Positions 1 through 63,069 of a DNA stretch of 63,069 nucleotides are shown one piece after another; within the stretch, counting starts at the first letter, position 1; every line of letters begins with the position of its first letter. The notes below the pieces were generated by a model that was not told where the DNA came from, ran no database searches, and was given only the letters and a program-made list of their open reading frames with translations. This DNA is from Bilabrum cf. latius (taxonomy: Eukaryota): positions 1,054,001 to 1,117,069 of the forward strand of contig OZ237752.1 in the NCBI GenBank assembly GCA_965178125.1, read 5' to 3'. Both the position numbers and the translations under genes were made by a program.

Positions 1-3000
1 GCGGGCGGAGCGAGCACCCGAGGCCTCCCCAGGGCCCTGCTTTGGACCCCGTTGGTCAAGCGGCATCGGAAGGATCATAGCGAGCTCGCTGGCCAGCGGG
101 GAGGCGCGGCGGACACGTCTCTAGCCGGACTGCCTGGGACTGCGGGGCCTGGCCCCGGACTCGTGCAAATGACCCCCCGCAGTGCCCAGGCCCGTGCCCA
201 CGGTAGAGGCACTGCCCCCGCTCATGAGAGCAGCGGCCGCTGCGGCCTGCCGAGCTGCGGGGGTGGGCGCGCGGGGCGAAGGGGGTCGACTGCTGCCTCG
301 TGGTTGTGGTTCGGGGGCGTCCAGGAGCGCGCCCTAGGATCGCCCTGCCTGATCACCGAGAGCGGGCCCCGCTGGCCTGAGCGCACGCCTCGCATCTCTC
401 CGGAAGACGTACACGTGCTGCGCACCCCCCAGCGCGATCGAGTCTCCATCCTCCAGCACAACGTCCTCCTTCGCCACGCGCCCGTTCACGCTCACCCAGG
501 CATCCGCGGCGGGTCTCAAGACGATCGTCCCGCGCTGCACGCGCCTGGCCACTTCGGGAGACAGCTGCGCCGAACCGGCACCACTGGAGGATCCCACGAG
601 CGGCCCAGGCGCGTGCAGCACGAGGCAGTGTTCCGGCAGCATCCCCGGCCCGCCCAGTCGCACGTCCTGGGCAGCATTCGCCCGCTGGCCCCCCGCCCCT
701 ATCCTGGTGACTCCGAGCCTGAGAGGGAACATGAGCGCCGCAGTGAGCAAGGGGTCCTCGCTGGCGTTGACGAGGCAGGGCAGGCCCAGGGAGCGGGAGG
801 CGCGGGCCACTGCCACCGAGGGGGAGTCGCTCTAGGGGGGCAGGCCGAGCGGCGACATCAGGGCGGCCGGTCGGGCTGCTCTCTGGGGAGATGGCAGGGA
901 GGCCAGTCCAGGCGGCGGGATGGCGTTCTTTCTTTCCGTCTGCGTGCTCTGCATCGGTGCCTCGATCGATGCGTTCCCTCTTGGCGACTGTCCTGCGCCC
1001 GGCATTCCATCTGCCTGCAGGTGCTCTGTGGCCCATCGTCCACCCGCCACCGCGCCCTCCTCCACCTCCGCCCCGTCCGACTGCAGCTGCAGCCCAAGGG
1101 ACGCCAGGGCCTCCCGCCTGCGCCTCCACAGCACCGCCGTCCTGCGCCTCTTGTCCGCCCAGCTCTCCGAGTGACGAGTGAGGGCCTCCTGGTACGCGCA
1201 CAGCCGCTGGAGGAGGGTCCGCAGCGGCAGTTTCTCGCTGGGCGTCCCCTCGTCCCGGCCCCCCGGGATCATGCGGTCGATGCCCCGCCGCCTGGCCTCC
1301 TCCTCCTCCTCCTGGGCTGCCCGCCGCCACATGGGATGCTCAGGGTCCCAGAGCCCCCCGTCCCAGCCGAACTCGCCGCCCAGAGACACGAGAGCCTCTT
1401 GCGCCTGCCGACTCAGCACACCATCGCCATCGCCCTCGCCCTCGTCGCCCTGTTCCTAATCGCCATCGCCGCCACCAGGACTACTGCCTGCAGCATGGGC
1501 CGATTTCGTCCGGCTGTCCTCCCGGCTGTCCTCCCGCTGACCCGTAAGACCCGGGGATACCCGCGGCCCACGGGACGGACTCGCCGGCGCGGAGGCAGAC
1601 TGCGGCTGGGGCAGGGCATCGGCTGGACGAGCGGCGGTTGGAGCACCCCCACCGCCAGCCACGCTGTGTCGGCGAGGCCGCAGGGGAAGACCGGGCGGGG
1701 CCCCTTCCTACAAGCCGCTGCCCTCGTCTGCCTCCGTCTGGCTTGCGGCCCCGGACGTGCTCGAGGGTTGCCTCGACCTGCGTCCCCGGCCCCTCCTCTT
1801 CCTCTCCTGCTGCGCCCGCTGGAGCAGTCGCTTGGCCACGCGCGGAGACCGCAGCCGCACAAGCACTTGCAGCCGGTGCACCTCTGCCTGCAGATCCGCG
1901 GCCAGTCGCCTGGGCTGGTGCTGATTTACAGCCACCCTGGTGGTGACGTGCCTCGCCGAGGAGGCGTACCTCAGCGTGCTCAGGGTGGCGGCGAAGTCCC
2001 GATCCGCGGGGCTCACAGCTGCCAGGAGGGTGGTGCGTGCATTGCCCTGGAGACAGTCCCGCAGAAGGAAGGACAGCGCGCTGCTGCGGTAGGGCACAAA
2101 GGGGGCAGGTGGAGCGGTGCGGCCCCTCTGAATGGCAGCAGCCGTCGCTCTCGCGTGCTCTGCCAGTGTGCTGAGGCACTGCGCCAGGGTGAACAGGCTC
2201 CGGTTGATGGCCTTGGTTTCCCGCCGCCTGCTGAGGGCCTTGCCACGAGCCCCCGTGGCCAGCTCGGCCATCGAGGGACCCTCCACGGAATCTCTCGAGG
2301 CGGCATCGCCTGCCCCACCCTTGAGGCTCTCGCTGCCGGCAAGGTCCACGAAGCGGGCGGAGGCGGTGCGCCTCGTCTCTCGCCCCGTCTGCGTGTCCAG
2401 CAGCTAGTGCGACACGTGCACCGTCAGAACCGCGTGGGACCGCGAGCTTGCCCTGTTCCTCTCCGTGGATGCCACTGCCCTGGCCTTGGCGGCGTCGTCC
2501 AGCAGCGCCGCGGCCTCCTCGAAGGACGTGATCGCGTGCCGGCTGAGACCCTGCACCACGACACCCACGCCGGGAGCCTCTCTCAGCCGCAGCTCCGACC
2601 GCTTGCCCTTGCCGGCACCATCTTCCTCGCCCTCACTGGGCCCCAGGGAGGGCGCCAGGAGATCCCTCATCTTCTCCGCGTATATCTCCATGAAGCTGAC
2701 CTCCACGGTCACTGCGTGCAGCTCCCTGGGGCGGCCGCTGCTGGCTTGATCGACAGAGTGCGCATGCAGCAGGGGGTTGGCATCTGCCCCGCCGTCCAGG
2801 CCGCACCTAGCGTGTGTCTCCTTAACTAAGGCGAGCAGGCGCCTCAGGAACCGAGGCACAATCCCCTGTAGCGTGGCGGTGGTGGGCACGCCCTCGGGCA
2901 CGCCCCCGAGCGAGCCACCTGCCCCTAGAAGAGGAATGGCCTCCGGCGTCGGTCCCAGCAGGCTGAATGTCTTGCCGCTGCCTGTCATCCCGTAGGCCAG

Positions 3001-5067
3001 CAGAGCACTGTTTACCCCCCTCCACGCGTCCCGCAGCAGTGGCATACCCGCCGCCTCGAACACTACAGCCTGCGAGGCCACGATCCGTCGACGGGCTGCC
3101 TGTGGGGGAGATGGATTGGGCCCGGCGCCGGCTGCCGGTAGCATGCCTGGGTCCTCGCTGGGCTCCGAGTCAAGCACCCCGTCCACCACGAACGAGTGCG
3201 AGTCCCCCGACCTCGCCCTGCCCACGGGCCGCAGCACCGTCACCCTGGTTGGCAGCACGGGAAGCTCATCGCCCCGCGACTGCTCTCCCTCGGTACTGGC
3301 TGCCGTCCCTGGCGCGTCAGCCATGCCCGACCCCTGCCCGTGTGCCGGCACCACCACCACCCTTGCTGCCCCAGCCGATTGTTCCTCGCCTGACAATGGG
3401 CGCACGCGCAGCAGCACCCGCACCCTCGCGTCCTGGCTGGGTCCGGAGGGCGCCCCCGGCGGCATGGCATCCAGCAGCCTGCCTGCATCCATGCTCGCTG
3501 CATGACCCCTGTCCACGGGTGGGTCCCCCTTGTCCTCTGTGCTGGTGGCCAGAGACAGGGCAGAGGATGAGGCAGCATCGGCCGCAGCTGCCTCCCCGTC
3601 GCTTTGAGACCCACTCTCCTGCGTCGGCCGGCTGCCCGTTTCCCCCAGAAGAAGCACGTCTCTCGACCGGATCACGCCCTTGCCTCTTCCGGTGGGTAGC
3701 ACCGCGGATGCAGCGCCAATTTCTGCTCTGCTTTTGTCCATTGTGACCGGAGGCACGTCAGAGACTCTCGGGTCTCTGGGTCTCGTGAGTTCCACCGCGA
3801 GCGAGGGCTCGAAGGCGCTCAGCAGCAGCACGCGCAGCTGGCTCGAGTCGGCCTCGGCTGCCACTGCGAGCACCCGCCTGCCGACTCCCTGCCCTCTCAG
3901 CACGGCGAATACCAGCTTACGTACGAACGTCAGCTACCCGTCGGTGTTGTACGCAGGCCCGTTCAGCAGCTCGCGGAGGGAGCCGGGCATGGGTAGAGCG
4001 TCCGATTCCAGCCTCTGCCGCGCGTTGAAGCGCCGCAGCAGCTCGCGACAGCTCTGCAGGGCGCGGCGCTCCGCCCGGGCCACGTCAGGCATTGATCTAG
4101 GGCCTGCCGGTGGCGATGTCTGGCTCTTTACCTATGGATGGCCGCTGGAGTTCACCGGCAACGGGTGGTATCGTTTCTAGGAGCCGCCGAGCGAGCCGCC
4201 TTCGCCGCTGCCTGGGTCAGACTGCATTGCACGGTGGTTGGCAGCATCACCTGCAGCACTGCTGCCATCGAGAGCACTCGTCCCGGGCCCAGTTCCAGTC
4301 CCGGCCCTGGCCCCAGATGCATGCTTGCCTAGTGCTACACTGACAGGTAGGTCGTGCCCGGCCGGGTCACGCGCGCTGCCACTGCCAGCCGCCCTCGGGG
4401 GTGACACCGCGCGCACCACGCGGGCATCTGCAGTGGCTCGGCCCACTCCTCTGCCCCTCATGGATCCAGAGGACCGCGGGTCGGGCGGGCTCCCGGCGAG
4501 CAGGCTGGCTCCAGCGGCGGCGCGAGGGCCACGCGGGCCTGGGGGGCGAGAGGCACCCTGCCGTAGGCCGCTCGACTGCAGCACCGGGGCGAGGTCGCCT
4601 CGATGGCGCCGTGCCGACTGGCGGGGGCTAGACTTTGGACTGAGTCGAATGCGCTTGTCTGGGGCTGGTATGTCTTGTTTGCCTTCGGTGGCTGATGCCA
4701 GTCTGGCCCGGCGCAATCTCTGCAATCTCGCCGCCCTGTTGCCCGCTGGGATTGACTTGCTTGGAGCAGCGCCGTGCATCCCGCCCGAACGTTCGATTCC
4801 CGATGCTATGCTACGACTAACGGGATACGGAGCTTCACCTGGTGGTACTGCTGACGACTAGCGCTAGCTTGGTGCATCGTCGGCGGGCTTGCTCGCCACA
4901 CGATCGAGATAGAGCGCTGCAGTGCGCTACAAGTCGGAGCCAACTCCATTCGGTGATGATGTAGATGCAGCAGATACTAGCTTTCCTGCCCGGTCTCGAG
5001 CAAGCCTCTCCCTGTTTCTGCGTAGCCTAGCCAACCGAGCGGCTGCTTCCTCCTAGCTGGATGACAT
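1..5067 (-). CDS. Kinesin-3-like motor protein with FHA domain (3' end runs off the window); in-frame TAG read as sense
   Basis: ORF-track pieces 4177, 2404, 1708, 1456, 832 and 334 share one frame and each ends at TAG, with no TAA/TGA from ATG 5067 to base 1. Motifs: AYGMTGSGKTFS (P-loop), SSRSHAV, DLAGSE, HVPYR-like FVPYRSSALS, LVNASEDPLL, and FHA-like GVTRIG...EHC. Confidence 0.9.
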
Positions 5068-5322
5068 TAGCCGAATAAACCAAGCTACTAATTTGTTCTT
5101 GAGATGGAATAGATCAATTTAATGTAAAGCTTCCAATGAAATTTAGAAATTTCGTTTTGTGTCACCGTCACGGCTCGTGTGTTTATTGCTTTGCAACGGC
5201 GACTTGAACACTGCATGTGTGACGAGTGGCTACGCATGCTGCAGCGTGTGGTGTGGTATGTGCAGCGAGTGCTCCCAAATTCACTGAGTTATATCGTGGT
5301 GAGCTGTACAGCCAGTTCCCTA

Positions 5323-6978
5323 TCAGTAGTCTCCGTCGGGTCTCTCCTCCCTCCTCATGTACTCCTCGCGCCTCTCGACCAGGATGCGCTCGTACCGGCG
5401 GCGCCTCCACCCACGCATGGGCGTGTCTTTCGATTTCTTCCCCTCTCCAGCAGGGACCGAGAAATACGTCCACTGAAGGGCATCGGGCACTTGCCCCACA
5501 TCCTGCTCGGGGGCAGCCGAGGACCGCGTGGCCGACCACCCGGGCTCGGGCCTCCAGGGCCTGGGCGCACCCATGGCCCCGATGGCCGCATATCCAGCTG
5601 CCTCCTGCTGCTTCTCCCCCCCGTCCTCGGTACCCGCCCGCAGGAATCCCTTCCATCGTTCGTGGTGCGCATCCACCAGCCTAGAGGCGAATTCCCTGCC
5701 GAAGACCATCCCGTCAAAGAGCAGCTCGGCCCGCTGGGACCGGACCCGAAGCTCTCGCGAGGACGCCCACAGCTGGCACTGCCGCACGTGGGCCAGCAGC
5801 ATCTCGTGCCGCGGGTTCAGGACCTCTCCCTGCTCGCTCCTGAGCCACAGCTTGTGCAGGTTGGGCAGCCTGGGCACGTCCTCGGCGTCGCTGAAGGCAG
5901 AGGCCTGCCGGGGCACAAGGTCCTCCCGCGGGATGCTCTGCGGCTCCCCGCGCGCCTCCCGCTCCCGCGCCTCATGCAGCAGCTGCGCCAGGCCGGGGTC
6001 GTCCTCCGCCAGCACACCCGCCTCGAGCTCCAGCCGCTCCAGCGCCGCCGCCTCCCTCCTGGAGGCCTCCTCCGATGCGCCCTCGTCCGCTGCAGACAGC
6101 TCGCCGTCAGCCCCCGTCATCGCATCCGCTGCGCGCATTGCGTGGTCTGGCAGGTCCTCCGGCACAATGGGCTTCAGCACCTCGCCACTGGGCCGCAGCA
6201 TGTGCTGCGCAGTGACCGGCACCTTCCCCTCCAGCCCCCTGCGCACCAGCACGCGCTCCCCCAGAAGCACCCACTCCACGCCCTCGCGACCGTCCAAGCC
6301 GTGCCGACGGGCCGCGGCGGCCTCCTCCCCGGCCACTCCACCGGTGGGCCAGCGCATGGCAAAGGCTCCCGCGGGTATCACCATGACAACCTCGCCGTCC
6401 CTCGCGCACTGGGGCCCCCCTGGCAGCATCAGCATCGAGAGCGGGCGCCCGTCCGACCCCATCGGGGGGACCCAGCACGCACCCGCGTCATCAGATTCGC
6501 GTGCACTCTACAGCACCGCCCCGTCTGCCTCCGAGAGCGCCCTGGTGCCCCCATCCACCGTGGAGGGGTCGGGCAAGGACACTGCGGCCGACTCGGCGAC
6601 AGCCCTGTCTACCGTGCCGGTCGCGTCACCCTCTCCGTACGACCCAAAGCAGGGATCCGCGAACGTTTGGGGGATAAATAGCAGATCGGATGGTGTGCCA
6701 AGCAACAGACGCGAGGCCGACCCGTCTTGGGCCCTGGGAGGTCGCAGCGGATTCCACGGCGATTCCAAGTCCAACTAAGATGGCTGCAGCGAGCCTTTCT
6801 TGGCGATACAAACTGCATTCAGTCGCTTTGTATTCACAATTTTGGCTGGGATGCTGTGCCAGGGGCTTACTGTTTCCCCACTGCGCGCAAGTTTGGTGTG
6901 TACGAAGCTCAGTGACAGACGTGAGTGGGTGTTCAGATGAGGAAAGGCCGTCGTCATGCCGATATACTCACGAGACAT
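5323..6978 (-). CDS. Divergent family I soluble inorganic pyrophosphatase-like protein, probably catalytically inactive; 5' end uncertain
   Basis: Pieces 6775-6978, 6508-6774 and 5323-6462 are in frame, joined by TAGs, ending at TGA. Recognisable PPase segments in the correct order: SPWHSIP, WNPLR, IPQTFADP, GEVVMVIPAG, VEWVLLG. The DxDPxD motif is replaced by SDGRPLS. Confidence 0.6.
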
Positions 6979-7370
6979 CCCTATAAAGCCGATAATTATT
7001 CTACAAATGATGCCCTACGGGCACTTCCTAATCCAAAACTGTCTCTCCGTAGTAGCTACGCCGTGAGCCCTGGAAGACTTGAGGAAGTCGTCTTCGCTAA
7101 CAACTCCAGACCATATTTCCGAGCCTACTCCCAAGCCGAACCATAGACAGCTATGCTTTGACCCTATTCATCACTGAATTCGGCAAAAGACGCACGAATC
7201 AAGGATATATTTATGGAAATTGTCGCTGCGTGGGCAGCGTTACCCGGAGTCATAAATGAGTAGCGTGCGATCATTGTTTTTGTCGTGCCAAACATCCAAT
7301 AGTTTGTGTATGGATGGTTCGTTGGCTCGATTAAATGGAGCATTGCTGGTTTAAATTTACTTGAGTCGCT

Positions 7371-10300
7371 ATGGAGCGTAGCTACACGGACGATAAATCG
7401 TCTCGATTCAGGGACAACGCGCCAAACCAACTGGAGCGGACTGGTTCCGGCTACAGTCCGGCATACCAAGCTTCTGCAGGAGTACCAACTCATTTTGGCG
7501 GCTAGGCCACTCACTCATTGCATGATTCTCTGGGTCACCCCGGAGGGCCTTGGATCGGAGGAACAGCGTCTTCGAGACAAACGACAATTAGACATGCGGC
7601 CCAAGGTTCGAATGTCCACGAGCAGCAGTCACGTTACACAGCAGAAGAAGTGCCGGCTACTGCGCAATAGCCTGCATCCTAGGATTAGAATCTTGCTGTT
7701 TCTACTGATGCTTACATTGGGACACCTGGCGTCGTACAGGCTCGCAGTGCCGGTGGATCGACGACTGCATTGATTTCAGGCATGAAACCGGGTGGATTCC
7801 AGGTGGCCAAAGCGCCACCTTCGCTGCGCGCTAGCAATCACACGAGCCGTATGCTAGGTCCGACCGAAGTTGCGGCGGTCCCCTCCCAACGAGCTGCGTT
7901 GCCGCGAGATTTGGCCGCCTAGACGAACGTGGCCCGTGTGTAGGCTGCCCACCAGCCCACTAGTAGCAGCAGCGGCAGCAGCGGCAGCAGCAGCAGCAAT
8001 GCCTTCCCAAGGCCGACATAGGACGCTGCTCCGGGCCAACAGAGCAGAGCGGGCGCAGTTGAGGACGCACTACAGCGAATCAGGCAGATTGAACGCTGCC
8101 GTAGCTACCTGCTCCGCCAGCAGTCGGTACTGGGGCCTGCCTTGGGCCTCATAGACGAGAAGCACCAAAATACCGAAACCACAAAGTAGCTGGCTGAAGA
8201 GATGGTCGCGGGTATCGTCCGTCACGTGCACGCGCAGCACCGAGCTCTCGGCCCGACTCAGTACGAAGCGGCTCTGGCTGGAGCGTGGCAAGGGGTGCAC
8301 GCGTGTATCGCACAACACGTGCTCGCGATTGCTGAAGGGGCCGAGGCCCTCGGAGCCGCCGCGGAAGAGACTATGGAGGTGTGCCACACAACGCTGCGAC
8401 ATGAGCAGCAATTGTATCTCAACCACGTGTGCTCGTAGTGCGAACACCTACACTCGCTGACTGGCCAAAACCGTTGTCTGTTGCGTGCCCTGGCCCCTCA
8501 TGCCAGGGCAGGGGACGAACACCGGATGCAAGCGTCATTCTGGCATGTGTATTACCACATGTCACTGGGATCATGCCTGCCTATCAAGCCGAGCGGCAGG
8601 GCACTCGCCGCTCTCGATGTGCAGGCGAGGCTGAGGATTGACCCGAGCGCGCCTGGGATGAGACCGCGCGGGCTCGTAGACCAGTTCAGGGACGCAGTTG
8701 GCTGGTTGCGACGGACAAGAGAGTGCTCAGAAGCCTCAACTAGTACCTATCGCAGCATGGGAGCAGCTGATGGAGGATCTAGTGGGCCTCCGACTTTCCT
8801 TCGGCGAGGCCAGCTCGTGGCCATCCAGCCGAGGGGTGGTCCTCTAGGCGTGCGAGCTGGGCGTAGGATCCTAGACGATCGGGTGCCTCAGCTGGGCATA
8901 ATATGGAGCATGGATGGGACGCAATAGTGCGAAGTGCTGCTGCTATGCAGACCTTCTGGCTTGCGATGTCCAGGCGAAGCGCTCGCAAGGCACCCACAAC
9001 TGCTGGATGAATACAGCCCTCGACCGCGTCCTGCCGATCGTGAAAGCAGCAAGCAGCCACAGGCGGCCAGGCCCCATCCTATAGTTGGGGCTGAAAATCC
9101 TTCGCGCGCATCAAGCAAGGAAGCGCCATCTTCGCGGCTCACCCGACACGCGTCCATGCGCCGTCGGAGCGACACCAGGCAGCAGCCCGTAGTGGACCCT
9201 ACAGCCGATCCAAACGTTGAGGTGCGTGCGACTGGGGACGTTCATAGCATGAAACAGGCGGTAATTCGAACTAGGATTCGGCTGTGCGTGCTGGTCCGAT
9301 CTGCCGATCGATCGCCCAAGGCAGGCGGAAGCATCGCGCACAGGGGCGCCCGCGTGGATGAGGCCAGGAGGAGGATCCAGCAGGCCACAGGAAGCGGACT
9401 GCACGCCGCCGCCATGGCCTCTGCTTTGAGTCATCGCCGAGAGGATCCTTCGATTGCAAGGCCAGGTGCTGTAGAACCGATCATCATGTCAATGCCAACG
9501 GCCTCGCTTGTACCGCTTGCTGGTGTCGTATCGGATGAGGCAACCAAGCCAGGCACAGTGCCAACAGTCTCGTTCGCCGTGGACTGTGGCCTCGAGTCTG
9601 ATGCAGAGGAAGATGCCCCGAGGCAATCGCCCATTGGCCTGTTGTATGGCGTTGGTGCCTTGCGATGCAGGGGCACCGAGCTGAATCCGTTGCTTGACAC
9701 GCCGTTCACAACACCCATTGCGGATTCGGCTGTGAGCCTCTCTCTCAATTTCAGGAGCTCGCTTGCTCAAGGAGAGACCGATTCTGCACAGAAGAAGCTA
9801 TCTGCCAGGCGCACGGCCAGACAGGCCGTGGAGCGAATCTTGCAAGAGGCCCGCTCAAAGCTGCAGTTCCAAATGCCGGGCTTGCAAGTGTAGCACTCTG
9901 AGCGCGACTGGCTTCAGCGGTGGGATCACGTGCTGAAGGCCTTGCCCGATTGGAGACTGAAGCAGTGCCTATGGGTCGATCCGCTGGGACCGCGGGGCCG
10001 GGTGTGCTGGTCGATGGCCTAGTGGAACGACTGTGCGGCGCTGTTTCCGGGCTTTTTTGCCGAACACGTCACATCGCACGCTGCTCAAGACTACATGCAA
10101 GCCCGCCTGTACTAGATTGCGAGCCAATGCGAGCGACAGGCTGGCTTGGAGGCGTACCCTGCCATGCCGCACTCGATCCCCCGTGCGTTGTTTCATATCA
10201 CAGATGGTATCGCAACCTACAGTGTTAGCACAAAGTACGGAGAAGCAGAGAAGCTGATGAATCAGCTCAGCCCCGCCGTTCCAGCCCGCTGCTTGCAATT

Positions 10301-13300
10301 TTGGCTGCTCCTGTGCCAGGTACCGCCATCGTTGGTGTTACTCATTGTGTTCGGCTGCATTGGCAGAAAGCCTGTCGCTCCCTCCGACGCGAAGCAGTCG
10401 CACGAAGGTTTCAATGGTGTTCCAAATGGACATGCCGGCCACGACGCTACCAGATAGTCTGCAGGTGCTGGTCAACCGGCAGCTGGCAGGTCGGTGGCCG
10501 CTGGCAGCGCCGTGGTATACAGACTCGTTGAGGAGGGTGCTCGCGTGCTGCAGGAGGAGGTAGGCATGGGGCAGGACTCGCTCGATGCGTTGGACAGCGT
10601 GTGGGTGGAACTGAGCATGACTGTGTCTGGAGAGCATGGGCGAGCACTTGGCTCGGAGGAAAACGATTCCGCCCCGCGAATCCCGCCATTTGGCTAGCAC
10701 GTTGTGCTGGCCTGCGTCACGGCGGTTCGAAGGGTCGGTCACTTGGCCGCAGCAGCCATCGACAGGATCCTCGACCTTGGCCTTGAGATGAGCAAATTGC
10801 TGGGCGACCAGCTTGGGCTGCCTGGACGCTCCGATCTGGAGTCAGATCTGGTGTTTCGGGCATGTGATGCGGGGTGGAAGCTCGCTGGTATGCTGACCCC
10901 CGTGCTGGTGGTGGAGGAGGTGGGCTTGCAGCGGAAGGAATCTGCGAAGCCAGACGAGATGGCATCCGATCAGGTGTGCAGCTCGTGGCTCCGAAGGATT
11001 GCTGCCGCTTGCAAATTGCGGCTGGAGCGTCCTGAACTGCAATGGCGAGATCCTGGGCAATGGATGCACATAGATATTGCCGGGCTTGCTTGTGTAGACC
11101 CATGGGGACGGGTTCAAGCTCTGCAGTCCGGCGTGCCATAGACTCTCATGCATGTTGTGAGGTAGGATGCATCGTTGGCTCCAGGGTCAAGCTCGGCCTC
11201 GGTGTCACAACCACTCCAATAGAACGGCCACACGGAGGCCGCAAGCGCCAAGCCGAATGCGTGGCTGGTGGGCAGTAGCAATACTGCTCGATGCCTGAGG
11301 ACATTTCTCGGTGAGGAGCAGCAGAGGCTTGCGCTTGCGTCCGGGGGTTCTTTGCAGCCGCTGCCAGTGCAATCGTCGGACTGGGTGGATTGTAGCCATT
11401 CCCTAATGCTGGATAGGAGCATCGCCAGCTTTGCAGATAGCATGGGGCTGCAGTGGGAGGAGCGTGTGAAGCGGCGGCTTCAGTGGATCTAGTCGCGGTG
11501 GGAGCAGGCCGAGGACCAGTTCACGAGAGGGCTGCCCCCCGTGTCTCTGGGCTCACTGCTTGCCCTTGCCTCTTGGCCCCCGGGGGAACTGGTGCCCGAG
11601 TTGCTGGCCGGGAAGGTTCGCCAGCCAGCGATGATGTCGGTTCTGTACGACGAGTTACAGAATGACGACTCGAGTCTGGACCTGGGCAGCATCGTGCCTG
11701 CCTCTTGGATCCCGAGCGATTGTATGCGGGTGCTGCGCTATGCTTTCGATGCGCACATCGCAGCTTCTACTAGCGACCCCGAGATCGGTGGCCTGGCCGC
11801 CCTGGCCCAGTCGTACACATTTGGGGACAAGGCAGTGCCGGCTGAAGCGGAAGGTAGGGAGCATCCAGCCGGATGTCTCGCTGGTGATGAGTGGCTGCGC
11901 TTATTGATGCTCGCGTGGGTGGGCAAGCACGGCCAGCTGCCCGACTGCCAGCTGAGCGGGGCCCCGCTGAGCGCGGCGAGCGGCGTGACCGACGCGAGGC
12001 GCATCCTGTGGGAGGAGGCAGCCGGGGCAGCCATTCTGCTGCAGGACCTGGACGAGTCTGAATCTGAGAACGAGTCCGGTGGAGAAGGTGACTCAGAGCA
12101 CGGGCCCGTGCCGAGTCATGAGCGCACCCGGGTCGATTCGGATCGGAGACCATCCAGGAGGAATTTAGAGGCGTGCGGCGTCCTTCAAGAGAACCGAAGG
12201 GTTGGTCGGTGGTGGGAAATAGTGGACAAGTCAACGCCGATCGTGCCGGTGGGAGATCCTCTGCCTGGTCTCATGGAGGCTCTGCCCGCAGATGCTAGAC
12301 AGCTCGTGGTTGATGCTGCATGGGGCGTAGAGTTTGGAGCGCCGTCCTCTACCGAGCAGCCCAAGATGTCAGACGATCCACACAGCACACAAGAGATTGA
12401 CTAGGTCGCGTCCGCCACAGGCTCAAGCGCGAGTGCAAGTTCACTCTCGCGCTCGAGCCAGAGTGAGCCTGCCCAGGCGTGCAAGTCTCCAGCTCCTGCC
12501 GATGCACCGTTGGGCTCTGGAGCAGACAGCCCCGAGGAGCCATCAAGCTAGCGCGAGAATCAATAGCAAGAGCCCCCCCGGCTCCAGGCTGTTTCGTCCT
12601 GCCACATCCTTCCGCCAGGCAGTGCTCTACGAGAGGATGCCCCTGAGGCACCCATCAGCTCGAAGCGAGCTCGGCGCCTTGAAGACCTGCTCGAGCTGCG
12701 CGGGGAGGGGCTGGTGGGCCGCAGGGTGGTCTTGCGGGGACCGCTGCCAATGCGGCTGACCTCCCTGGGCAAAGAGACCACGGAGGCAAGTGCTTGCGCC
12801 AGGGCGCGGCTTAGAGGAGCCTCAAAGCGGTGCAACTTGAAGGCAGACGGGCCTGTGCCCGGCCCTGGGCTGGACAGCGAATGGGATGCGCGAGACATAT
12901 CCATGGAGCCGTTGATGGCGGACAGGCTGAGGCGCATGGGCCTGGTCAGGCACGACCTGCCGGGGGCCAGGGAGGGTACGAGCCCAGAGTGGTATCGAGG
13001 CAGCTGGACGGAGCCGTGCTGGAGGCAGGCGCAGGTGGAAGCCTATTGCCCCGCGATTGGCATGCACCTGGTTGTGCTTGACGCGGTTGTGCCGCATGCC
13101 GCCGATGAGGGAGAAGAAAAGCGAGATGACGGGTCAATCGATTCAGGTGATGGAACGATGGCGGAGCCAGCACTTGGCAGAAGCAACGATCAGAGTGGCA
13201 CGAACGGAAGTGACATGCAAGGGGCAACTGAGAAACCAGGCCTAGCGACTGGCTGGGGGGCGGTGGACGAGGACTAGCAGCAAGCCATCGCCCTTAGTCT

Positions 13301-16300
13301 AGCTGCCCGCACGTCGACCACGAAGTCCAAATCCACCTCCATCGCTGCTTCGACCGAGCCAGAGTTCGAGTCCTCTTACGGTGGTAGCGCTGCTTGGTTG
13401 GCCGGCTGCAGAAACGTCTTGAAGGAGCCATTGAGCCAACATTGCACTGCCCCCGATCCTCCCGACTACTTCAATCTGGCTGGGGTTGCCTTCCACGCGG
13501 CCCTCGGCGCCGCCAGTCGCCGCATGGATGTGCATGAAAAGATGGCCCGCGTGGCAGACGCAGAGCGCAGGCTCGAGGTAGCACTGGCAATGCGGTCTGC
13601 AGCGGGAAAGCAGCTAGGCCGCGTGTTGAAGAGAGACGCCAAGAGACAGGCTCGAAGGGTGGACCAGTTACAGGGCGGTTCAGCCGCAGGAGCCTTGCGA
13701 GAGTCTGCCGAAGATGAGACCAGTTCGATTTCATTGCCTGGAAACGAAACCAAGGAAGCAGCGAGCGATGGCAGCAGCTTAGGGGGCAAGCGGGCGAGCA
13801 AGCGCAGGCGTGTATCAACCGCGGCGAAACGCCGCCCAAGTGGCTTGCAGCGGGCAGAATTGGCCGTGGAAGAGGCAGTGGCGATGAGTCGCCCGCCCAG
13901 CGAGGTGCAGCTGCGAGAAGCAATGGTGGACCTGTAGGGGTCAGCAGAGATCAGGCGGCTGGCCGATGTGACTGCAGAGTGGGCCTGCGAGCTGCTGGAT
14001 CGACCTGCACGCTCGATGCCCGCTGTTTGGGTGAATCTCCACGCCCTGCTGTGCGCCGCCCCGGGCTTGCTTCCAGTCTCGGCCCCGACCGGTGCGCCGG
14101 TTACGCCGTCCTCCCCATGCTGCCGCGAGGGCATGGATCCATTCAAGGGGCACGACGAGGACACGGAGGACAGGCAGCTGGCCATGATGGCTGCCGCCAG
14201 CGGGACTGCCTCGCTGGCATTTCGGCCTGCGCTGCGTTCTTCCTTGGCTGCCCTCGCCCATGGTCGCGCTGCAGATCTTGAGGCGCGCGAGGACACCGAC
14301 TTTGAAGATGAAGATGACGACACTGAAGGGGCGCAATCATAGACGGCACGTGGCAACCAAGCGCCCTTGCCGGCGAGTTCTAGGCGGCTACTATCCTACA
14401 CGACTCTCTGCGGGGACTACTCGATGGCAGTGCTAGCGGGGGAACGCCCTCTCTTTGGCCTGCAGCAGACGCCCAACACATGCAGGCGCCTGGTGGCGTG
14501 CAGTCGCTGCAAGGACTGGTTCGTGGCAGCATCTCTTGGCCTATCGGCAGCGGCCACTGCGGCTCTAGGTAGCGACTGGCTGTGTCCGTGCTGCGTGGCA
14601 TACGCACAGCGAGGAGCCCTACGTCGCTCTGCTCACCTGTGGCGATTGGGTCTGCTGTGGCAGGGTCACCTGCAGAATGAGAAGGCTTAGTAGGTCCAGT
14701 TGGGATGGGTGCAGCGCAGCCATTTGCAGATTTGGCGGCAAGTAGGCAGCAGCTAGACTGGTGACGCATCTGCTTCCAACAGTACCAGTGCATCGCAACA
14801 TAGCAGCGGGGGGTCTACTGCGCCTGAATCCCCGGCAGCCCCCCGTCCAACAGCTAGCTCTGGTGCAAGTGCCACAAGAGTTGGCACGTTTGGCGCTGTT
14901 GCGGCCGCCCGCGACTTGCACCGACCAGCATCGCCTGCTGGTGTAAGTTCATCGGAGCATTCAGCCGAAACGGGCGACAGCGAATTATCAAGGAATGCAT
15001 TAGAAGACTGCTTGTAGCGCATTGCAGCGCAGGATTTGCACCCTATGGGTGCGGCGCCATGGTTGCCCCCGTTCTGCGGCGCAGATGATCTGCTGTCTGC
15101 CAGCTGCAGGGCGGTGCAGTGGCGGTCCAAGCGGGCGGCATGCGCGCGATCAGACCTACTGTTTTACGCGGCGAAGCACTTGCATCCTTCAACAGTCACC
15201 CGGGTGGTGGCTAGTATGCTTTCGGACCAAGAGCCCTGGCTCCTGCGCCTCGGAGAAGTCCATGCCCGCGAGCAAGGCAGCAGGGGGGCACGGAGACCTG
15301 GCGGCATTGCCGCTGCCGCAGGGTATTCGAGCGGGAACGGTGACGCCCCGTCCCTCTTTTACGTGGATTGCCGGGAGCTGCAATACGATGACATGATGCG
15401 GCAGCTGTTCGGGCCTCCGTCGGCGTGGGGCGATGGGGACCTGGCTGCCGTTGCGGCTGCGGCGACGGCTCTCGCGGGACACCAGGCGCTGGGCCCTCCC
15501 ATTCCCATTGCGCCATATGCTGGCGATAAACTGCGCCGGTCTCTGCTAGAGAGGCGGAGGGTGCGGCACCGGCGGGCTCCGTGGCCAGCGGTCTTGTCGG
15601 ACGGGCCACAATGGGGGAATATCGCAGGCATGCGGCCGGCGGCTGCACGCTACGACGACAGCATGGAATCCAGCCCCGTGTATGCAGTGCATCGCCCTGC
15701 GGTGGCGGTGTCACGCGCAATGCGGGAGTGGATGCGCACCTATGATGGCCGCCGGGAGTTGGCGCGGTGCATCGTGCTAGAGGTCGCTGCCGAGCAGCAA
15801 GCAGTCGTGGAGGCACGGCAGCAGCGTGGAGAACATTCCGCGCAAAACGACAGTCAGCTTGGGCAAAAACGCGTCCGGTTTGATTCAGACGCAACGCCAA
15901 ACGAAGGTGCGGAAGGGCAGGGGCGCCATGCACGGGCGGACGAGCCCAACCCCGGCATCTCAAGCCCTCCCCGTACCCGCTCTGCGCCAGACAGGCGGCA
16001 AGCGGCGGCAGCTGCCAGGGCGGCTGCTCGCGAGAGTGACGTGGGCGCGAGGCGCAGCGTGTAGGCATCTCTGCGGGCGGTGAGGTGCGGCACGAGTCTG
16101 GCAACGAGGGTGCTGCTTCGGTTGCTGCCCCGGTGTATCGAGCGGATGGCTTGGACAGCACCAGACGGCAAGGCGTCATGGCTGGCTGTCGGGGAAGCCA
16201 ACGTGGAGGGAGAGAAATCGGGCGGCAAGTCGGGTCAACCGGGTGCACTCGGGACATCTGGGGGTGGTGAGCCGGGGCGAGGGGTGGTCTACTCGGACCC

Positions 16301-18079
16301 ACAGCGGGTGGCTCGTCGGCAGCTGCGGCTAACCGTGGAGCAAGGCGCGCTTCGCATGGGGAGTCGCACCGCGAGCAGGCGACGGGACGGTGTGGACGGG
16401 GGCGGTGCAGAGGCTGCTTCGGCCCTTGTGGCGCAGGGGGGAGCGGGCCGAGGTGTAGGGGCGGCCGACGCAGAGTATGACGGAGACACGAGCAGGTTGC
16501 AAGCGGCGGTGGAGGACAGCGACTCTGACGACTGGGAGTGGCTTGGGGCAGCTGCACGAGGCAGCTCCTCGCTGCTGTGCACGTGGATGCGGCGCACTCC
16601 CCCGGAGGCAGTCGCTCTGAAGGATCCACCGGTTCCCACTAGGTGGCTGCAGGCTCGTGCAGACGCAACAAGTGAGCCGACCATACCACGCACTAAGGAG
16701 CCATCATCGAGCGTTGCAAGCAGTAGGTAGGTACATAGCCTGCATCGAGCAGGCTGCCAGCTGCCCGCTCTTCATCAGCACTTCTGCATTGAATCAGACA
16801 TGCTGGAGGACGTGCTCGAGTTGGAGAAGCCCGGCGTGGCGCCTTGGTGGGACGATGAGAACAAAGAGGCAGCGGCGCTGTGGAGGGCCAAGGTGAGAGG
16901 CATCGCTGGTCGGGTGGAACAGCAAGATGCTGTAGAATGCAACGACGATTCATCGGTAGGTGATGTGAGCGACGAGAGCATGGAGCAGGGCCTTCAGAGC
17001 AACGCAGCAGCGTCCAGCACCGTGATGAGTTCATCGGCTGCAAGGGTGCGATCTGTCTCAACCCGGTGCTTTCGTGGCCTGGAGGAGCCGTCTCGCGGGG
17101 CAGGCCCCGGTACTGATGCCCCATCCATTGGCACAGTGGCACAGCCCGGCCCCGGCCTTGTGTCCCTGGCTCTGCCTGCCAGCTGGCGGCGGTCTAGTGC
17201 CGACTAGTGGCTGACGGACGAGCCGCGGGCTGCACCGGTGGGCATCGGTGGGAGCCTGGCCGCGACTACGAGTGCGAGCAAGCGGGCAGGACTAGCTGGC
17301 TGGGACAACCCCGCCGAAGCGGCTGCAGTGGCTGAGCAGTGCGCACCGCTGCCGGTGCCTACCTTTACAGTTCGATTGGCGCCCTTTCACCTTGACCGAC
17401 ACTTTGTCCACCAGGTGTTGAAAGACTGGAATTGGCCCACCGAAGAGTGCACGCAAAGTGCTGACGCACTGCTCCGCATGCTGCTGCAGAGCCACGACAG
17501 GCAGGTGGCTGCCAGGCTCTTCCTGCCAGACTGCTCAGGTGCAGATAGCGACGCCCTGGCCGTGCATGCCACGTGCGTCTCCCTGGCACTGGCATTGATG
17601 CCCTACGGAAGCGGTACATTCGACCAATTGGCCCCGCTGTGGCCCCCTGCGGTGCTCATGGTACCCGAGGCAGGGGCGCGCCAGGGAGACGATGCGCCCT
17701 TGGATGGTTGCCGCCAGGTATGGACCGTGTCTCCGCTGCCGTCCAAGCACGCCAACGAGAGACTGCGACAGGTTCAGCGGCCCAGGGGAGCGGCAGAGTG
17801 GCCGTTCCGCGGTCTGGTAGTGCTGCTCCCGCCATGGGTCCAGTTTGCGGGAGCGGAGGCGAAGCGCAAGCAGGTGCCCCTAATTGCTCACGTGATCCCG
17901 CTGCTGCCTCTGGTAGAGCACACGGAGCCGCGGCGGAAGGAAAGCGCCGACCTGCTCGGCGAGAAAGGGGGTCCTGACCCTGCACCGATGGACGGGGAGT
18001 CAACGGGTAGCAGCGGCCCCGGTGCTCATCGTCCCGATGGGTTTTCTTCGGCGTGGCAACCCATGGAAGACAGCCAGTC

Positions 18080-18110
<31 letters not shown>

Positions 18111-19955
18111 AAATGCGGCGTCGGTGGCGATATCGAGGACCATCGTGGGGGTGGCACCGGCGACCTAGATGACGCGGACAGCGACCGCGGCTCGGATACT
18201 TCATCGGTGGTGTTGATCTCGTGTGGACCTAATGCGCCAGTCTCCCCGATTATGGGACTTGGAGCCAACACCGAGGCCTAGAGCCCACCTGTTGGATCGG
18301 CGGGCGGCTCGGGGAAATCTTGCCGCCGCAATAGGCCTGCGAATGGCCAGGCTCGGGCCCTGCGTCTGCTGCAAACCAGCGACGGAGACCCCATGCAAGG
18401 GACCATGCTGGCAGCTATCGCGTAGGCGTGCGCTGACGGGGATCAGGGCGGGCGGCACACGCGAAGCTCCCGGAGGTCCTCCCGGCAAAGCACTCGAAGC
18501 AAGTTGGAGGCACAGAGCGGTGCAAGCGGGCGCACAAATGGCATGCACCAAGGTCTGTCTCCAGCTCCCGAGGCACGTGTGCTTGCCAGCAGCAGCAGCA
18601 GTGGTGGTGGCGGTGGCGGAGGACACGTATCGACCGGACAAATCTTCTTGTGGCCAGAGCTAGCACGAGCCGGTCTGACTCTCGAAGAATCGCTGTCGTG
18701 GGCCGGTGAGGGAGCGGTTGAGTGCGTTCTTGGACCGGTGCGTAGCAACAGCACCAACGGACGAGTAGCATCATCTGCCCGGGCAGCCGATGAAGCGGAT
18801 ATTTAGGCCGCTGCGGAGGCAGAGGCAGCCGCAGCCGCAGCGGCGAGTGAATAGCCGGGGCTGGGGCCCCTCGCTAGTCTGGGCACGTCGCACGTGCTGA
18901 CAGCTGGCCAAGTCTTCGGGCCGCTGTCTCCACAGTTCACACAGAGGAGCAGGAATGGGTCAGTCTCGCGTGAGGCCCTTGCAGAGCTGAAACGGAGGAA
19001 CGCCGCACTCGTCACAGGACCAGGGGGGGCGGCTCCGCTGCCGGGATGCAGCAGGATGCCCGTGTGCACCTCTAGCGAATAGCTGAGCGGCTTGCCTCTG
19101 GCCACGCTGCAGAGCGCGCTGTAGCGGGCCGGGGCCAACCGTGTGGCTCAGGTGGGCAGATCCTACCGGACCAATGGGCTGGCAACCGCCCGACTCGTGA
19201 GACTCGCGGTGAGGGGCAGGCGGCACGGGGTTCGGTGCATCCGGCTGGTCCGCAGCGGCATCGAGGGCTTCGGGGCGGCTGCCGCGCACCCCATGCGCGC
19301 TGGAGACCAGGTGGTGGAGTACAGGGGCGAGGTGGTGCGCATGGCTGCAGGGAACAGGAGGGAAGCCTTCTACGAGAAGGTCGCGCGGGTGGGGTCAGAC
19401 TACATGTTCCGCAACTCGAGGTCTACCGTCCTGGACGCGACTGTGGCGGGATCCGCTGCCCGTTTCCTGAACCACTCGTGCACGCCCAACTGCGGGACTA
19501 GGCTGCTGTCGGGGCCTCCTCCTGCGGCCGCAGCGGTCGCACCCGTCCGCCCAGAAGTGCTTGAGGCGGTGGGCGATGCTGCCGTGGAACGGGCTAGGGA
19601 AGAGTGGAGGGCTGGGCGAGCGGGTGCATCGCACGATGGTACGGAGACAGGTACTTTGCAGGCAGGCGGGGAGGACAGCACAGGGCGGTTGGAGGGTTAG
19701 GGGGAAAGTGCGCCTGCTCTGGGCATGGTGCGCGCGTCGGCGGAGGGAGAGGCTTCGTTCCAGGCCCGCAGCTGGGACAGGACACTGCTGCCCACGGGGG
19801 AGGCTGCTACGCGAGTGCGGATCGACGTCGGGTCTTCCATGGTGCACGCCGGGGAGGAGCTTTGCTACGACTACAAGTTCCCGCTGGAGCACTTTGACAC
19901 CAGGCGGATTACTTGCTGGTGTGGCACACCGCTATGCACTGGGCACATGAACTGA
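7371..19955 (+). CDS. Very large (~4,194 aa) SET1/Trithorax-type histone-lysine N-methyltransferase with C-terminal SET and post-SET domains
   Basis: One continuous frame from ATG 7371 to TGA 19953-55, with ~39 TAGs (manual count) and no TAA/TGA. SET motifs: SGIEGFG, VVEYRGEVVR, YMFR, DAT..GSAARFLNHSCTPNC, ELCYDYKF, post-SET CWCGTPLC. PHD-like CSRCKDWF...WLCPCC near 14500-14595. Confidence 0.85.
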
Positions 19956-20088
19956 GGACAGTGGACAGGGCAATTCCTGGAAAGTTTTCCTGGCTGTGTG
20001 ATGAATGCCAACAAGACAGAATGTGTGTGTGCAGCTTTCCAGCGCTGTACCGATGAGCGGGTACGCACTGCAGTCTTATCCATCAGGA

Positions 20089-21335
20089 ATGGCATCTAGT
20101 AGTAATCCTCCACCTGTGAGATGTCGTAAATTATCACGTAGAGGCCTAGTATTGACTCATTGCCGCTCAGCACAGGTTGCCCACACCTTTGCTCTCTTTT
20201 TTGCAGCCCGTGCAAGCGTCATCTATTCCATCCGATGGTGCTGGCGCAGAAGCACCGGACGAGTCTATGGTAAGAATTAAATGTTCCCGGTACGAGTTAG
20301 CCTGTGCATGCTCACATGAGGGCTGGGGTAATCATCCAACATTCGTTCCTGCCGCAGGAAATGAAGCTGTACGGATACGGTCGCGAGGAAAAGAAGAAAT
20401 GGGACGAGAGATCAGATATCTATGGTATTTTGATAGCGCTTGATGGCTTGGAGGAAGCTTTCATCAATGGAGCATTCGACACGGAGGACAAGAAGCGCGA
20501 ATACGCATCTGTGTGCCAGGACCTTATCAACCAGATGCAGATGAGACAAAGGAACTTGGCCGAGTATAGCAACTCATTTGATGAGTTCATGCGCGCTCAC
20601 AACCTCAAGTGTCCTCACGCACAGCACAGGCTAAGCAAAGGTATCCCAGCGACCGTGGAGATGCGCTCGCAACAGCGATCCGCAGAAAGCCAGCATGGCG
20701 CCCTTGCGTTCTAGACGGGGATCGCCATCGTGGAAGCTCTTGACCGGTTAGAGATGGAAATGATAGACAAGGAGGGGCTATTCACTCCCCTGCAGAACAT
20801 CCTCTCGCTGTTGAACCGAATGTCGAACTTGCCGGCCGACTTCGGCCCAGTGGCCACAATGCAGCAGTGGGTCACCACCGTGAACCAAATGAGCATCAGC
20901 GCGCAGCTTACGGAGGACCAGAAGCGGCAGCTCAAACTTGACCTCAGCGAAGCGCAGCGCACGCTACAGGAGTTCCTGTAGCGCAGCGACAGCAGCGGGG
21001 GAGGGGGGGGGGCTAGGAGCGGGCGCCCGATGGCACCGCCAGCTTCGGGCACTGCGGGCGGGCATCGACCGGCCCCCATATCTTCCCATGGAGGCGGCGT
21101 GCTTGCAGGGGCACTCGGTACCTCGCCTAGGCCGGCGCCATCAACCACACCATCGGCACCGTCGACTGGGGCAGGAGCAGGAGCAGGGGCAGGAGCAGGA
21201 GCAGGAGCAGGAGCAGGGGCAGGAGCAGGGGCAGGAGCAGGAGCTGCCTCCGCTGCGCCTGCGTAGACGTTTGGGGCAGGAGGGATGGGCACCAGTGGCA
21301 CCGGCCCATCGCGTCCACTGTTCCATGGGTTTTGA
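20089..21335 (+). CDS. VPS28: ESCRT-I subunit VPS28 with a Gly/Ala-rich C-terminal extension
   Basis: Motifs EMKLY...LEEAFI, CPHAQHRL..GIPATVE, ALDRLEM, RMSNLPADF, MSISAQLTEDQKRQLKLDL. Predicted introns 20116-20206 and 20270-20357 (GT..AG). In-frame TAG at 20712, 20979 and 21264; TGA at 21333. Confidence 0.88.
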
Positions 21336-21407
21336 TGGATGATGTGTACAGAACCGATGACGCATTTCTATCTGCTGCACGCAAACCAGTGACCATTTTG
21401 CTGCTGT

Positions 21408-23459
21408 TCATCGCACCAGTGTTATTGGAGCGGTGCTTGCCCGCGCTGACCTGGCCATGCACGCCACCTGTCCAAAGGAAGACCACAGGCGTGTCCTGTG
21501 CCTCGCCGCGCGCCCCATCACGTTCACTCCCAACATATACTATGACTATGACTCAACGAGCGCCACTCCTCCTGACTCTGTCTGCCCAGCTCCGCACACG
21601 CTTGCTGCTTGCTGCTTTCTCGACCCGTCACCGCCCCCTTGCCCTTGCTCACCGCCCCCTTGCGCGCTAGAGCCACCGCCGCCCCTCTGCTGCGAGTGGC
21701 TGCCTCCTCCAGGCCCGCCCGATGACACCCCAGAACTGCCGAGCGCCTCTGCCCCACTGCCGCCACCCAGCCCAGACCCGCTGCCGCCTCCGCCCTCCTC
21801 GTCATGGTCGTGCCTCCGCAGCTTGCCAGGGTCATCCATGTGCCCCTCCACCGAACTGCCCGCGCGTGCAGCCCGCCTCTCTCGCAGCCCGGCACCTCTC
21901 CTGTCCTACCGATCGCCCGCCCCCGCCGCAGCCTCCCCTCTCGCACCACCCATGTTGGACCCCTGATCAGACACACGCCCCACCGCCGCCGCAGGCACCA
22001 CCAGAGCCCCATCAGCGGGCAGCACGCCCGTGTCTTCTCCTGCGCTCTACCCCGCCCCGCCCTGCCTGCGCCGACTCAGCCCGCCCTAGTTAGGCCCAAG
22101 CCCAGCCGGCACGCCGTCCTGCTCCCCGCCCAGGCTGCGGGCCGCGTCTATCACCGCCCCGTCCAGCTCGTGGGCTGCCATCAGGGCGCTGGGGGCAGAG
22201 GCCCTCCGCCTCGCCTCCCCCATGTCACCGTCCTCTTCCTCCAACTACTGCTACTCCAGCCCCATCGACGCCTCGCCGCTCATTGACAGGCCCAGCCCGT
22301 CTGCACCAGCCGAGTTCGCCCCCGCCAGCAGCTCCTCCCCCTCCCCGCCCTCGCCCGCCCCCTCGCCCTTCTCGCCCTTCCTCCGCTCTGCTTGCAGTGC
22401 TCTGGTCTTCTGCACTGCCCCCCGCACGTCCACCACGAGCACCGTCACGTTGTCCAGGGAGCGGCGGTTCAGCGCGGCAAACACAAGCTTGCGAGCCGCC
22501 TGCACCGGGCAGGACACCCCGCGCATCATGGCAGCTAGCTCCTCCGACTGCACCACGTCCCACAACCCGTCCGTGGCAAGCACAACCCACTGGTCCTCCT
22601 CTTCCAGGTCTACGATAGACACCTCGGGCGTGGGGGGCACAAACCGCTTCAGCAACCGGTCCCCGATGGCCCTACTCACCGCCAGCATGCCCTCCACACG
22701 CCACACGCCCACCTTCATTACGGTGCCGCCCCGCCCCACGATCCTTCTGCGCTCGTCAGGGCGATCGGGCTTGTGATCGTCAGAAAGAGCTCTGGCGCCC
22801 CACCGGCCAACCAGCACCGCGCGGCTGTCTCCTGCATTCGCTACCCACAGTCGGGAGCCACGGACAAGCGCCGCGACTGCCGTGGTCCCGTCGTTCCAGG
22901 GCTGTGTGGCTCCCAACGCGGCATGCAAAAACTGTGACGGATAGCACACGGGTGGGAAACCGGAGGTGGTAAGCGATTGAGTGAACGAGGCCAACCCCGC
23001 GGGGAGGAGAATGGGGCCACGGGACAGTCATCAAGCCCGACAACGCGGAATTCGACTCACATCTTTGTCTGTCTATTCAAATGCATCTACAAGAGCCCGC
23101 CCAGGGTCGCTTGGAAACGCTGTAGAAGCCGTCAGGTTGGCTGCCATGTGCTAACGACAGAACTCTGCTGCGCGTGAGCCGCCGTGGCCATCAAACACGG
23201 CGTATAACGTTGTATCTTTCTCCCCTAACAGTTTACTTGCGGCAACATGGCGGTCCTCCATGTAATTTCTTGCTCCAATCGTTTCCGAAGCCCCATACGG
23301 GAGCCACACATTGGGCTGCAACCCGAGAGGCGGGGGCTCAGCGGATCCACCCTCCGTGGCATACCTCCAAAGCCACACGATGAACGCGAAAGCAACCAAA
23401 GACACGAGAACGTACCTGCACAACTTGAATCCATTCGATTGAGCTTGAGATATTTGCAA
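21408..23459 (-). CDS. PP2C/PPM-family protein phosphatase with N-terminal transmembrane segment and low-complexity tail; 5' end uncertain
   Basis: Motifs GARNYMEDRH, AVFDGHGG, DGTTA, ANAGDSRAVL, DHKPDRPDE, LAVSRAIGD, LATDGLWDV, SLDNVTV. Intron 22932-23060 (GTGAGT..CAG). TAGs at 23151, 23073, 22251, 22245 and others; TGA at 21408. Confidence 0.9.
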
Positions 23460-24089
23460 GAGCGGCCCGGTGCATCCGATGCCGGTGCAAGCATGGCTGT
23501 TGGCTGAAAAACTTCGCTCAGGTACTAGTAGCCGCTACGGAATACTTCTGATCAGTATTTTGTTCGCTAGCGTGCACAAAATAACAAAAAAGTACCCGCA
23601 GTGATCGCTCATACCGGCGTTCCTCTTATCGTTTCACTCACACTCCAGCTGTCATCCAGACGCCGACTGTCGACCCGCTAGCCGCATCTCCTGGCATTAT
23701 GCTGCCAGTAGTGTATATAATAAACTTCCTCAGAATATAAAATATACCGTATCGATACCTGCACCGGTTTTCGAGGAGCTTTGTCACTTCATCCGGCGAA
23801 TCTTGTTTAATGGTTGCCGATGCTGTTTTGCACGCAACAAAACGAAAGACCCGTTTGGCCTTTCAAAAGGCAATAGGTCAGCCGAAGAAAGCATTTGGCC
23901 CTATTTGACCTTAGTCGTCATATCAAAATGCATAAAACCTCCTCAATGTAAGAGAAACGTACCGAATGTGCCCATATATGATGTAGCATTCGAGTATCGC
24001 AAGTTGTAGACTGCAACTCCTTTGCTACCGCGTAAATTTTTGCCATATCCTCAAGCAGGAGACGTTCTAGTAGTCGCAATAATGGGGGC

Positions 24090-27000
24090 TTGTCAAGATC
24101 GCGTGCAGGTGGCCGTTCGACGCGAGGGGGCGGCAGAAGGCCGAAGCGGACAGACGGGCGCCCTGTCCTTCTTGATGAAGACGACAACGACAGGACTCCT
24201 AGGCAGCTGTATTATTTACAGAATGTGCCGCAATCTATGCTTGGTGGCACGCGTTCGCAAAAGAGGAGCTCTGGTTTGGGATCGTCCGTAAGATTTGTAT
24301 TCGAATTCTGCAAGACGCTGCGGCCTCACGTGTATCCCACCCTAATAGTGATCAAGTATATTGCCCCGAAAGCACTGTCCGCAGCGAGCATCTTCTGCCT
24401 TCAGCGAGGACGACGACGATGGGATGTCCGTCGGTGGGCTTGCCGCCAGCGCAGGTGGCCTGTCGATCGTGTCGAGCGGCTCCCGCGACGAGGACAGGGA
24501 CCCGGGCACAGGCTTGGACGGGGACGGAGCGGATGGTGCAGACGATTATGGAGACGCGGGTGCAGACGGCAGCAGCAGCCCTAGGGGCAAGACCGACGCC
24601 GGGACGGGCCCAGCAGCTGGCGTGGGAGGGGCCGAGCACCAGGCAGCGCTGGACGAGGCGCGCCAGGTGGCGAGGGGGGCGGTGCGGCCGTGGGCGCGTG
24701 CAGTGTGGGAGTGGGAGTCCAGGGAACTATTGCGGCCGGAGGAGCTGCAGGAGGACGTGGCTCTGGACCTGAGCGAGTCGCGCACCTGCTTTCTGTTCCA
24801 CATGCCGGCGCTTGCCATCAAGTAGGGCGGGTCTGGCGAGGCCGAGGCCATGCGGAGGAACGAGGACTATGCCGAACTAGTAGCGGCCAGGTCAAGAGCG
24901 CCGGGAACATTCCCGCAGGCGCACACGCAGACCCTGAACCCGGACCACAAGAGCATAGGAGTGCGGGCGAAGCCCCCGCGGCAGAGGGACGGCTCAGCTC
25001 AGGCCAGCGCCTTCGATATCGAGGACGAGCAGAAAGCCGCGGAGGCGGAAGCGGAAGGGGGCGCCGAGGTGGACGCGGTGGTGGCGGCAGCGGCTGCGTC
25101 TGCTGCGGCGGAAGCGAACGGCGGTGAGGAGGGGGGCGCGGAGGGCGGAGGGGGCTCCTCGGGGGCTGGCTCGTCGGCTGTGGTGGTGCCACCGGGAGCC
25201 ACCCCGCTAGAGGCTAGGGTTCACAAGCTGGTGACCGCGGCACTGGCGGCCCCTGGCGCCTCTGTGGCAGAGGAGGAGGCGGTGAAGATCGCGCCCCGGG
25301 GGAAGAAGGGGGATTCTCACGGCGTGTCGCTGGCCGACGTGGTGCGGGTGCAGGACGAAGGGGTAGATGGGGAGGGGGACAAGGCAGGGGGCGGAGAGCA
25401 GAAGGGAGTCGGAGGGAAAGCAGACAAGAGGGGTAGCACCGCCTCCAGTCGAGGTGCGGCAAGCGACCTGGTTGGCGCAAGCACGGCTATCGGGCTGGGG
25501 GCCTCCTCCGGCAGCGTGGCCAACAGCATAGGGGAGTCCTCGGCGGCGGCGATGCAGCACCAGCGGGCAGGTGCAGCTGCCAGCGGGTCGGGCGCAGGTG
25601 CTGGCGGGGCAGAAGGAGCGTCCAAGCAGGAGGGCTCCTAGGGCGTGCCGATGATCCCGGGGGAGCGCGCACTACAGCTGGGCCCGCTCTTGCTGCGGCA
25701 GAGGCAGACAGTCAGCTCGTCCGGATCCTTGCTGCGCGCGGCGCGGGCCGTGGAGAGGGCCCTCCAGCAGCGCGTGTACCACGGGGCGCATCGCCTGTAT
25801 CGGTCAGCGCCGGGAGGCAGGGGTGTCAGCGCGCTGCTGGAGGCCTTCGCGGAGTCGGCGGCGGGGCGGCGCGTGTCAACGGCCGCGCGCATGGAGGGGC
25901 CGTTCGTGGGGGGCAAGCTAGAGCACGCGGCCCGGGAGGAGGACGAGCGGCGAGAGGAATCCCGCAGGAGGAGGCAGGAGGAGGAGCAGGAGGGGGGGCG
26001 CGGCAGGTCAGCCGTCGGATTTGCGCTGGCCGGGGACTCAAAGTCCTCGGGGGCGGGGTCTGCGTCCTCCGTTGGTCGCGCCACGTCCCCCAGTCAGACC
26101 GGGGGCGAGTCCACCACGTTGGACGCGTCTGCAACTGCGGGTTCTGGTGACGCCGAGGGTGGAGAGTCGGGTACGGGGTCCATAACTGGGGCGTCCGGCC
26201 GGGACAAGGAAAAAGAGAGATTGCAGCGGCTGTACACGTACTGGAGCCCCTCCCTGCAGGGGCTTGCGGCGCTGTGCGGCGAGTGGCTGCCAGAGCCCGT
26301 GGAGGCAGTCAGGCTAGTGGAGCAGCTCTGGATGTGGAAGCGGCGGCGCACGGAGAGGGCCAAAGCGGTGCGGCGCCTAGTAGAGGGCCTTGGGGAGGGG
26401 GGCGGGGACGGGGGTGCTTCGGAGTCGAAGGGGGAGGGGGGTGCGGGGGCCGCGTCTGGCGCTGGCGAGGACGAAAGCAAACAGCAGCAAGGGGCTGTGG
26501 AGGAAGGGGCTGGGCAGGAGGGGGGCGCTTAGGCCGCCGTGGACGACGACGATCTAGACCCTCGGCTACTGGCCCAGGGCCGCAAGTTTGCTGGTGCCTT
26601 TGCTAGCGCAGCCACCGGGGCCGAGCTCCTGGCCGTGGGGTACGGCCCCGCGAGGTACTCTCCTGCCGCAGGGGGTGCGCTGGCGCTGTGGAGCATGCGC
26701 AACCCCGAGCAGCCAGAGGTGCTGCTCCGCACCCCCAGCGGGGTGACGGCCCTCGCGGTGGCGCCCTCTGCACCCACCCTGCTAGGCGTGGGGCTGTACG
26801 ATGGTCGCGTGGCCGTGGTGGACGTGGCCCGTCTGCTGGCCAGGGAAGGGCCGCTGACCCTCGACGTGCTGAGCGACTCGCTGCAGGAGGGGGCGCACAC
26901 GGAGGCGGTGCGGGACCTGGCGTGGGCGGAGGGCGAGGACGAGGGCGAGAGGGACAGGCTGGTGTCTGCCTCCTCAGACGGTCGTGTGAACGTGTGGAGG

Positions 27001-28080
27001 GCTGTCAAGGGGCTCGAGTGCCAGACGCTCATGCAGCTCAAGGCCGCACCAGCCAGCGACGGGCCGGGGGGCGGGCAGGGAAGCGGGGGTGCAAGCGGGC
27101 CAGGGCCCTCGGGTGGGGGCGAGACGGAGCCGCAGCCCGGAGGCGCCCAGTACACGGGTGCGGGGGCAGGCACCGCGCCTGTGGCTGCCGGCACGGGCTC
27201 GGTGCGCAGCATGGGCAAGGGCGCCGCCGGGCTATGCGTGGCGGTGCCCCCTGCGCAGACGGGCGGGCTGGTGTATTTCTGCGGGACCGAGGGCGGCTAT
27301 GTGCACGTGTGCTCGGCATCGTACGCCGAATCCTACCTGCAGTCCGCAAGGCCGCACCGGGCGCCCGTGACGCGCATCCGGCTGCACCCGCTCATGCCCG
27401 ATGCGGCGCTGACGGCCAGCGCGGACTGGTCCGCATCCCTGCTGGACATGGGCCGGCAGGGCGCCACCGTGCGGCAGTTCGCGGCGGGCGACGCGCAGGC
27501 GGCGGTGGCCGATGTGCGGTGGTGCCCTCTGCTGCCCGACCGGTTCGCTGCCGTGACCGAGGACGGCCGCGTGCAGGTGTGGCGGGCGGACGGGCTGCTG
27601 CCGCTGTACGAGCACTCCGTTGGGCGGGAGCTGGGCGCAGAGGAGGCCCTTGAAGCGGACGCAGAGGCGGCGAGGGCGCTTGGGGAGGCGGGCGGCGAGG
27701 GTGCTGGCGAAGGGGAGGGCAAGGAGGAGGAGGGGGAGGGCAAGAGGCGAGGGGGCCGGGGTGAGTCGGCAGACAGCGACGACGAGGAGGAAGCGGCGCG
27801 TTTCCAGTCCCTTGCGGACCGCCGCGCTGCTGCCGCCAAGGAGGCGGCCCGCAAGGCGCTGCACGAGGCGAGGCGTCACTTCACCTTCTGCCTGTGGTCG
27901 AGAGCTGTGCCCGTGCTGCTGACCGGGGATGCAGACGGGAGGGTGGACGTGTACCGCTGCATTGGGGCACCCATGCCTCCGCTGGGGCTAGAGCCCGCAG
28001 GAGAAGCGGTGCTGCGCGTGCTGCGAGGTGCGCAGGCAGTGGAGGCAGGCGACGGAGACGGAGACGAGGACGAGGACTGA
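24090..28080 (+). CDS. Axonemal dynein intermediate chain, WD40 repeat protein (WDR78/DNAI4-like); start uncertain
   Basis: Motifs LDEDDNDRTPRQL, LSESRT..LF, LLAVGYG, WSMRNPEQPE, LVSASSDGRV, GTEGGYVHVCS.SY.ESYL, LTASADWS. Intron 24288-24384. TAGs at 24823, 25639 and 26530; TGA at 28078. Confidence 0.8.
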
Positions 28081-28187
28081 GCGGCGCGGATTCGTCTGAA
28101 ACACAAAGTCATATACCATGGTTGTGCTTTGTTTGCATACTGGCGCAATGCACGCACTGGAGCCTTGCTGCTTCAAGAAGTTCCCAA

Positions 28188-28956
28188 TCACGGGGCCTGC
28201 CTGGCCCTGCGGCGCTCTCCCCGCCTGGCGTTCTGGTATCCCGCCTCGATACCTGCCACCGAGCGAGTGGACCCGCATGTCTTGCACTCGAGGAACTTTA
28301 GCCTGGTCACGTGGTCTCTGCTCAAGCTCGTCTTCAAAGATCTGCAGTTCTCGCAAAGGACGTAAGCCAGGCAGTACTTCTGGAGCAGTGAGGCAATCTT
28401 CTGTGCGCCGTACCTGCCCTTGATGATGAGCTGATGCTTCGCATCCACGCTACCTGTTGTTCCCAGTTCGGCTAGAACAAAAGCTTTGAGGTGATCTTCA
28501 TCCCTCTGCAATGCCGCTGCGTCTGCCGCAAAATTCTCCCAGCAAGACCTGGTCGTTCCAATCGTGGACAAGACAGGGGCAGGAATCTGCGTCGCTTCTC
28601 GAACCATCAAGTTCGGGTTCCTAACTTCAATCTGGTAGTGAGCTCTTGCCAACATTTCTTCATAGTCGTACTCCGGTCTTCCATCAGAAACGAGGCCAGA
28701 CACATGTCCGGCGGTTGCCGTGGGGGTATAGACCGTTGTCTTTCGCTTCTTGGAGTCCTCAAACGCCGCCTTCAACTCCTGCACGAAACGAGCAAATACA
28801 TTCAATCACCAAGTATACAATAGTATGGTGCTGCACGAGACATAACGGGTCAGTCGTGGAGATCAGCTTTCTCACGGCTTCCACATCAATCTTCTCGGCG
28901 GCTGCCGCTGCCAAGGCAAGCATATCTTTTGTAGCTGAATCCATAACGGCTGCCAT
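28188..28956 (-). CDS. EIF2S2: Translation initiation factor eIF2 beta subunit
   Basis: Motifs YDYEEML, FVLAELGTTGSVD, LIIKGRY, YVLCENCRS...FLECKTCGS (Zn ribbon), GYQ. Intron 28779-28875 joins the two ORF-track pieces; TGA stop; no internal TAG. Confidence 0.92.
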
Positions 28957-29113
28957 ATTAACAAGTGTTTAAAGCTAAGAAAAACTTGCTGTTCGGTGTC
29001 TTCAGTGCGTGGCGGCAGCCTGGTTCTCCTTGATTTGAGACTGGTGATTGCGTGTCATTTGCCGGAAACCAGACCTGTTGGCCAGCCTGTTCACGCCTCA
29101 AAACCACCCAACC

Positions 29114-30238
29114 ATGAGTGGAAGTGGCGGATCAGGGGATCCTGAGATGATTGATAAGTACGCTGACTCCAGTGCGGGAGATCGGGCGGCCGAATTGCGA
29201 GATGCCTACGCCGGAAACACTGGTGATAAGTACGGCAACACACAGGACAAGTACGCGACTGGCTCGCGTGGATCTCTGCGGGCCCCGCCGCCCCCATCGG
29301 CTGCATCATCTGGATCTGGATTCTTCGGGTCGCTCTTCGGGGGCGGATAGTCGTCCTAGCCCTCATCTGCATCCAGTCAGCCGAACGGAGGCATGTTTGG
29401 TTCTGCAGGTGGCTTCCTGAAAGGATTGTAGTCGAGGCTGGGAGGTGTGAACCAGCCAGCAAGTGGCAATGGTGATTAGTTCAGCGACCGGGCCACGGAG
29501 GTGCGCCAGGGCTTGAACGAAGGACTTACAGATTCGTCCGGTGGGGCGGCAAATTCATTGGGGGTGGGGTCTAGTGAGGGCGCGACAGCTCAAGATGCGG
29601 TTGCCGCGGCTGCATCCGTTGGAGCGAATCTCATGAAAACTGGCGGCGTTCAGTCGATGCTGGGCATGGCAGGTGCTGGAGTGAGCAAAGAGGCGTAGCA
29701 AGCGCTGATCAGCTCCCAGACGCAGTCCTCCGTGCCAGACGTGGTCCGTCTAGGCCGCGAGCGCAGCACGTACTAGCAATTGCTGTCGAATGTAGGAACG
29801 TGTTACATAATGAGCGGTGCGGCCATGGGCTCGTACGGCCTCTTTTCCGGCGTGCTGAACGCGCAGAGCCGCCGCGCGAGGATTATGGTGAACGCGGGCA
29901 TCAACGGGTTCGTTAGGGGCGGGTCCAGGGCTGCCAATGCAGCCGGTATATTTGCGGGCGTGTACACGCTGGTGCGGCATTACGGCGTGATCGAGGCGCA
30001 GCTGGACAAGCACGTGCTGGCCCCCGTGGGGCTGGCAGGCAGCGACGTGGGAGTGAGCGCGCTGGCGGCTGCCATCTCGGCGGGGATCTACCACACGCCT
30101 CGCATCCTGCGCAAGCCCAACGCGCGGCGGCTCACGTCTGGGTTCATCGCCATGGCTGGGGCCGGCTCCATTGTGCTTGCCCTGGCCACCGCAGGCCCGG
30201 GCATGCTGGGCAAGTATTCCCCGTTCGCCTGGGACTGA
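29114..30238 (+). CDS. Tim17/Tim22/Tim23-family mitochondrial import membrane protein (Tim23-like) with long N-terminal region
   Basis: Motifs NVGTCY, RIMVNAGING..RGGSRAANAAG, LAAAISAGIY. Single frame from ATG 29114 to TGA 30236 with six TAGs (29348, 29357, 29429, 29477, 29696, 29774). Confidence 0.75.
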
Positions 30239-30642
30239 GGGCTTGGTGATGTACTTGTTGCACAGAGAGGTTGTACTGTATTTATCACAGATATTTCTTG
30301 GGTCATCTTCTGAACATGGTTCTATGGCTTGCTGAACCGCTGTGTTGCGCCAAGAAGGTCAGCGGCCTCCCCGGCGAGGACGGGTCTAGCTGCAGGTCGA
30401 GGAGGGTGGTGGACGCGGTGAAATTCGTCAGGGGCCATGCTTCCTGGTTCCTGCAGGAGTAGGCCCACACTGCCGAACCCCCGCAACATCCCTGCAGCAC
30501 TATCACAGATATTTCTCGAGTTCGTTCGCTGGGGTTCGCTGGCCCTTCTGGTGGTAGTGTGACATTATACGAGAAATACGAATTGCGAACGAAAAGATAC
30601 CAATTTCCAAGCAGAGGTTGAATCCACTGCAGCAAGCGCGTT

Positions 30643-31948
30643 ATGTCGGCTTACGATGACGATGAAAATCCTTGGGCTGATCCAAGCCCTTCTTCTTAGG
30701 CGCCGGGTCCCGCAGCCCAAGGAGCAAACGCTCCCCAGGCTGGGAGCTCGCAAGACGAATCCGGAGGTTTCGGGGAGGGAATGGGCGGAGTGTCTGAAGC
30801 TGTCGGAGACGCGGCCACAGTCGTTGGTGCAGGTATTACAACAGCGTGAGGGTTGCATTTAGCTTTGCCTGATGCGCTGCCTCCCAGTATAGATCGGAAT
30901 GCGTTTGCGGGTATGCCTCTCGTAGGTTGCCACTCCTTGCTACTCGGTCCGTGCTGCGCCAGTTGGTACTATTCATTGACCTTGTACTGCCTAGATTTGA
31001 ATCTTTCTGGCACCCTGCACCTCTGGCTCTATGCCCCGCAGAGTTGCTGCGATCCCGTATGTTTGGGTCCTGTGGCTGCTCCGCATCTTAAATTTTATCA
31101 ATGGAGGATTGCTGGTTTGGGGTTGCTACCAGGCCTTCTAGATCCTTGGCACCGGCGGTGGCGTCATTACGCGCTCATTCTTGGCACTGTATCTAGGACT
31201 GTTCGGCCTGCTTCTCGTCATCTTCGAGCTTCGAGTCGGCTTCATTGAGAGCTTCATTAAGAAGAGGTTTGGGTTCATGTTCAACCATACGGGCCGTTTG
31301 ATGTACCTTATTTTCGTCGGCGCGATTGGCTTCGGCATCCTAGATGACAGCAACAAGGACACGACGGGCCGCAGCTGGGTGACTGGCATCTGCGTCACTA
31401 CACTGGGCAACGCGGTCATCAACATGACGATCATGTGCTTCCACCCGGCATTTGCTAATCAGGACAAGTCTGGCGAGCCTTCAGAGGAGCAGCTGGAGGC
31501 ATACCTGGCCAAGCACCCGGAGGTCGCGCAGAAAGCCGCGCAGGGAGACGCGGGCGAGGCAGCCGTGGCGGTGGCAGCCAGCGCACGGCAGCCCCACGTC
31601 CGCTCCTCAAGGGGGGGAGGGGGGCGGGGAGGGGCCGCCGCACCGGCCGAGGCTGGGGGGTACACACCACCAGTAGTCAAGTCGGAGCCTGCCGCCGTGC
31701 CCTTCGATTCCTTCGGCCAGTCCATGGGCGGCTCCTCCGGGCAGTCGGCCTCAGCCACGCCTGCTGCAGGCCCCGTGGACGTGGACGACATTGACCCATT
31801 CAGCGCATCGGCACCGGCGCCCGCGCCTGCACCCGCCCCCGCGCCGGCACCGGCACCGGCACCGGCACCCGCCGCGTCTGCCGCCGCCCCCGCTGCTGAT
31901 GATGACGATGATGTGGACAACCCCTTCGCGGATAGCAGCGCGTTCTGA
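30643..31948 (+). CDS. TVP15/COPI-associated-type Golgi membrane protein with Pro/Ala-rich tail
   Basis: Motifs LRILNFING, YLGLFGLLLVIFEL, FGFMFNHTGRLMYLIFVG, and terminal NPF. One or more introns between ~30835 and ~31040. In-frame TAGs at 30697 and ~31139; TGA stop. Confidence 0.7.
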
Positions 31949-32186
31949 GGCGGAGGGGAGTGAGCCGCGAGCGAGCGAGTGTGCTGATGCTGCAGCCGAT
32001 GGGGTGCAAGCTGGCCAGCTGGTGTTTATTGCAAGAATTCTTCCAGTGCTCCTCAGCGTGCCGGGTCTTCCACAAGATTGTTTTATGCCTCTCATGCACA
32101 GACTGTGTGCAACCTCGCTCGATGCAGCAGTCAAATCCGACACCTGGGACCCTCACCACTAGATCTAACAACTATTATATATAATT

Positions 32187-33155
32187 TCACATAGCATCGG
32201 GGTCCACTGGCAGCTGCAGCTAAGCTTCCACCGGCAAGTGCCTTGGGGTGTCGAACCACGATGGGGCGTGCTCGGTGCTGGCCCGCGAGTGGCCCTCTGC
32301 CGCAGCAGCGGGTCGCACCTCCACTGTGTCACCCTGTCGAAGCGGCAGCGGCACTGCGTCCACACCAGAGACAGAGGCCTTGCGCTGCACAGAAAAGTAA
32401 GGGCATATCCTCTGAATGGGAGGGTCGCCATTCGACTACCACGACGTGAGGTAAGGGGGGACCACCAGGTCGATCACGAGGGCTCCTGGACTGCACCTGT
32501 CAGTGGAGGCATCCTTCCCTGCATCTGCACTGCTGCTTGCCATAAGACTAGGCGTCGCCGCGGAATCCGCTCGCAGCGTTGTGCTGTGGAACTTGGGTGG
32601 CTCGCAGGCAGCAAACACGCTCTGGCTGTGGCTCTAATCCGGGTGAAGAGCCATGAATTCATGGATATTACGGGTCTGAGGCTCAAGCCAGGTCCAGCCC
32701 GAAGGACCGAGGACAGATGTGCCATGGAATGACGCCACTGGACCCCGCTATGGTATTCTGTAGGCTAGCTCGGGTCGTATTCTCTCGGCATCAAGAAAGT
32801 CAAATGAAGCAACTGCTAGGTTTCCTGAAAGTACTTTTGTGAATACAGTCTGGTTTGGATGTCCATGCAGCGGGAGCCGTGCGCCCGCAGCTAGGTAGAA
32901 AGCGGCTATATCAAAGAGCCCACTGGGATCCTAGTACACCGGGAGATAGTGGCATCGTCCCACGAACTTAAATTGGTCCCAATCAACCCCATCAAGCTCG
33001 CTGAATATTGAGACGAGCTTTGAAGACGGACCACTTGCAATATCGTCTTGCACCGTGTCCAGAGCTCGCTACCAATGCATTGATTTGCCAGCCGCTGAGC
33101 TCAACAAGCCTCGCACGCCCTTAATCACGCATTGGATGCGCTATAAAGCTGCCAT
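32187..33155 (-). CDS. Thiol dioxygenase of the cysteamine dioxygenase (ADO) / plant cysteine oxidase (PCO) family, ~322 aa
   Basis: Manual translation with TAG as X: MAALXRI...HYLPVYXD..FDIAAFYL.....LPLHGHPNQTVFTKVLSG....SFDF...EPQTRNIHEFMA...IDLVVPPY...RICPYF. The three-His metal site is present. Seven TAGs; TGA at 32187. Only a 60-aa fragment appears in the ORF track. Confidence 0.85.
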
Positions 33156-33308
33156 TGATTCGCAACTGGCCGCCCCAGACGCACTTCTGTTGCGGGCGGA
33201 ATAGACTTACAGGGCAGTGCAGTTTCACTTTGCTGCTGATTCGGTGGGCGGCGCCCAGTGAATCCAGATGATGAGATGACATAAATACTTAGTGAATGCC
33301 TACATCAA

Positions 33309-36300
33309 TTAGCTTTTAAAGGCAACAGCGCCAGCCACAATAGCCACCAGAGTTGCCAGCCCAGCCACACCCTCAGCCTGCAGTCCGCTCACTGACCCCT
33401 TGGAAGCAACCTCCACCTGCTCAACCTGGGTGGCCCAATGAAACCCACCCCGTATAGCCGATTCCAGTAGTACTCCGACCCTAGACGCAGCTGCATCTGC
33501 ATGAGACTCCGCCCACTGCACCGCCACCCCGATGGCAGATCTAGCCCCTCCCTCCCGGCCCAGCGCCAGCACCTCTGGCAGGCCCTCCCTGGGTGCCACA
33601 GAGCCTTTGCCCAGCAGCCGCAGGGCCTACTCCGCTGCTTTCTTACTCGGAATGATCCCCGCCTCTTGTCCACCACTCCTTCCCTCCCCATCCGAGCCTG
33701 CACTGCCAAGCACACGTCTGGCCGAGACCTGCAGTCTCCCGAGAAGCCAAGCCCCCCGCTGAGACGCGCCCCCCGTAAACTCGGATACGTCCTCTCGGGA
33801 CAGCATTTCCTGGGCCTGCTTCCACCTGGTGGGCAGGTTGAGCAGCACCAGACACGCCCCCACTGCAGCCGCCGCCTGCCTCGGGGCCTTGCCCAAAGCA
33901 CCCAGGCTGGCGACAGCTGCTGGGGACACCAGCCCGCCCCATGTGACTGCCAGTGCACATGCCAAGCACTCATCCGACACGCCATCGGGGGGAGATACGG
34001 GAGGACTAACTCTATTCGTAGCTGCGGTAGACAGCTCGGGTGCAAGGGGTGCTTCGAGGCGACCTTGCCCCACCTTGGCTTCAGCCTGCACAGCAGCGAG
34101 GGCTCCTGCCTCCCAAGGCGCTTGCATACCGTGCCGCTGCAAGTGAGGGGACATATGGACAAGTGCAGCATCGACTGCTGCTGCCATGCCAAGCCGAATG
34201 TCTCTGGTCTCGGGCCCACCTGCTGCTTTGGCCACGTGCTCATCAGCAGGGATCATGTCCTCGACCCCGGCTGCCCTATCACTGTGCTTGCGGCGAAGAG
34301 CCTGCCACACCCGCCCGGGCCCTTTATCTAGAGCCAGTTTCATTGCCTTCTCGGCTCGGCCCGGCGCAAATCCAAAGTAGAAGAGTAGCACCCTCCCAAG
34401 AGCGAGCCTGTCAGACAGCTGCTGCAGAGACGGGCCCCGTGGTGTACTGCTGTCTTTCGAGGACTCGCCTGGCCGCTTGTCGACTGGTTCGTTTGTGCCT
34501 TCCATGGAGGTGCCTGCGGATGGCTATGCTGCCATGGCTTGCTCCTTCCCAGCGATCGACCCTTCTTTAGTTGCCCGCGCTGGGCTGCCATCGCTGCCAT
34601 CCGCCTCCAAGCCAGATGCTCCTGTCTGCGCTGGGCTAGCATCGCTGCCATCCGCCTCCAAGCCAGATGCTCCTGTCTGCGCTGGGCTGCCATCGCTGCC
34701 ATCCGCCTCCAAGCCAGATGCTCCTGTCTGCGCTGGGCTGCCATCGCTGCCATCCGCCTCCAAGCCAGATGCTCCTGTCTGCGCTGGGCTGCCATCGCTG
34801 CCATCCGCCTCCAAGCCAGATGCTCCTGTCTGCGCTGGGCTGCCACCACTGCCATCCGCCTCCAAGCCAGATGCTCCTGCGTACGGAACCTGTATGGGTG
34901 ATGAAGCTGCATTCTTCTGGATGCCGGAGGAGACAGACTCCACGTGACTCATCTTTGCGACCAATTCACGCGTCGGTGGCTCGCGAACGATGCCTCCATT
35001 TGATGCTAGCCCGCATGCAGCAGCTACGGCCCCTTGTCCAACTGTGCCGCTGTCCATCTCTATAGCCTGCCTATGCCACACCTGAGCTGCTCTATCCGCC
35101 GCCGCTCGCCACACATCCATCTCTCGGCCCTTGGACTCGCTAATGCTTCGTTGCTTCCTCGCGAGCGCTGGCCACAGCTTTGGGCCGTGCTTTGCCCACA
35201 TCGAAACCGCCTTGGAGCATGCCTTCGACCAGTGCTGGCGACTGGCAGCGGCCAGTTCTGTCGAGTTGCCGGCCGCGGGTGTTGGTCTGTTGAGCACGTT
35301 AGTGAGCGCGCATGTCAGGGCAGCTTTGCTCGCGAGCGACAACCAGTCCCGCCGGGCCATAACGACAGGGTGGGCCTTCCGCAGTGCCTCAGACAGCTGG
35401 ACGTCTCGATCCTGCTCGTGTGCGGGGCGAGCGCTGGATGAGACATCGTCGTCCTCCTGTCCGGGAATGGTCACATTGGCCAGGAGATACAGCCGGGGGG
35501 ATTTCGGAATAGCCAATAGCAGAGACGAAGGGTCCGAATCGATATCGACGTCCACAGCCCGCCAGTGCTTTGGGTCCGCGAAACGGGCGCGTGGCACCGC
35601 CACAGCAACCCCCTCAGCAGTGGAAGGCTCTATACCCGAAACAAATTGTCCTTTGCGATCACCACTTCTCTTGGCTGGCTTGTCAGATCGATCGCTGGGG
35701 CTGGTTTCCGCAGGCTTGGTGCTTGCAGACTGACCACCATGACTTGCATCCCCCCTAGGCTCGATGCTAGCATCAGACGCACCTGCCGACCCTGCGCTCT
35801 CGATGGCACCCTCGCCACTCATTTGCTCCACAACATCAGACCTGGCTCGAGATTCGGTCAGATCTGCAGGATCTGCAGCATCAGAAACAGGCTCTCCGGT
35901 CCCATTTGCTGCATTGGAGTCGGCCTCTGCGGCTTCTCTCGAACCCAATTGCTCCGCGGGCTCAGACCCACCAGGTGCACCGGGCCTGTTGTCCACTAAA
36001 GCCTTTTGGTCGGTGCCGACAGCGTCAGCTCCGACCCCATTGCTAGCCCTCTCCTCGTGCACTTCACTCTATTGTTCAGGCGCTGTGCTATCTGCGCCTC
36101 TATGCTGCCCTTGGGAGCTTGCTGTACTGACCGACAACGCTCCAGCATGTTCCAAGTTTCGCAAACCCATGTGAATCGCTGATTTACCTCCGTTGTCGTG
36201 CTGACTCCCAGTCGCGCCTTGGTTCTGGAGGGACTTGGCCCGCCCCATCGGGTCGTGCGCAGGACTCCCACTGGCCTTATCGGACCCCAATTCCTCGTAC

Positions 36301-39206
36301 GATAACTCAGATGCACCAGGTGGTCGCCGCATTGACGGAGCCGAGATGAAGTCGCCGTGCAGATGGGCAGAGGAGGCGCTGCTGCTGGAGATGTTCATCT
36401 CCGTCTGCTGGTCATGGGCAGATGTTGGCCTAGATCCTGGCCTGGACGGCCCTCTCGATCCTGGCCTGGATCCTGGCCTGGATGGTCCCCTAGACCCTGG
36501 CCTCGATCCTCCCCTTGAGCTGCTCCTCGACCTTCCAGCGAACGGACTGGCCATCGCTGCCCCTGGCAGAGCCTCTATACTTCCTGCAACTGGACCTCGG
36601 CTCTTTGGTCTCAATGACGTCCCCGAGATAGGATACAATCCTGCCTTAGGCGCTGGGGTTTCACTCGCCTGCAACGAAGGCTACGATGCTGCTTCCACCC
36701 GTGACCCGGCTATGAGGTGCCCGGCGGGCATTTCTCGCTTGGCGTTGTCGTGCTATGTGTCGACTGCCAGGGCATGCTCTGCACCCCTCTCGCCTATGGC
36801 TGTCTTCTCCTGGTCGCTTTTTGCCTCGGATAAACGCCGCGAGTTGAGCTAATTGATCGATGCAGACTCTGCCTGATTCGCAGATATGTCTGACTTGTCC
36901 CCAGCTTGCTCCATTGGCTTTGACCGACCCACTTCCTAGCCATCCAATCCCAGCCGATCCGCAGAGGGCATCTCGCCCGAGGCAAGAAGTGACGGCTTTA
37001 CCTCGCGTTGCTGCTCGCCCTGTGCATGAGCGGCCCTGCGTCGGCTTGTAGATTGCTTGGAGACTGCAACGGGGAGCACCTGCCGCTCAACGAATCGGCG
37101 CACGCTGGGATCATGCCTGACGGCCTCTTCTAGCTGAGGGAGAAATCCCAGCGGAGCAGGCACCGATTTAACCTGCACTTCGGGTGTCCCACCTTGCGCC
37201 TACCTATGCCCGCGAGTTGCCTTTGTCTTCGACTATGGCGTCTCTACAGATGCAGATGCCCCATTGGGAGTGTCTGTGGCAAGGACGCTACCAATTCTAG
37301 CTGCAGGCCCACGCGGGCCCAAGACGGCATTTGCTCCACCGCGACCGCGCGTACCCATAGACACAGCCCGCAGGGGTCGCTGCGTGCCAGGCGCAGAGGC
37401 TGCACGAGCTGGTGCGCGGATCTCGATCGGTTCGATGCGGGCGTCGAGGCCCTTGCGCAGGGCGGGTGGTGTCGCTCCAGCAGGCTCGTGCTGAGCAGGT
37501 GGCGCTCTTTCCGGCGACCTCAAGCGCGCGGGGTTAGCTCCCCCAGGTGTCCCGCCGGCTCTGCCTGCCCTCGACTTAGGCTTACTCCCCTTGCGCCGCC
37601 GAGAGCCAGACCGCACCTTCTGCGCCCATGGCCTGTCCCGCCGCTTGCCCACCCCGCCCTAGGCCGCCGTCCGCGCTCGAACCCGCACTGGGCTCCGCAG
37701 CACAGATCGACCTCTGCGGGTGCCTAGCCTTGCTCCGTCTTTCAGCGGAGAGGATGCGATAGACTCTGCCAGTCCGCCGCGATGCCTGCCCAGCGCTGAC
37801 ATGCTCTGTTGGTTGCGGTCCAGTGCCGGCTTCTCGCGCGTGCTTGACCTGGACCGACTCGGGCCGCGAGCTCGCCCGCCTCCTCGCACGCGCTGGCCGT
37901 GGATGCTGCTAAGCCTGCCTCTTTCCGTGGGCCCCAGCGACAATCCGCCGTCCGACTCCCGCAGCGGAGACGCCGCGCCCCACGATACCGCCAGTGCTTT
38001 GATGCTGTCCTGCTGCATGGCGGCCCTGGCGTCACCTTCCGCACCTGCCACGTCACCGACGGGACTGTATGCGCGCCGCTAAGCGTGTTTCGAGCAATCG
38101 GACGCATCTGTCACAACGCCCTGTGGGCTACCTACGCCGCTAGCGAGAGCGCGGTGCCGCCGCGCTGCTGCTGCTGCAGGCTGGTGAGCGGTGGCGGCGC
38201 GGCGGTGCTCCGAGCTGTCTCTGCGCCTGACTCTAGCCCTGCCGATTGTGGATTCCGCGCGCCGCCCTCTGCTCCGCCCCCGCTGCTTGGCATGGCCGCG
38301 CCTAGGCTGCCTTCGCATTGGCGACATTGCCTGCCTCCTGCTAGCCGGCTCTGATATCGGCGGCAGCCGCGCGACTGGCGCCGGAGACCCCCTCCGATTG
38401 GTCCTTCTAGTGGATGCTCCGTGTCCCCTCCCCTTAGTGCCGCCCATCTCACGGTTCTTCCTGCCCTCTGTAGCAACAGAAGCAAGCTGCCCCTGCCCCT
38501 GCCCACCCGCTCCAGGTAAACCCCTGCGAGCCATCGTTCTGCCGCGAGATGCATGCCCAGCCCCTGGCTGCGCGGCCCCCCTGCTATTCCCGCCCTCCAT
38601 GATACGTCGCACGAGGGCAGGGTCGTCAGGCAACTTGCCCAGCGCATCCAACCGGGCCAGCTCCTGCTGCTGCTGCTCGCGGTGCCGACGCACCTTCTTC
38701 TGCCGCTGCAGCCCACGAAGCATGCGTCGCACTGCTGCTTTTTCAGCTGCCTGTTCCCTTCTTCTCTCTGCGTCGAGTTTCTTCCGCAGCCTGCGCGCTT
38801 GCTGCTTGCGCTCCCGCATCATCGCAAGGGCTGCCTGCTCCTGCTGGTCCGCTCGTTGCTGGGCTTGCTCGGCCTATCGCTTTCGGCGTGCCTCTTTTGC
38901 CGCAAGCCAGGCGGAAAAGTCATCGCCAGAGCTATTAGCATGCGTGTTCGACTGACTTTCCCCGCTTGTACCGGTTGCGCTGTCCAATTTCTCATTTGGA
39001 GTGTGGTAGTCGCGTTCCGCTGCTGCTAGCTGCCTGTCTGAAGATCGGCCCGACTCTGGCGATTTTGTCTCTGCATGGGGTCCATCCTTCTGGAAATTAT
39101 CCAATGCTTTGGTGCGGTCGGGTGATGAAGACTAGAACGCAGCTTCTTTCTCCCCGTGAGGACTCTTCTGCTCGCCGGCTTCCAGCGAAGCTCCCTCTCG
39201 TGACAT
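33309..39206 (-). CDS. Large (~1,965 aa) low-complexity/coiled-coil protein of unknown function with C-terminal hydrophobic anchor
   Basis: Nine ORF-track pieces (33309, 33627, 34524, 36069, 36936, 37233, 37659, 38079, 38874) share one frame, joined only by TAG. ATG at 39206, TAA stop at 33309. No family recognised. Confidence 0.75.
34577..34880 (-). repeat. Coding tandem repeat, 51-bp unit, ~6 copies (AQTGASGLEADGSDGSP)
   Basis: Near-identical repeats directly visible in the DNA and in the 34524-36062 translation. Confidence 0.95.
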
Positions 39207-39651
39207 CGTTCTGCCAACTTCAAAACTGCCCAGGCCAAACGATCTAGTATATTAGCACCTTACTGTGTGCATCTTCAAGCCCAACCACCGAAAATCTCTT
39301 TCGAGAGAGCGAAGAAATCGATGAGGCTCGGTGTTCAACGGCACTTCCACGGGAAATCCTTTGCAATCAAACAACTGCTTGCTTAACGGTAAATTTTACT
39401 CGCTTACGATATCTGATTGCTCAAATTGTCGGTATTTTGAAAGACGATAGCGTAGTTGGCGCCCGTATGAGCACCCGTGCCGCCGTCGCGGTGGGAATTC
39501 GGAACAAAATTCACAGTGCCGTTTGCTTGGCCTTCCGGTGCACCATTCAAAGGGTATCTTGGTGTATCAGCCTCTGAGTTACACAGTTGCAATAATAAGC
39601 CTCTGTAGTTTGGGATTTTGCCCTCGGCAGCGAAAAGAGGGCTTGCCAGCT

Positions 39652-40170
39652 ATGCCACGGTCTTCGTCTCACGTTGTGATCCCACTTCGATTCGTGTTGA
39701 CCATGCTTCACTTTATTGCAACAATTTTGGTTTTCTCACAAAGGGTAAGGGCTGCGTTTCATCTTGATAAAATCTCGATTGGGCGGAATCAGGGGCTATC
39801 GTGATTGCACGCCCACTTGAATTTTTGTTTTGCGCAGGACACGAATATCCGGGCATCCCTTGCACTGGCAGCGAGTCAAGATGAATACTCGAGGGTAGAT
39901 TCATCGTTGCAGGGTGCTTGGGCCCTCGCCTTGATCTCCGCGGGTCTCTGCTTTCTTGGATAGTTCGGAGGATTCACGACGTTCATGCCGGGCGTCAACG
40001 CCTTGCAAATCGTCTTGCAGGCATTCGGGGGAGTGTTAACATCTTTGTTTATTTTAGACGGCTGGAGTGTTGCCGCGTACTGGTGGGTGGTCGTGTTTTT
40101 TTCGGTGCTGCCAGGCATTCTGGAATCGGCGCTCATTGGTGGCGTCGGTTTCAACATGGTGCAGTACTAA
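39652..40170 (+). CDS. TMEM107: Ciliary transition-zone protein TMEM107
   Basis: Motifs VIPLRFVLTMLHF, RDTNIRASL, EYSRVD, GXFGGFTTF, LFILDGW...YWWV.VFFSVLP..LE. Intron 39745-39837; TAG at 39961; TAA stop at 40168. Confidence 0.85.
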
Positions 40171-40235
40171 ATTACCGATAATTGAAATCCGAGAGAGTCG
40201 GCATTTACTTTCAACATCCAGTCTGCCACTCATTA

Positions 40236-42151
40236 TTAGCCAGGGCGGCCAGCTTGCACGCGCCTTCCCCTCCCAGCTCCCAGCTGCGGCCCGCTCCCAG
40301 CTCCCCGCGCGAACCCCAGCCCGGGGTCGCCGCCCCCTTGGTACTGCTACTAGCCCACGGTGCGACCCTTAGCGCCGCTGCTTGCCCTTGGGGCAGATGC
40401 CCTCGACCCACCACCCGCTCCGCCGACCACCATGGGATTGGCCCCGGCAAACTCCTGCGCGGGAGACCCGCCTCGCCTCGTCTGCGGCAGCGAGCTGGGG
40501 CCGTGCCTGACCCTGCCGTTCGCCATCGCCCCGGCACCTTGTCCGTTCTACTCGAACGGTCGCCTGGCGTGCGGCAGCTCCAGCTCAGCAGGAGGCGATG
40601 CAGCAGCTGCGAGCGCAAGCGGAGACATGTGAGCCTGTCGCTGCGAAGGGAGTCTCTTGTCTCCCTGTCCCCGTGGCCTGCTCTTGCTCCTGCTCCTGCC
40701 CCGCCCCTTGACTCGAGGGCTAGGTGGGGGCGTGCTCACGATGCTCACATCCAGGCCGTCGGGGCCCACGGCTCGACGGACTATCTCTAGGGGCTCAGGC
40801 GCATCGGGGCTGCTGCCCCACCCCGCCTGGACCCGCCCTTCCCCAGAGCTGGTGCCAGTCCCCGCCTCCCCCAGCTCACCGGCCTCTTCCTCTCGCACTG
40901 CCGACAGCTTGCCCCTCACCGGGCCGAGCCCACCCTCCTCGCTGCCCTAGTCCTGGCCAGTATACGCAGTGCGCTACGCCCCCGTCCTACCAGATGCCCC
41001 CCGCCCGCCATGCGCTGCACCTGCCTTACCACTCCTGGCCCCCCGACCCCCTGCCTCCTCCCACTCTTCGTGCTGCAGCCGCTACTTGCGCACGAAGCGC
41101 GCAGGCAACTTATCCAGCCTATCCTTCTTCTCCTAACCGTCCCGCGTGATAACGGCCCGCAATCTGTCGAACTCCAGCAGCTCTCGATCGACCAGCCACG
41201 AGCTGATGCACAGCGCCAGCGCAAGAGCCAGCCGACTGCCACCGACCAGGTAGGGCGCCACCCAGTCGCTGGGAGTCGCCAGCCAGCTGGCCGTGTGGAA
41301 TCCGGCAGCCAGTAGCAGGGCGCCCCATAGAGTTATGCTCGTGTTGACGATTTCAATAGCCACATTGGTGCCATAGGACCACAAGGCTGCGCCCACGTAG
41401 AGCATGAGCGAGCAGTGCAGCAGCTCGGGGACAAGGTCCGCGAAGTCATCCAGGGTGAAGGGCGCCCGCTGGAATACTTCCTTGTAAGGTAATCTACCAG
41501 AGAGAAAGCGGTCTGCCCTTGTCGGCTCGTCAGGCTCCCGAATGGCCGGAGCATTCGCCACGAGGGCGAGCATGGCCAGCAGCGCGCAGATGATCCACAC
41601 GCTGTACCTGGAAAAATGGTCCCACCAAGAGGAATTTCTCCTGTGCTAATCCTGCAGGGTAATATAGAAAAAGATAAAACAGCATACCGGCGGGGTGTAT
41701 CACAGTGTTGAGTCGTATAGCCGCAGGTTAAGCTGGTTGGCTGACTCACTCTAAACCGGATTATGCAGCAGAACTTCTTCGCCTACCACTTGTGCACTTC
41801 GTATGCTATTTCAAAGGCGCAAATTAATGTCAGGGGCACCACGAGGGACGCAATGAAGAAGCGCCCCATGCGGAATCCAGCCAGAGCAGCGGGACTGCCG
41901 GTAGCCCCGTCCTCTAAGACCTCTGCATCCAGCCCAATAATCAAAAACTCAAAGGCTAGGAACAGCAATAGTATCGGCATCAATACGAAGCCAGCATTTG
42001 CTGCACGCTTGCAAGTTATGAATATTTGACCAACGAATGCAACGAGAGCAACCGACATGTAGACAAAAAATGGCCAGGCTGTCGCGCTTGCATAAAGCAG
42101 CTCCTATGTGGCATTGCTGGGTGATGAGCTACTGGAACTATTCGCGTCCAT
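40236..42151 (-). CDS. Multi-pass membrane protein of unknown function with low-complexity C-terminal tail
   Basis: ATG 42151; several hydrophobic helices; intron 41652-41749 (GTGAGT..CTGCAG) restores the frame; many in-frame TAGs; ends TAA-TAA-TGA at 40238-40230. Confidence 0.7.
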
Positions 42152-42420
42152 TCACCACCCGATTGCCTACCTGATCGCAGGCAGATACAGCCACGAGGGG
42201 AAGCCATTCCGCGGTTGTAACCAGCAGATGTCAATACAAAACCACACGGTACAACGTTGCATTCCGATCCTTCGACCAGTACCGTCGCTGCGCATATTTT
42301 GTGGATATTGCGTAAGTAAAGCAGGACCGTTCATCGTACCAGTTAAATTGCCCTCTGTTTATGTTTAAGTTAATCCAATGACTGCGCCATTTCGTGTACG
42401 CACTTGTATTTCGCAGTGAT

Positions 42421-43461
42421 ATGGCGGCCGCCGGTGGAGCTACTGAGCATGTTACCTTGAAGGCAACCCTGTCCGGCCACGGTGACTGGGTTACCGCAGT
42501 GGCAGCTGCCCCTTTCGTAGATGAGGGAGCTGAGCAGCCGCCTTCTTTCATGACGGCTTCCCGCGACAAGACTGTGATCGTGTGGAACGTGGATGAGGAG
42601 GACCCCGAGTACGCCACTCCCGTGCGCCGCCTTCGCGGCCACTCCCACTTCGTGCAGGACCTGACCTACTCCGGTCTGGGCATGCACGCCCTGACTGCTT
42701 CCTGGGACGGAACCATGCGCCTGTGGGACCTGAAGACTGGCAACTCCATGACTACCTTCGTGGGCCACACCAAGGACGTGCTGTCCGTGGCTTTCAACCA
42801 CAGCAACACCAAGATCATCTCTGGCTCCCGGGACAAGGGCATGAAGCTGTGGAACATCAACGGCGAGGTGAAGATGGACGTGTCCGAGGGCGGCCACACC
42901 GACTGGGTGTCTTGCGTGCGCTTCTCCCCCCCCAACGCCGACCGGATGGCGCCCAAGACCGACGAGCTCGTGTCTGCCGGATGGGACAAGAAGCTCAAGG
43001 TGTGGACCCTTAAGGAGGGCGAGTGCTTCCGCCGCCTCGAGATGGCCGGCCACGAGGCCCAGATCAACACCGTGACCATCTCCCCCGACGCCGGCGTGTG
43101 CGCCAGCGGCGGCCGGGACGGCCTCGTGATCGTGTGGGACCTGGTGGAGGGCAAGGAGCTGTACCGGATCGAGCCCGGCTGCCCCGTGCACCAGCTGGTG
43201 TTCTCCCCCACCCGCTTCTGGCTGTGCGCCGCCACCCAGAACGACATCACCATCTGGGATGTGGAGCACAACACCGTGGTGGCCACGCTGGTCCCCGAGA
43301 CGGAGGACGTGGAGGAGGGCGAGGAGGCCGCCGTTGTGTCCAAGAAGGCACTGAAGCCATACTGCACCTCGCTGGCGTGGTCGCACGACGGCAACACGCT
43401 CTTCTCCGGGTACACGGACAACAAGGTGCGCGTGTGGAACGTGTCCTCCACGACCGCCTGA
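42421..43461 (+). CDS. RACK1: RACK1 (G-protein beta-like WD40 ribosomal protein)
   Basis: Motifs LSGHGDWVT, TASRDKT, LRGHSHFVQD, SWDGTMRLWDL, FVGHTKDVLSVAF, GHTDWVSCVRFSP, FSPTRFWLCAA, LFSGYTD. TGA stop; no TAG. Confidence 0.97.
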   Translation: MAAAGGATEHVTLKATLSGHGDWVTAVAAAPFVDEGAEQPPSFMTASRDKTVIVWNVDEEDPEYATPVRRLRGHSHFVQDLTYSGLGMHALTASWDGTMRLWDLKTGNSMTTFVGHTKDVLSVAFNHSNTKIISGSRDKGMKLWNINGEVKMDVSEGGHTDWVSCVRFSPPNADRMAPKTDELVSAGWDKKLKVWTLKEGECFRRLEMAGHEAQINTVTISPDAGVCASGGRDGLVIVWDLVEGKELYRIEPGCPVHQLVFSPTRFWLCAATQNDITIWDVEHNTVVATLVPETEDVEEGEEAAVVSKKALKPYCTSLAWSHDGNTLFSGYTDNKVRVWNVSSTTA

Positions 43462-43984
43462 GTCGTGTGAGCTTGCAGCAAGCAGGGAACGGGGAGGGCA
43501 CTGGTGTGAACTTGTGCTCGCCCAGGGATGCAACTCGGTTGCATCCTGTTTCTACAAAACATAATTGCGGCACAGCCCGGGGTTGGGCTGCTCGGTTTTC
43601 CGGTCGCCTCACTCATTCGTGGGGCTCTGGCTCGACGACCGAAGCACGCCCGGCCTCCGTTGGCGGGTATGTTCGGCCCTCTGGCGTGGGTTGCTGATGA
43701 TGGAGGAAAGGTAGGCGGGCTGGTTAGGCAGCGGGACCACGAGGGAGGGACGGCGCGGGACCGCCTGGCTGATGCCAGCACGCCGCGCAACGCAACGGAG
43801 ATTGATTGCTAGTTTGTAATACAGTCTCATCGAAGCGATTTCGTCCAGACGTAGCACACGTTATAGTACACGCAACACGACAACAATCTTAGCAATCGAG
43901 ACGGGGTTCCGCACCAGATTCGGAGCGGCCATGGATCGGCGACTGAGCAGGACTCTATCCTACCATATTACGTCGTACATACGA

Positions 43985-46039
43985 ATGCCAGGTACTAAGC
44001 GGCCGCGATAGGTGGTAACAGAATCAAATTACCCAGGTTCCAGCGCAAAGTCAACAGGGAAGAGTTCATACAGAGCAGTCAGCAGTCGTAGCCCAGTTCG
44101 AGTTTCACTTGAACGCCTGCGGCCAAGTTTCGTGCCTAAATGTCTTCCATGCCGATCGTCAGAGGCAACACTGCTAGTACGAGCCTTAAGTACATCTCTG
44201 ACGGAGCAGAAACCAGTGCGAGTGCTGGTATGCGGCTCGCCTGGCACTGGCAAATCTGCAGTGGTGGTTAGTGCTAGCATACTTGTGTAATGTGAAGCTC
44301 CACTTCTAGACTGATCGTGAGCGTGAATAGTCTTTATTTTGCTTTCATTTTGTTCGCAGGCAAGGGTTCTGCAGAGTCTTCATAGGAAGTTCGGCCAACA
44401 TGCAAAAATCATGCAGCTTCAAGCGGCAGCACTACGAACCCCTGGGGCGATATTTCCTGAGCTGTTAACGAAATTGGTGGAGTGTGGGGCAATATCTAAA
44501 ACCAAAGCAGCGGAGGCACCCCAACAGAGTAACCGAGCCCGCTACACCGGCTTCTTAAGATAGTGTTTGGAGCGCCGCGGCCGCAAAGAGCGTTCAGCAC
44601 AGGTTGTGCTGGTAGTCGACGAAATTGATGCATTGCAACAGCGTCGGGGTCTCACAGCCGGTGCTCGAGCGCTTTCATCGCCTGGCGCCTCCCCGTCGAG
44701 TAGTCAGCACGGCACCGCGGACAAGGGATCGGGTGGGGCTGCCGGCAAAGCTCCGTTGGAGCAGCTGCTTGCCCTGTGCGAGGCCAAGGGCTCCCGGCTG
44801 TCTCTGGTGGGGCTGGCCAACCACGTGGATCTAGTGTCCAGGTTCAGCTCGGAGGCACCCAGTGGACGCCGATCATGCTCCAGCTGCAAGTCGAGCGCGA
44901 TCGTGTTTCGGCCCTACTCTGCAGCTCAGCTGGAGGCCGTGCTGCAGGCGAGGCTCTCCGTGGACGGGACCTGTGTCTTGGAGGCGGGTGCTCTGCGGAG
45001 GGTTGCCGCTGCGGTTGCCAAGCAGAGCGGTGACCTGCGGCGGGGCCTCGGCCTGTGCCGCAGCATATGCGAGATGTGGCTGAGGCAAGGCCCCGGAGCG
45101 GGGGCGGGAGCGGGGGCTGCCGGGGATCTGGGTGTGGGTGACAGACGGGCCAAGCGTGTCCGGGCGCTGCATGCAGCGGGAGGCGCAGAGCAGGGGCTAT
45201 CTTCACAACCTTCCTCATGCTTGTGTTCCTCTTCTGGCACTGGCAGGATGGAGGACTCAACCAGTAGGATTGATGACTCGTTCGTGGCCCATGCCCTCCG
45301 ACAGGTGTCTGCCAGCGAGCACGCCACCGGGGTGAAGGAGCTGCTGCAGCTCCCCGTGCAAGCCATGCTGCTCGCGGTGGCGGCATGCAGGTGTGCGGGT
45401 CTGCTGCGTCGAAAGGATCTAGAGACCAGAATGGCCAGCGCTAGTGATGGTGCTGGCTCTGGCGCCATCGCAAGGGCAACCGAGGCCAGCTCGGGGTCTG
45501 GGAGGGGGGGCACAGCGAGCTCTGACAGTGGGAATGAGAGCGACGGGATTGGTTCGCTGCTCGATTCCGATTCCGGATCAGATTCGGAGGACGAGGATGA
45601 GGCCAAGACGCCGCTCCCAGCGGGAAGAAGCTCGCGTGCTAGAGCCGGTGCTGGGGCCAGGGCAGGAGCAGCTGAGTCCGGTGCCATGGCCCGCCCTATC
45701 CGAGTAAGGGACCTGCGGCGCGTGCATTCTCGGGTGTGCACTCGATTTCTCTTGTCCCCTGTGGCGCGGTCCGAGTTCCCCGACCTCCTGTCTCGGCTCG
45801 GGGAGGCGGGAGTGCTCCGCGTGCAGAGCCGGGTCGAGCGGGCTGCGAGCAGTCGCGGAGGCAAGGAGACACGGGGTATGGCCAGCTCAGGCAGCTGGTT
45901 GCACGGTCCAAGTGGGGCCACGGGAGGCGGCTGGACGGATTCGCGGGGGCTGGTGGTGCTGCTGTCGCGCACTGCCGCCCGGCAGCTCGCCAAGAGAGCG
46001 CCTGCAGTTGTGCGGACTGGGGCCGGGGTGTCGAGATGA
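43985..46039 (+). CDS. CDC6: Cdc6/Orc1-family AAA+ replication initiation protein (Cdc6-like)
   Basis: Motifs LPCRSSE, CGSPGTGKS (Walker A), VLVVDEID (Walker B), LVGLAN..DL, FRPYSAAQL, SGDLRRGL, and a winged-helix-like C-terminus. Intron 44267-44359; TAGs at 44009 and 44561; TGA stop. Confidence 0.8.
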
Positions 46040-46183
46040 CCGTGGTTGTAAGCACGCATATCAAGTGCCTGTGTATTCTAACTCTAGTTGTCTGTTTGGC
46101 AATCGGAGAGAACACTACAGCTTTAAGACTACTGGCACTATTTACCACCCGGATCATCTACGCTTGCACTAGGACCGCCAGGA

Positions 46184-46681
46184 TCATGGAATGCTCTTGA
46201 TCTCCACGCTTTTTGTAGCTTCAATCGCCTTGGACAACAAACTTTTTTCGGACAGGAGTTCTGTCGTCTCGCCGTCAGCTCCATCCACGTGGATCCTTGC
46301 AACTGCTCCCGGAAGCAGGCTCTCCATCGCGCCCCCATGCATCGACACCCTGCCTTTCTTCATGGCGGGGCATTTGGATCCAGTCCAAGTAATAGCGATA
46401 AACCTATTCTTTCCGCTTGAGTCAAGACATCCCTTCATCGCGTAGTAAACTTTGTCTTCTTTCTCCGATAGCAACTTTGCAAGGCCTGCGAGACCATCAC
46501 TCCCGCTCGATTGCAGCTTTACTTTCGACTTGGTGGCATAGCACACGGTGCACCAAGATAGACCGGTTGAGTCTTCACGGATCGCAGCGATAGCCTCCTC
46601 AAGTGCAGATGCATCCGAGACTTGAAGGCCGCTTTCGGTTTTCCTTGTGTAAAGGGCTTTCGCCTGTCCAACCATCGCCAT
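46184..46681 (-). CDS. ADF-H domain actin-binding protein (coactosin-like)
   Basis: Motifs AIRED....SW....Y, SGSDGLAGL, RFIAITWTG..CPAMKKGRVSMH. TGA stop. Confidence 0.8.
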   Translation of the reverse strand: MAMVGQAKALYTRKTESGLQVSDASALEEAIAAIREDSTGLSWCTVCYATKSKVKLQSSGSDGLAGLAKLLSEKEDKVYYAMKGCLDSSGKNRFIAITWTGSKCPAMKKGRVSMHGGAMESLLPGAVARIHVDGADGETTELLSEKSLLSKAIEATKSVEIKSIP

Positions 46682-47220
46682 ACTGATAATACCAAGAAGT
46701 ACTAGCTCGAATGGCTGCCTGATATGGACAGCCTGCCTATCAACAGCGGATCCAGCTGTCTTCCGTATTATAGTTCCGGTTTATATGCCTCGCAAAAGAA
46801 GCCGAATCGTGGAAGCAATCATAGCGCATTTTTTTGCCAGTCAAATAAGCTAGTTCATCATTGGAATGGCGGCAGTATCAGCAGCAACAGGATCAGGGGG
46901 CTCGGGCCTTTATGAAGAGATGGCACGGTGAGAAATGCGAGATTGATGCGACTGTTCCTACCAGTTGTCTGTGGTGAAGCCTGCATGTCAGTGCGCTTTC
47001 ATCCGGCTACTAGACGTCTTAGCTCCTACCAAACAAGTGCTTTGCAAGAAAACTGTCGATTACGCTGTGAACAGTTCCTACCAGCTGGACTTGTTTGCCT
47101 GAGGTTGTGGGGTACCACCCAATGCCGCAGTTCCTGGGCCTCTGTAGCCTCCTGAGCCGTCACCCGACAGAGTATGCCCCGCTTCATTGCACTATTTGTT
47201 TAATCATAATTGCATCGCAG

Positions 47221-48727
47221 TCGAGCTAGATTGGCTTCGGTGCAGATGTCGACAGCGACATCTGAGGCCAAGAACCAGGCACTAGCTAAAGTGATCGATG
47301 CTCTTGGAAAGCAGAAAGACGCGATTCTGAAGGGAAATGATGAGGATTGTACGAAAGCGAAAGAAGCTGACTTGCCTTTCGCCTTGCAGAAGCGTTTGTC
47401 GCTCCGCGGCGGCAAATTCGAGGGCGTTTTGGAAGGACTAGGCGATCTGCAGAAGCTGGAAGACCCCGCTGGTAAGGTGACTCTCGCGCGGCGACTTGCT
47501 GCCGATGGTCCAGTCTTACTGCGAGTGACTGCGCCAATCGGGGTGATCTTGGTCGTGTTTGAGTCTCGCCCGGACGCCGCCGTGCAGATCGCGAGCCTGT
47601 GCATCAAGTCGGGAAACGCCGTCATCCTCAAAGGGGGCAAGGAGGCAACCAAGTCAAATGCGGCTCTCGTGAAGGCCATCCGGTCTGGCCTGGAGGAGGC
47701 CGGGCTGCCAGCTGATGCGGTTCAGTTCGTGGACTCTCGGGAGGCCGTGAGCGCGCTGCTGTAGCTAGACGAGCACATCGACCTCGTCATCCCCCGGGGG
47801 TCCAACGCGCTGGTCAAAGCCGTGCAGTCCCAGACCAGAATTCCCGTCCTAGGGCACGCGGACGGCATCTGCAGCATGTATCTGCACGAGGATGCGGTCC
47901 CGGACAAGGCCGCCAGGCTGGTGGTGGACAGCAAGACTCAGTACGTCGCGGCCTGCAACGCGTGCGAGACGCTGCTGGTGAACAGGAAGGTCGCGGGGAC
48001 GTTGCTTCTGACGGTCGGCGAGGCGCTGCTTAAGGCTGGGGTGCGGTTGCACGCGTGTCCGGAGAGCTTGGGGCCGCTGAGGGCGGCGCGAGAGAAGGTG
48101 GTGTCGGAGGCAGGGGGCGAGGGGGAGGGCAAGGGCAAGGGCGAAGGAGAAGGCGGCAGCGGGGAGGTGCCCTCAGTGGAGCCCGCCGGTGAGTCTGATT
48201 TCGACACTGAGTGGCTGTCCATGTGCCTGTCCGTCAAGGTGGTGGAGGGCACGGACGAGGCAGTGGCGCACATCAACGAGCACGGGAGCGGGCACACGGA
48301 CTGCATCGTGTGCGAGGACAAGGCCACGGCCAGCTACTTCCTCGCGCGGGTGCTCAGTGCTGCCTGCTTCCACAACGCGAGCACCAGATTCTGCGACGGG
48401 TTCCGGTTTGGGTTCGGCGCGGAGAGCGGCATCTCCACGAGTAAGGTGCATGCCCGCGGTCCCGTGGGGCTCGAGGGGCTCTGTCTGTACAAGTACAAGC
48501 TCCTGGGAGACGGGATGGACCCGGGGTCCGTCACAGGGGCTGTCGCCAAAGAGGTGGCAGCAGCAGGCTCCGGCAAGGCGGGAGCCTCGGGGGCGGGCGG
48601 CAGCACCGGCGGGGTGCACGCGGTGGCGGACTTTGGCACCACGCGTGAGTTCAACCACAAAGATCTAGACGGAGTGGCACACGGCGCATCTGAGGCAGAC
48701 GTGCTGCATCGCCTGGGGTATTGCTGA
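47221..48727 (+). CDS. proA: Gamma-glutamyl phosphate reductase (ProA/Pro2); a short upstream exon is likely
   Basis: Motifs APIGVILVVFESRPDA, KSGNAVILKGGKEA, LLXLDEHIDLVIPRGS (TAG at 47762), PVLGHADGIC, AACNACETLLV, HINEHGSGHTD, NASTRFCDG.RFGFGAE.GIST.KVHARGPVGLEGL. TGA stop. Confidence 0.95.
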
Positions 48728-48894
48728 TTGGTTTGCTGTGGTGCTTGTAAAGGAAAACAAAAAAATACACAGGCATTATCACATGAAAGCTGCAAATTGT
48801 GTTCTTGTCATCGCAAGCATTGCGCTCCCCTACGACTATAATCTACCAGTAAGCTGCCACCCGCACAGCCACGCAGTGCAGCGCTAGTGCAGGT

Positions 48895-51040
48895 TCATTC
48901 GCGGGACCCGTGCCCACTGCTCCACTTGTTGCCGGTCCTGGCCATGGACAGCTGGCTCTCCCGGGCCATCATGGTTGGAGTCGCCCCATCGTCCTCGGCG
49001 AGAGAGGCGGTGGTGTCTCTCACCACAAATCGAGTGGTGGCTCTCCTGAGCTCGTCATCCTCCTGCCGAGTCATGGCGAAGGGCCCGGGGGCAGGGACGG
49101 GGCCCGCGTGCCTCCCTCCAAACATCTCGTCCAGCTCGTGCCCAGAGGCCGTGTTCCACCCCGCGCCCGCGTCCTACCCGGAGGCCCCCCACGCAGACCG
49201 ACTGCCGCTGCGGCTGGCCTCTGTCCCGAAAGTCCCCCGACTTGGAAGTCTCGTTAATGCCTATTTCCTCTCCACCCCTCGTCCGAGCGCGTGCGTGCTG
49301 CGGGTAGAGTCCCCCGCGTGCCCTTCCTCCATGGCCGTGCCGGGGTGCACCTTAACCTTGATCCGGTGGGACCGAGCCCGCCGGTGCGCCCTGCTGGGCG
49401 CCGGGGTCTTCTTGGCTGGCCTAGCCTCCTGCTTCTTGTCATCCCCGTCATCAAGGACGGGCTTCCCCTCGATCTCGATGTCGTCGTCGTGCTTCTTGAC
49501 AGGGTGCGGCTACCATCGCCTCAGGTAGTCGCTGATGGCCCACATGAGTTCCCAGGTGGCCCTTGTCGTGGCGGGAGGGGGCAGCGCGAAGCCAAACCCT
49601 TCCTACTCGTCGACAACCCGCCCCAGATGGGTCCTGGTCCGGTGCATGTCGTCATCGGTGTCGTCCGTGTGGCCCTTGACCTGCTCCCCACAGATCCACT
49701 ACTGCACCCACCAGACCATGCGCACCACCAAGGCGAGCCCAAGCAGCGCCAGAGAGCACAGCATCACCACGAGCAGCTGCCCGTTGGCATTCCTGGACAC
49801 CTGCGGCGCCAGGTTCCCCCCGAACCACTGTTCCTCCATCCGCCTGTACTCTTCTGTCTTCCACGTCTTCAGGATAGCCCGGTTGATGACCTCCTTAAGC
49901 CACGAGGGGGCAGTCGGTCCCACCGCGATGCCGTACTTCTGCTCGTCGAAGACAGGTCCGACCACGCCGTAGGCCCCCCCGCCCCCGCTGGTCTGCGTCA
50001 CGAAGTACTGGAGGACGGGGAAGTCGTATACAACCGCGTCTCCGGCCCCGCCCGCAAACGCATCCAGAGCATCGGGGACAGTGTCGTATCCCTCGATGTC
50101 CAGGCCCTGGCCGTACCTGCGCACGTACGCCTCTGCGGTGGACCCCACGGGCACGTTGACCGTTTTCCCGTCCAGGTCGCCAAATCCCTCGATCCTAGAC
50201 ACAGGCGCCTCCTGCAGCATGTAGACCGTGACTAGAGCCGTTACCACGATGGTCAGCAGGGGACCGAGGATCTTGAATATCAGGATGGCTGGCTTGACCA
50301 GCATTCCCTGGGGTTCGACGGCCTGCTGGCCGAAAAGAGCCCAGAGCGCGATATACATTGCAGTCTCGAACTTTACCCATGTGCTGCCATGCTCGGGCCA
50401 GGCCTTCACTGGTCCCGGGAACATCTCCTCCAGGGGGACAAGGATCAGACCTCCAGCAATCGCACAAACTACAATAACACCTACAAACAGTCCAACAGCT
50501 TGCCCTAGCGTGCTGAACAGCGCGATTGATACCGAAAGTAGGTCAGTCTGTTCTCGAGCTAGCACGCGGTAGCCGCTTAGGAACCACGAGTGGCTGAAGT
50601 CCAGGTTGAACGTGCTCTCGCGAGAAGTCGTCATTGTAATGGCTGTGTGGCTGATGTCAACTTCTCCTAGGCCAGCACCTCTTAGCATTTCCACGGTGGT
50701 AGGATATTCGGTGATATTTAGGCAGTCTTAGCATTTCCACGGTGGTAGGATATTCGGTGATATTTAGGCAGCTGAAGTTGATCGGGTCCTCCAAAGGTAT
50801 AGCAATCTCGTCGTCGTCTCTTGCCTCAACGATGGAAGCGACCTCTTGTATTGCAGCTGGTACTATCATTTCGGCCCAGTACTGCATAGCAAACCCGGTG
50901 TACGGCGCGGTGAGCTCAATCGAAAGCGCAGCTTCAGCATCCGGCGTACCGCTCATGGTGAATGGAGGTGTTTGTTTTACTCCCATTCGGATGCAGGATG
51001 CATGCGCTAAACAAACAGGCGCGTAGCAGAGCATGGCCAT
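48895..51040 (-). CDS. Ionotropic glutamate receptor-like channel (S1-M1-P-M3-S2-M4), frameshifted near the 5' end by a 46-bp duplication; possibly a pseudogene or an assembly error
   Basis: Motifs GVKQTPPF, GEVDI...ITMT..RE...DFSHSW, DLDGKTV....GSTAE, DAVVYDFPVLQY, YGIAV, and a terminal TM helix. Continues through TAGs (49699 and others) to TGA 48895. 5' exon structure is uncertain. Confidence 0.75.
50680..50771. repeat. Perfect 46-bp tandem duplication inside the glutamate-receptor-like CDS
   Basis: TCTTAGCATTTCCACGGTGGTAGGATATTCGGTGATATTTAGGCAG occurs at 50680-50725 and 50726-50771. Confidence 0.95.
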
Positions 51041-51461
51041 TTCCAATACATGACACCTGGACGCCGTTCTGTGACAGAGGGAGGAAGAAAGTACAGTTGC
51101 GAACGCACATCATGATCTACCTAATTCTGAGATAGTCCAATTCGGTACCTGTCTAACTTGTGATTTGTTGTCGTCATTTTGTCGTCAGGTTCAGGCAATC
51201 GCCAACAAATTCGCCTCGAATCGCTGTGATATCGCTGTGATCCTGCCTCGACAGTTCATCGCAGGCGTTGTCCAGCGCGATGTGCAGTTGGTCGCAATCG
51301 AGGTACATTACGTCCTTTTGATCGTAAACGTCACGGCAATGGTTGCAGAGATGTATTTTGCTAGTTCATTCGATAGTTTCGATGAAATTTGGCTGATTGA
51401 TGCCATCACGACCCCATCCAGGCAGCACAACAGGCAGTTGCCCATCGCACGGAGCAACACA

Positions 51462-52653
51462 CGATCATGAGACGTGCTGCCATCCGGGGCTCACCCGGCC
51501 TCACCACCGATCATGAGACGTGCTGCCATCCGGGGCTCACCCGGCCTCACCACCGATCATGAGACCTGCTGCCATCCGGGGCTCACCCGGCCTCACCACC
51601 GATCATGAGACCTGCTGCCATCCGGGGCTCACCCGGCCTCACCACCGATCATGAGACCTGCTGCCATCCGGGGCTCACCCGGCCTCACCACCGATCATGA
51701 GACCTGCTGCCATCCGGGGCTCACCCGGCCTCACCACCGATCATGAGACCTGCTGCCATCCGGGGCTCACCCGGCCTCACCACCGATCATGAGACCTGCT
51801 GCCATCCGGGGCTCACGCGGCCTCACCACCGATCATGAGACCTGCTGCCATCCGGGGCTCACCCGGCCTCACCACCGATCATGAGACCTGCTGCCATCCG
51901 GGGCTCACCCGGCCTCACCACCGATCATGAGACCTGCTGCCATCCGGGGCTCACCCGGCCTCACCACCGATCATGAGACCTGCTGCCATCCGGGGCTCAC
52001 CCGGCCTCACCACCGATCATGAGACCTGCTGCCATCCGGGGCTCACCCGGCCTCACCACCGATCATGAGACCTGCTGCCATCCGGGGCTCACCCGGCCTC
52101 ACCACCGATCATGAGACCTGCTGCCATCCGGGGCTCACCCGGCCTCACCACCGATCATGAGACCTGCTGCCATCCGGGGCTCACCCGGCCTCACCACCGA
52201 TCATGAGACCTGCTGCCATCCGGGGCTCACGCGGCCTCACCACCGATCATGAGACCTGCTGCCATCCGGGGCTCACGCGGCCTCACCACCGATCATGAGA
52301 CCTGCTGCCATCCGGGGCTCACCCGGCCTCACCACCGATCATGAGACCTGCTGCCATCCGGGGCTCACCCGGCCTCACCACCGATCATGAGACCTGCTGC
52401 CATCTGGGGCTCACCCGGCCTCACCACCGATCATGAGACCTGCTGCCATCCGGGGCTCACCCGGCCTCACCACCGATCATGAGACCTGCTGCCATCCGGG
52501 GCTCACCCGGCCTCACCACCGATCATGAGACCTGCTGCCATCCGGGGCTCACGCGGCCTCACCACCGATCATGAGACCTGCTGCCATCCGGGGCTCACCC
52601 GGCCTCACCACCGATCATGAGACCTGCTGCCATCCGGGGCTCACCCGGCCTCA
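51462..52653. repeat. Subtelomeric minisatellite, 46-bp unit, ~26 copies
   Basis: Unit CGATCATGAGACCTGCTGCCATCCGGGGCTCACCCGGCCTCACCAC with rare single-base variants. Confidence 0.97.
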
Positions 52654-52707
52654 GTAGTATATAAAGTGAATGGTGTACCTCAATCAAAGATTGGGTTTAA
52701 GGGGGGG

Positions 52708-53163
52708 TTAGGGTTAGGGTTAGGGTTAGGGTTAGGGTTAGGGTTAGGGTTAGGGTTAGGGTTAGGGTTAGGGTTAGGGTTAGGGTTAGGGTTAGGGTTA
52801 GGGTTAGGGTTAGGGTTAGGGTTAGGGTTAGGGTTAGGGTTAGGGTTAGGGTTAGGGTTAGGGTTAGGGTTAGGGTTAGGGTTAGGGTTAGGGTTAGGGT
52901 TAGGGTTAGGGTTAGGGTTAGGGTTAGGGTTAGGGTTAGGGTTAGGGTTAGGGTTAGGGTTAGGGTTAGGGTTAGGGTTAGGGTTAGGGTTAGGGTTAGG
53001 GTTAGGGTTAGGGTTAGGGTTAGGGTTAGGGTTAGGGTTAGGGTTAGGGTTAGGGTTAGGGTTAGGGTTAGGGTTAGGGTTAGGGTTAGGGTTAGGGTTA
53101 GGGTTAGGGTTAGGGTTAGGGTTAGGGTTAGGGTTAGGGTTAGGGTTAGGGTTAGGGTTAGGG
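52708..53163 (+). repeat. Telomeric repeat tract 1, (TTAGGG)x76, internal
   Basis: Perfect TTAGGG run preceded by a G7 run. Confidence 0.98.
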
Positions 53164-53891
53164 TATCTAATATAAAGTCAGGGACAGGGTCGGGGAAAAA
53201 ATATTTTCATCTTCAATATTTGTCGAAAAACGACGTGCTACGATCTCGGCAACTACAGGTGATATGAAGACCGTTCAAACTGCATCGGGACGGCCTGGGG
53301 GCACAACATGGGCCAAATGTTCCCCAGGTTCCGTTCTGGCCGCGCGGCGCCGATATGGGTGTATGAAGAATTTCACACCGAAAAACGACGTGCTACGATC
53401 TCGGCAACTACAGGTGATATGAAGACCGTTCAAACTGCATCGGGACGGCCTGGGGGCACAACATGGGCCAAATGTTCCCCAGGTTCCGTTCTGGCCGCGC
53501 GGCGCCGATATGGGTGTATGAAGAATTTCACACCGAAAAACGACGTGCTACGATCTCGGCAACTACAGGTGATATGAAGACCGTTCAAACTGCATCGGGA
53601 CGGCCTGGGGGCACAACATGGGCCAAATGTTCCCCAGGTTCCGTTCTGGCCGCGCGGCGCCGATATGGGTGTATGAAGAATTTCACACCGAAAAACGACG
53701 TGCTACGATCTCGGCAACTACAGGTGATATGAAGACCGTTCAAACTGCATCGGGACGGCCTGGGGGCACAACATGGGCCAAATGTTCCCCAGGTTCCGTT
53801 CTGACCGCGCGGCGCCGATATGGGTGTATGAAGAATTTCACACCGAAAAACGACGTGCTACGATCTCGGCAACTACAGGTGATATGAAGAC
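53164..53891. repeat. Conserved junction (~60 bp) plus 155-bp satellite type A, ~4.3 copies (block 1)
   Basis: TATCTAATATAAAGTCAGGGACAGGGTCGGGGAAAAAATATTTTCATCTTC followed by 155-bp periodicity (53308/53463/53618). Confidence 0.95.
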
Positions 53892-54275
53892 TTAGGGTTA
53901 GGGTTAGGGTTAGGGTTAGGGTTAGGGTTAGGGTTAGGGTTAGGGTTAGGGTTAGGGTTAGGGTTAGGGTTAGGGTTAGGGTTAGGGTTAGGGTTAGGGT
54001 TAGGGTTAGGGTTAGGGTTAGGGTTAGGGTTAGGGTTAGGGTTAGGGTTAGGGTTAGGGTTAGGGTTAGGGTTAGGGTTAGGGTTAGGGTTAGGGTTAGG
54101 GTTAGGGTTAGGGTTAGGGTTAGGGTTAGGGTTAGGGTTAGGGTTAGGGTTAGGGTTAGGGTTAGGGTTAGGGTTAGGGTTAGGGTTAGGGTTAGGGTTA
54201 GGGTTAGGGTTAGGGTTAGGGTTAGGGTTAGGGTTAGGGTTAGGGTTAAGGTTAGGGTTAGGGTTAGGGTTAGGG
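53892..54275 (+). repeat. Telomeric repeat tract 2, 64 units with one TTAAGG variant at 54246
   Basis: Read directly from the sequence. Confidence 0.98.
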
Positions 54276-55003
54276 TATCTAATATAAAGTCAGGGACAGG
54301 GTCGGGGAAAAAATATTTTCATCTTCAATATTTGTCGAAAAACGACGTGCTACGATCTCGGCAACTACAGGTGATATGAAGACCGTTCAAACTGCATCGG
54401 GACGGCCTGGGGGCACAACATGGGCCAAATGTTCCCCAGGTTCCGTTCTGGCCGCGCGGCGCCGATATGGGTGTATGAAGAATTTCACACCGAAAAACGA
54501 CGTGCTACGATCTCGGCAACTACAGGTGATATGAAGACCGTTCAAACTGCATCGGGACGGCCTGGGGGCACAACATGGGCCAAATGTTCCCCAGGTTCCG
54601 TTCTGGCCGCGCGGCGCCGATATGGGTGTATGAAGAATTTCACACCGAAAAACGACGTGCTACGATCTCGGCAACTACAGGTGATATGAAGACCGTTCAA
54701 ACTGCATCGGGACGGCCTGGGGGCACAACATGGGCCAAATGTTCCCCAGGTTCCGTTCTGGCCGCGCGGCGCCGATATGGGTGTATGAAGAATTTCACAC
54801 CGAAAAACGACGTGCTACGATCTCGGCAACTACAGGTGATATGAAGACCGTTCAAACTGCATCGGGACGGCCTGGGGGCACAACATGGGCCAAATGTTCC
54901 CCAGGTTCCGTTCTGACCGCGCGGCGCCGATATGGGTGTATGAAGAATTTCACACCGAAAAACGACGTGCTACGATCTCGGCAACTACAGGTGATATGAA
55001 GAC
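54276..55003. repeat. Junction plus 155-bp satellite type A (block 2, copy of block 1)
   Basis: Offset 1,112 bp from block 1, including the CTGACC variant in the fourth monomer. Confidence 0.95.
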
Positions 55004-55387
55004 TTAGGGTTAGGGTTAGGGTTAGGGTTAGGGTTAGGGTTAGGGTTAGGGTTAGGGTTAGGGTTAGGGTTAGGGTTAGGGTTAGGGTTAGGGTTAGGGT
55101 TAGGGTTAGGGTTAGGGTTAGGGTTAGGGTTAGGGTTAGGGTTAGGGTTAGGGTTAGGGTTAGGGTTAGGGTTAGGGTTAGGGTTAGGGTTAGGGTTAGG
55201 GTTAGGGTTAGGGTTAGGGTTAGGGTTAGGGTTAGGGTTAGGGTTAGGGTTAGGGTTAGGGTTAGGGTTAGGGTTAGGGTTAGGGTTAGGGTTAGGGTTA
55301 GGGTTAGGGTTAGGGTTAGGGTTAGGGTTAGGGTTAGGGTTAGGGTTAGGGTTAGGGTTAAGGTTAGGGTTAGGGTTAGGGTTAGGG
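55004..55387 (+). repeat. Telomeric repeat tract 3, 64 units with one TTAAGG variant at 55358
   Basis: Same length and variant position as tract 2. Confidence 0.98.
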
Positions 55388-55845
55388 TATCTAATATAAA
55401 GTCAGGGACAGGGTCGGGGAAAAAATATTTTCATCTTCAATATTTGTCGAAAAACGACGTGCTACGATCTCGGCAACTACAGGTGATATGAAGACCGTTC
55501 AAACTGCATCGGGACGGCCTGGGGGCACAACATGGGCCAAATGTTCCCCAGGTTCCGTTCTGGCCGCGCGGCGCCGATATGGGTGTATGAAGAATTTCAC
55601 ACCGAAAAACGACGTGCTACGATCTCGGCAACTACAGGTGATATGAAGACCGTTCAAACTGCATCGGGACGGCCTGGGGGCACAACATGGGCCAAATGTT
55701 CCCCAGGTTCCGTTCTGGCCGCGCGGCGCCGATATGGGTGTATGAAGAATTTCACACCGAAAAACGACGTGCTACGATCTCGGCAACTACAGGTGATATG
55801 AAGACCGTTCAAACTGCATCGGGACGGCCTGGGGGCACAACATGG
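55388..55845. repeat. Junction plus 155-bp satellite type A, ~2.5 copies (block 3, truncated at a different point)
   Basis: Ends at CACAACATGG, followed by TTTA, a G run and telomeric repeats. Confidence 0.95.
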
Positions 55846-55859
55846 TTTAGGGGGGGGGG

Positions 55860-56531
55860 TTAGGGTTAGGGTTAGGGTTAGGGTTAGGGTTAGGGTTAGG
55901 GTTAGGGTTAGGGTTAGGGTTAGGGTTAGGGTTAGGGTTAGGGTTAGGGTTAGGGTTAGGGTTAGGGTTAGGGTTAGGGTTAGGGTTAGGGTTAGGGTTA
56001 GGGTTAGGGTTAGGGTTAGGGTTAGGGTTAGGGTTAGGGTTAGGGTTAGGGTTAGGGTTAGGGTTAGGGTTAGGGTTAGGGTTAGGGTTAGGGTTAGGGT
56101 TAGGGTTAGGGTTAGGGTTAGGGTTAGGGTTAGGGTTAGGGTTAGGGTTAGGGTTAGGGTTAGGGTTAGGGTTAGGGTTAGGGTTAGGGTTAGGGTTAGG
56201 GTTAGGGTTAGGGTTAGGGTTAGGGTTAGGGTTAGGGTTAGGGTTAGGGTTAGGGTTAGGGTTAGGGTTAGGGTTAGGGTTAGGGTTAGGGTTAGGGTTA
56301 GGGTTAGGGTTAGGGTTAGGGTTAGGGTTAGGGTTAGGGTTAGGGTTAGGGTTAGGGTTAGGGTTAGGGTTAGGGTTAGGGTTAGGGTTAGGGTTAGGGT
56401 TAGGGTTAGGGTTAGGGTTAGGGTTAGGGTTAGGGTTAGGGTTAGGGTTAGGGTTAGGGTTAGGGTTAGGGTTAGGGTTAGGGTTAGGGTTAGGGTTAGG
56501 GTTAGGGTTAGGGTTAGGGTTAGGGTTAGGG
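55860..56531 (+). repeat. Telomeric repeat tract 4, (TTAGGG)x112
   Basis: Perfect run preceded by a G10 run. Confidence 0.98.
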
Positions 56532-58244
56532 TATCTATTATAAAGTCAGGGACAGGGTCGGGGAAAAATATTTTCATCTTCACTTTTTGACAAAATCCTG
56601 CGGGATACGATCTCGGCAACCACAGGAGATATGAAGACCGTTCAAATTGCGTTGGGACGGCCTAGGGCCACATCATTGGCCAAATGTTCCTCAGGTTCCG
56701 CTTTTGACGCGCGGCGCCAATATTGGGCCTTGAAGATTTTCATGCTGAAATCCTGCGGGATACGATCTCGGCAACCACAGGAGATATGAAGACCGTTCAA
56801 ATTGCGTTGGGACGGCCTAGGGCCACAACATTGGCCAAATGTTCCTCAGGTTCCGCTTTTGACGCGCGGCGCCAATATTGGGCCTTGAAGATTTTCATGC
56901 TGAAATCCTGCGGGATACGATCTCGGCAACCACAGGAGATATGAAGACCGTTCAAATTGCGTTGGGACGGCCTAGGGCCACAACATTGGCCAAATGTTCC
57001 TCAGGTTCCGCTTTTGACGCGCGGCGCCAATATTGGGCCTTGAAGATTTTCATGCTGAAATCCTGCGGGATACGATCTCGGCAACCACAGGAGATATGAA
57101 GACCGTTAAAATTGCATTGGGACGGCCTAGAGCCACATCATTGGCCAAATGTTCCTCAGGTTCCGCTTTTGACGCGCGGCGCCAATATTGGGCCTTGAAG
57201 ATTTTCATGCTGAAATCCTGCGGGATACGATCTCGGCAACCACAGGAGATATGAAGACCGTTCAAATTGCGTTGGGACGGCCTAGGGCCACATCATTGGC
57301 CAAATGTTCCTCAGGTTCCGCTTTTGACGCGCGGCGCCAATATTGGGCCTTGAAGATTTTCATGCTGAAATCCTGCGGGATACGATCTCGGCAACCACAG
57401 GAGATATGAAGACCGTTCAAATTGCGTTGGGACGGCCTAGAGCCACATCATTGGCCAAATGTTCCTCAGGTTCCGCTTTTGACGCGCGGCGCCAATATTG
57501 GGCCTTGAAGATTTTCATGCTGAAATCCTGCGGGATACGATCTCGGCAACCACAGGAGATATGAAGACCGTTCAAATTGCGTTGGGACGGCCTAGGGCCA
57601 CATCATTGGCCAAATGTTCCTCAGGTTCCGCTTTTGACGCGCGGCGCCAATATTGGGCCTTGAAGATTTTCATGCTGAAATCCTGCGGGATACGATCTCG
57701 GCAACCACAGGAGATATGAAGACCGTTCAAATTGCGTTGGGACGGCCTAGAGCCACATCATTGGCCAAATGTTCCTCAGGTTCCGCTTTTGACGCGCGGC
57801 GCCAATATTGGGCCTTGAAGATTTTCATGCTGAAATCCTGCGGGATACGATCTCGGCAACCACAGGAGATATGAAGACCGTTCAAATTGCGTTGGGACGG
57901 CCTAGGGCCACAACATTGGCCAAATGTTCCTCAGGTTCCGCTTTTGACGCGCAGCGCCAATATTGGGCCTTGAAGATTTTCATGCTGAAATCCTGCGGGA
58001 TACGATCTCGGCAACCACAGGAGATATGAAGACCGTTCAAATTGCGTTGGGACGGCCTAGGGCCACATCATTGGCCAAATGTTCCTCAGGTTCCGCTTTT
58101 GACGCGCGGCGCCAATATTGGGCCTTGAAGATTTTCATGCTGAAATCCTGCGGGATACGATCTCGGCAACCACAGGAGATATGAAGACCGTTCAAATTGC
58201 GTTGGGACGGCCTAGGGCCACAACATTGGCCAAATGTTCCTCAG
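56532..58244. repeat. Variant junction plus 155-bp satellite type B, ~10.6 copies
   Basis: TATCTATTATAAAGTCAGGGACAGGGTCGGGGAAAAATATTTTCATCTTC followed by 155-bp periodicity (56723/56878/...). The monomer is clearly homologous to type A. Confidence 0.95.
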
Positions 58245-58298
58245 ATTCATTGTACTTCATTCAGTGCAAGTATGGCGTATTGAAACCTACTCGGGGGA

Positions 58299-59814
58299 GG
58301 TTTCAAAACCTACCCAGGGCGGTTTCAAAACCTACCCAGGGCGGTTTCAAAACCTACCCAGGGCGGTTTCAAAACCTACCCAGGGCGGTTTCAAAACCTA
58401 CCCAGGGCGGTTTCAAAACCTACCCAGGGCGGTTTCAAAACCTACCCAGGGCGGTTTCAAAACCTACCCAGGGCGGTTTCAAAACCTACCCAGGGCGGTT
58501 TCAAAACCTACCCAGGGCGGTTTCAAAACCTACCCAGGGCGGTTTCAAAACCTACCCAGGGCGGTTTCAAAACCTACCCAGGGCGGTTTCAAAACCTACC
58601 CAGGGCGGTTTCAAAACCTACCCAGGGCGGTTTCAAAACCTACCCAGGGCGGTTTCAAAACCTACCCAGGGCGGTTTCAAAACCTACCCAGGGCGGTTTC
58701 AAAACCTACCCAGGGCGGTTTCAAAACCTACCCAGGGCGGTTTCAAAACCTACCCAGGGCGGTTTCAAAACCTACCCAGGGCGGTTTCAAAACCTACCCA
58801 GGGCGGTTTCAAAACCTACCCAGGGCGGTTTCAAAACCTACCCAGGGCGGTTTCAAAACCTACCCAGGGCGGTTTCAAAACCTACCCAGGGCGGTTTCAA
58901 AACCTACCCAGGGCGGTTTCAAAACCTACCCAGGGCGGTTTCAAAACCTACCCAGGGCGGTTTCAAAACCTACCCAGGGCGGTTTCAAAACCTACCCAGG
59001 GCGGTTTCAAAACCTACCCAGGGCGGTTTCAAAACCTACCCAGGGCGGTTTCGAAACCTACCCAGGGCGGTTTCAAAACCTACCCAGGGCGGTTTCAAAA
59101 CCTACCCAGGGCGGTTTCAAAACCTACCCAGGGCGGTTTCAAAACCTACCCAGGGCGGTTTCAAAACCTACCCAGGGCGGTTTCAAAACCTACCCAGGGC
59201 GGTTTCAAAACCTACCCAGGGCGGTTTCAAAACCTACCCAGGGCGGTTTCAAAACCTACCCAGGGCGGTTTCAAAACCTACCCAGGGCGGTTTCAAAACC
59301 TACCCAGGGCGGTTTCAAAACCTACCCAGGGCGGTTTCAAAACCTACCCAGGGCGGTTTCAAAACCTACCCAGGGCGGTTTCAAAACCTACCCAGGGCGG
59401 TTTCAAAACCTACCCAGGGCGGTTTCAAAACCTACCCAGGGCGGTTTCAAAACCTACCCAGGGCGGTTTCAAAACCTACCCAGGGCGGTTTCAAAACCTA
59501 CCCAGGGCGGTTTCAAAACCTACCCAGGGCGGTTTCAAAACCTACCCAGGGCGGTTTCAAAACCTACCCAGGGCGGTTTCAAAACCTACCCAGGGCGGTT
59601 TCAAAACCTACCCAGGGAGGTTTCAAAACCTACCCAGGGCGGTTTCAAAACCTACCCAGGGAGGTTTCAAAACCTACCCAGGGAGGTTTCAAAACCTACC
59701 CAGGGAGGTTTCAAAACCTACCCAGGGAGGTTTCAAAACCTACCCAGGGAGGTTTCAAAACCTACCCAGGGAGGTTTCAAAACCTACCCAGGGAGGTTTG
59801 AAACCTACCCTAGG
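58299..59814. repeat. 22-bp minisatellite GGTTTCAAAACCTACCCAGGGC, ~69 copies
   Basis: Read directly. Degenerate edge copies; the GGGA variant is concentrated at the distal end. Confidence 0.97.
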
Positions 59815-60076
59815 TGTGGGTTTGGGAATCCAGTGGTTATTGACCGATATTCAATGTTGTGGCTCGTTCTACGTAGCCATATGTATGCGTTAACCTCCTT
59901 GGTCGATACATCGCTTTGACATCAGGTATTCGTTGGCTTATAGTCAAGACTAAATAGATTGCGTCCTGGCTCCTACTATCCCGTCCTAACGGGTCACTGG
60001 CTGGCACTCTGGCAAGCTCCTCTCACAAGCTGGCCCAGCTGCCACTGACCTCAATTGGTATCCGCCTGGCTGCTTT

Positions 60077-61612
60077 TCACTCGTTATCGGAGGAGGGTTC
60101 CGCATCGACAGCTGCCAGGAGCGCCTCAACAGCGTCCACGTCTGCTGCATTGAGATCTCCTTCCGCCGTCTTCTCGAGGGCCGTCATCAGGCCTACGAGC
60201 GTGCCCAACCCGTCGTCCCTCTCTTGAATTGTTTCCTGCACGTCCTCGAGCATGTCGTCGAGAGTTCGGCTGACGCCCAGCGCTATGTCATCGCAGGCAG
60301 CGAGGATGCGGTCCACCAGGTGCCGCTGCTAGTCGGTGAAGCCGTTGTCATCCACTCCACCGTCGTTCTCAGAGTCGTCTTGCTGGTTCTGGGCCTCGTT
60401 CTCTTCTTCCTCATCCAGCTCGTCCTGATCCTCCTCGTCCTGCTGCACGAGTTCTATCGGAGCCTCATCCTCGTCCTCTTCATCGGCTGCGTCTGCGTGG
60501 TATCGATCACCGATCTCCTCTTCATCCTCCTCAGAGTCCTGTCGAGGCAGTGATGCTGCTGCTCCACTCCTTGCGCCTCTTGCTCCCCTCTTGTCCTGGC
60601 CAACGGCGTGGCGAGCTCCTCCGCCATAGCCCGGTTGGAGAATGGGCGATCGCTTGTGCTGTATCTTAGCCCGAGGTGCCGCTTCAGTCGCCTTCCTGCG
60701 CTCCGGTTCTGCCGGTTGCGCACCTTCATCCCTCGGCTTTCCCTTTGACTTTCCCTTTGACTTGCCCGCGGCCTTGGTCCTGGCCTTCAATTTGGCCTTT
60801 GCCTTTTCCCTGGCCTTGGCCTCCGCTCTCCGCTTGGGGCCGAGTAGGTCGTTGTTCAGTCGCTCGGTCTATGAGTCGCTGGACTCTGAGCCGTCTGAAT
60901 CTTGCTCGCCTCGTTTCCTCTGGGCCTTGTAGGCACTGTGGTCCGCGACACCGTCGTCGGGGTCGTCCTCGTCGTCGTCGACCATGGCACTCCGTTTGTC
61001 CTTGCCAGCACGGGGTGCTCCACTCGGCGAAGCAGCAGCGGCTCCCGCAGAAGCATCTTGGTCCCCTGCGGCTGCCGCGGCAGAGTCCTTGACTGCCATG
61101 TCAAACACGTCTTGGAACACAGCCTGCATGCCTCCACGCGCACGCACAGAGGCTTTCCCAGCTCCGTAGTCGCAGACGAACTTGATCGCGGTCTTGTAGT
61201 TCCTCCGCAAGCCATCCATGCCTGCCTTGAACCAAGGATTGTGGCTGGTAGAGTAGCCGCTGTCGCGCAGGCCCATGAGCATCTAATTCATCTTGCGGTA
61301 GCCTGGCGAGCTGGTGCCGCTAGTTGATGCAGCCGGATATAGGCGGTGACTCAGCACCTTCAGCATGTCAGGCGGCAGATCGGACTCATTCAGGTCCAGC
61401 ATGGCATCCACGCAGGCTTTGATGCCCTCTTTCTTGGTCCCCTAGTAGTGCTCGGTAGACCCGCAGAGTAACCCGCAATCTTGGTGGAGGCCCACGAGGG
61501 AGATCAGCAGGACTTGCTTGGCAGCAGACGTGCTGACGCCTGAAGCCAGGGCAGCCACGACGGGGCGGGAGGCCTTGGTGTGCTTGACGCTGTAGCTCTT
61601 TGCGGCGGCCAT
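60077..61612 (-). CDS. Hypothetical protein, 511 aa, with basic and acidic low-complexity tracts
   Basis: Pieces 61442, 60869, 60329 and 60077 share one frame, joined by TAGs at 61442, 61283, 60869 and 60329. ATG 61612 (MAAAKSYSVKH...), TGA at 60077. Confidence 0.75.
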
Positions 61613-61838
61613 AGTACTCTGCGGTGCTGGGGGAACACGGGTAAGGCCACGAACAGGCGCTTGGATGCGGCAGCGAACACGGACATGAGACCCAGGGAGT
61701 CTCCAGGGCAAGCTCGAGGGCAAAGAAAAAGAAGGCCACGACCCCGCGCACTCGGTCTCAGACCCGGGACCCATGATGTTAGGTCGATCCCCCAGTCGTG
61801 GGGGGGCGGACCCCAGCCCAGAAAAAAATTAAAAAAGA

Positions 61839-61919
61839 TCGCCCCAACGGGAATCGAACCTCGGGGGTAGGCCTGGGTGCGATTACCAACCGTACGCAAT
61901 ACCACTACACCACCACAGC
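61839..61919 (-). ncRNA. Degenerate tRNA-like / Pol III type-2 promoter element (tRNA pseudogene or SINE-like head)
   Basis: Minus strand reads GCTGTGG-TGGTGTAGTGG (A box)...TTGGTAA loop...GGTTCGATTCC (B box), followed by T6 and T7 runs. Acceptor and T stems pair poorly. Confidence 0.5.
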
Positions 61920-62493
61920 AACCCACGCGAAACCGAAAAAAAAATACAGATTCGCATCAAAAGTGCACGCAACTTGCACTTGTCACGCCGAAACCTACCC
62001 GTTCACCCAACGAGCAGCGCGAAATCAGAAACACTCATATTGCGCTCCTTGTATTCAATTGCAGAGGCGCATACTTGGCATATAGCTACTATAGCATATT
62101 GTGCATACAACCCTAAAGCAAACGTGAGTCAAATCGATGGGGTATGCGTGGGGATTGCCTTGCGCAATGCGCTTGCTGCAACGTGGTTCAGACGTTTGGC
62201 TCAATTGCGCGACGGCAAGCACTCGTTGGAACTAATCTCGCGCATATTATCAAATAATATAACATACTGCAAACAATTGCGCGGCGATATATAGGCTGCG
62301 CGCCCAATGCTCACTTTGCTTGCGGCAGGTGTGCTGCGACAACATTTGTGGTGGCCCGGATCAGGTTGCGGAACCTGATGCGCGGCACCGCCGTGACGAG
62401 TGCGCCACCAGGGAACAACGCATCGTACCATCATACTAATCACATCCCAAGTATATTATATATCCTTGTGGCATCTCTGTCCGCAGTCTGGTC

Positions 62494-63069
62494 ATGGCGC
62501 AGTCCACGTACGACGCCACCAAGCATGTGAAGGCTCTCGACTACCTTCGGGCCTTCCTGGACCGCCGCGCGAAGGGCTACGCTCAGAACCCGCATCGCGT
62601 GCGCATCGGAGTCCCAGGGCCACTTCAACCAGGAGGTGCCGCCCTGCCTGGCCCGCCGGCCGGCGAGGCGCAGGCCCAGATCCCGGCCCAGGTGGGGCCA
62701 GCGCCAGGCGGCCATGCCGCCGGGGGGGGCGATGCGGCAGGCCTGCCGGCCCCCGCCCCAGCCATCGGCGAGCATGCTCCGGAGCCCCAGCACCAGCAGC
62801 AAGAGGGCGCCCACCAACCACCACCTGGTGCAGCTCTTGCTGCTGGCCAGCAGGCGATGGCCGCCGCCCCGCCCCAGCACCCCGCTGGTCCGGGTGCCAA
62901 CCTGCCGGTCCCAGGAGGCTTGCAGCCCGAGCCGCCAGCTGGCGATGCCGACGCCTTCCTCCCGATCCCGGAGCCCCAGCAGGAGCCTGCAGGTGGGCCA
63001 GCCGGCGTCGGTCCGGCCCCTCCAGCAGCCGAGCAGCAGCCAGCTGCCCAGGCTGCCCAGCACCAACTC
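62494..63069 (+). CDS. Hypothetical Pro/Ala/Gly/Gln-rich protein, open to the window end
   Basis: ATG 62494 (MAQSTYDATKHVKALDYLRAFLDRR...), with no stop in 192 codons. Missing from the ORF track because it has no stop inside the window. Confidence 0.6.
   Translation, partial: MAQSTYDATKHVKALDYLRAFLDRRAKGYAQNPHRVRIGVPGPLQPGGAALPGPPAGEAQAQIPAQVGPAPGGHAAGGGDAAGLPAPAPAIGEHAPEPQHQQQEGAHQPPPGAALAAGQQAMAAAPPQHPAGPGANLPVPGGLQPEPPAGDADAFLPIPEPQQEPAGGPAGVGPAPPAAEQQPAAQAAQHQL

Follow-up and report, generated by a model that had tools for sequence, protein, structure and literature searches.

What does UAG mean in this DNA? When UAA or UAG is reassigned, the other nearly always goes with it, and codes that separate the two are known from few nuclear lineages. 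The stretch analysed here, referred to as the window, is 63 kb of nuclear DNA from a eukaryote that is rich in GC, poor in introns and probably has a ciliated stage. Under the standard code its longest open reading frame (ORF) is 942 aa. Reading through TAG yields ORFs of 4196, 1980, 1706 and 1242 aa, and SET, kinesin, PP2C, PCO_ADO, VPS28, TMEM107 and ProA domains are present in the ORFs obtained in this way. Reading through TAA does nothing comparable (longest ORF 956 aa, vs 942 aa). Reading through TGA gives a larger summed ORF length than TAG does (37,095 vs 29,944 aa), TGA being the most frequent of the stop triplets in the window, but it produces no ORF longer than 942 aa.

The GC content of the window is 52-69%, its GT-AG introns are about 93-293 nt long, and it carries (TTAGGG)n arrays. 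Its genes, with TAG read as sense, are as follows.

1-5118, reverse strand: kinesin-3-like gene (Pfam Kinesin 1.9e-66; PDB alignments to KIF13B/KIF1A), its 3' part lying beyond the window; 13 in-frame TAGs, seven upstream of the motor domain and one (2404) within it.
7365-19955, forward strand: ORF of 4196 codons with a C-terminal SET/post-SET domain (Pfam SET 2.3e-9), ending in TGA; 39 in-frame TAGs, each lying before the conserved C-terminal parts or in the gaps between them.
20274-21335, forward strand: VPS28 (Pfam VPS28 3e-36, profile positions 2-188 of 188; PDB 2j9w aligned to residue 100 of 102); TAG 20712 within the domain.
21408-23333, reverse strand: PP2C phosphatase in two exons (Pfam PP2C 8e-47 and 6.6e-9, one match per exon); TAGs 23151 and 23073 in the domain, seven more in a C-terminal tail with a coding score of 0.30.
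24352-28080, forward strand: WD40 protein of 1242 codons; three in-frame TAGs, TGA stop.
29048-30238, forward strand: ORF of 396 codons with coding-like codon usage and no match in the family search; six in-frame TAGs, TGA stop.
31001-31948, forward strand: COPI_assoc-family membrane protein (Pfam 6.5e-8); TAG 31139 in the domain, TGA stop.
32187-33155, reverse strand: PCO/ADO thiol dioxygenase homologue (Pfam PCO_ADO 1.2e-14); seven in-frame TAGs (33141, 33069, 32931, 32748, 32634, 32436 and 32220), TGA stop.
33309-39251, reverse strand: ORF of 1980 codons with a 51-bp coding tandem repeat and no match in the family search; 13 in-frame TAGs, TAA stop.
39652-39744 and 39838-40170, forward strand: the two exons of TMEM107, of the ciliary transition-zone family (Pfam about 5e-20, about 72-76 bits); TAG 39961, TAA stop.
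41749-42151 and 40236-41650, reverse strand: the two exons of ORF487, a predicted membrane protein without an assigned family; 10 in-frame TAGs, TAA stop.
42421-43461, forward strand: RACK1, without TAG; TGA stop, poly(A) site at 43838.
44360-46039, forward strand: last exon of a Cdc6/Orc1-like gene (Pfam Cdc6_C 8.1e-5, below the cut-off); TAG 44561.
47210-48727, forward strand: ProA, a monofunctional gamma-glutamyl phosphate reductase (Aldedh/ProA match; PDB 1vlu 6.6e-112); TAG 47762, TGA stop.
48895-50727, reverse strand: membrane protein of 610 codons with a weak SBP_bac_3 match; five in-frame TAGs, TGA stop.
60077-61828, reverse strand: ORF of 583 codons with coding-like codon usage and no match in the family search; four in-frame TAGs, TGA stop.

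Essentially every gene has in-frame UAG, at a density equal to that found out of frame (0.66% of codons in frame vs 0.72% out of frame). The original prediction had singled out TAGs in ProA (47762), kinesin (2404), VPS28 (20712), PP2C (23151 and 23073), Cdc6 (44561), TMEM107 (39961) and at seven sites in ADO/PCO, and every one of them is in frame there. TAG occurs within seven Pfam domains (Kinesin, PP2C, PCO_ADO, VPS28, TMEM107, COPI_assoc and ProA). In the kinesin, the translation places the codon between SRSHAV and DLAGSE; in ProA it reads ...VSALLxLDEHIDLVIPRGS, where x is the TAG.

The other two stop triplets behave differently. The 18 coding segments (14,462 codons) contain 117 in-frame TAGs and no TAA or TGA, the zero being there by construction, as those two codons set the ORF limits. 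The comparison that matters is with the other frames. In the seven long ORFs (10,534 codons) there are 70 in-frame TAGs and no TAA or TGA, whereas the rate of the latter across the five remaining frames (658 in 52,642 codons) predicts 132 (Fisher p 1e-29). For TAA taken separately, none is found in frame, where the frequency out of frame (98 in 52,642 codons) predicts about 20. A code in which UAA and UAG both specify Gln (NCBI table 6) was considered and rejected on this absence of in-frame TAA, together with the failure of TAA read-through to lengthen ORFs. In the PP2C gene the only in-frame TGA codons fall within an inferred GT-AG intron (22932-23060), and the spliced frame is continuous.

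Could the TAGs be something that is never translated? They might be lesions of pseudogenes, errors of sequencing or assembly, very small introns, or positions changed by mRNA editing. General decay would yield all three stop triplets, which is not the 117 to 0 pattern described above. Transcript data argue against the other versions. Four GT-AG introns are spliced out in contigs of the RNA runs X5, X6 and X7, and an X5 contig has a poly(A) end; therefore these contigs represent transcripts. The joints include those of TMEM107 (39743/39837) and ORF487 (41650/41749), each seen in all three runs, and that of the Cdc6/Orc1-like gene (44265/44359), seen in X5. Under the listed pieces of spliced or polyadenylated RNA contig lie 29 in-frame TAGs, with 0 differences. 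These pieces include 31042-33079 (the COPI_assoc gene and part of PCO/ADO, with six of its seven TAGs), 34850-39399 (the 1980-codon ORF) and, for ProA, 47220-48773 in X5 and 47220-48064 in X6, all without a difference. RACK1 has by far the greatest RNA contig depth in the stretch compared. The unspliced DNA contigs of X1 carry the same TAGs. The RNA contigs come from two further studies, and DNA and RNA contigs of three studies show the same TAGs. Real introns are thus removed while TAG sites stay, and the TAGs are therefore neither edited nor spliced out. The original prediction had asked whether UAG is unedited in mRNA, and these 29 sites answer that it is, with the qualification that the RNA evidence consists of assembled contigs throughout, with which partial or low-level editing is compatible. 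Nothing in favour of untranslated TAGs was found beyond that compatibility, and the idea is scarcely credible.

A second species carries TAGs elsewhere in the same genes. This relative, known from metagenome contigs (L001/L002), has a syntenic gene order and a RACK1 that is 85% identical in protein and 81.5% in DNA. Among the named protein sets searched, no RACK1 more than 54% identical was found. The relative has in-frame TAGs in its Cdc6 and ORF487 homologues, and opposite each of its three aligned TAGs in Cdc6 the window has CAG. One site, in ORF487, has TAG in both species. Two of its protein fragments (P0271 and P0272) are 75-80% identical to residues 1039-1206 and 1541-1703 of the SET ORF, and a third fragment, likewise from a relative (P0121), has Gln opposite TAG 32436 of PCO/ADO in an otherwise identical stretch (local identity 0.94). 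In public collections the proteins of the relative appear as pieces of 156-163 aa, and two of these break off at a position that is TAG or CAG in the window. On these alignments, the relative is shown to share the UAG-sense trait, with UAG alternating with CAG at homologous positions. ORF statistics, TAGs within and upstream of domains, DNA and RNA contigs and the relative all support the central claim of the original prediction: UAG is a sense codon, and UAA and UGA still terminate.

How do genes end under such a code? The original prediction counted 18 gene ends, 15 of them TGA and three TAA. We could trace 16, with 13 TGA, so the total and the TGA count fall short, and the three TAA ends stand. 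Three ends match a family-defined C-terminus, those of RACK1 (TGA, as in the relative), SET/post-SET (TGA) and TMEM107 (TAA). In 12 of 14 genes the frame-0 coding signal continues past the last TAG up to the TGA or TAA, and TAG is not depleted near gene ends.

One gene does not fit so neatly. In VPS28 the Pfam profile ends immediately before TAG 20979, at the normal C-terminus of the family, and PDB homologues stop there too. What follows is a low-complexity tail of 117 codons, including a (GGAGCA)n repeat, that runs to TGA 21333. Its coding score is -0.03, a value near the 5th percentile among coding windows, and it shows no frame-specific codon signal. ORF487 has a TAGTAG (40347-40352) followed by 36 codons to the TAA, over which the frame signal is not clear, and the relative's homologue ends ...TAG TGA. 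What if UAG has two meanings, specifying Gln internally and terminating, perhaps leakily, at some natural gene ends, in the manner of the context-dependent codes found in some ciliates and trypanosomatids? Both genes would be accommodated. However, for half of the chains of a product with 39 internal UAGs to be completed, termination at each would have to be well below about 2%. Context-dependent codes have been described with very short UTRs, whereas the one 3'UTR measured here, that of RACK1, is about 375 nt. The undepleted TAGs near gene ends and the 12 of 14 coding last segments also count against two meanings. Moreover, VPS28 is one of about five family-defined C-termini, which puts the probability of a chance coincidence at about 0.1, and the picture would be no different if an ancestral UAG stop had come to be read through, extending translation into what used to be 3'UTR. 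All things considered, a dual meaning is unlikely, although VPS28 makes it less than secure that UAG never terminates. There may also be 'fossil' UAG stops, now translated into former 3'UTR, with VPS28 as a candidate.

The next issue is which amino acid UAG specifies, a point on which the original prediction did not commit itself. A BLOSUM62 likelihood over the 20 residues was computed for sets of 9 and 11 sites, taken from roughly 6 kb of the relative's DNA and three protein fragments. The posterior of Gln is 0.80 with the smaller set and 0.87 with the larger. Second place goes to Glu in the smaller set (0.14) and to His in the larger (0.07, with Glu at 0.05); Leu, Tyr and Lys are each at about 0.01 or less. 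Codon usage provides another clue. Over 14,272 codons TAG/(TAG+CAG) is 0.216 and TTG/(TTG+CTG) is 0.231; such similar values are what free exchange between two synonymous codons, TAG and CAG, would produce. UAG would account for about 17% of Gln codons, and the Gln share is 4.6% counting TAG and 3.8% without it.

The nearest competitor is Glu, with UAA and UGA again as stops. Its Pfam sum over six domains is marginally the highest (561.7 vs 561.4 for Gln, with Lys at 560.1, Leu at 555.5 and Tyr at 552.8), although these scores by themselves do not separate Gln, Glu and Lys. At ADO position 75 Glu is the most frequent residue among distant homologues (17 of 66). The relative also has GAG opposite two window TAGs; at further sites the residue opposite a window TAG is His (twice), Ser, Arg or Gly. 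Against Glu, the partner is Gln at both of the two sites with essentially identical flanks (local identity 0.94). In addition, the three Cdc6 TAGs facing CAG each require a single C/T transition, and codon usage in parity with TTG/CTG is consistent with two synonymous codons that differ by C/T. We regard any residue other than Gln as very improbable; Leu, Tyr and Lys are worse by at least 6 bits. Individual sites do vary. The TMEM107 site favours Leu by 3.8 bits, and one TAG of the SET protein sits in the motif ...DEDxQQAIALSL..., at a position that we take to be usually hydrophobic. On the comparative evidence, UAG most likely specifies Gln.

Taken as a whole, we hold it probable that UAG is sense, most likely Gln, with UGA as the main stop and UAA as a second one, which is the pattern of NCBI table 15. 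By analogy with other UAG-only codes, the decoder would be a tRNA-Gln with the anticodon CUA, and eRF1 would no longer recognise UAG while still recognising UAA and UGA. According to the relevant sections of two reports, a single mutation of tRNA-Gln(CUG) suffices to give a tRNA-Gln(CUA), which does not pair with UAA (PMC5304391; PMC11687900). A tRNA search of the window and of the relative's two contigs found none, Rfam gave no match, and there is no eRF1 gene among the genes of the window. The parity between TAG and CAG usage, together with the near absence of TAG positions common to the two species, points to a reassignment that is old and completed.

Codes that split UAG from UAA are a natural test of how eRF1 tells the two apart. 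This one is distinctive in that the genome is GC-rich, the main stop is UGA instead of UAA, and UAG usage relative to CAG equals that of TTG relative to CTG. It is also distinctive in having an assembly, transcripts and a relative to compare, from which the decoder tRNA, the changes in eRF1 and what became of genes formerly ending in UAG could be read. There is a practical side as well. Annotating this genome or its relatives with the standard code would fragment most proteins, and the relative's public proteins are already cut in this way.

How does this code compare with known ones? The code of many ciliates, hexamitin diplomonads and others (NCBI table 6) also has UAG as Gln, but it reads UAA as sense, whereas TAA ends three genes of the window, including TMEM107 at its family-defined end. 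We take a 63-kb GC-rich stretch with introns of 93-293 nt and (TTAGGG)n arrays to be a poor fit to ciliate macronuclear DNA. Closer in kind are the phyllopharyngean ciliates Hartmannula sinica and Trochilia petrani, in which UAG is Gln, and an uncultivated TARA lineage, in which it is Leu (PMC11687900). As far as that account was consulted, all three share with the window a change of UAG only, with UAA kept as a stop, and a suppressor tRNA(CUA) is the proposed decoder (PMC11687900). However, these are ciliates with UAA as the preferred stop, while the main stop of the window is TGA, and the Leu of the TARA lineage is disfavoured here. Rhizaria sp. exLh, in the portion of the source that treats it, also has UAG as Leu (PMC5304391) and is likewise a non-ciliate with a UAG-only reassignment; in the window, Leu falls about 18 bits below Gln on species pairs and 6 bits on Pfam. 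The context-dependent stop/sense codes covered in part of PMC11687900 (Condylostoma, karyorelicts and the UAA of Blastocrithidia) have a possible likeness in the VPS28 TAG at a natural gene end, but in the window only one stop codon of the three is sense, and UGA and UAA are never in frame.

The nearest match is the nuclear code of the fornicate Iotanema spirale, in which UAG is Gln and UAA and UGA are stops (PMC5304391; PMC9161772). In the sections of these papers drawn on here, Iotanema and the window are alike in the reassignment of UAG alone to Gln, in UAA and UGA at homology-defined gene ends and in frequent UAG in conserved genes. They differ in the main stop, which is UAA in Iotanema (104 of 119 ends, the other 15 being UGA) and TGA in the window (13 of 16 ends, at a GC content of 52-69%). 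The eRF1 of Iotanema has a changed GTS motif, and the window, for its part, encodes a homologue of O2-dependent thiol dioxygenases and the ciliary TMEM107. What we have here looks like a further lineage with a UAG-only code, whose origin is plausibly independent and undescribed. The fuller proposal, that a separate and undescribed UAG-to-Gln change took place in a deep-branching, GC-rich, non-ciliate lineage of at least two species, has in our judgement an even chance of being correct.

The GC content of the window ranges from 52 to 69%, and no ORF exceeds 942 aa when the standard code is applied. Opening TAG alone produces ORFs of 4196, 1980, 1706 and 1242 aa, whereas opening TAA alone produces nothing comparable (longest 956 aa). 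Opening TGA lengthens many medium ORFs, which sum to 37,095 aa versus 29,944 aa for TAG, and none exceeds 942 aa. A gain of this kind would be expected by chance, TGA being the most frequent stop triplet in GC-rich DNA.

The TAG-open ORFs are genuine genes. Pfam and PDB searches identified a kinesin-3-like motor in one of them and matched window genes to the PCO/ADO (thiol dioxygenase), VPS28, COPI_assoc, TMEM107 and RACK1 families. They also revealed a PP2C domain split over two exons. Pfam places a SET domain at the extreme C-terminal end of the 4196-codon ORF, and the Cdc6-like protein has a Cdc6_C match below the Pfam cut-off. ProA matches PDB 1vlu at 6.6e-112. The 1980-codon ORF includes a 51-bp tandem repeat (34577-34879; 5.9 copies, 97% matches) encoding a repeated 17-residue unit.

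How is TAG used within these genes? There are 117 in-frame TAGs in the 14,462 codons of 18 coding segments. The absence of TAA and TGA from these segments is partly by construction, and a comparison of frames was used instead. Seven long ORFs (10,534 codons) contain 70 TAG, 0 TAA and 0 TGA, whereas 52,642 codons read in their five other frames contain 378, 98 and 560. In other words, no in-frame TAA or TGA is observed versus 132 predicted from the other frames (Fisher p 1e-29). The TAG rate is 0.66% in frame and 0.72% out of frame. Therefore, TAG is not avoided and the other two triplets are avoided wholly. General pseudogenisation would yield TAG, TAA and TGA alike, but only TAG occurs in frame. 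Near a domain, the only in-frame TGA codons lie inside an inferred 129-nt GT-AG intron of PP2C, and the gene reads continuously once this is removed. Every TAG for which the original prediction gave a coordinate is in frame, and the observation of in-frame sense TAG is real. The interpretation placed on it, that UAG is a sense codon and UAA and UGA are stops, is supported, with ORF, frame, RNA and species-pair evidence in agreement.

ORFs in one part of the window contain many "odd" codons because of the TAGs of repeats. Positions 51462-59810 form a tandem-repeat block in which GC falls to 52-56% and four (TTAGGG)n telomere-type arrays are interleaved with three kinds of satellite:

51462-52653: 46-bp satellite, 26 copies
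52705-53164: (TTAGGG)n interstitial array, + strand reading, 77 copies
53224-55003, 55448-55845 and 56593-58248: 155-bp satellites
53892-54276: (TTAGGG)n interstitial array, + strand reading
55004-55388: (TTAGGG)n interstitial array, + strand reading
55857-56532: (TTAGGG)n interstitial array, + strand reading, 113 copies
58283-59810: 22-bp satellite, 70 copies

This block looks like subtelomere-type DNA within the contig, or like mis-joined chromosome ends.

Assembled contigs from sequencing runs matched a 20-kb stretch of the window. Those of run X1 are unspliced throughout and are therefore DNA. Three further runs (X5, X6 and X7) carry two other organism labels and come from two other studies. 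Contigs from all three skip GT..AG introns at 39743/39837, 41650/41749 and 46926/47220, and X5 alone skips one at 44265/44359. X5 also carries an A-run at 43838, and the depth of the RNA contigs spans 500-fold, with RACK1 at the top. Together, these features identify the three runs as transcripts. Is UAG edited or spliced out of mRNA, as the original prediction had allowed? The 29 in-frame TAGs under RNA contig pieces, which include ProA 47762, TMEM107 39961 and 6 of the 7 ADO sites, show zero differing letters. The sole difference in 20 kb is A>G at 38619 (one contig, depth 2.4). UAG is thus kept in the dominant mRNA, and the contigs are compatible with a minor edited species. Runs X8-X24, outside the four runs compared, have small shares (0.05-0.12) that probably come from RACK1 being a conserved gene; they are uninformative on habitat.

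Several other features emerge from the same contigs. RACK1 (42421-43838) has a contig depth of about 250-2700, versus 2-190 elsewhere in the compared stretch, and its 346 codons include 0 TAG, 5 CAG and 0 CAA. TGTAA lies about 18 nt upstream of its poly(A) site at 43838. COPI_assoc (+) and ADO (-) run towards each other (31001-33155), their stops only about 240 nt apart, and one RNA contig (31042-33079) extends over the pair, which makes overlapping 3'UTRs probable. Upstream of 31042, the X5 and X7 contigs diverge from the window letters, a sign that COPI_assoc may have another 5' exon beyond the compared stretch. Contigs of X1, X5, X6 and X7 have an additional 36 bases at 49258/49259, a multiple of three within a 610-codon membrane-protein gene, and a single copy of a 46-bp unit that the window has twice (50680-50771). 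These discrepancies are either assembly differences or polymorphism.

The ends of genes are a separate matter. The original prediction counted 18 of them (15 TGA, 3 TAA). We traced 16 (13 TGA, 3 TAA). The RACK1 TGA, the stop in a relative as well, the SET/post-SET TGA and the TMEM107 TAA all match family-defined ends. The frame-0 codon signal persists from the last TAG to the terminal stop in 12 of 14 genes. What of the others? VPS28 TAG 20979 directly follows the final VPS28 profile position (188 of 188), and PDB homologues stop within two to four residues of it. The 117 codons between this TAG and TGA 21333 (in 20979-21335) include a (GGAGCA)n repeat and have a coding score of -0.03, a value close to the 5th percentile for coding windows and to the 95th percentile for off-frame ones. 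In ORF487, a two-exon membrane protein gene, TAGTAG (40347-40352) lies 36 codons ahead of the TAA with no clear frame signal beyond. Perhaps UAG has a dual meaning and keeps some terminator activity at ends such as these, although we consider this improbable. Either that, or these TAGs are ancestral UAG stops that are now read through into former 3'UTR.

The sense reading of UAG extends to a second species. The closest RACK1 is that of one metagenome relative (85% identity); all others of 3803 matches are at most 54% identical, the window's own fragment aside. Named matches (plants, a green alga, a fungus, MMETSP/EukProt protists) are few and equally distant, and a close RACK1 is absent from the named protein collections searched. 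A metagenome scan with the relative's RACK1 found two contigs of the relative and 9 distant loci, which were left out of the comparison; a scan with the 4196-aa SET protein gave 590 pattern matches, 0 of them confirmed. The two contigs overlap to give 6.1 kb syntenic with window 40-46 kb, with the ORF487 homologue, RACK1 and Cdc6 in common order. This order is kept at a protein identity of only about 47-71% outside RACK1, and the relative's GC is lower (54-56%). Its Cdc6 homologue (777 codons, 6 TAGs) and ORF487 homologue (620 codons, 3 TAGs) are open only with TAG read-through, and by this comparison the UAG trait is common to both species. Of about 14 aligned TAG positions, just one is TAG in both, which implies that TAG/CAG turnover is fast relative to species divergence. 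In short, the comparisons show translation of UAG but not of UAA or UGA, and alternation of UAG with CAG from one species to the other.

Public collections hold three further fragments from relatives, P0121 (ADO) and P0271 and P0272 (SET protein), of 156-163 aa and 68-80% identical to the window proteins. The end of P0121 coincides exactly with a window TAG and that of P0272 with a window Gln, and all three resemble what gene calling under the standard code would produce. A word-indexed protein search with ADO gave 0 matches among 8000 candidates; an exhaustive HMMER search gave 233 proteins at E <=0.001, with P0121 the only close relative.

What amino acid is read at UAG? TAG columns in PDB and Pfam alignments are mostly polar and variable. 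TAG stands opposite Thr in kinesin (6a20), Asp (1vlu), Lys (8j0e, 8y2h) or Thr (4ghk) in ProA, Thr (2p8e) or Glu (6b67 and others) in PP2C and Ala (7cxz) in ADO. Singly, these columns, all of them variable and polar, are not decisive. ADO columns were read by phmmer alignment (hmmalign aligned almost nothing there); among 66 sequences, position 75 has E 17, S 14 and D 7, and position 136 is mixed. Pfam bit sums over six domains with TAG as Q, E, L, K or Y are 561.4, 561.7, 555.5, 560.1 and 552.8, disfavouring Leu and Tyr and leaving Q, E and K unseparated; the remaining 15 residues were assessed by species pairs only.

It is the species comparison that decides. The relative's aligned Cdc6 TAGs face window CAG (3 of 3), one in a stretch of local identity 0.94, and window TAG 32436 is opposite Gln in P0121 (local identity 0.94). 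At further window TAGs the partner residue in relatives is His (twice), Glu (twice), Ser, Arg or Gly. From BLOSUM62 conditional probabilities for all 20 residues, the Gln posterior is 0.80 at the 9 sites of local identity at least 0.5 (Glu 0.14) and 0.87 at 11 sites (His 0.07, Glu 0.05), a calculation that underweights the two near-identical contexts. Leu, Tyr and Lys are each at about 0.01 or less. TAG/(TAG+CAG) is 0.216 and TTG/(TTG+CTG) is 0.231, a similarity that would be expected of a synonymous first-position C/T pair. Glutamine is thus the most likely reading, and TAG would make up 17% of Gln codons.

Leucine was also considered. TMEM107 alone favours it by 3.8 bits, and TAG 13275 (SET ORF, residue about 1971) lies in ...DEDxQQAIALSL..., which resembles a ubiquitin-interacting motif. 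A hydrophobic residue would be usual at this place, and the context counts mildly against Gln at that single site. Leucine was rejected because it loses 6 bits in the Pfam sum and 18 bits in the species pairs.

A plausible mechanism, modelled on PMC5304391 and PMC11687900, is that a tRNA-Gln with anticodon CUA would read UAG and not UAA, and that eRF1 would have lost recognition of UAG. ARAGORN detected no tRNA genes in the window or the relative's two contigs, and Rfam gave no match in the window at gathering thresholds.

The same pattern has precedents. Iotanema spirale reads UAG as Gln with UAA and UGA as stops, with 204 in-frame UAG in 126 genes and ends of UAA 104 and UGA 15 (PMC5304391, PMC9161772). 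Among ciliates, Hartmannula sinica and Trochilia petrani likewise have UAG as Gln and UAA/UGA as stops (PMC11687900). No UAG=Gln nuclear code beyond Iotanema and the phyllopharyngean ciliates appears in the open-access literature searched. The window differs in its mainly UGA stops, GC-rich DNA, (TTAGGG)n arrays and intron lengths of about 93-293 nt. Its genes also include those for an O2-dependent thiol dioxygenase homologue and for a protein of the ciliary transition zone. Together with the lack of a close named RACK1, these features argue weakly that the organism is neither a ciliate nor a close relative of Iotanema. The code variant itself is already known, and what is probably new is a lineage with this rare code.

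Follow-up and report, generated by a model that had tools for sequence, protein, structure and literature searches.

Evidence for reassignment of UAG to glutamine in the GC-rich nuclear genome of Bilabrum cf. latius

Genes, termination codons and transcripts of the window

The DNA analysed here, called the window, is a 63-kb stretch of contig OZ237752.1 of Bilabrum cf. latius that carries many genes, has a GC content of approximately 61% and contains short GT-AG introns and TTAGGG arrays. The DNA comes from the nucleus of a GC-rich eukaryote. An Rfam search of the window gave no match. The coding features in which TAG codons were followed are given in Table 1.

Table 1. Coding features of the window containing in-frame TAG codons (positions are those of the window)
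Feature	Position	Strand	In-frame TAG	Details
Kinesin-3-like motor	1..5118	-	13, one in the motor domain	Runs past the window end; Pfam Kinesin, E 1.9e-66
Conserved gene without family	5326..7167	-	3	91-nt intron, 6880>6972
Giant SET-domain protein ORF	7365..19955	+	39, including 12549, 12564, 13275	4196 codons; TGA end; Pfam SET at aa 3968-4046
VPS28, last exon	20355..21335	+	20712, 20979, 21264	TGA end; Pfam VPS28, E 3e-36
PP2C phosphatase	21411..23360	-	9, including 23151, 23073, 22251, 22245	Exons 23360-23061 and 22931-21411, holding both Pfam PP2C matches (E 8e-47, 7e-9); 129-nt intron
WD40-repeat protein ORF	24352..28080	+	24823, 25639, 26530	1242 codons
Tim17-like membrane protein ORF	29111..30238	+	6, including 29696 and 29774, both TAG-CAA	Weak Pfam Tim17 match, E 0.0033, under cut-off
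COPI-associated protein	31031..31948	+	31139	Pfam PF08507, E 6.5e-8
ADO/PCO-like thiol dioxygenase	32190..33155	-	33141, 33069, 32931, 32748, 32634, 32436, 32220	PCO_ADO, E 1.2e-14
ORF without Pfam family	33312..39251	-	13	1980 codons; TAA end
TMEM107 exon	39805..40170	+	39961	Pfam PF14995, E 7.4e-21, aa 9-109, crosses the TAG
ORF without family	40239..41699	-	8, including tandem TAG-TAG 40352-40347	487 codons; TAA end
Gamma-glutamyl phosphate reductase (ProA)	47210..48727	+	1	PDB 1vlu, E 7e-112

Taking the 18 coding segments of the window together, we counted 116 TAG codons in frame and neither TAA nor TGA among 14,964 codons; 64 of these TAG codons fall in the range 12549-40352, and TAG makes up 116 of the 686 Gln codons (around 17%). 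With TAG as sense the longest open reading frames (ORFs) reach 4197, 1981, 1706 and 1243 aa, while the longest otherwise is 943 aa under the standard code, 957 aa with TAA as sense and 943 aa with TGA as sense. TAG alone, read as sense, lengthens the ORFs, which counts toward a reassignment confined to UAG. The giant SET-domain ORF is open solely under this reading, and Pfam domains of the kinesin, VPS28, PP2C, PCO_ADO, COPI_assoc, aldehyde dehydrogenase/ProA and TMEM107 families cross TAG sites.

UGA is the main terminator and UAA also ends genes, with 14 TGA and 2 TAA among the 16 terminators observed in the window. The other two frames of the coding segments contain 75 TAA triplets, and from off-frame density 37 in-frame TAA codons would be expected per frame in the window and 25 in its metagenome relative L002, as compared with none observed in either, a result that follows in part from the way ORF boundaries are set. 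This bias is lessened by orthologues that match in extent and have their C-termini in common. That UAA acts as a true stop is suggested by two window ORFs; the C-termini checked against orthologues are those of three pairs, all followed by TGA.

RNA-derived contigs that are spliced and identical to the window (X5 and X6) retain TAG in the first exon of PP2C and in VPS28. The PP2C splice joint 22931>23061 (CT..AC, equivalent to GT..AG on the minus strand) was found in X5, X6 and X10, and the X5 and X6 contigs cover 23061-23415 with no other letters. The VPS28 introns 20115>20207 and 20268>20357 (GT..AG) are likewise present as introns in the spliced contigs, and record 17 of run X6 matches 20357-20999 with no other letters. 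Since the spliced contigs agree with the DNA throughout, TAG is present in the mRNA and editing is excluded.

Residues found at TAG positions in relatives and homologues

L002 is a syntenic metagenome locus of a relative (GC 0.564) with the same gene order as the window. Its coding sequence contains 68 TAG codons in frame and no TAA or TGA among 5,395 codons, and TAG accounts for around 28% of the Gln codons in its four genes. The three complete L002 orthologues share their last residue with the window genes and are then closed by TGA. The orthologue of the SET-domain protein (4038 codons, 53 TAG) keeps the frame over 4,000 codons up to a common ...TGHMN-TGA end, its TAG codons lying mostly at sites other than those of the window. 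The family-less gene at 5326..7167 shows 64% identity to L002 1617-3251(-) and stops at the same point, with TGA in both.

We counted the partners of TAG in window-L002 alignments of the four syntenic genes, filtered by local identity; the orthologue evidence thus covers one relative and four genes, together with nine sites in closer relatives. Among all 78 TAG columns the partner is Q in 21. In the 28 columns with identity of at least 0.5 it is Q in 15, E in 3, L in 2, TAG in 1, and S, A, I, K, P, T or R in one each; at identity of at least 0.6, Q is found in 10 of 17. The background frequency of Gln in these alignment columns is 3.2%. Gln sites are paired with TAG in 19 of 166 cases and other residues in 19 of 4516 (odds ratio 30.6, Fisher p 2e-18), and at identity 0.5 the corresponding values are 15/128 and 12/3477, with odds ratios of 31-38 over both sets. 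For individual residues the frequency is 3/319 for Glu, 3/489 for Leu and 2/371 for Ser. The partners at single sites include CAG (11490), CAA (18423), GAG (16062, 14691), ATT (14688) and CCC (18852) in the SET-domain gene, while in the gene at 5326..7167 a window TAG is opposite CTG, and L002 TAGs are opposite CAG, CAG and GAG of the window. VPS28 TAG 20712 is TAG in L002 as well.

Using substitution rows for each amino acid, built from the window-L002 alignments themselves, we obtained at identity 0.5 ln-likelihoods of -54.6 for Gln, -85.3 for the background, -90.8 for Glu and -91.7 for His. Gln thus exceeds Glu by 36 ln units, and Leu is outside the best eight. The Gln codons opposite TAG are CAG in 13 cases, equal to the 13 CAG-CAA pairs, and CAA in 6. 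Given that CAA is two changes away from TAG, these 6 of 19 partners indicate a signal at the amino-acid level, beyond mutational proximity. Thirteen of the 28 well-aligned columns are not Gln, including two L and three E; as Gln itself is conserved at only 0.44 at identity 0.5 (0.69 for Glu, 0.82 for Leu), this number is about what is expected.

In protein fragments of closer relatives, four of nine window TAG sites are occupied by Q (binomial p 2e-4 against a 3.8% background) and the other five by V, W, E, T and H. P0001 has Q at both VPS28 sites, 20979 and 21264. In the SET-domain protein, P0003 has Q at 13935 and T at 14340, and P0002 has V, W and E at 19080, 19122 and 19698. In the ADO-like protein, P0006 has Q at 32436, within a fully conserved stretch, and H at 32634, within a poorly conserved one.

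The columns of distant homologues (ADO, ProA, PP2C, kinesin) are polar and compatible with Gln without pointing to it. A sequence-only reading had described several TAG sites as aligned to polar positions, which is the case for ADO 32931 and ProA. Glu is the dominant residue in the ADO column (among 108 residues, E 41, S 20, D 9 and Q 1), and the ProA column reads D, K, K, T and R in the five alignments listed. PP2C TAG 23151 corresponds to T or E in the PDB PP2Cs of the five alignments listed, with E in PPM1A, and the kinesin motor-domain TAG to T of KIF13B in all five alignments listed. Two other sites had been assigned in that reading, ADO 33141 to the Gln of an N-terminal helix and PP2C 23073 to a Q/K position; none of the 149 aligned homologues covers the former, and the latter is outside the five PDB alignments listed. 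Both numbers are low, plus-strand coordinates of minus-strand TAGs, while TMEM107 39961 is a plus-strand TAG.

The same reading had argued for Gln from the occurrence of TAG within runs of Gln codons. The strings it cited are all present in frame within long ORFs, namely CAA-TAG-CAA at 12561-12569 (plus strand), TAG-CAG-TAG at 22253-22245 and TAG-TAG-CAG-TAC-CAA at 40352-40338 (both minus strand), TAG-CAG-CAA at 13275, TAG-CAA at 29696 and 29774, and TAG at 12549. The adjacency is real, but the enrichment is weak, with Gln at 14 of 228 immediate neighbours (binomial p 0.055), or 6.1% against a 3.8% background and a rate of 6.6% for Gln beside itself. A likelihood based on the neighbour profile around TAG singled out no amino acid. 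These arguments, adjacency and the assigned alignment positions, are weaker than claimed; the conclusion drawn from them, Gln as the best overall fit, is upheld by the orthologues.

Taken together, UAG has very probably been reassigned from stop to glutamine, with UGA and UAA still terminating. It is the orthologue comparison that decides for Gln over Leu and Glu, homologous positions being predominantly Gln (15/28 in L002, 4/9 in closer relatives) and TAG being exchanged with CAG and CAA in the manner of a synonymous Gln codon. The predicted decoder would be a dedicated tRNA-Gln with anticodon CUA, one anticodon change from tRNA-Gln(CUG) and unable to read UAA, alongside an eRF1 in which UAG recognition would be lost or weakened. 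The account given in PMC5304391 predicts this mechanism, a tRNA-Gln(CUA) together with an altered eRF1, for codes that reassign UAG only.

Other readings of UAG

The alternative that survives best is a dual or leaky UAG, translated as Gln within genes by a dedicated tRNA or by the near-cognate tRNA-Gln(CUG) and acting elsewhere as a context-dependent stop; we consider it unlikely. Ambiguous stop/sense codes of this kind are those of the Condylostoma/karyorelict type. VPS28 TAG 20979 coincides with the end of the Pfam VPS28 domain and of the PDB homologues, and ADO TAG 32220 lies 10 codons ahead of the terminator, with the P0006 fragment stopping just before it. RACK1 and eIF2-beta, highly conserved genes of the window, contain no TAG, and no tRNA gene, a UAG decoder included, was found in the window or in the metagenome contigs L001-L003; the window carries no eRF1 gene either. 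However, P0001 and L002 both preserve the frame of the VPS28 tail beyond 20979, with whole-codon indels, up to a shared ...PLF(H/P)GF-TGA end, and P0001 carries Gln at 20979 itself. None of the 16 terminators has to be TAG, and frequent termination at this codon would cost much at its density of 0.8% of codons in the window as compared with 1.3% in L002.

Glutamate, which UAR encodes in peritrich ciliates and Blastocrithidia, is a highly improbable meaning here. It would suit the Glu-dominated ADO column at 32931, the E of PPM1A opposite PP2C 23151, one P0002 site, and the GAG partner in 3 of the 28 well-aligned columns. Yet a codon for Glu, conserved at the rate given above, would be expected opposite Glu in far more than 3 of the 28 columns, and both the likelihood and the TAG pairing frequency of Glu fall well short of those of Gln.

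A leucine or serine meaning is still less probable. UAG encodes Leu in some phyllopharyngean ciliates, and Leu is the partner, as CTG, in 2 of the 28 well-aligned columns. Two hydrophobic contexts had been read as fitting Leu better, a UIM-like motif at 13275 and TMEM107 39961. Neither stands as evidence for Leu: L002 also has TAG at 13275, and there the UIM-like residues that follow are not conserved, while for the second no TMEM107 homologues were retrieved. A Leu codon, given its self-conservation, should pair mostly with Leu, and both Leu and Ser show low TAG pairing, neither being close to the top of the likelihood ranking.

That the in-frame TAGs are untranslated, through pseudogenes, assembly errors or RNA editing back to CAG, is refuted on present data by the contrast between TAG and both TAA and TGA in the same frames, by the conservation of 4,000-codon frames in a relative whose own 53 TAGs lie mostly elsewhere, and by the unedited spliced contigs of two runs, and its probability is negligible.

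Comparison with known codes and the lineage concerned

NCBI translation table 15 assigns TAG alone to Gln. Codes of this rare type have been described before, in a small number of other protists. A change from stop to Gln confined to UAG is described for the fornicate Iotanema spirale (PMC5304391), and, among ciliates, for Protocruzia tuzeti and two lineages of phyllopharyngeans (PMC11687900). As these sources present them, the codes resemble that of the window in reading UAG as Gln with UAA still a stop, and the tRNA-Gln(CUA) predicted for them, blind to UAA, would suit the window organism too. Unlike the UAG-only systems compared, the window organism has UGA and not UAA as main terminator. 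Its 63-kb multigene contig, spliceosomal introns, TTAGGG arrays and 61% GC are not of the ciliate type, and an oxygen-dependent dioxygenase of the ADO/PCO type together with the ciliary TMEM107 does not suggest an anaerobic fornicate.

Reassignment of both UAR codons to Gln is reported for numerous ciliates, ulvophycean green algae, Hexamita, Streblomastix and the aphelid Amoeboaphelidium protococcarum (PMC11687900, PMC6299283). The window shares with these codes the Gln meaning and a likely decoder origin by anticodon change in tRNA-Gln. They differ in using TAA in frame, as against 0/14,964 codons in the window and 0/5,395 in L002, with two window ORFs ending in TAA; a code of the table 6 type was rejected because TAA never occurs in frame and opens no gene when read as sense. 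Amoeboaphelidium genomes are given a GC content of 40% in Table 1 of PMC10608142, which, against 61% in the window, places the window organism outside that genus. UAG is also uncoupled from UAA in the non-ciliate nuclear genomes of the uncultured rhizarian exLh, where it is reported as Leu (PMC5304391), and of Scotinosphaera, where it is Ser as cited in PMC11687900; the orthologue columns reject both meanings for the window.

At least three diverged members of the lineage carry this code: the window organism, a relative represented in X8 at around 10% DNA divergence, and the L001-L003 relative at 38-64% protein identity. We tentatively propose, at somewhat less than even chances, that they represent an independent and undescribed origin of a UAG-only Gln code in GC-rich, non-ciliate, aerobic, cilium-bearing eukaryotes. 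If so, the presence of the reassignment in all three members would make it old within the clade, TAG would have come to account for 17-28% of Gln codons, and UAG would have been captured without the AT-rich background that most known cases have. According to PMC11687900, few nuclear codes give UAG and UAA separate meanings (Iotanema, Protocruzia, some phyllopharyngeans, a rhizarian and Scotinosphaera), and a further clade would be a useful comparison for the uncoupling of UAG from UAA at the level of tRNA and eRF1. The present case offers a GC-rich genome with ordinary chromosomes, at least one member apparently being represented by genome as well as RNA data.

If the standard code is used to annotate this genome or those of its relatives, genes are broken into fragments, and translation with TAG as Gln is advised for all of them. 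The database proteins P0001-P0006 from the relatives are such fragments, bounded by TAG, and three of those from close relatives begin or end exactly at a window TAG.

Reading frames and in-frame TAG codons

The window has a GC content of about 61% over its 63,069 bp. Comparing stop-to-stop open reading frames under five stop-codon hypotheses, we found that reading TAG as sense is the only one that alters the picture: the longest frames, which span 943, 597 and 568 aa under the standard code, become 4197, 1981, 1706 and 1243 aa, with no comparable gain when TAA (longest 957 aa) or TGA (943 aa) is read as sense. Pfam searches with TAG masked as X matched a range of eukaryotic families (see the table), and for several of these genes a TAG lies inside the matched domain. 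Across the whole window, 18 coding segments (14,964 codons) contain 116 TAG, 0 TAA and 0 TGA codons, and their two off-frames contain 223 TAG, 75 TAA and 449 TGA; the genes end in TGA at 14 of 16 terminators and in TAA at the other two.

Features of the window, with the matches that identify them
Feature	Position (strand)	Evidence
Kinesin motor protein	1-5118 (-)	Pfam, E 2e-66
Conserved gene without family	5326-7167 (-)	
SET giant	7365-19955 (+)	Pfam SET domain at the end of a 4196-codon ORF
VPS28, last exon	20355-21335 (+)	Pfam, E 3e-36
PP2C	21411-23360 (-)	Pfam, two pieces, E 8e-47 and 7e-9
WD40 protein		Pfam
eIF2-beta	28191-28805	Pfam
COPI_assoc		Pfam
PCO_ADO (ADO-like)	32190-33155 (-)	Pfam, E 1e-14
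TMEM107 exon	39805-40170 (+)	Pfam, E 7e-21
RACK1	42421-43458	Pfam
Cdc6/ORC1-like protein		Pfam
ProA	47210-48727 (+)	Pfam; top PDB match 1vlu, 7e-112
Glutamate-receptor-like protein		Pfam
46-bp array	51462-52653	flanks telomere-type arrays
Telomere-type TTAGGG/GGGTTA array	52705-53164	internal
Telomere-type TTAGGG/GGGTTA array	53892-54276	internal
Telomere-type TTAGGG/GGGTTA array	55004-55388	internal
Telomere-type TTAGGG/GGGTTA array	55857-56532	internal
22-bp array	58283-59810	flanks telomere-type arrays

Glutamine had been proposed for UAG in the sequence-only reading from TAG codons lying amid Gln codons between 12549 and 40352, a range that holds 64 in-frame TAG codons. All the strings it quoted are present where it placed them and in frame. 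The association is real but weak, with Gln at 14 of 228 neighbouring positions (6.1%) against 3.8% overall (p 0.055); this rate is similar to that at which Gln neighbours itself (6.6%), and the neighbour-residue profile of TAG did not discriminate among amino acids. The highly conserved housekeeping genes for RACK1 and eIF2-beta have no TAG, unlike the long low-complexity proteins, which carry about one per 100 codons; this pattern fits a role for TAG as a minor and perhaps less efficient Gln codon.

The top PDB matches of the kinesin are KIF13B and KIF1A, and it is therefore kinesin-3-like. An FHA-like stretch is visible by eye near its C-terminal part, where Pfam reported none at E 0.001.

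Residues aligned to TAG in relatives

A metagenome scan yielded three loci of a syntenic relative; with a mutual identity of 99.96% or more, they were counted as one organism. One of them, L002 (17.4 kb, GC 0.564), matches the gene order of the window for the kinesin, the family-less conserved gene, the SET giant and VPS28. The frame of its SET orthologue stays open for 4038 codons and holds 53 TAG, and the four orthologues together have 68 TAG, 0 TAA and 0 TGA in 5,395 codons; the three that are complete end at the same final residue as the window genes, followed by TGA. On these comparisons the window organism shares the reassignment with a relative at a protein identity of only 38-64%. TAG is used more heavily in the relative: its SET gene (3737-17323) has 53 TAG against 76 CAG and 56 CAA, and that of the window 39 TAG against 117 CAG and 63 CAA.

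The four orthologue pairs were aligned with TAG masked, and the columns with TAG on either side were collected and graded by the identity over their 20 flanking positions. Only 2 of the 78 TAG columns have TAG in both species, which implies a fast turnover of TAG sites. The partner is Gln in 21 of the 78, in 15 of the 28 columns with flanking identity of at least 0.5 (the others being Glu 3, Leu 2, TAG 1 and Ser, Ala, Ile, Lys, Pro, Thr and Arg 1 each) and in 10 of the 17 with at least 0.6, on a Gln background of 3.2% in these alignment columns. Using per-amino-acid substitution rows from the same alignments, the ln-likelihood of the partners observed at identity 0.5 is -54.6 for Gln, -85.3 for background, -90.8 for Glu and -91.7 for His; Leu and Ser fall outside the best eight. 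Conversely, TAG is paired with 19 of 166 Gln sites and with 19 of 4516 sites of all other residues (odds ratio 30.6, p 2e-18), the highest rate for any other single residue being 1.3%. The Gln codons facing TAG are CAG in 13 cases and CAA in 6, and these CAG-TAG pairs equal in number the truly synonymous CAG-CAA pairs (13), so the signal exceeds what the one-step C/T proximity of CAG and TAG would give. Gln is the partner in 0.56 of the TAG columns, which matches the 0.44 of Gln sites that are conserved at this level of identity.

A second comparison came from protein fragments of closer relatives, standard-code predictions retrieved by a word-based protein search. At the window TAG sites these have Gln and Gln in VPS28 (P0001), Gln and Thr in the SET protein (P0003), His and Gln in the ADO-like protein (P0006), and Val, Trp and Glu in fragment P0002, that is, Gln at 4 of 9 sites (p 2e-4 against 3.8%). 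P0003 and P0006 stop directly before a window TAG and P0001 begins a few codons past one, the pattern expected from a standard-code gene caller should TAG be conserved there. The orthologue columns and these fragments both support Gln as the best fit, as first proposed, and UAG very probably encodes Gln in the window organism. At the level of sequence, they show that two diverged members of the clade translate UAG as Gln, with UGA and UAA unused in frame.

Distant homologues add little, their columns being polar and tolerable for Gln yet insufficient to identify it. Among 149 aligned ADO homologues the column of TAG 32748 is mixed and that of TAG 32931 is dominated by Glu (E 41, S 20, D 9, Q 1 of 108), the one column that points away from Gln; none of the 149 covers TAG 33141, the N-terminal site on which the original proposal had drawn. 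The ProA TAG aligns to Asp, Lys, Lys, Thr and Arg, that of the kinesin to Thr, and PP2C TAG 23151 to Thr or Glu, with alignments that do not reach 23073. Most PDB alignments end short of TAG positions or say little about them, and the VPS28 search was flooded by its low-complexity tail (8000 candidates, 1 match). Two sites had been thought to fit Leu better. The first, at 13275, loses that argument, being TAG also in L002, where the downstream UIM-like residues are not conserved; for the second, TMEM107 TAG 39961 ('LG*FGG'), the homologue search returned no match.

A dual role of UAG as both stop and sense codon is unlikely and finds no positive support. In VPS28, a TAG stands at the exact point at which the protein ends in other organisms, and about 117 further codons of low complexity (20979-21335), among them a (Gly-Ala)n run, extend the C-terminus from there. 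Both relatives conserve this tail in frame, down to its last residues, which suggests that it is translated; at the TAG itself one relative has Gln.

TAG codons in spliced contigs

Contigs from four public sequencing runs were placed on positions 3650-23649. They differ from the window at about 1,957 positions in total, and those of X5 and X6 at none. Spliced joints were seen in X5, X6 and X10, those of X5 and X6 having GT..AG ends (6880>6972, 20115>20207, 20268>20357 and 22931>23061). The X5 and X6 contigs are therefore RNA-derived, the RNA nature of all three runs being taken solely from the joints, and the run records list none as RNA. The X5 and X6 contigs keep TAG in PP2C exon 1 (23151, 23073) and in VPS28 (20712, 20979), and RNA editing of TAG is excluded at these four sites.

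Runs X5, X6 and X7, which bear two other organism labels (B and C), include spliced contigs that match the window letter for letter. The organism of the window may therefore be present in these data through co-culture, association or contamination, or else the labels may be synonyms. Summed contig depth rises 20- to 100-fold at 17657-18323 in all four runs, with many loose contig ends around 18080-18110 and 18587-18620. The stretch, an acidic low-complexity part of the SET protein with Glu/Asp-rich repeats, draws unrelated contigs, and the rise is no genuine copy-number signal.

Decoding, known codes and lineage

ARAGORN found no tRNA gene in the window or the three metagenome loci, and Rfam gave no match in the window at gathering thresholds. 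Passages of PMC5304391 state that a tRNA reading UAG but not UAA needs the anticodon CUA, from which tRNA-Gln(CUG) is one change away. By the reasoning of those passages, the decoder would be such a CUA tRNA derived by one change from tRNA-Gln(CUG), and eRF1 would be expected to have lost its affinity for UAG. In the eRF1 N-domain, whose motifs include GTS, NIKS and YxCxxxF, PMC5304391 describes for Iotanema substitutions where the protein contacts the G in the third position of UAG, for instance at the Thr of GTS.

The type of code is already known: NCBI table 15 has UAG as Gln and keeps UAA as stop. Parts of PMC11687900 and PMC5304391 describe it in Iotanema spirale, Protocruzia tuzeti and two phyllopharyngean ciliate lineages. 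Unlike ciliate sequence, the window, a 63-kb contig, holds many genes, spliceosomal introns and TTAGGG arrays and has 61% GC. Amoeboaphelidium was rejected as its lineage, with a GC content of 40% (PMC10608142, Table 1) against 61% and with both TAG and TAA read as Gln, as reported in a portion of PMC6299283. Searches of the ESM Atlas with RACK1 and eIF2-beta gave just broad eukaryotic clusters and no lineage placement. In a literature search covering few subscription journals, no GC-rich non-ciliate was found to be reported with a UAG-only Gln code. There is a fair chance that the code arose independently here, in a clade that is undescribed or unreported.

Positions 51462-59810 form a tandem-repeat block in which GC falls to about 0.51. 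The four telomere-type arrays have 64-113 copies each with 99-100% match and are interleaved with a 155-bp satellite. The block may be interstitial or subtelomeric in nature, or may result from an assembly join.

What the first reader, a model, noticed from the sequence alone, without database searches (positions are those of the whole stretch)
52654..59900. Repeated element attached to telomeric tracts, with a fixed proximal end and variable distal truncation (candidate telomere-specific mobile element)
Seen: four internal TTAGGG tracts in chromosome-end orientation. Each is followed at the same repeat phase (..TTAGGG|TATCTA) by a conserved ~60-bp junction and a 155-bp satellite. Three copies stop within the satellite (at GAAGAC| twice, at ACATGG| once) and are capped directly by new TTAGGG. 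The fourth, diverged copy continues into a 22-bp array and genes. Established: endonuclease-deficient Penelope-like retroelements (Athena/Coprina, terminons) and yeast Y' elements form telomeric chains separated by telomere repeats; in the former the RNA 3' end is proximal and 5'-truncated copies are telomerase-capped. Inference: cycles of element addition to the chromosome end, truncation and telomere healing. No reverse transcriptase, helicase or capsid gene is visible in the window, so the mechanism is open; a telomere-integrating virus is an alternative.
Basis: partly seen in the sequence, partly recalled or inferred. Interest (0 to 1): 0.75.

Follow-up and report, generated by a model that had tools for sequence, protein, structure and literature searches.

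The report
Telomere-joined element amplified by end recombination
At what looks like a chromosome end of a single-celled eukaryote, a gene-carrying, satellite-rich DNA element sits beyond full-length telomere repeats; three of its four copies are one broken copy duplicated by recombination, and the enzyme that first attached it is not visible, a rolling-circle transposon being the best guess.

Summary
The structure is real in the window: four TTAGGG tracts (76, 64, 64, 112 units), each followed by the same 60-bp end and a 155-bp satellite. Units 1 and 2 are identical over 1,112 bp, including tract length, a variant repeat and a satellite SNP, and unit 3 is the first 458 bp of the same unit. 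This is one truncation plus D-loop/rolling-circle copying, as described for Magnaporthe MoTeR arrays, then a second break, healing, and addition of a diverged (81%) copy. That copy carries a palindromic 22-bp array, an orphan gene with diverged copies, a tRNA-like unit and a spliced orphan gene, in the host's code (TAG is sense). No RT, Rep, helicase or capsid was found. No hammerhead or poly(A) lies at the junction, and RNA-like contigs stop 3.5 kb short of it, which weakens the Penelope reading. The end reads A|TC plus a TATA-rich motif, like a Helitron left end: my best guess (0.33), with polarity opposite to Paramecium's telomeric Helitrons. No genome or spanning reads were available, so a misjoin is not excluded. 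New variant of a known kind; interest moderate.

The parts
48895..50688 (-). last recognisable host gene before the end (solute-binding domain, channel/receptor-like); context
   Evidence: PF00497 E 2e-5, just under the curated cut-off
51462..52653 (.). 46-bp satellite, 25.9 copies, presumed native subtelomere; unrelated to the 155-bp unit
   Evidence: shuffle test p 0.54 and 0.11
52654..52707 (+). 54-bp spacer ending in TTTAA plus 7 G (irregular start of tract 1)
52708..53163 (+). telomere tract 1, 76 perfect units
53164..53891 (+). copy A1: 60-bp end plus 4.3 units of 155-bp satellite A, cut after GAAGAC
53892..54275 (+). tract 2: 59 units, one TTAAGG, 4 units
54276..55387 (+). copy A2 plus tract 3: exact 1,112-bp duplicate of 53164-54275
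   Evidence: 0 differences; same SNP
55388..55845 (+). copy A3: first 458 bp of the same unit, cut after ACATGG
55846..56531 (+). TTTA plus 10 G, then tract 4, 112 perfect units
56532..56591 (+). end of copy B: A|TC plus TATA-rich motif, then three degenerate telomere hexamers; 55 of 60 columns identical to A
56592..58248 (+). 155-bp satellite B, 10.7 units, 125 of 155 positions identical to satellite A
58283..59810 (.). 22-bp quasi-palindromic array, 69.5 copies
60077..61612 (-). orphan gene P0001, 511 aa with 4 in-frame TAG; helical N-terminus, basic middle, acidic stretch; multicopy with diverged copies
   Evidence: no family (14, 59, 60, 83)
61837..61921 (-). tRNA-like RNA polymerase III unit (A-box-like, B-box, T run); not a called tRNA
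   Evidence: ARAGORN only at relaxed threshold, only B-box match in the window; none at default or in Rfam
62124..62486 (+). 363-nt GT..AG intron upstream of P0002
   Evidence: joint in one contig of run X6, depth 4.9; splice-site sequence
62494..63069 (+). orphan gene P0002, Pro/Ala/Gln/Gly-rich, runs off the window; near-identical 413-aa P0004 in the protein collection

Best explanation
A multicopy DNA element, most likely a rolling-circle (Helitron-like) transposon or a non-autonomous derivative, is joined by its left end to the G-strand of a native-length telomere, so that it points outwards. History at this end: (1) a copy of lineage A was added beyond tract 1 [attachment shown, mechanism inferred]; (2) it broke in the satellite and got a new tract [shown]; (3) the end copied itself by D-loop or circle replication, 2.4 turns of one 1,112-bp unit [identity shown, pathway inferred, about 0.8 on its own]; (4) it broke again and was healed with an irregular G-rich start [shown; telomerase inferred]; (5) a lineage-B copy carrying satellites, orphan genes and a tRNA-like unit was added, by transposase joining or by telomere-primed copying from another end [inferred]. 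The transposase, if present, lies beyond 63069 or elsewhere.
For: Exact 1,112-bp repeat with same tract length, variant unit and SNP is the signature that Rahnama et al. assign to D-loop or rolling-circle amplification rather than sequential transposition (PMC7367193, passages; also PMC8381367). Both ends read A|TC followed by a TATA-rich motif; canonical Helitron left ends start with TC after A (PMC13085455 sect. 18; PMC11417382) and one family has a TA-rich TATATAAA stretch (PMC12001565); a pattern of this form occurs once in 102,800 strand positions of the host part (pattern chosen after seeing the sequence). Kilobases of stacked satellites between end and ORFs, ORF-less truncated arrays and telomere repeats on both sides are traits of Paramecium telomeric Helitrons. 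The end is better conserved than the satellite (50 of 52 columns, p 0.007, end point chosen by eye; 55 of 60, p 0.06). The cargo gene is multicopy: exact and diverged contigs in 4 of 4 runs, 17 of the 39 listed coding differences synonymous against 24% expected (p 0.005; 39 best-supported of 447 rows).
Against: No Rep or helicase: none in Pfam/PHROG scans of the distal proteins, no motif in any TAG-read-through frame of 100 aa or more in 50689-63069 apart from one GIY inside a telomere frame. No right end (hairpin plus CTRR) passed my scan of 59791-63069 and no inverted match of 9 nt or more to the end. Polarity is opposite to Paramecium, where the left end is distal and insertion is in the C-strand. 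TTAGGG has no AT step and the junction GGGTA|TC is one T short of the telomere phase. The motif could equally be a TATA box. Only two independent ends were seen.
Confidence: 0.33

Rival explanations
1. Passive Y'-like block: an old telomere-to-segment fusion created the junction once; the block (satellites plus an orphan gene family) has since moved between ends only by telomere-primed break-induced replication, with no enzyme of its own.
For: All tracts are long (64-112 units), ample for homologous invasion; the fixed phase is then shared by descent; genes use host code and host-like GC (61% and 74% against 62%); internalised telomeres followed by duplicated segments arise in Pyricularia and Chlamydomonas (PMC8381367; PMC10620057; passages); no mobility gene seen.
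Against: The end stays more conserved than the satellite across lineages about 19% apart; other copies of the gene have different downstream flanks (loose ends at 59967 and 59994), more like a family of elements.
Confidence: 0.22
2. Telomeric retroelement with its RNA 3' end at the junction (minus strand): endonuclease-deficient Penelope/terminon type, or MoTeR-like non-LTR type, primed on the telomere, 5'-truncated and capped.
For: Geometry matches MoTeR/FoTeR exactly: telomere at the 3' end, variable 5' truncation, tandem repeats inside, identical duplicated units (PMC7367193, PMC12857005; passages). One truncation ends in C, as 5 of 6 unseeded MoTeR truncations do. P0001 is on the minus strand. 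Long tracts fit priming at the tip.
Against: No hammerhead by Rfam or pattern search, though Athena/Coprina are described with one beside the repeats (PMC8557442); no poly(A); first ORF is 3.5 kb from the junction and is not an RT, whereas FoTeR 3' UTRs are 336-409 bp; RNA-like runs X6 and X8 have no cover left of 60018 (weak, their RNA status is a guess); an opposite-strand spliced gene lies inside.
Confidence: 0.2
3. Telomere-integrating DNA virus or episome (herpes-like mirusvirus or similar) that carries its own telomere tract at a terminal repeat and recombines into the chromosome end; the A copies are eroded termini.
For: Palindromic iterated array like an origin or tethering site, tRNA-like Pol III unit (88), divergent orphan genes; the DNA runs on at least 3,673 bp in run X1; P0003 and P0004 each come from a 12,766-bp contig (35, 53). 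A mirusvirus-like element sits at a chromosome end in Aurantiochytrium (bioRxiv 2023.06.15.545109, passages). HHV-6/Marek's telomeric integration is recalled, not read.
Against: 0 loci in 5 scans of IMG/VR; no PHROG or Pfam hit; no GC shift from the host; several diverged gene copies within single runs.
Confidence: 0.13
4. Assembly artefact: true chromosome ends and loci with internal tracts were chained through the TTAGGG overlap, or the 1,112-bp unit was written twice.
For: Perfect duplicate; long pure tracts are classic misjoin points; nothing here spans a tract (one search covered only 59800-63069; best holders may be the source data).
Against: No N, clean repeats, tracts of 384-672 bp in a 7.3-kb block that long reads span easily (inference); tract 1 lacks the variant of tracts 2-3 and unit 3 ends at its own site; the tract-to-end junction occurs in two diverged forms and so must exist in the DNA.
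Confidence: 0.12

Closest known systems
MoTeR arrays and telomere-bounded tandem repeats of Magnaporthe/Pyricularia oryzae (PMC7367193, PMC8381367; passages read)
   Same: Elements between TTAGGG tracts with a fixed proximal end, distal truncation with telomere capping, and arrays with identical truncation points and tract composition made by D-loop or rolling-circle copying.
   Different: MoTeR1 is a 5'-distal non-LTR retroelement with an RT; inter-element tracts are half a unit to about 20 units, here 64-112; no RT is seen here and the cargo is orphan genes on both strands.
Telomere-capping Helitrons of Paramecium aurelia (PMC13085455; abstract and sections 13, 14, 15, 18 read; no LTS/RTS text found in the 7 supplements searched)
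   Same: Telomere repeats of one polarity around the element, ordered satellite stacks between end and ORF, many ORF-less or truncated copies.
   Different: There the left end is distal and a stem-loop/CCAA right end is proximal on the C-strand; here the proximal end has no such stem-loop and looks like a left end on the G-strand; no transposase shown.
Athena/Coprina endonuclease-deficient Penelope-like elements and terminons (PMC8557442 passages; terminon details recalled, paper not held)
   Same: Attachment to the G-rich end, fixed proximal end, capped distal truncations.
   Different: No hammerhead beside the repeats, no RT seen, RNA-like cover stops well short of the junction.
Saccharomyces Y' elements (recalled)
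   Same: Gene-carrying subtelomeric unit between telomere tracts, amplified in tandem by recombination.
   Different: Y' encodes a helicase; none seen here; satellites and orphan genes instead.
Mirusvirus-like LE-Chr15 of Aurantiochytrium limacinum (bioRxiv 2023.06.15.545109, passages); HHV-6 telomeric integration (recalled)
   Same: Foreign-looking, orphan-rich DNA at a protist chromosome end.
   Different: LE-Chr15 lies between rDNA/LORE-TEAR blocks and has virion genes; none are visible here.

Membership tests
Helitron (HLE1) | Left end starts with TC after a host A, TA-rich | tested here: inconclusive
   A|TC plus TATA-rich motif in both lineages, but the preceding TA is not telomere phase and the pattern was chosen after the fact
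Helitron (HLE1) | Right end: hairpin then CTRR before T | tested here: inconclusive
   None passed the scan of 59791-63069 or 58151-58330; a CTAG directly after the last 22-bp palindrome has no spacer and no following T; the element runs off the window
Helitron (HLE1/HLE2/Paramecium clade) | RepHel transposase (HUH Rep plus Pif1 helicase), own or in trans | not testable with these tools
   Not in the window's distal part; no genome; letters beyond 63069 not shown
Helitron2/Helentron (HLE2) | Short terminal inverted repeats, T|T insertion | tested here: inconclusive
   GGGT|ATC fits the only TT step of the repeat; no inverted match of 9 nt or more within 58241-63069; right end may lie outside
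Paramecium-type telomeric Helitron | Stem-loop plus CCAA/CTRR right end proximal on the C-strand | tested here: not met
   Minus-strand end folds at about -2 kcal/mol as DNA and ends AGATA
EN-deficient Penelope-like (Athena/Coprina/terminon) | Hammerhead ribozyme beside the telomeric repeats | tested here: not met
   No Rfam hammerhead at E up to 5 in 50000-63069; no core with stem II on either strand of 52651-60100
EN-deficient Penelope-like (Athena/Coprina/terminon) | PLE reverse transcriptase | not testable with these tools
   Absent from the window's distal part; continuation unseen
MoTeR-like telomeric non-LTR element | 3' end at telomere, 5'-truncated capped copies | tested here: met
   Geometry fits if the minus strand is sense
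MoTeR-like telomeric non-LTR element | RT plus endonuclease ORF within a few hundred bases of the 3' end | tested here: not met
   First ORF is 3.5 kb away and has no RT match
D-loop/rolling-circle telomeric amplification | Identical truncation point, tract length and variant repeats in successive units | tested here: met
   0 differences in 1,112 bp; 458-bp partial third unit
Telomere-integrating virus | Virion or replication genes; extrachromosomal form | not testable with these tools
   No hit for the two visible genes; continuation unseen
Y'-like element | Same end after telomere tracts at several chromosome ends; helicase | not testable with these tools
   No genome; 5 of 5 metagenome pattern hits were chance matches without telomere repeats

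The most novel reading that the evidence does not exclude
The element is a DNA replicon that attaches itself to the tip of the telomere G-strand: either a rolling-circle transposase that joins its left end to the telomere 3' end (opposite polarity to the Paramecium system), or a herpes-like protist virus/episome with its own telomere tract, palindromic origin array and tRNA-like RNA. Either would be a DNA-based way of extending chromosome ends outwards, which I did not find in the papers read (searches).
Probability: 0.18. Interest if true: 0.8.

Novelty: new variant of a known kind. Interest (0 to 1): 0.48.

Why it matters
The amplification pattern is known from fungi, so that part is a clean new example in a distant protist. 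The element has no relative outside this lineage in the collections searched, and its class is unsettled. If it is an outward-pointing Helitron or a telomere-integrating protist virus, it would add a DNA-based route of telomere colonisation and give a testable substrate (HUH joining to a telomere 3' end). If it is a passive block, it is ordinary subtelomere turnover.

Tried and rejected
No genome held. P0001: 0 Pfam/PHROG families at normal thresholds, 0 hits among 8,000 candidates of similar length, 1 hit among 1.84 billion representatives (P0003, 87 aa, 89% over 76 aa), nothing useful in PDB, 0 loci in viral and metagenome contigs; single-sequence fold of residues 1-180 had pLDDT 40 and no match at E up to 0.001, so it says nothing. 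P0002/P0004: Atlas scores 0.80 or less or no hit, 1 hit of 73 candidates, 0 of 566 for the C-terminal part, 0 viral loci. DNA patterns of the end, the 155-bp and the 22-bp repeat: 0 in viral contigs; 5 of 5 metagenome hits were chance. No RNA holder is listed on record; X6 and X8 are guessed RNA, X6 shows one spliced joint; uncovered parts are not evidence of silence. Contig depths were not used as copy number. Rfam miRNA hits on the 22-bp array are far below gathering scores. The 46-bp satellite and the 54-bp spacer are not related to the element (shuffle p 0.11-0.61). Halocafeteria seosinensis is not the host type (telomere TAACCCT, GC 47%). A Ngaro reading was dropped: no split direct repeats or RT/YR seen. 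An AACCCTAAA 9-mer near 62108 was judged chance (my estimate). No paper on a UAG reassignment in bicosoecids came up; a Cafeteria-like host is my impression from protein style, untested. bioRxiv supplements were closed, and Paramecium terminal sequences (figure files) were not seen; they could bear on the polarity comparison.
Full report
Host. The window is GC-rich (62% over 1-50,700), gene-dense eukaryotic DNA with RACK1-like WD40, ProA, VPS28, SET and cofilin genes. TAG is a sense codon: the 4,194-codon frame at 7371-19955 has 39 TAG and no TAA, and TAG lies inside the conserved ProA domain and between the VPS28 domains. Gln is the assumed residue; it aligned to D and K in ProA, so it is not proven. 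No genome is held. The lineage was not determined.

Observation. Left to right: last host gene to 50688; 46-bp satellite 51462-52653; 54-bp spacer; tract 1 (76 units); end plus satellite A; tract 2 (64); the same; tract 3 (64); the same, shorter; tract 4 (112); end plus satellite B (10.7 units); 22-bp array (69.5); genes. All tracts have chromosome-end polarity, so this is not an end-to-end fusion.

First, the three A copies are one event. 53164-54275 and 54276-55387 are identical over 1,112 bp, with the same single TTAAGG unit five from the end of the tract and the same SNP in the fourth satellite unit; the third copy is the first 458 bp of the unit. Tract 1 lacks the variant. Rahnama et al. 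take identical tract lengths and variant repeats as the mark of D-loop or rolling-circle copying rather than sequential transposition (PMC7367193, passages; PMC8381367, passages). I give this step about 0.8; the alternative is a duplicated assembly unit. Second, tracts 1 and 4 begin with TTTA(A) and a run of 7 or 10 G after GG, whereas tracts 2-3 begin cleanly after a C: two healing-like starts with a shared irregularity, unexplained.

The end. A and B agree in 55 of 60 columns (50 of the first 52) against 125 of 155 for the satellite (p 0.06, or 0.007 with the end point chosen by eye). It reads A|TC, a TATA-rich stretch, then three degenerate telomere hexamers. On the minus strand there is no poly(A), no stem-loop with CTRR/CCAA, no hammerhead, and folding is unremarkable (z -1.26). 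On the plus strand it resembles a canonical Helitron left end (PMC13085455 section 18; PMC11417382; PMC12001565), but the resemblance is short, noticed after the fact, and off telomere phase by one T. Read as GGGT|ATC it fits the T|T rule of HLE2, but no inverted repeat partner lies in the window.

The cargo. With TAG read through, P0001 (60077-61612, minus, 511 aa) is one ORF; P0002 starts at 62494 on plus. Neither has a family, fold or viral match. The only relatives, P0003 and P0004, each come from a single contig of 12,766 bp, probably the same one (inferred from the equal length). 59830-63069 is held wholly or partly by 11 of 12 listed runs from 6 studies, 5 with half the words or more; the best may be the source data. 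Laying 4 of them (contigs only) showed exact and diverged contigs over P0001 in all 4; a contig in X2 that bridges the end of the 22-bp array and the gene's 3' flank; other flanks branching at 59967 and 59994; a contig in X1 continuing 3,673 bp past the window (letters not shown); and in X6 a GT..AG joint 62123 to 62487 with good splice sites. X6 and X8 (RNA by guess) cover P0001 and nothing left of 60018, a weak hint that this RNA ends there. Of the 39 listed coding differences (best-supported of 447 rows) 17 are synonymous against 24% expected, 6 of 7 in the N-terminal part: a real gene family. A tRNA-like Pol III unit lies at 61837-61921 (not called at default settings).

Mechanism. Shown: fixed end, two truncations, one exact amplification, two lineages, a multicopy cargo gene. 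Inferred: D-loop or circle copying, telomerase healing, and how the element is attached. I rank a Helitron-like element with its left end on the G-strand 0.33, a passive Y'-like block 0.22, a retroelement 0.20, a virus or episome 0.13, a misjoin 0.12. Against my own first choice: no RepHel, no right end, polarity opposite to the published telomeric Helitrons, and only two independent ends.

Comparison. It works like MoTeR arrays in amplification and capping, and like Paramecium telomeric Helitrons in its satellite stacks. It fails the tested features of Athena/Coprina (hammerhead), of MoTeR (RT near the end) and of Paramecium Helitrons (proximal right end), and membership of canonical Helitrons cannot be tested without the transposase. 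Earlier AI notes on telomere-seeking Helitrons in a dinoflagellate prompted the Helitron test; they are leads only. Papers seen: PMC13085455 (abstract, sections 13, 14, 15, 18; 7 supplements searched, no hit); passages of PMC7367193, PMC8381367, PMC12857005, PMC8557442, PMC11417382, PMC12001565, PMC8547959, PMC10620057, bioRxiv 2023.06.15.545109 and 2026.07.28.741278; part 1 of 3 of bioRxiv 2026.06.25.734631. Y', HHV-6 and terminon details are recalled.

Verdict. Real in the assembly, unconfirmed by spanning reads; fewer events than claimed; element family apparently undescribed and unclassified. New variant of a known kind, interest 0.48.

Noticed in passing
window 7371-19955, 47246-48727, 20361-20990: TAG is a sense codon while TAA stays a stop in this GC-rich protist (39 TAG, 0 TAA in one 4,194-codon frame; TAG inside conserved ProA). 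Residue presumably Gln; lineage not determined; two paper searches found no report for bicosoecids.
   Followed up: partly
window 52696-52707 and 55846-55859: Two independent tracts start with TTTA(A) plus 7 or 10 G after GG; may be a habit of de novo telomere addition in this organism, or a sequencing effect.
   Followed up: no
window 61837-61921 (-): tRNA-like unit with the only B-box match in the window and a T-run terminator, 225 bp upstream of P0001 and in the same direction.
   Followed up: partly
window 58277-59810: The 22-bp unit is quasi-palindromic; 7 units carry a variant that lengthens the stem, clustered at the distal end; the first unit is a perfect 8-bp inverted repeat. Possible protein-binding or origin array.
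   Followed up: partly
window 56546-56563 and the three A copies: Three degenerate telomere hexamers 14 bases inside the element end, conserved in both lineages.
   Followed up: partly
window 62124-62486 (+): 363-nt intron in the 5' untranslated part of P0002, seen spliced in one contig of run X6.
   Followed up: yes
window 50680-50771: Exact 46-bp tandem duplication near the start of the last host ORF, unrelated in sequence to the 46-bp satellite; may disturb the gene's 5' part.
   Followed up: no
window 34577-34879: 51-bp coding repeat, 5.9 copies, inside the 2,015-aa ORF at 33225-39272.
   Followed up: no
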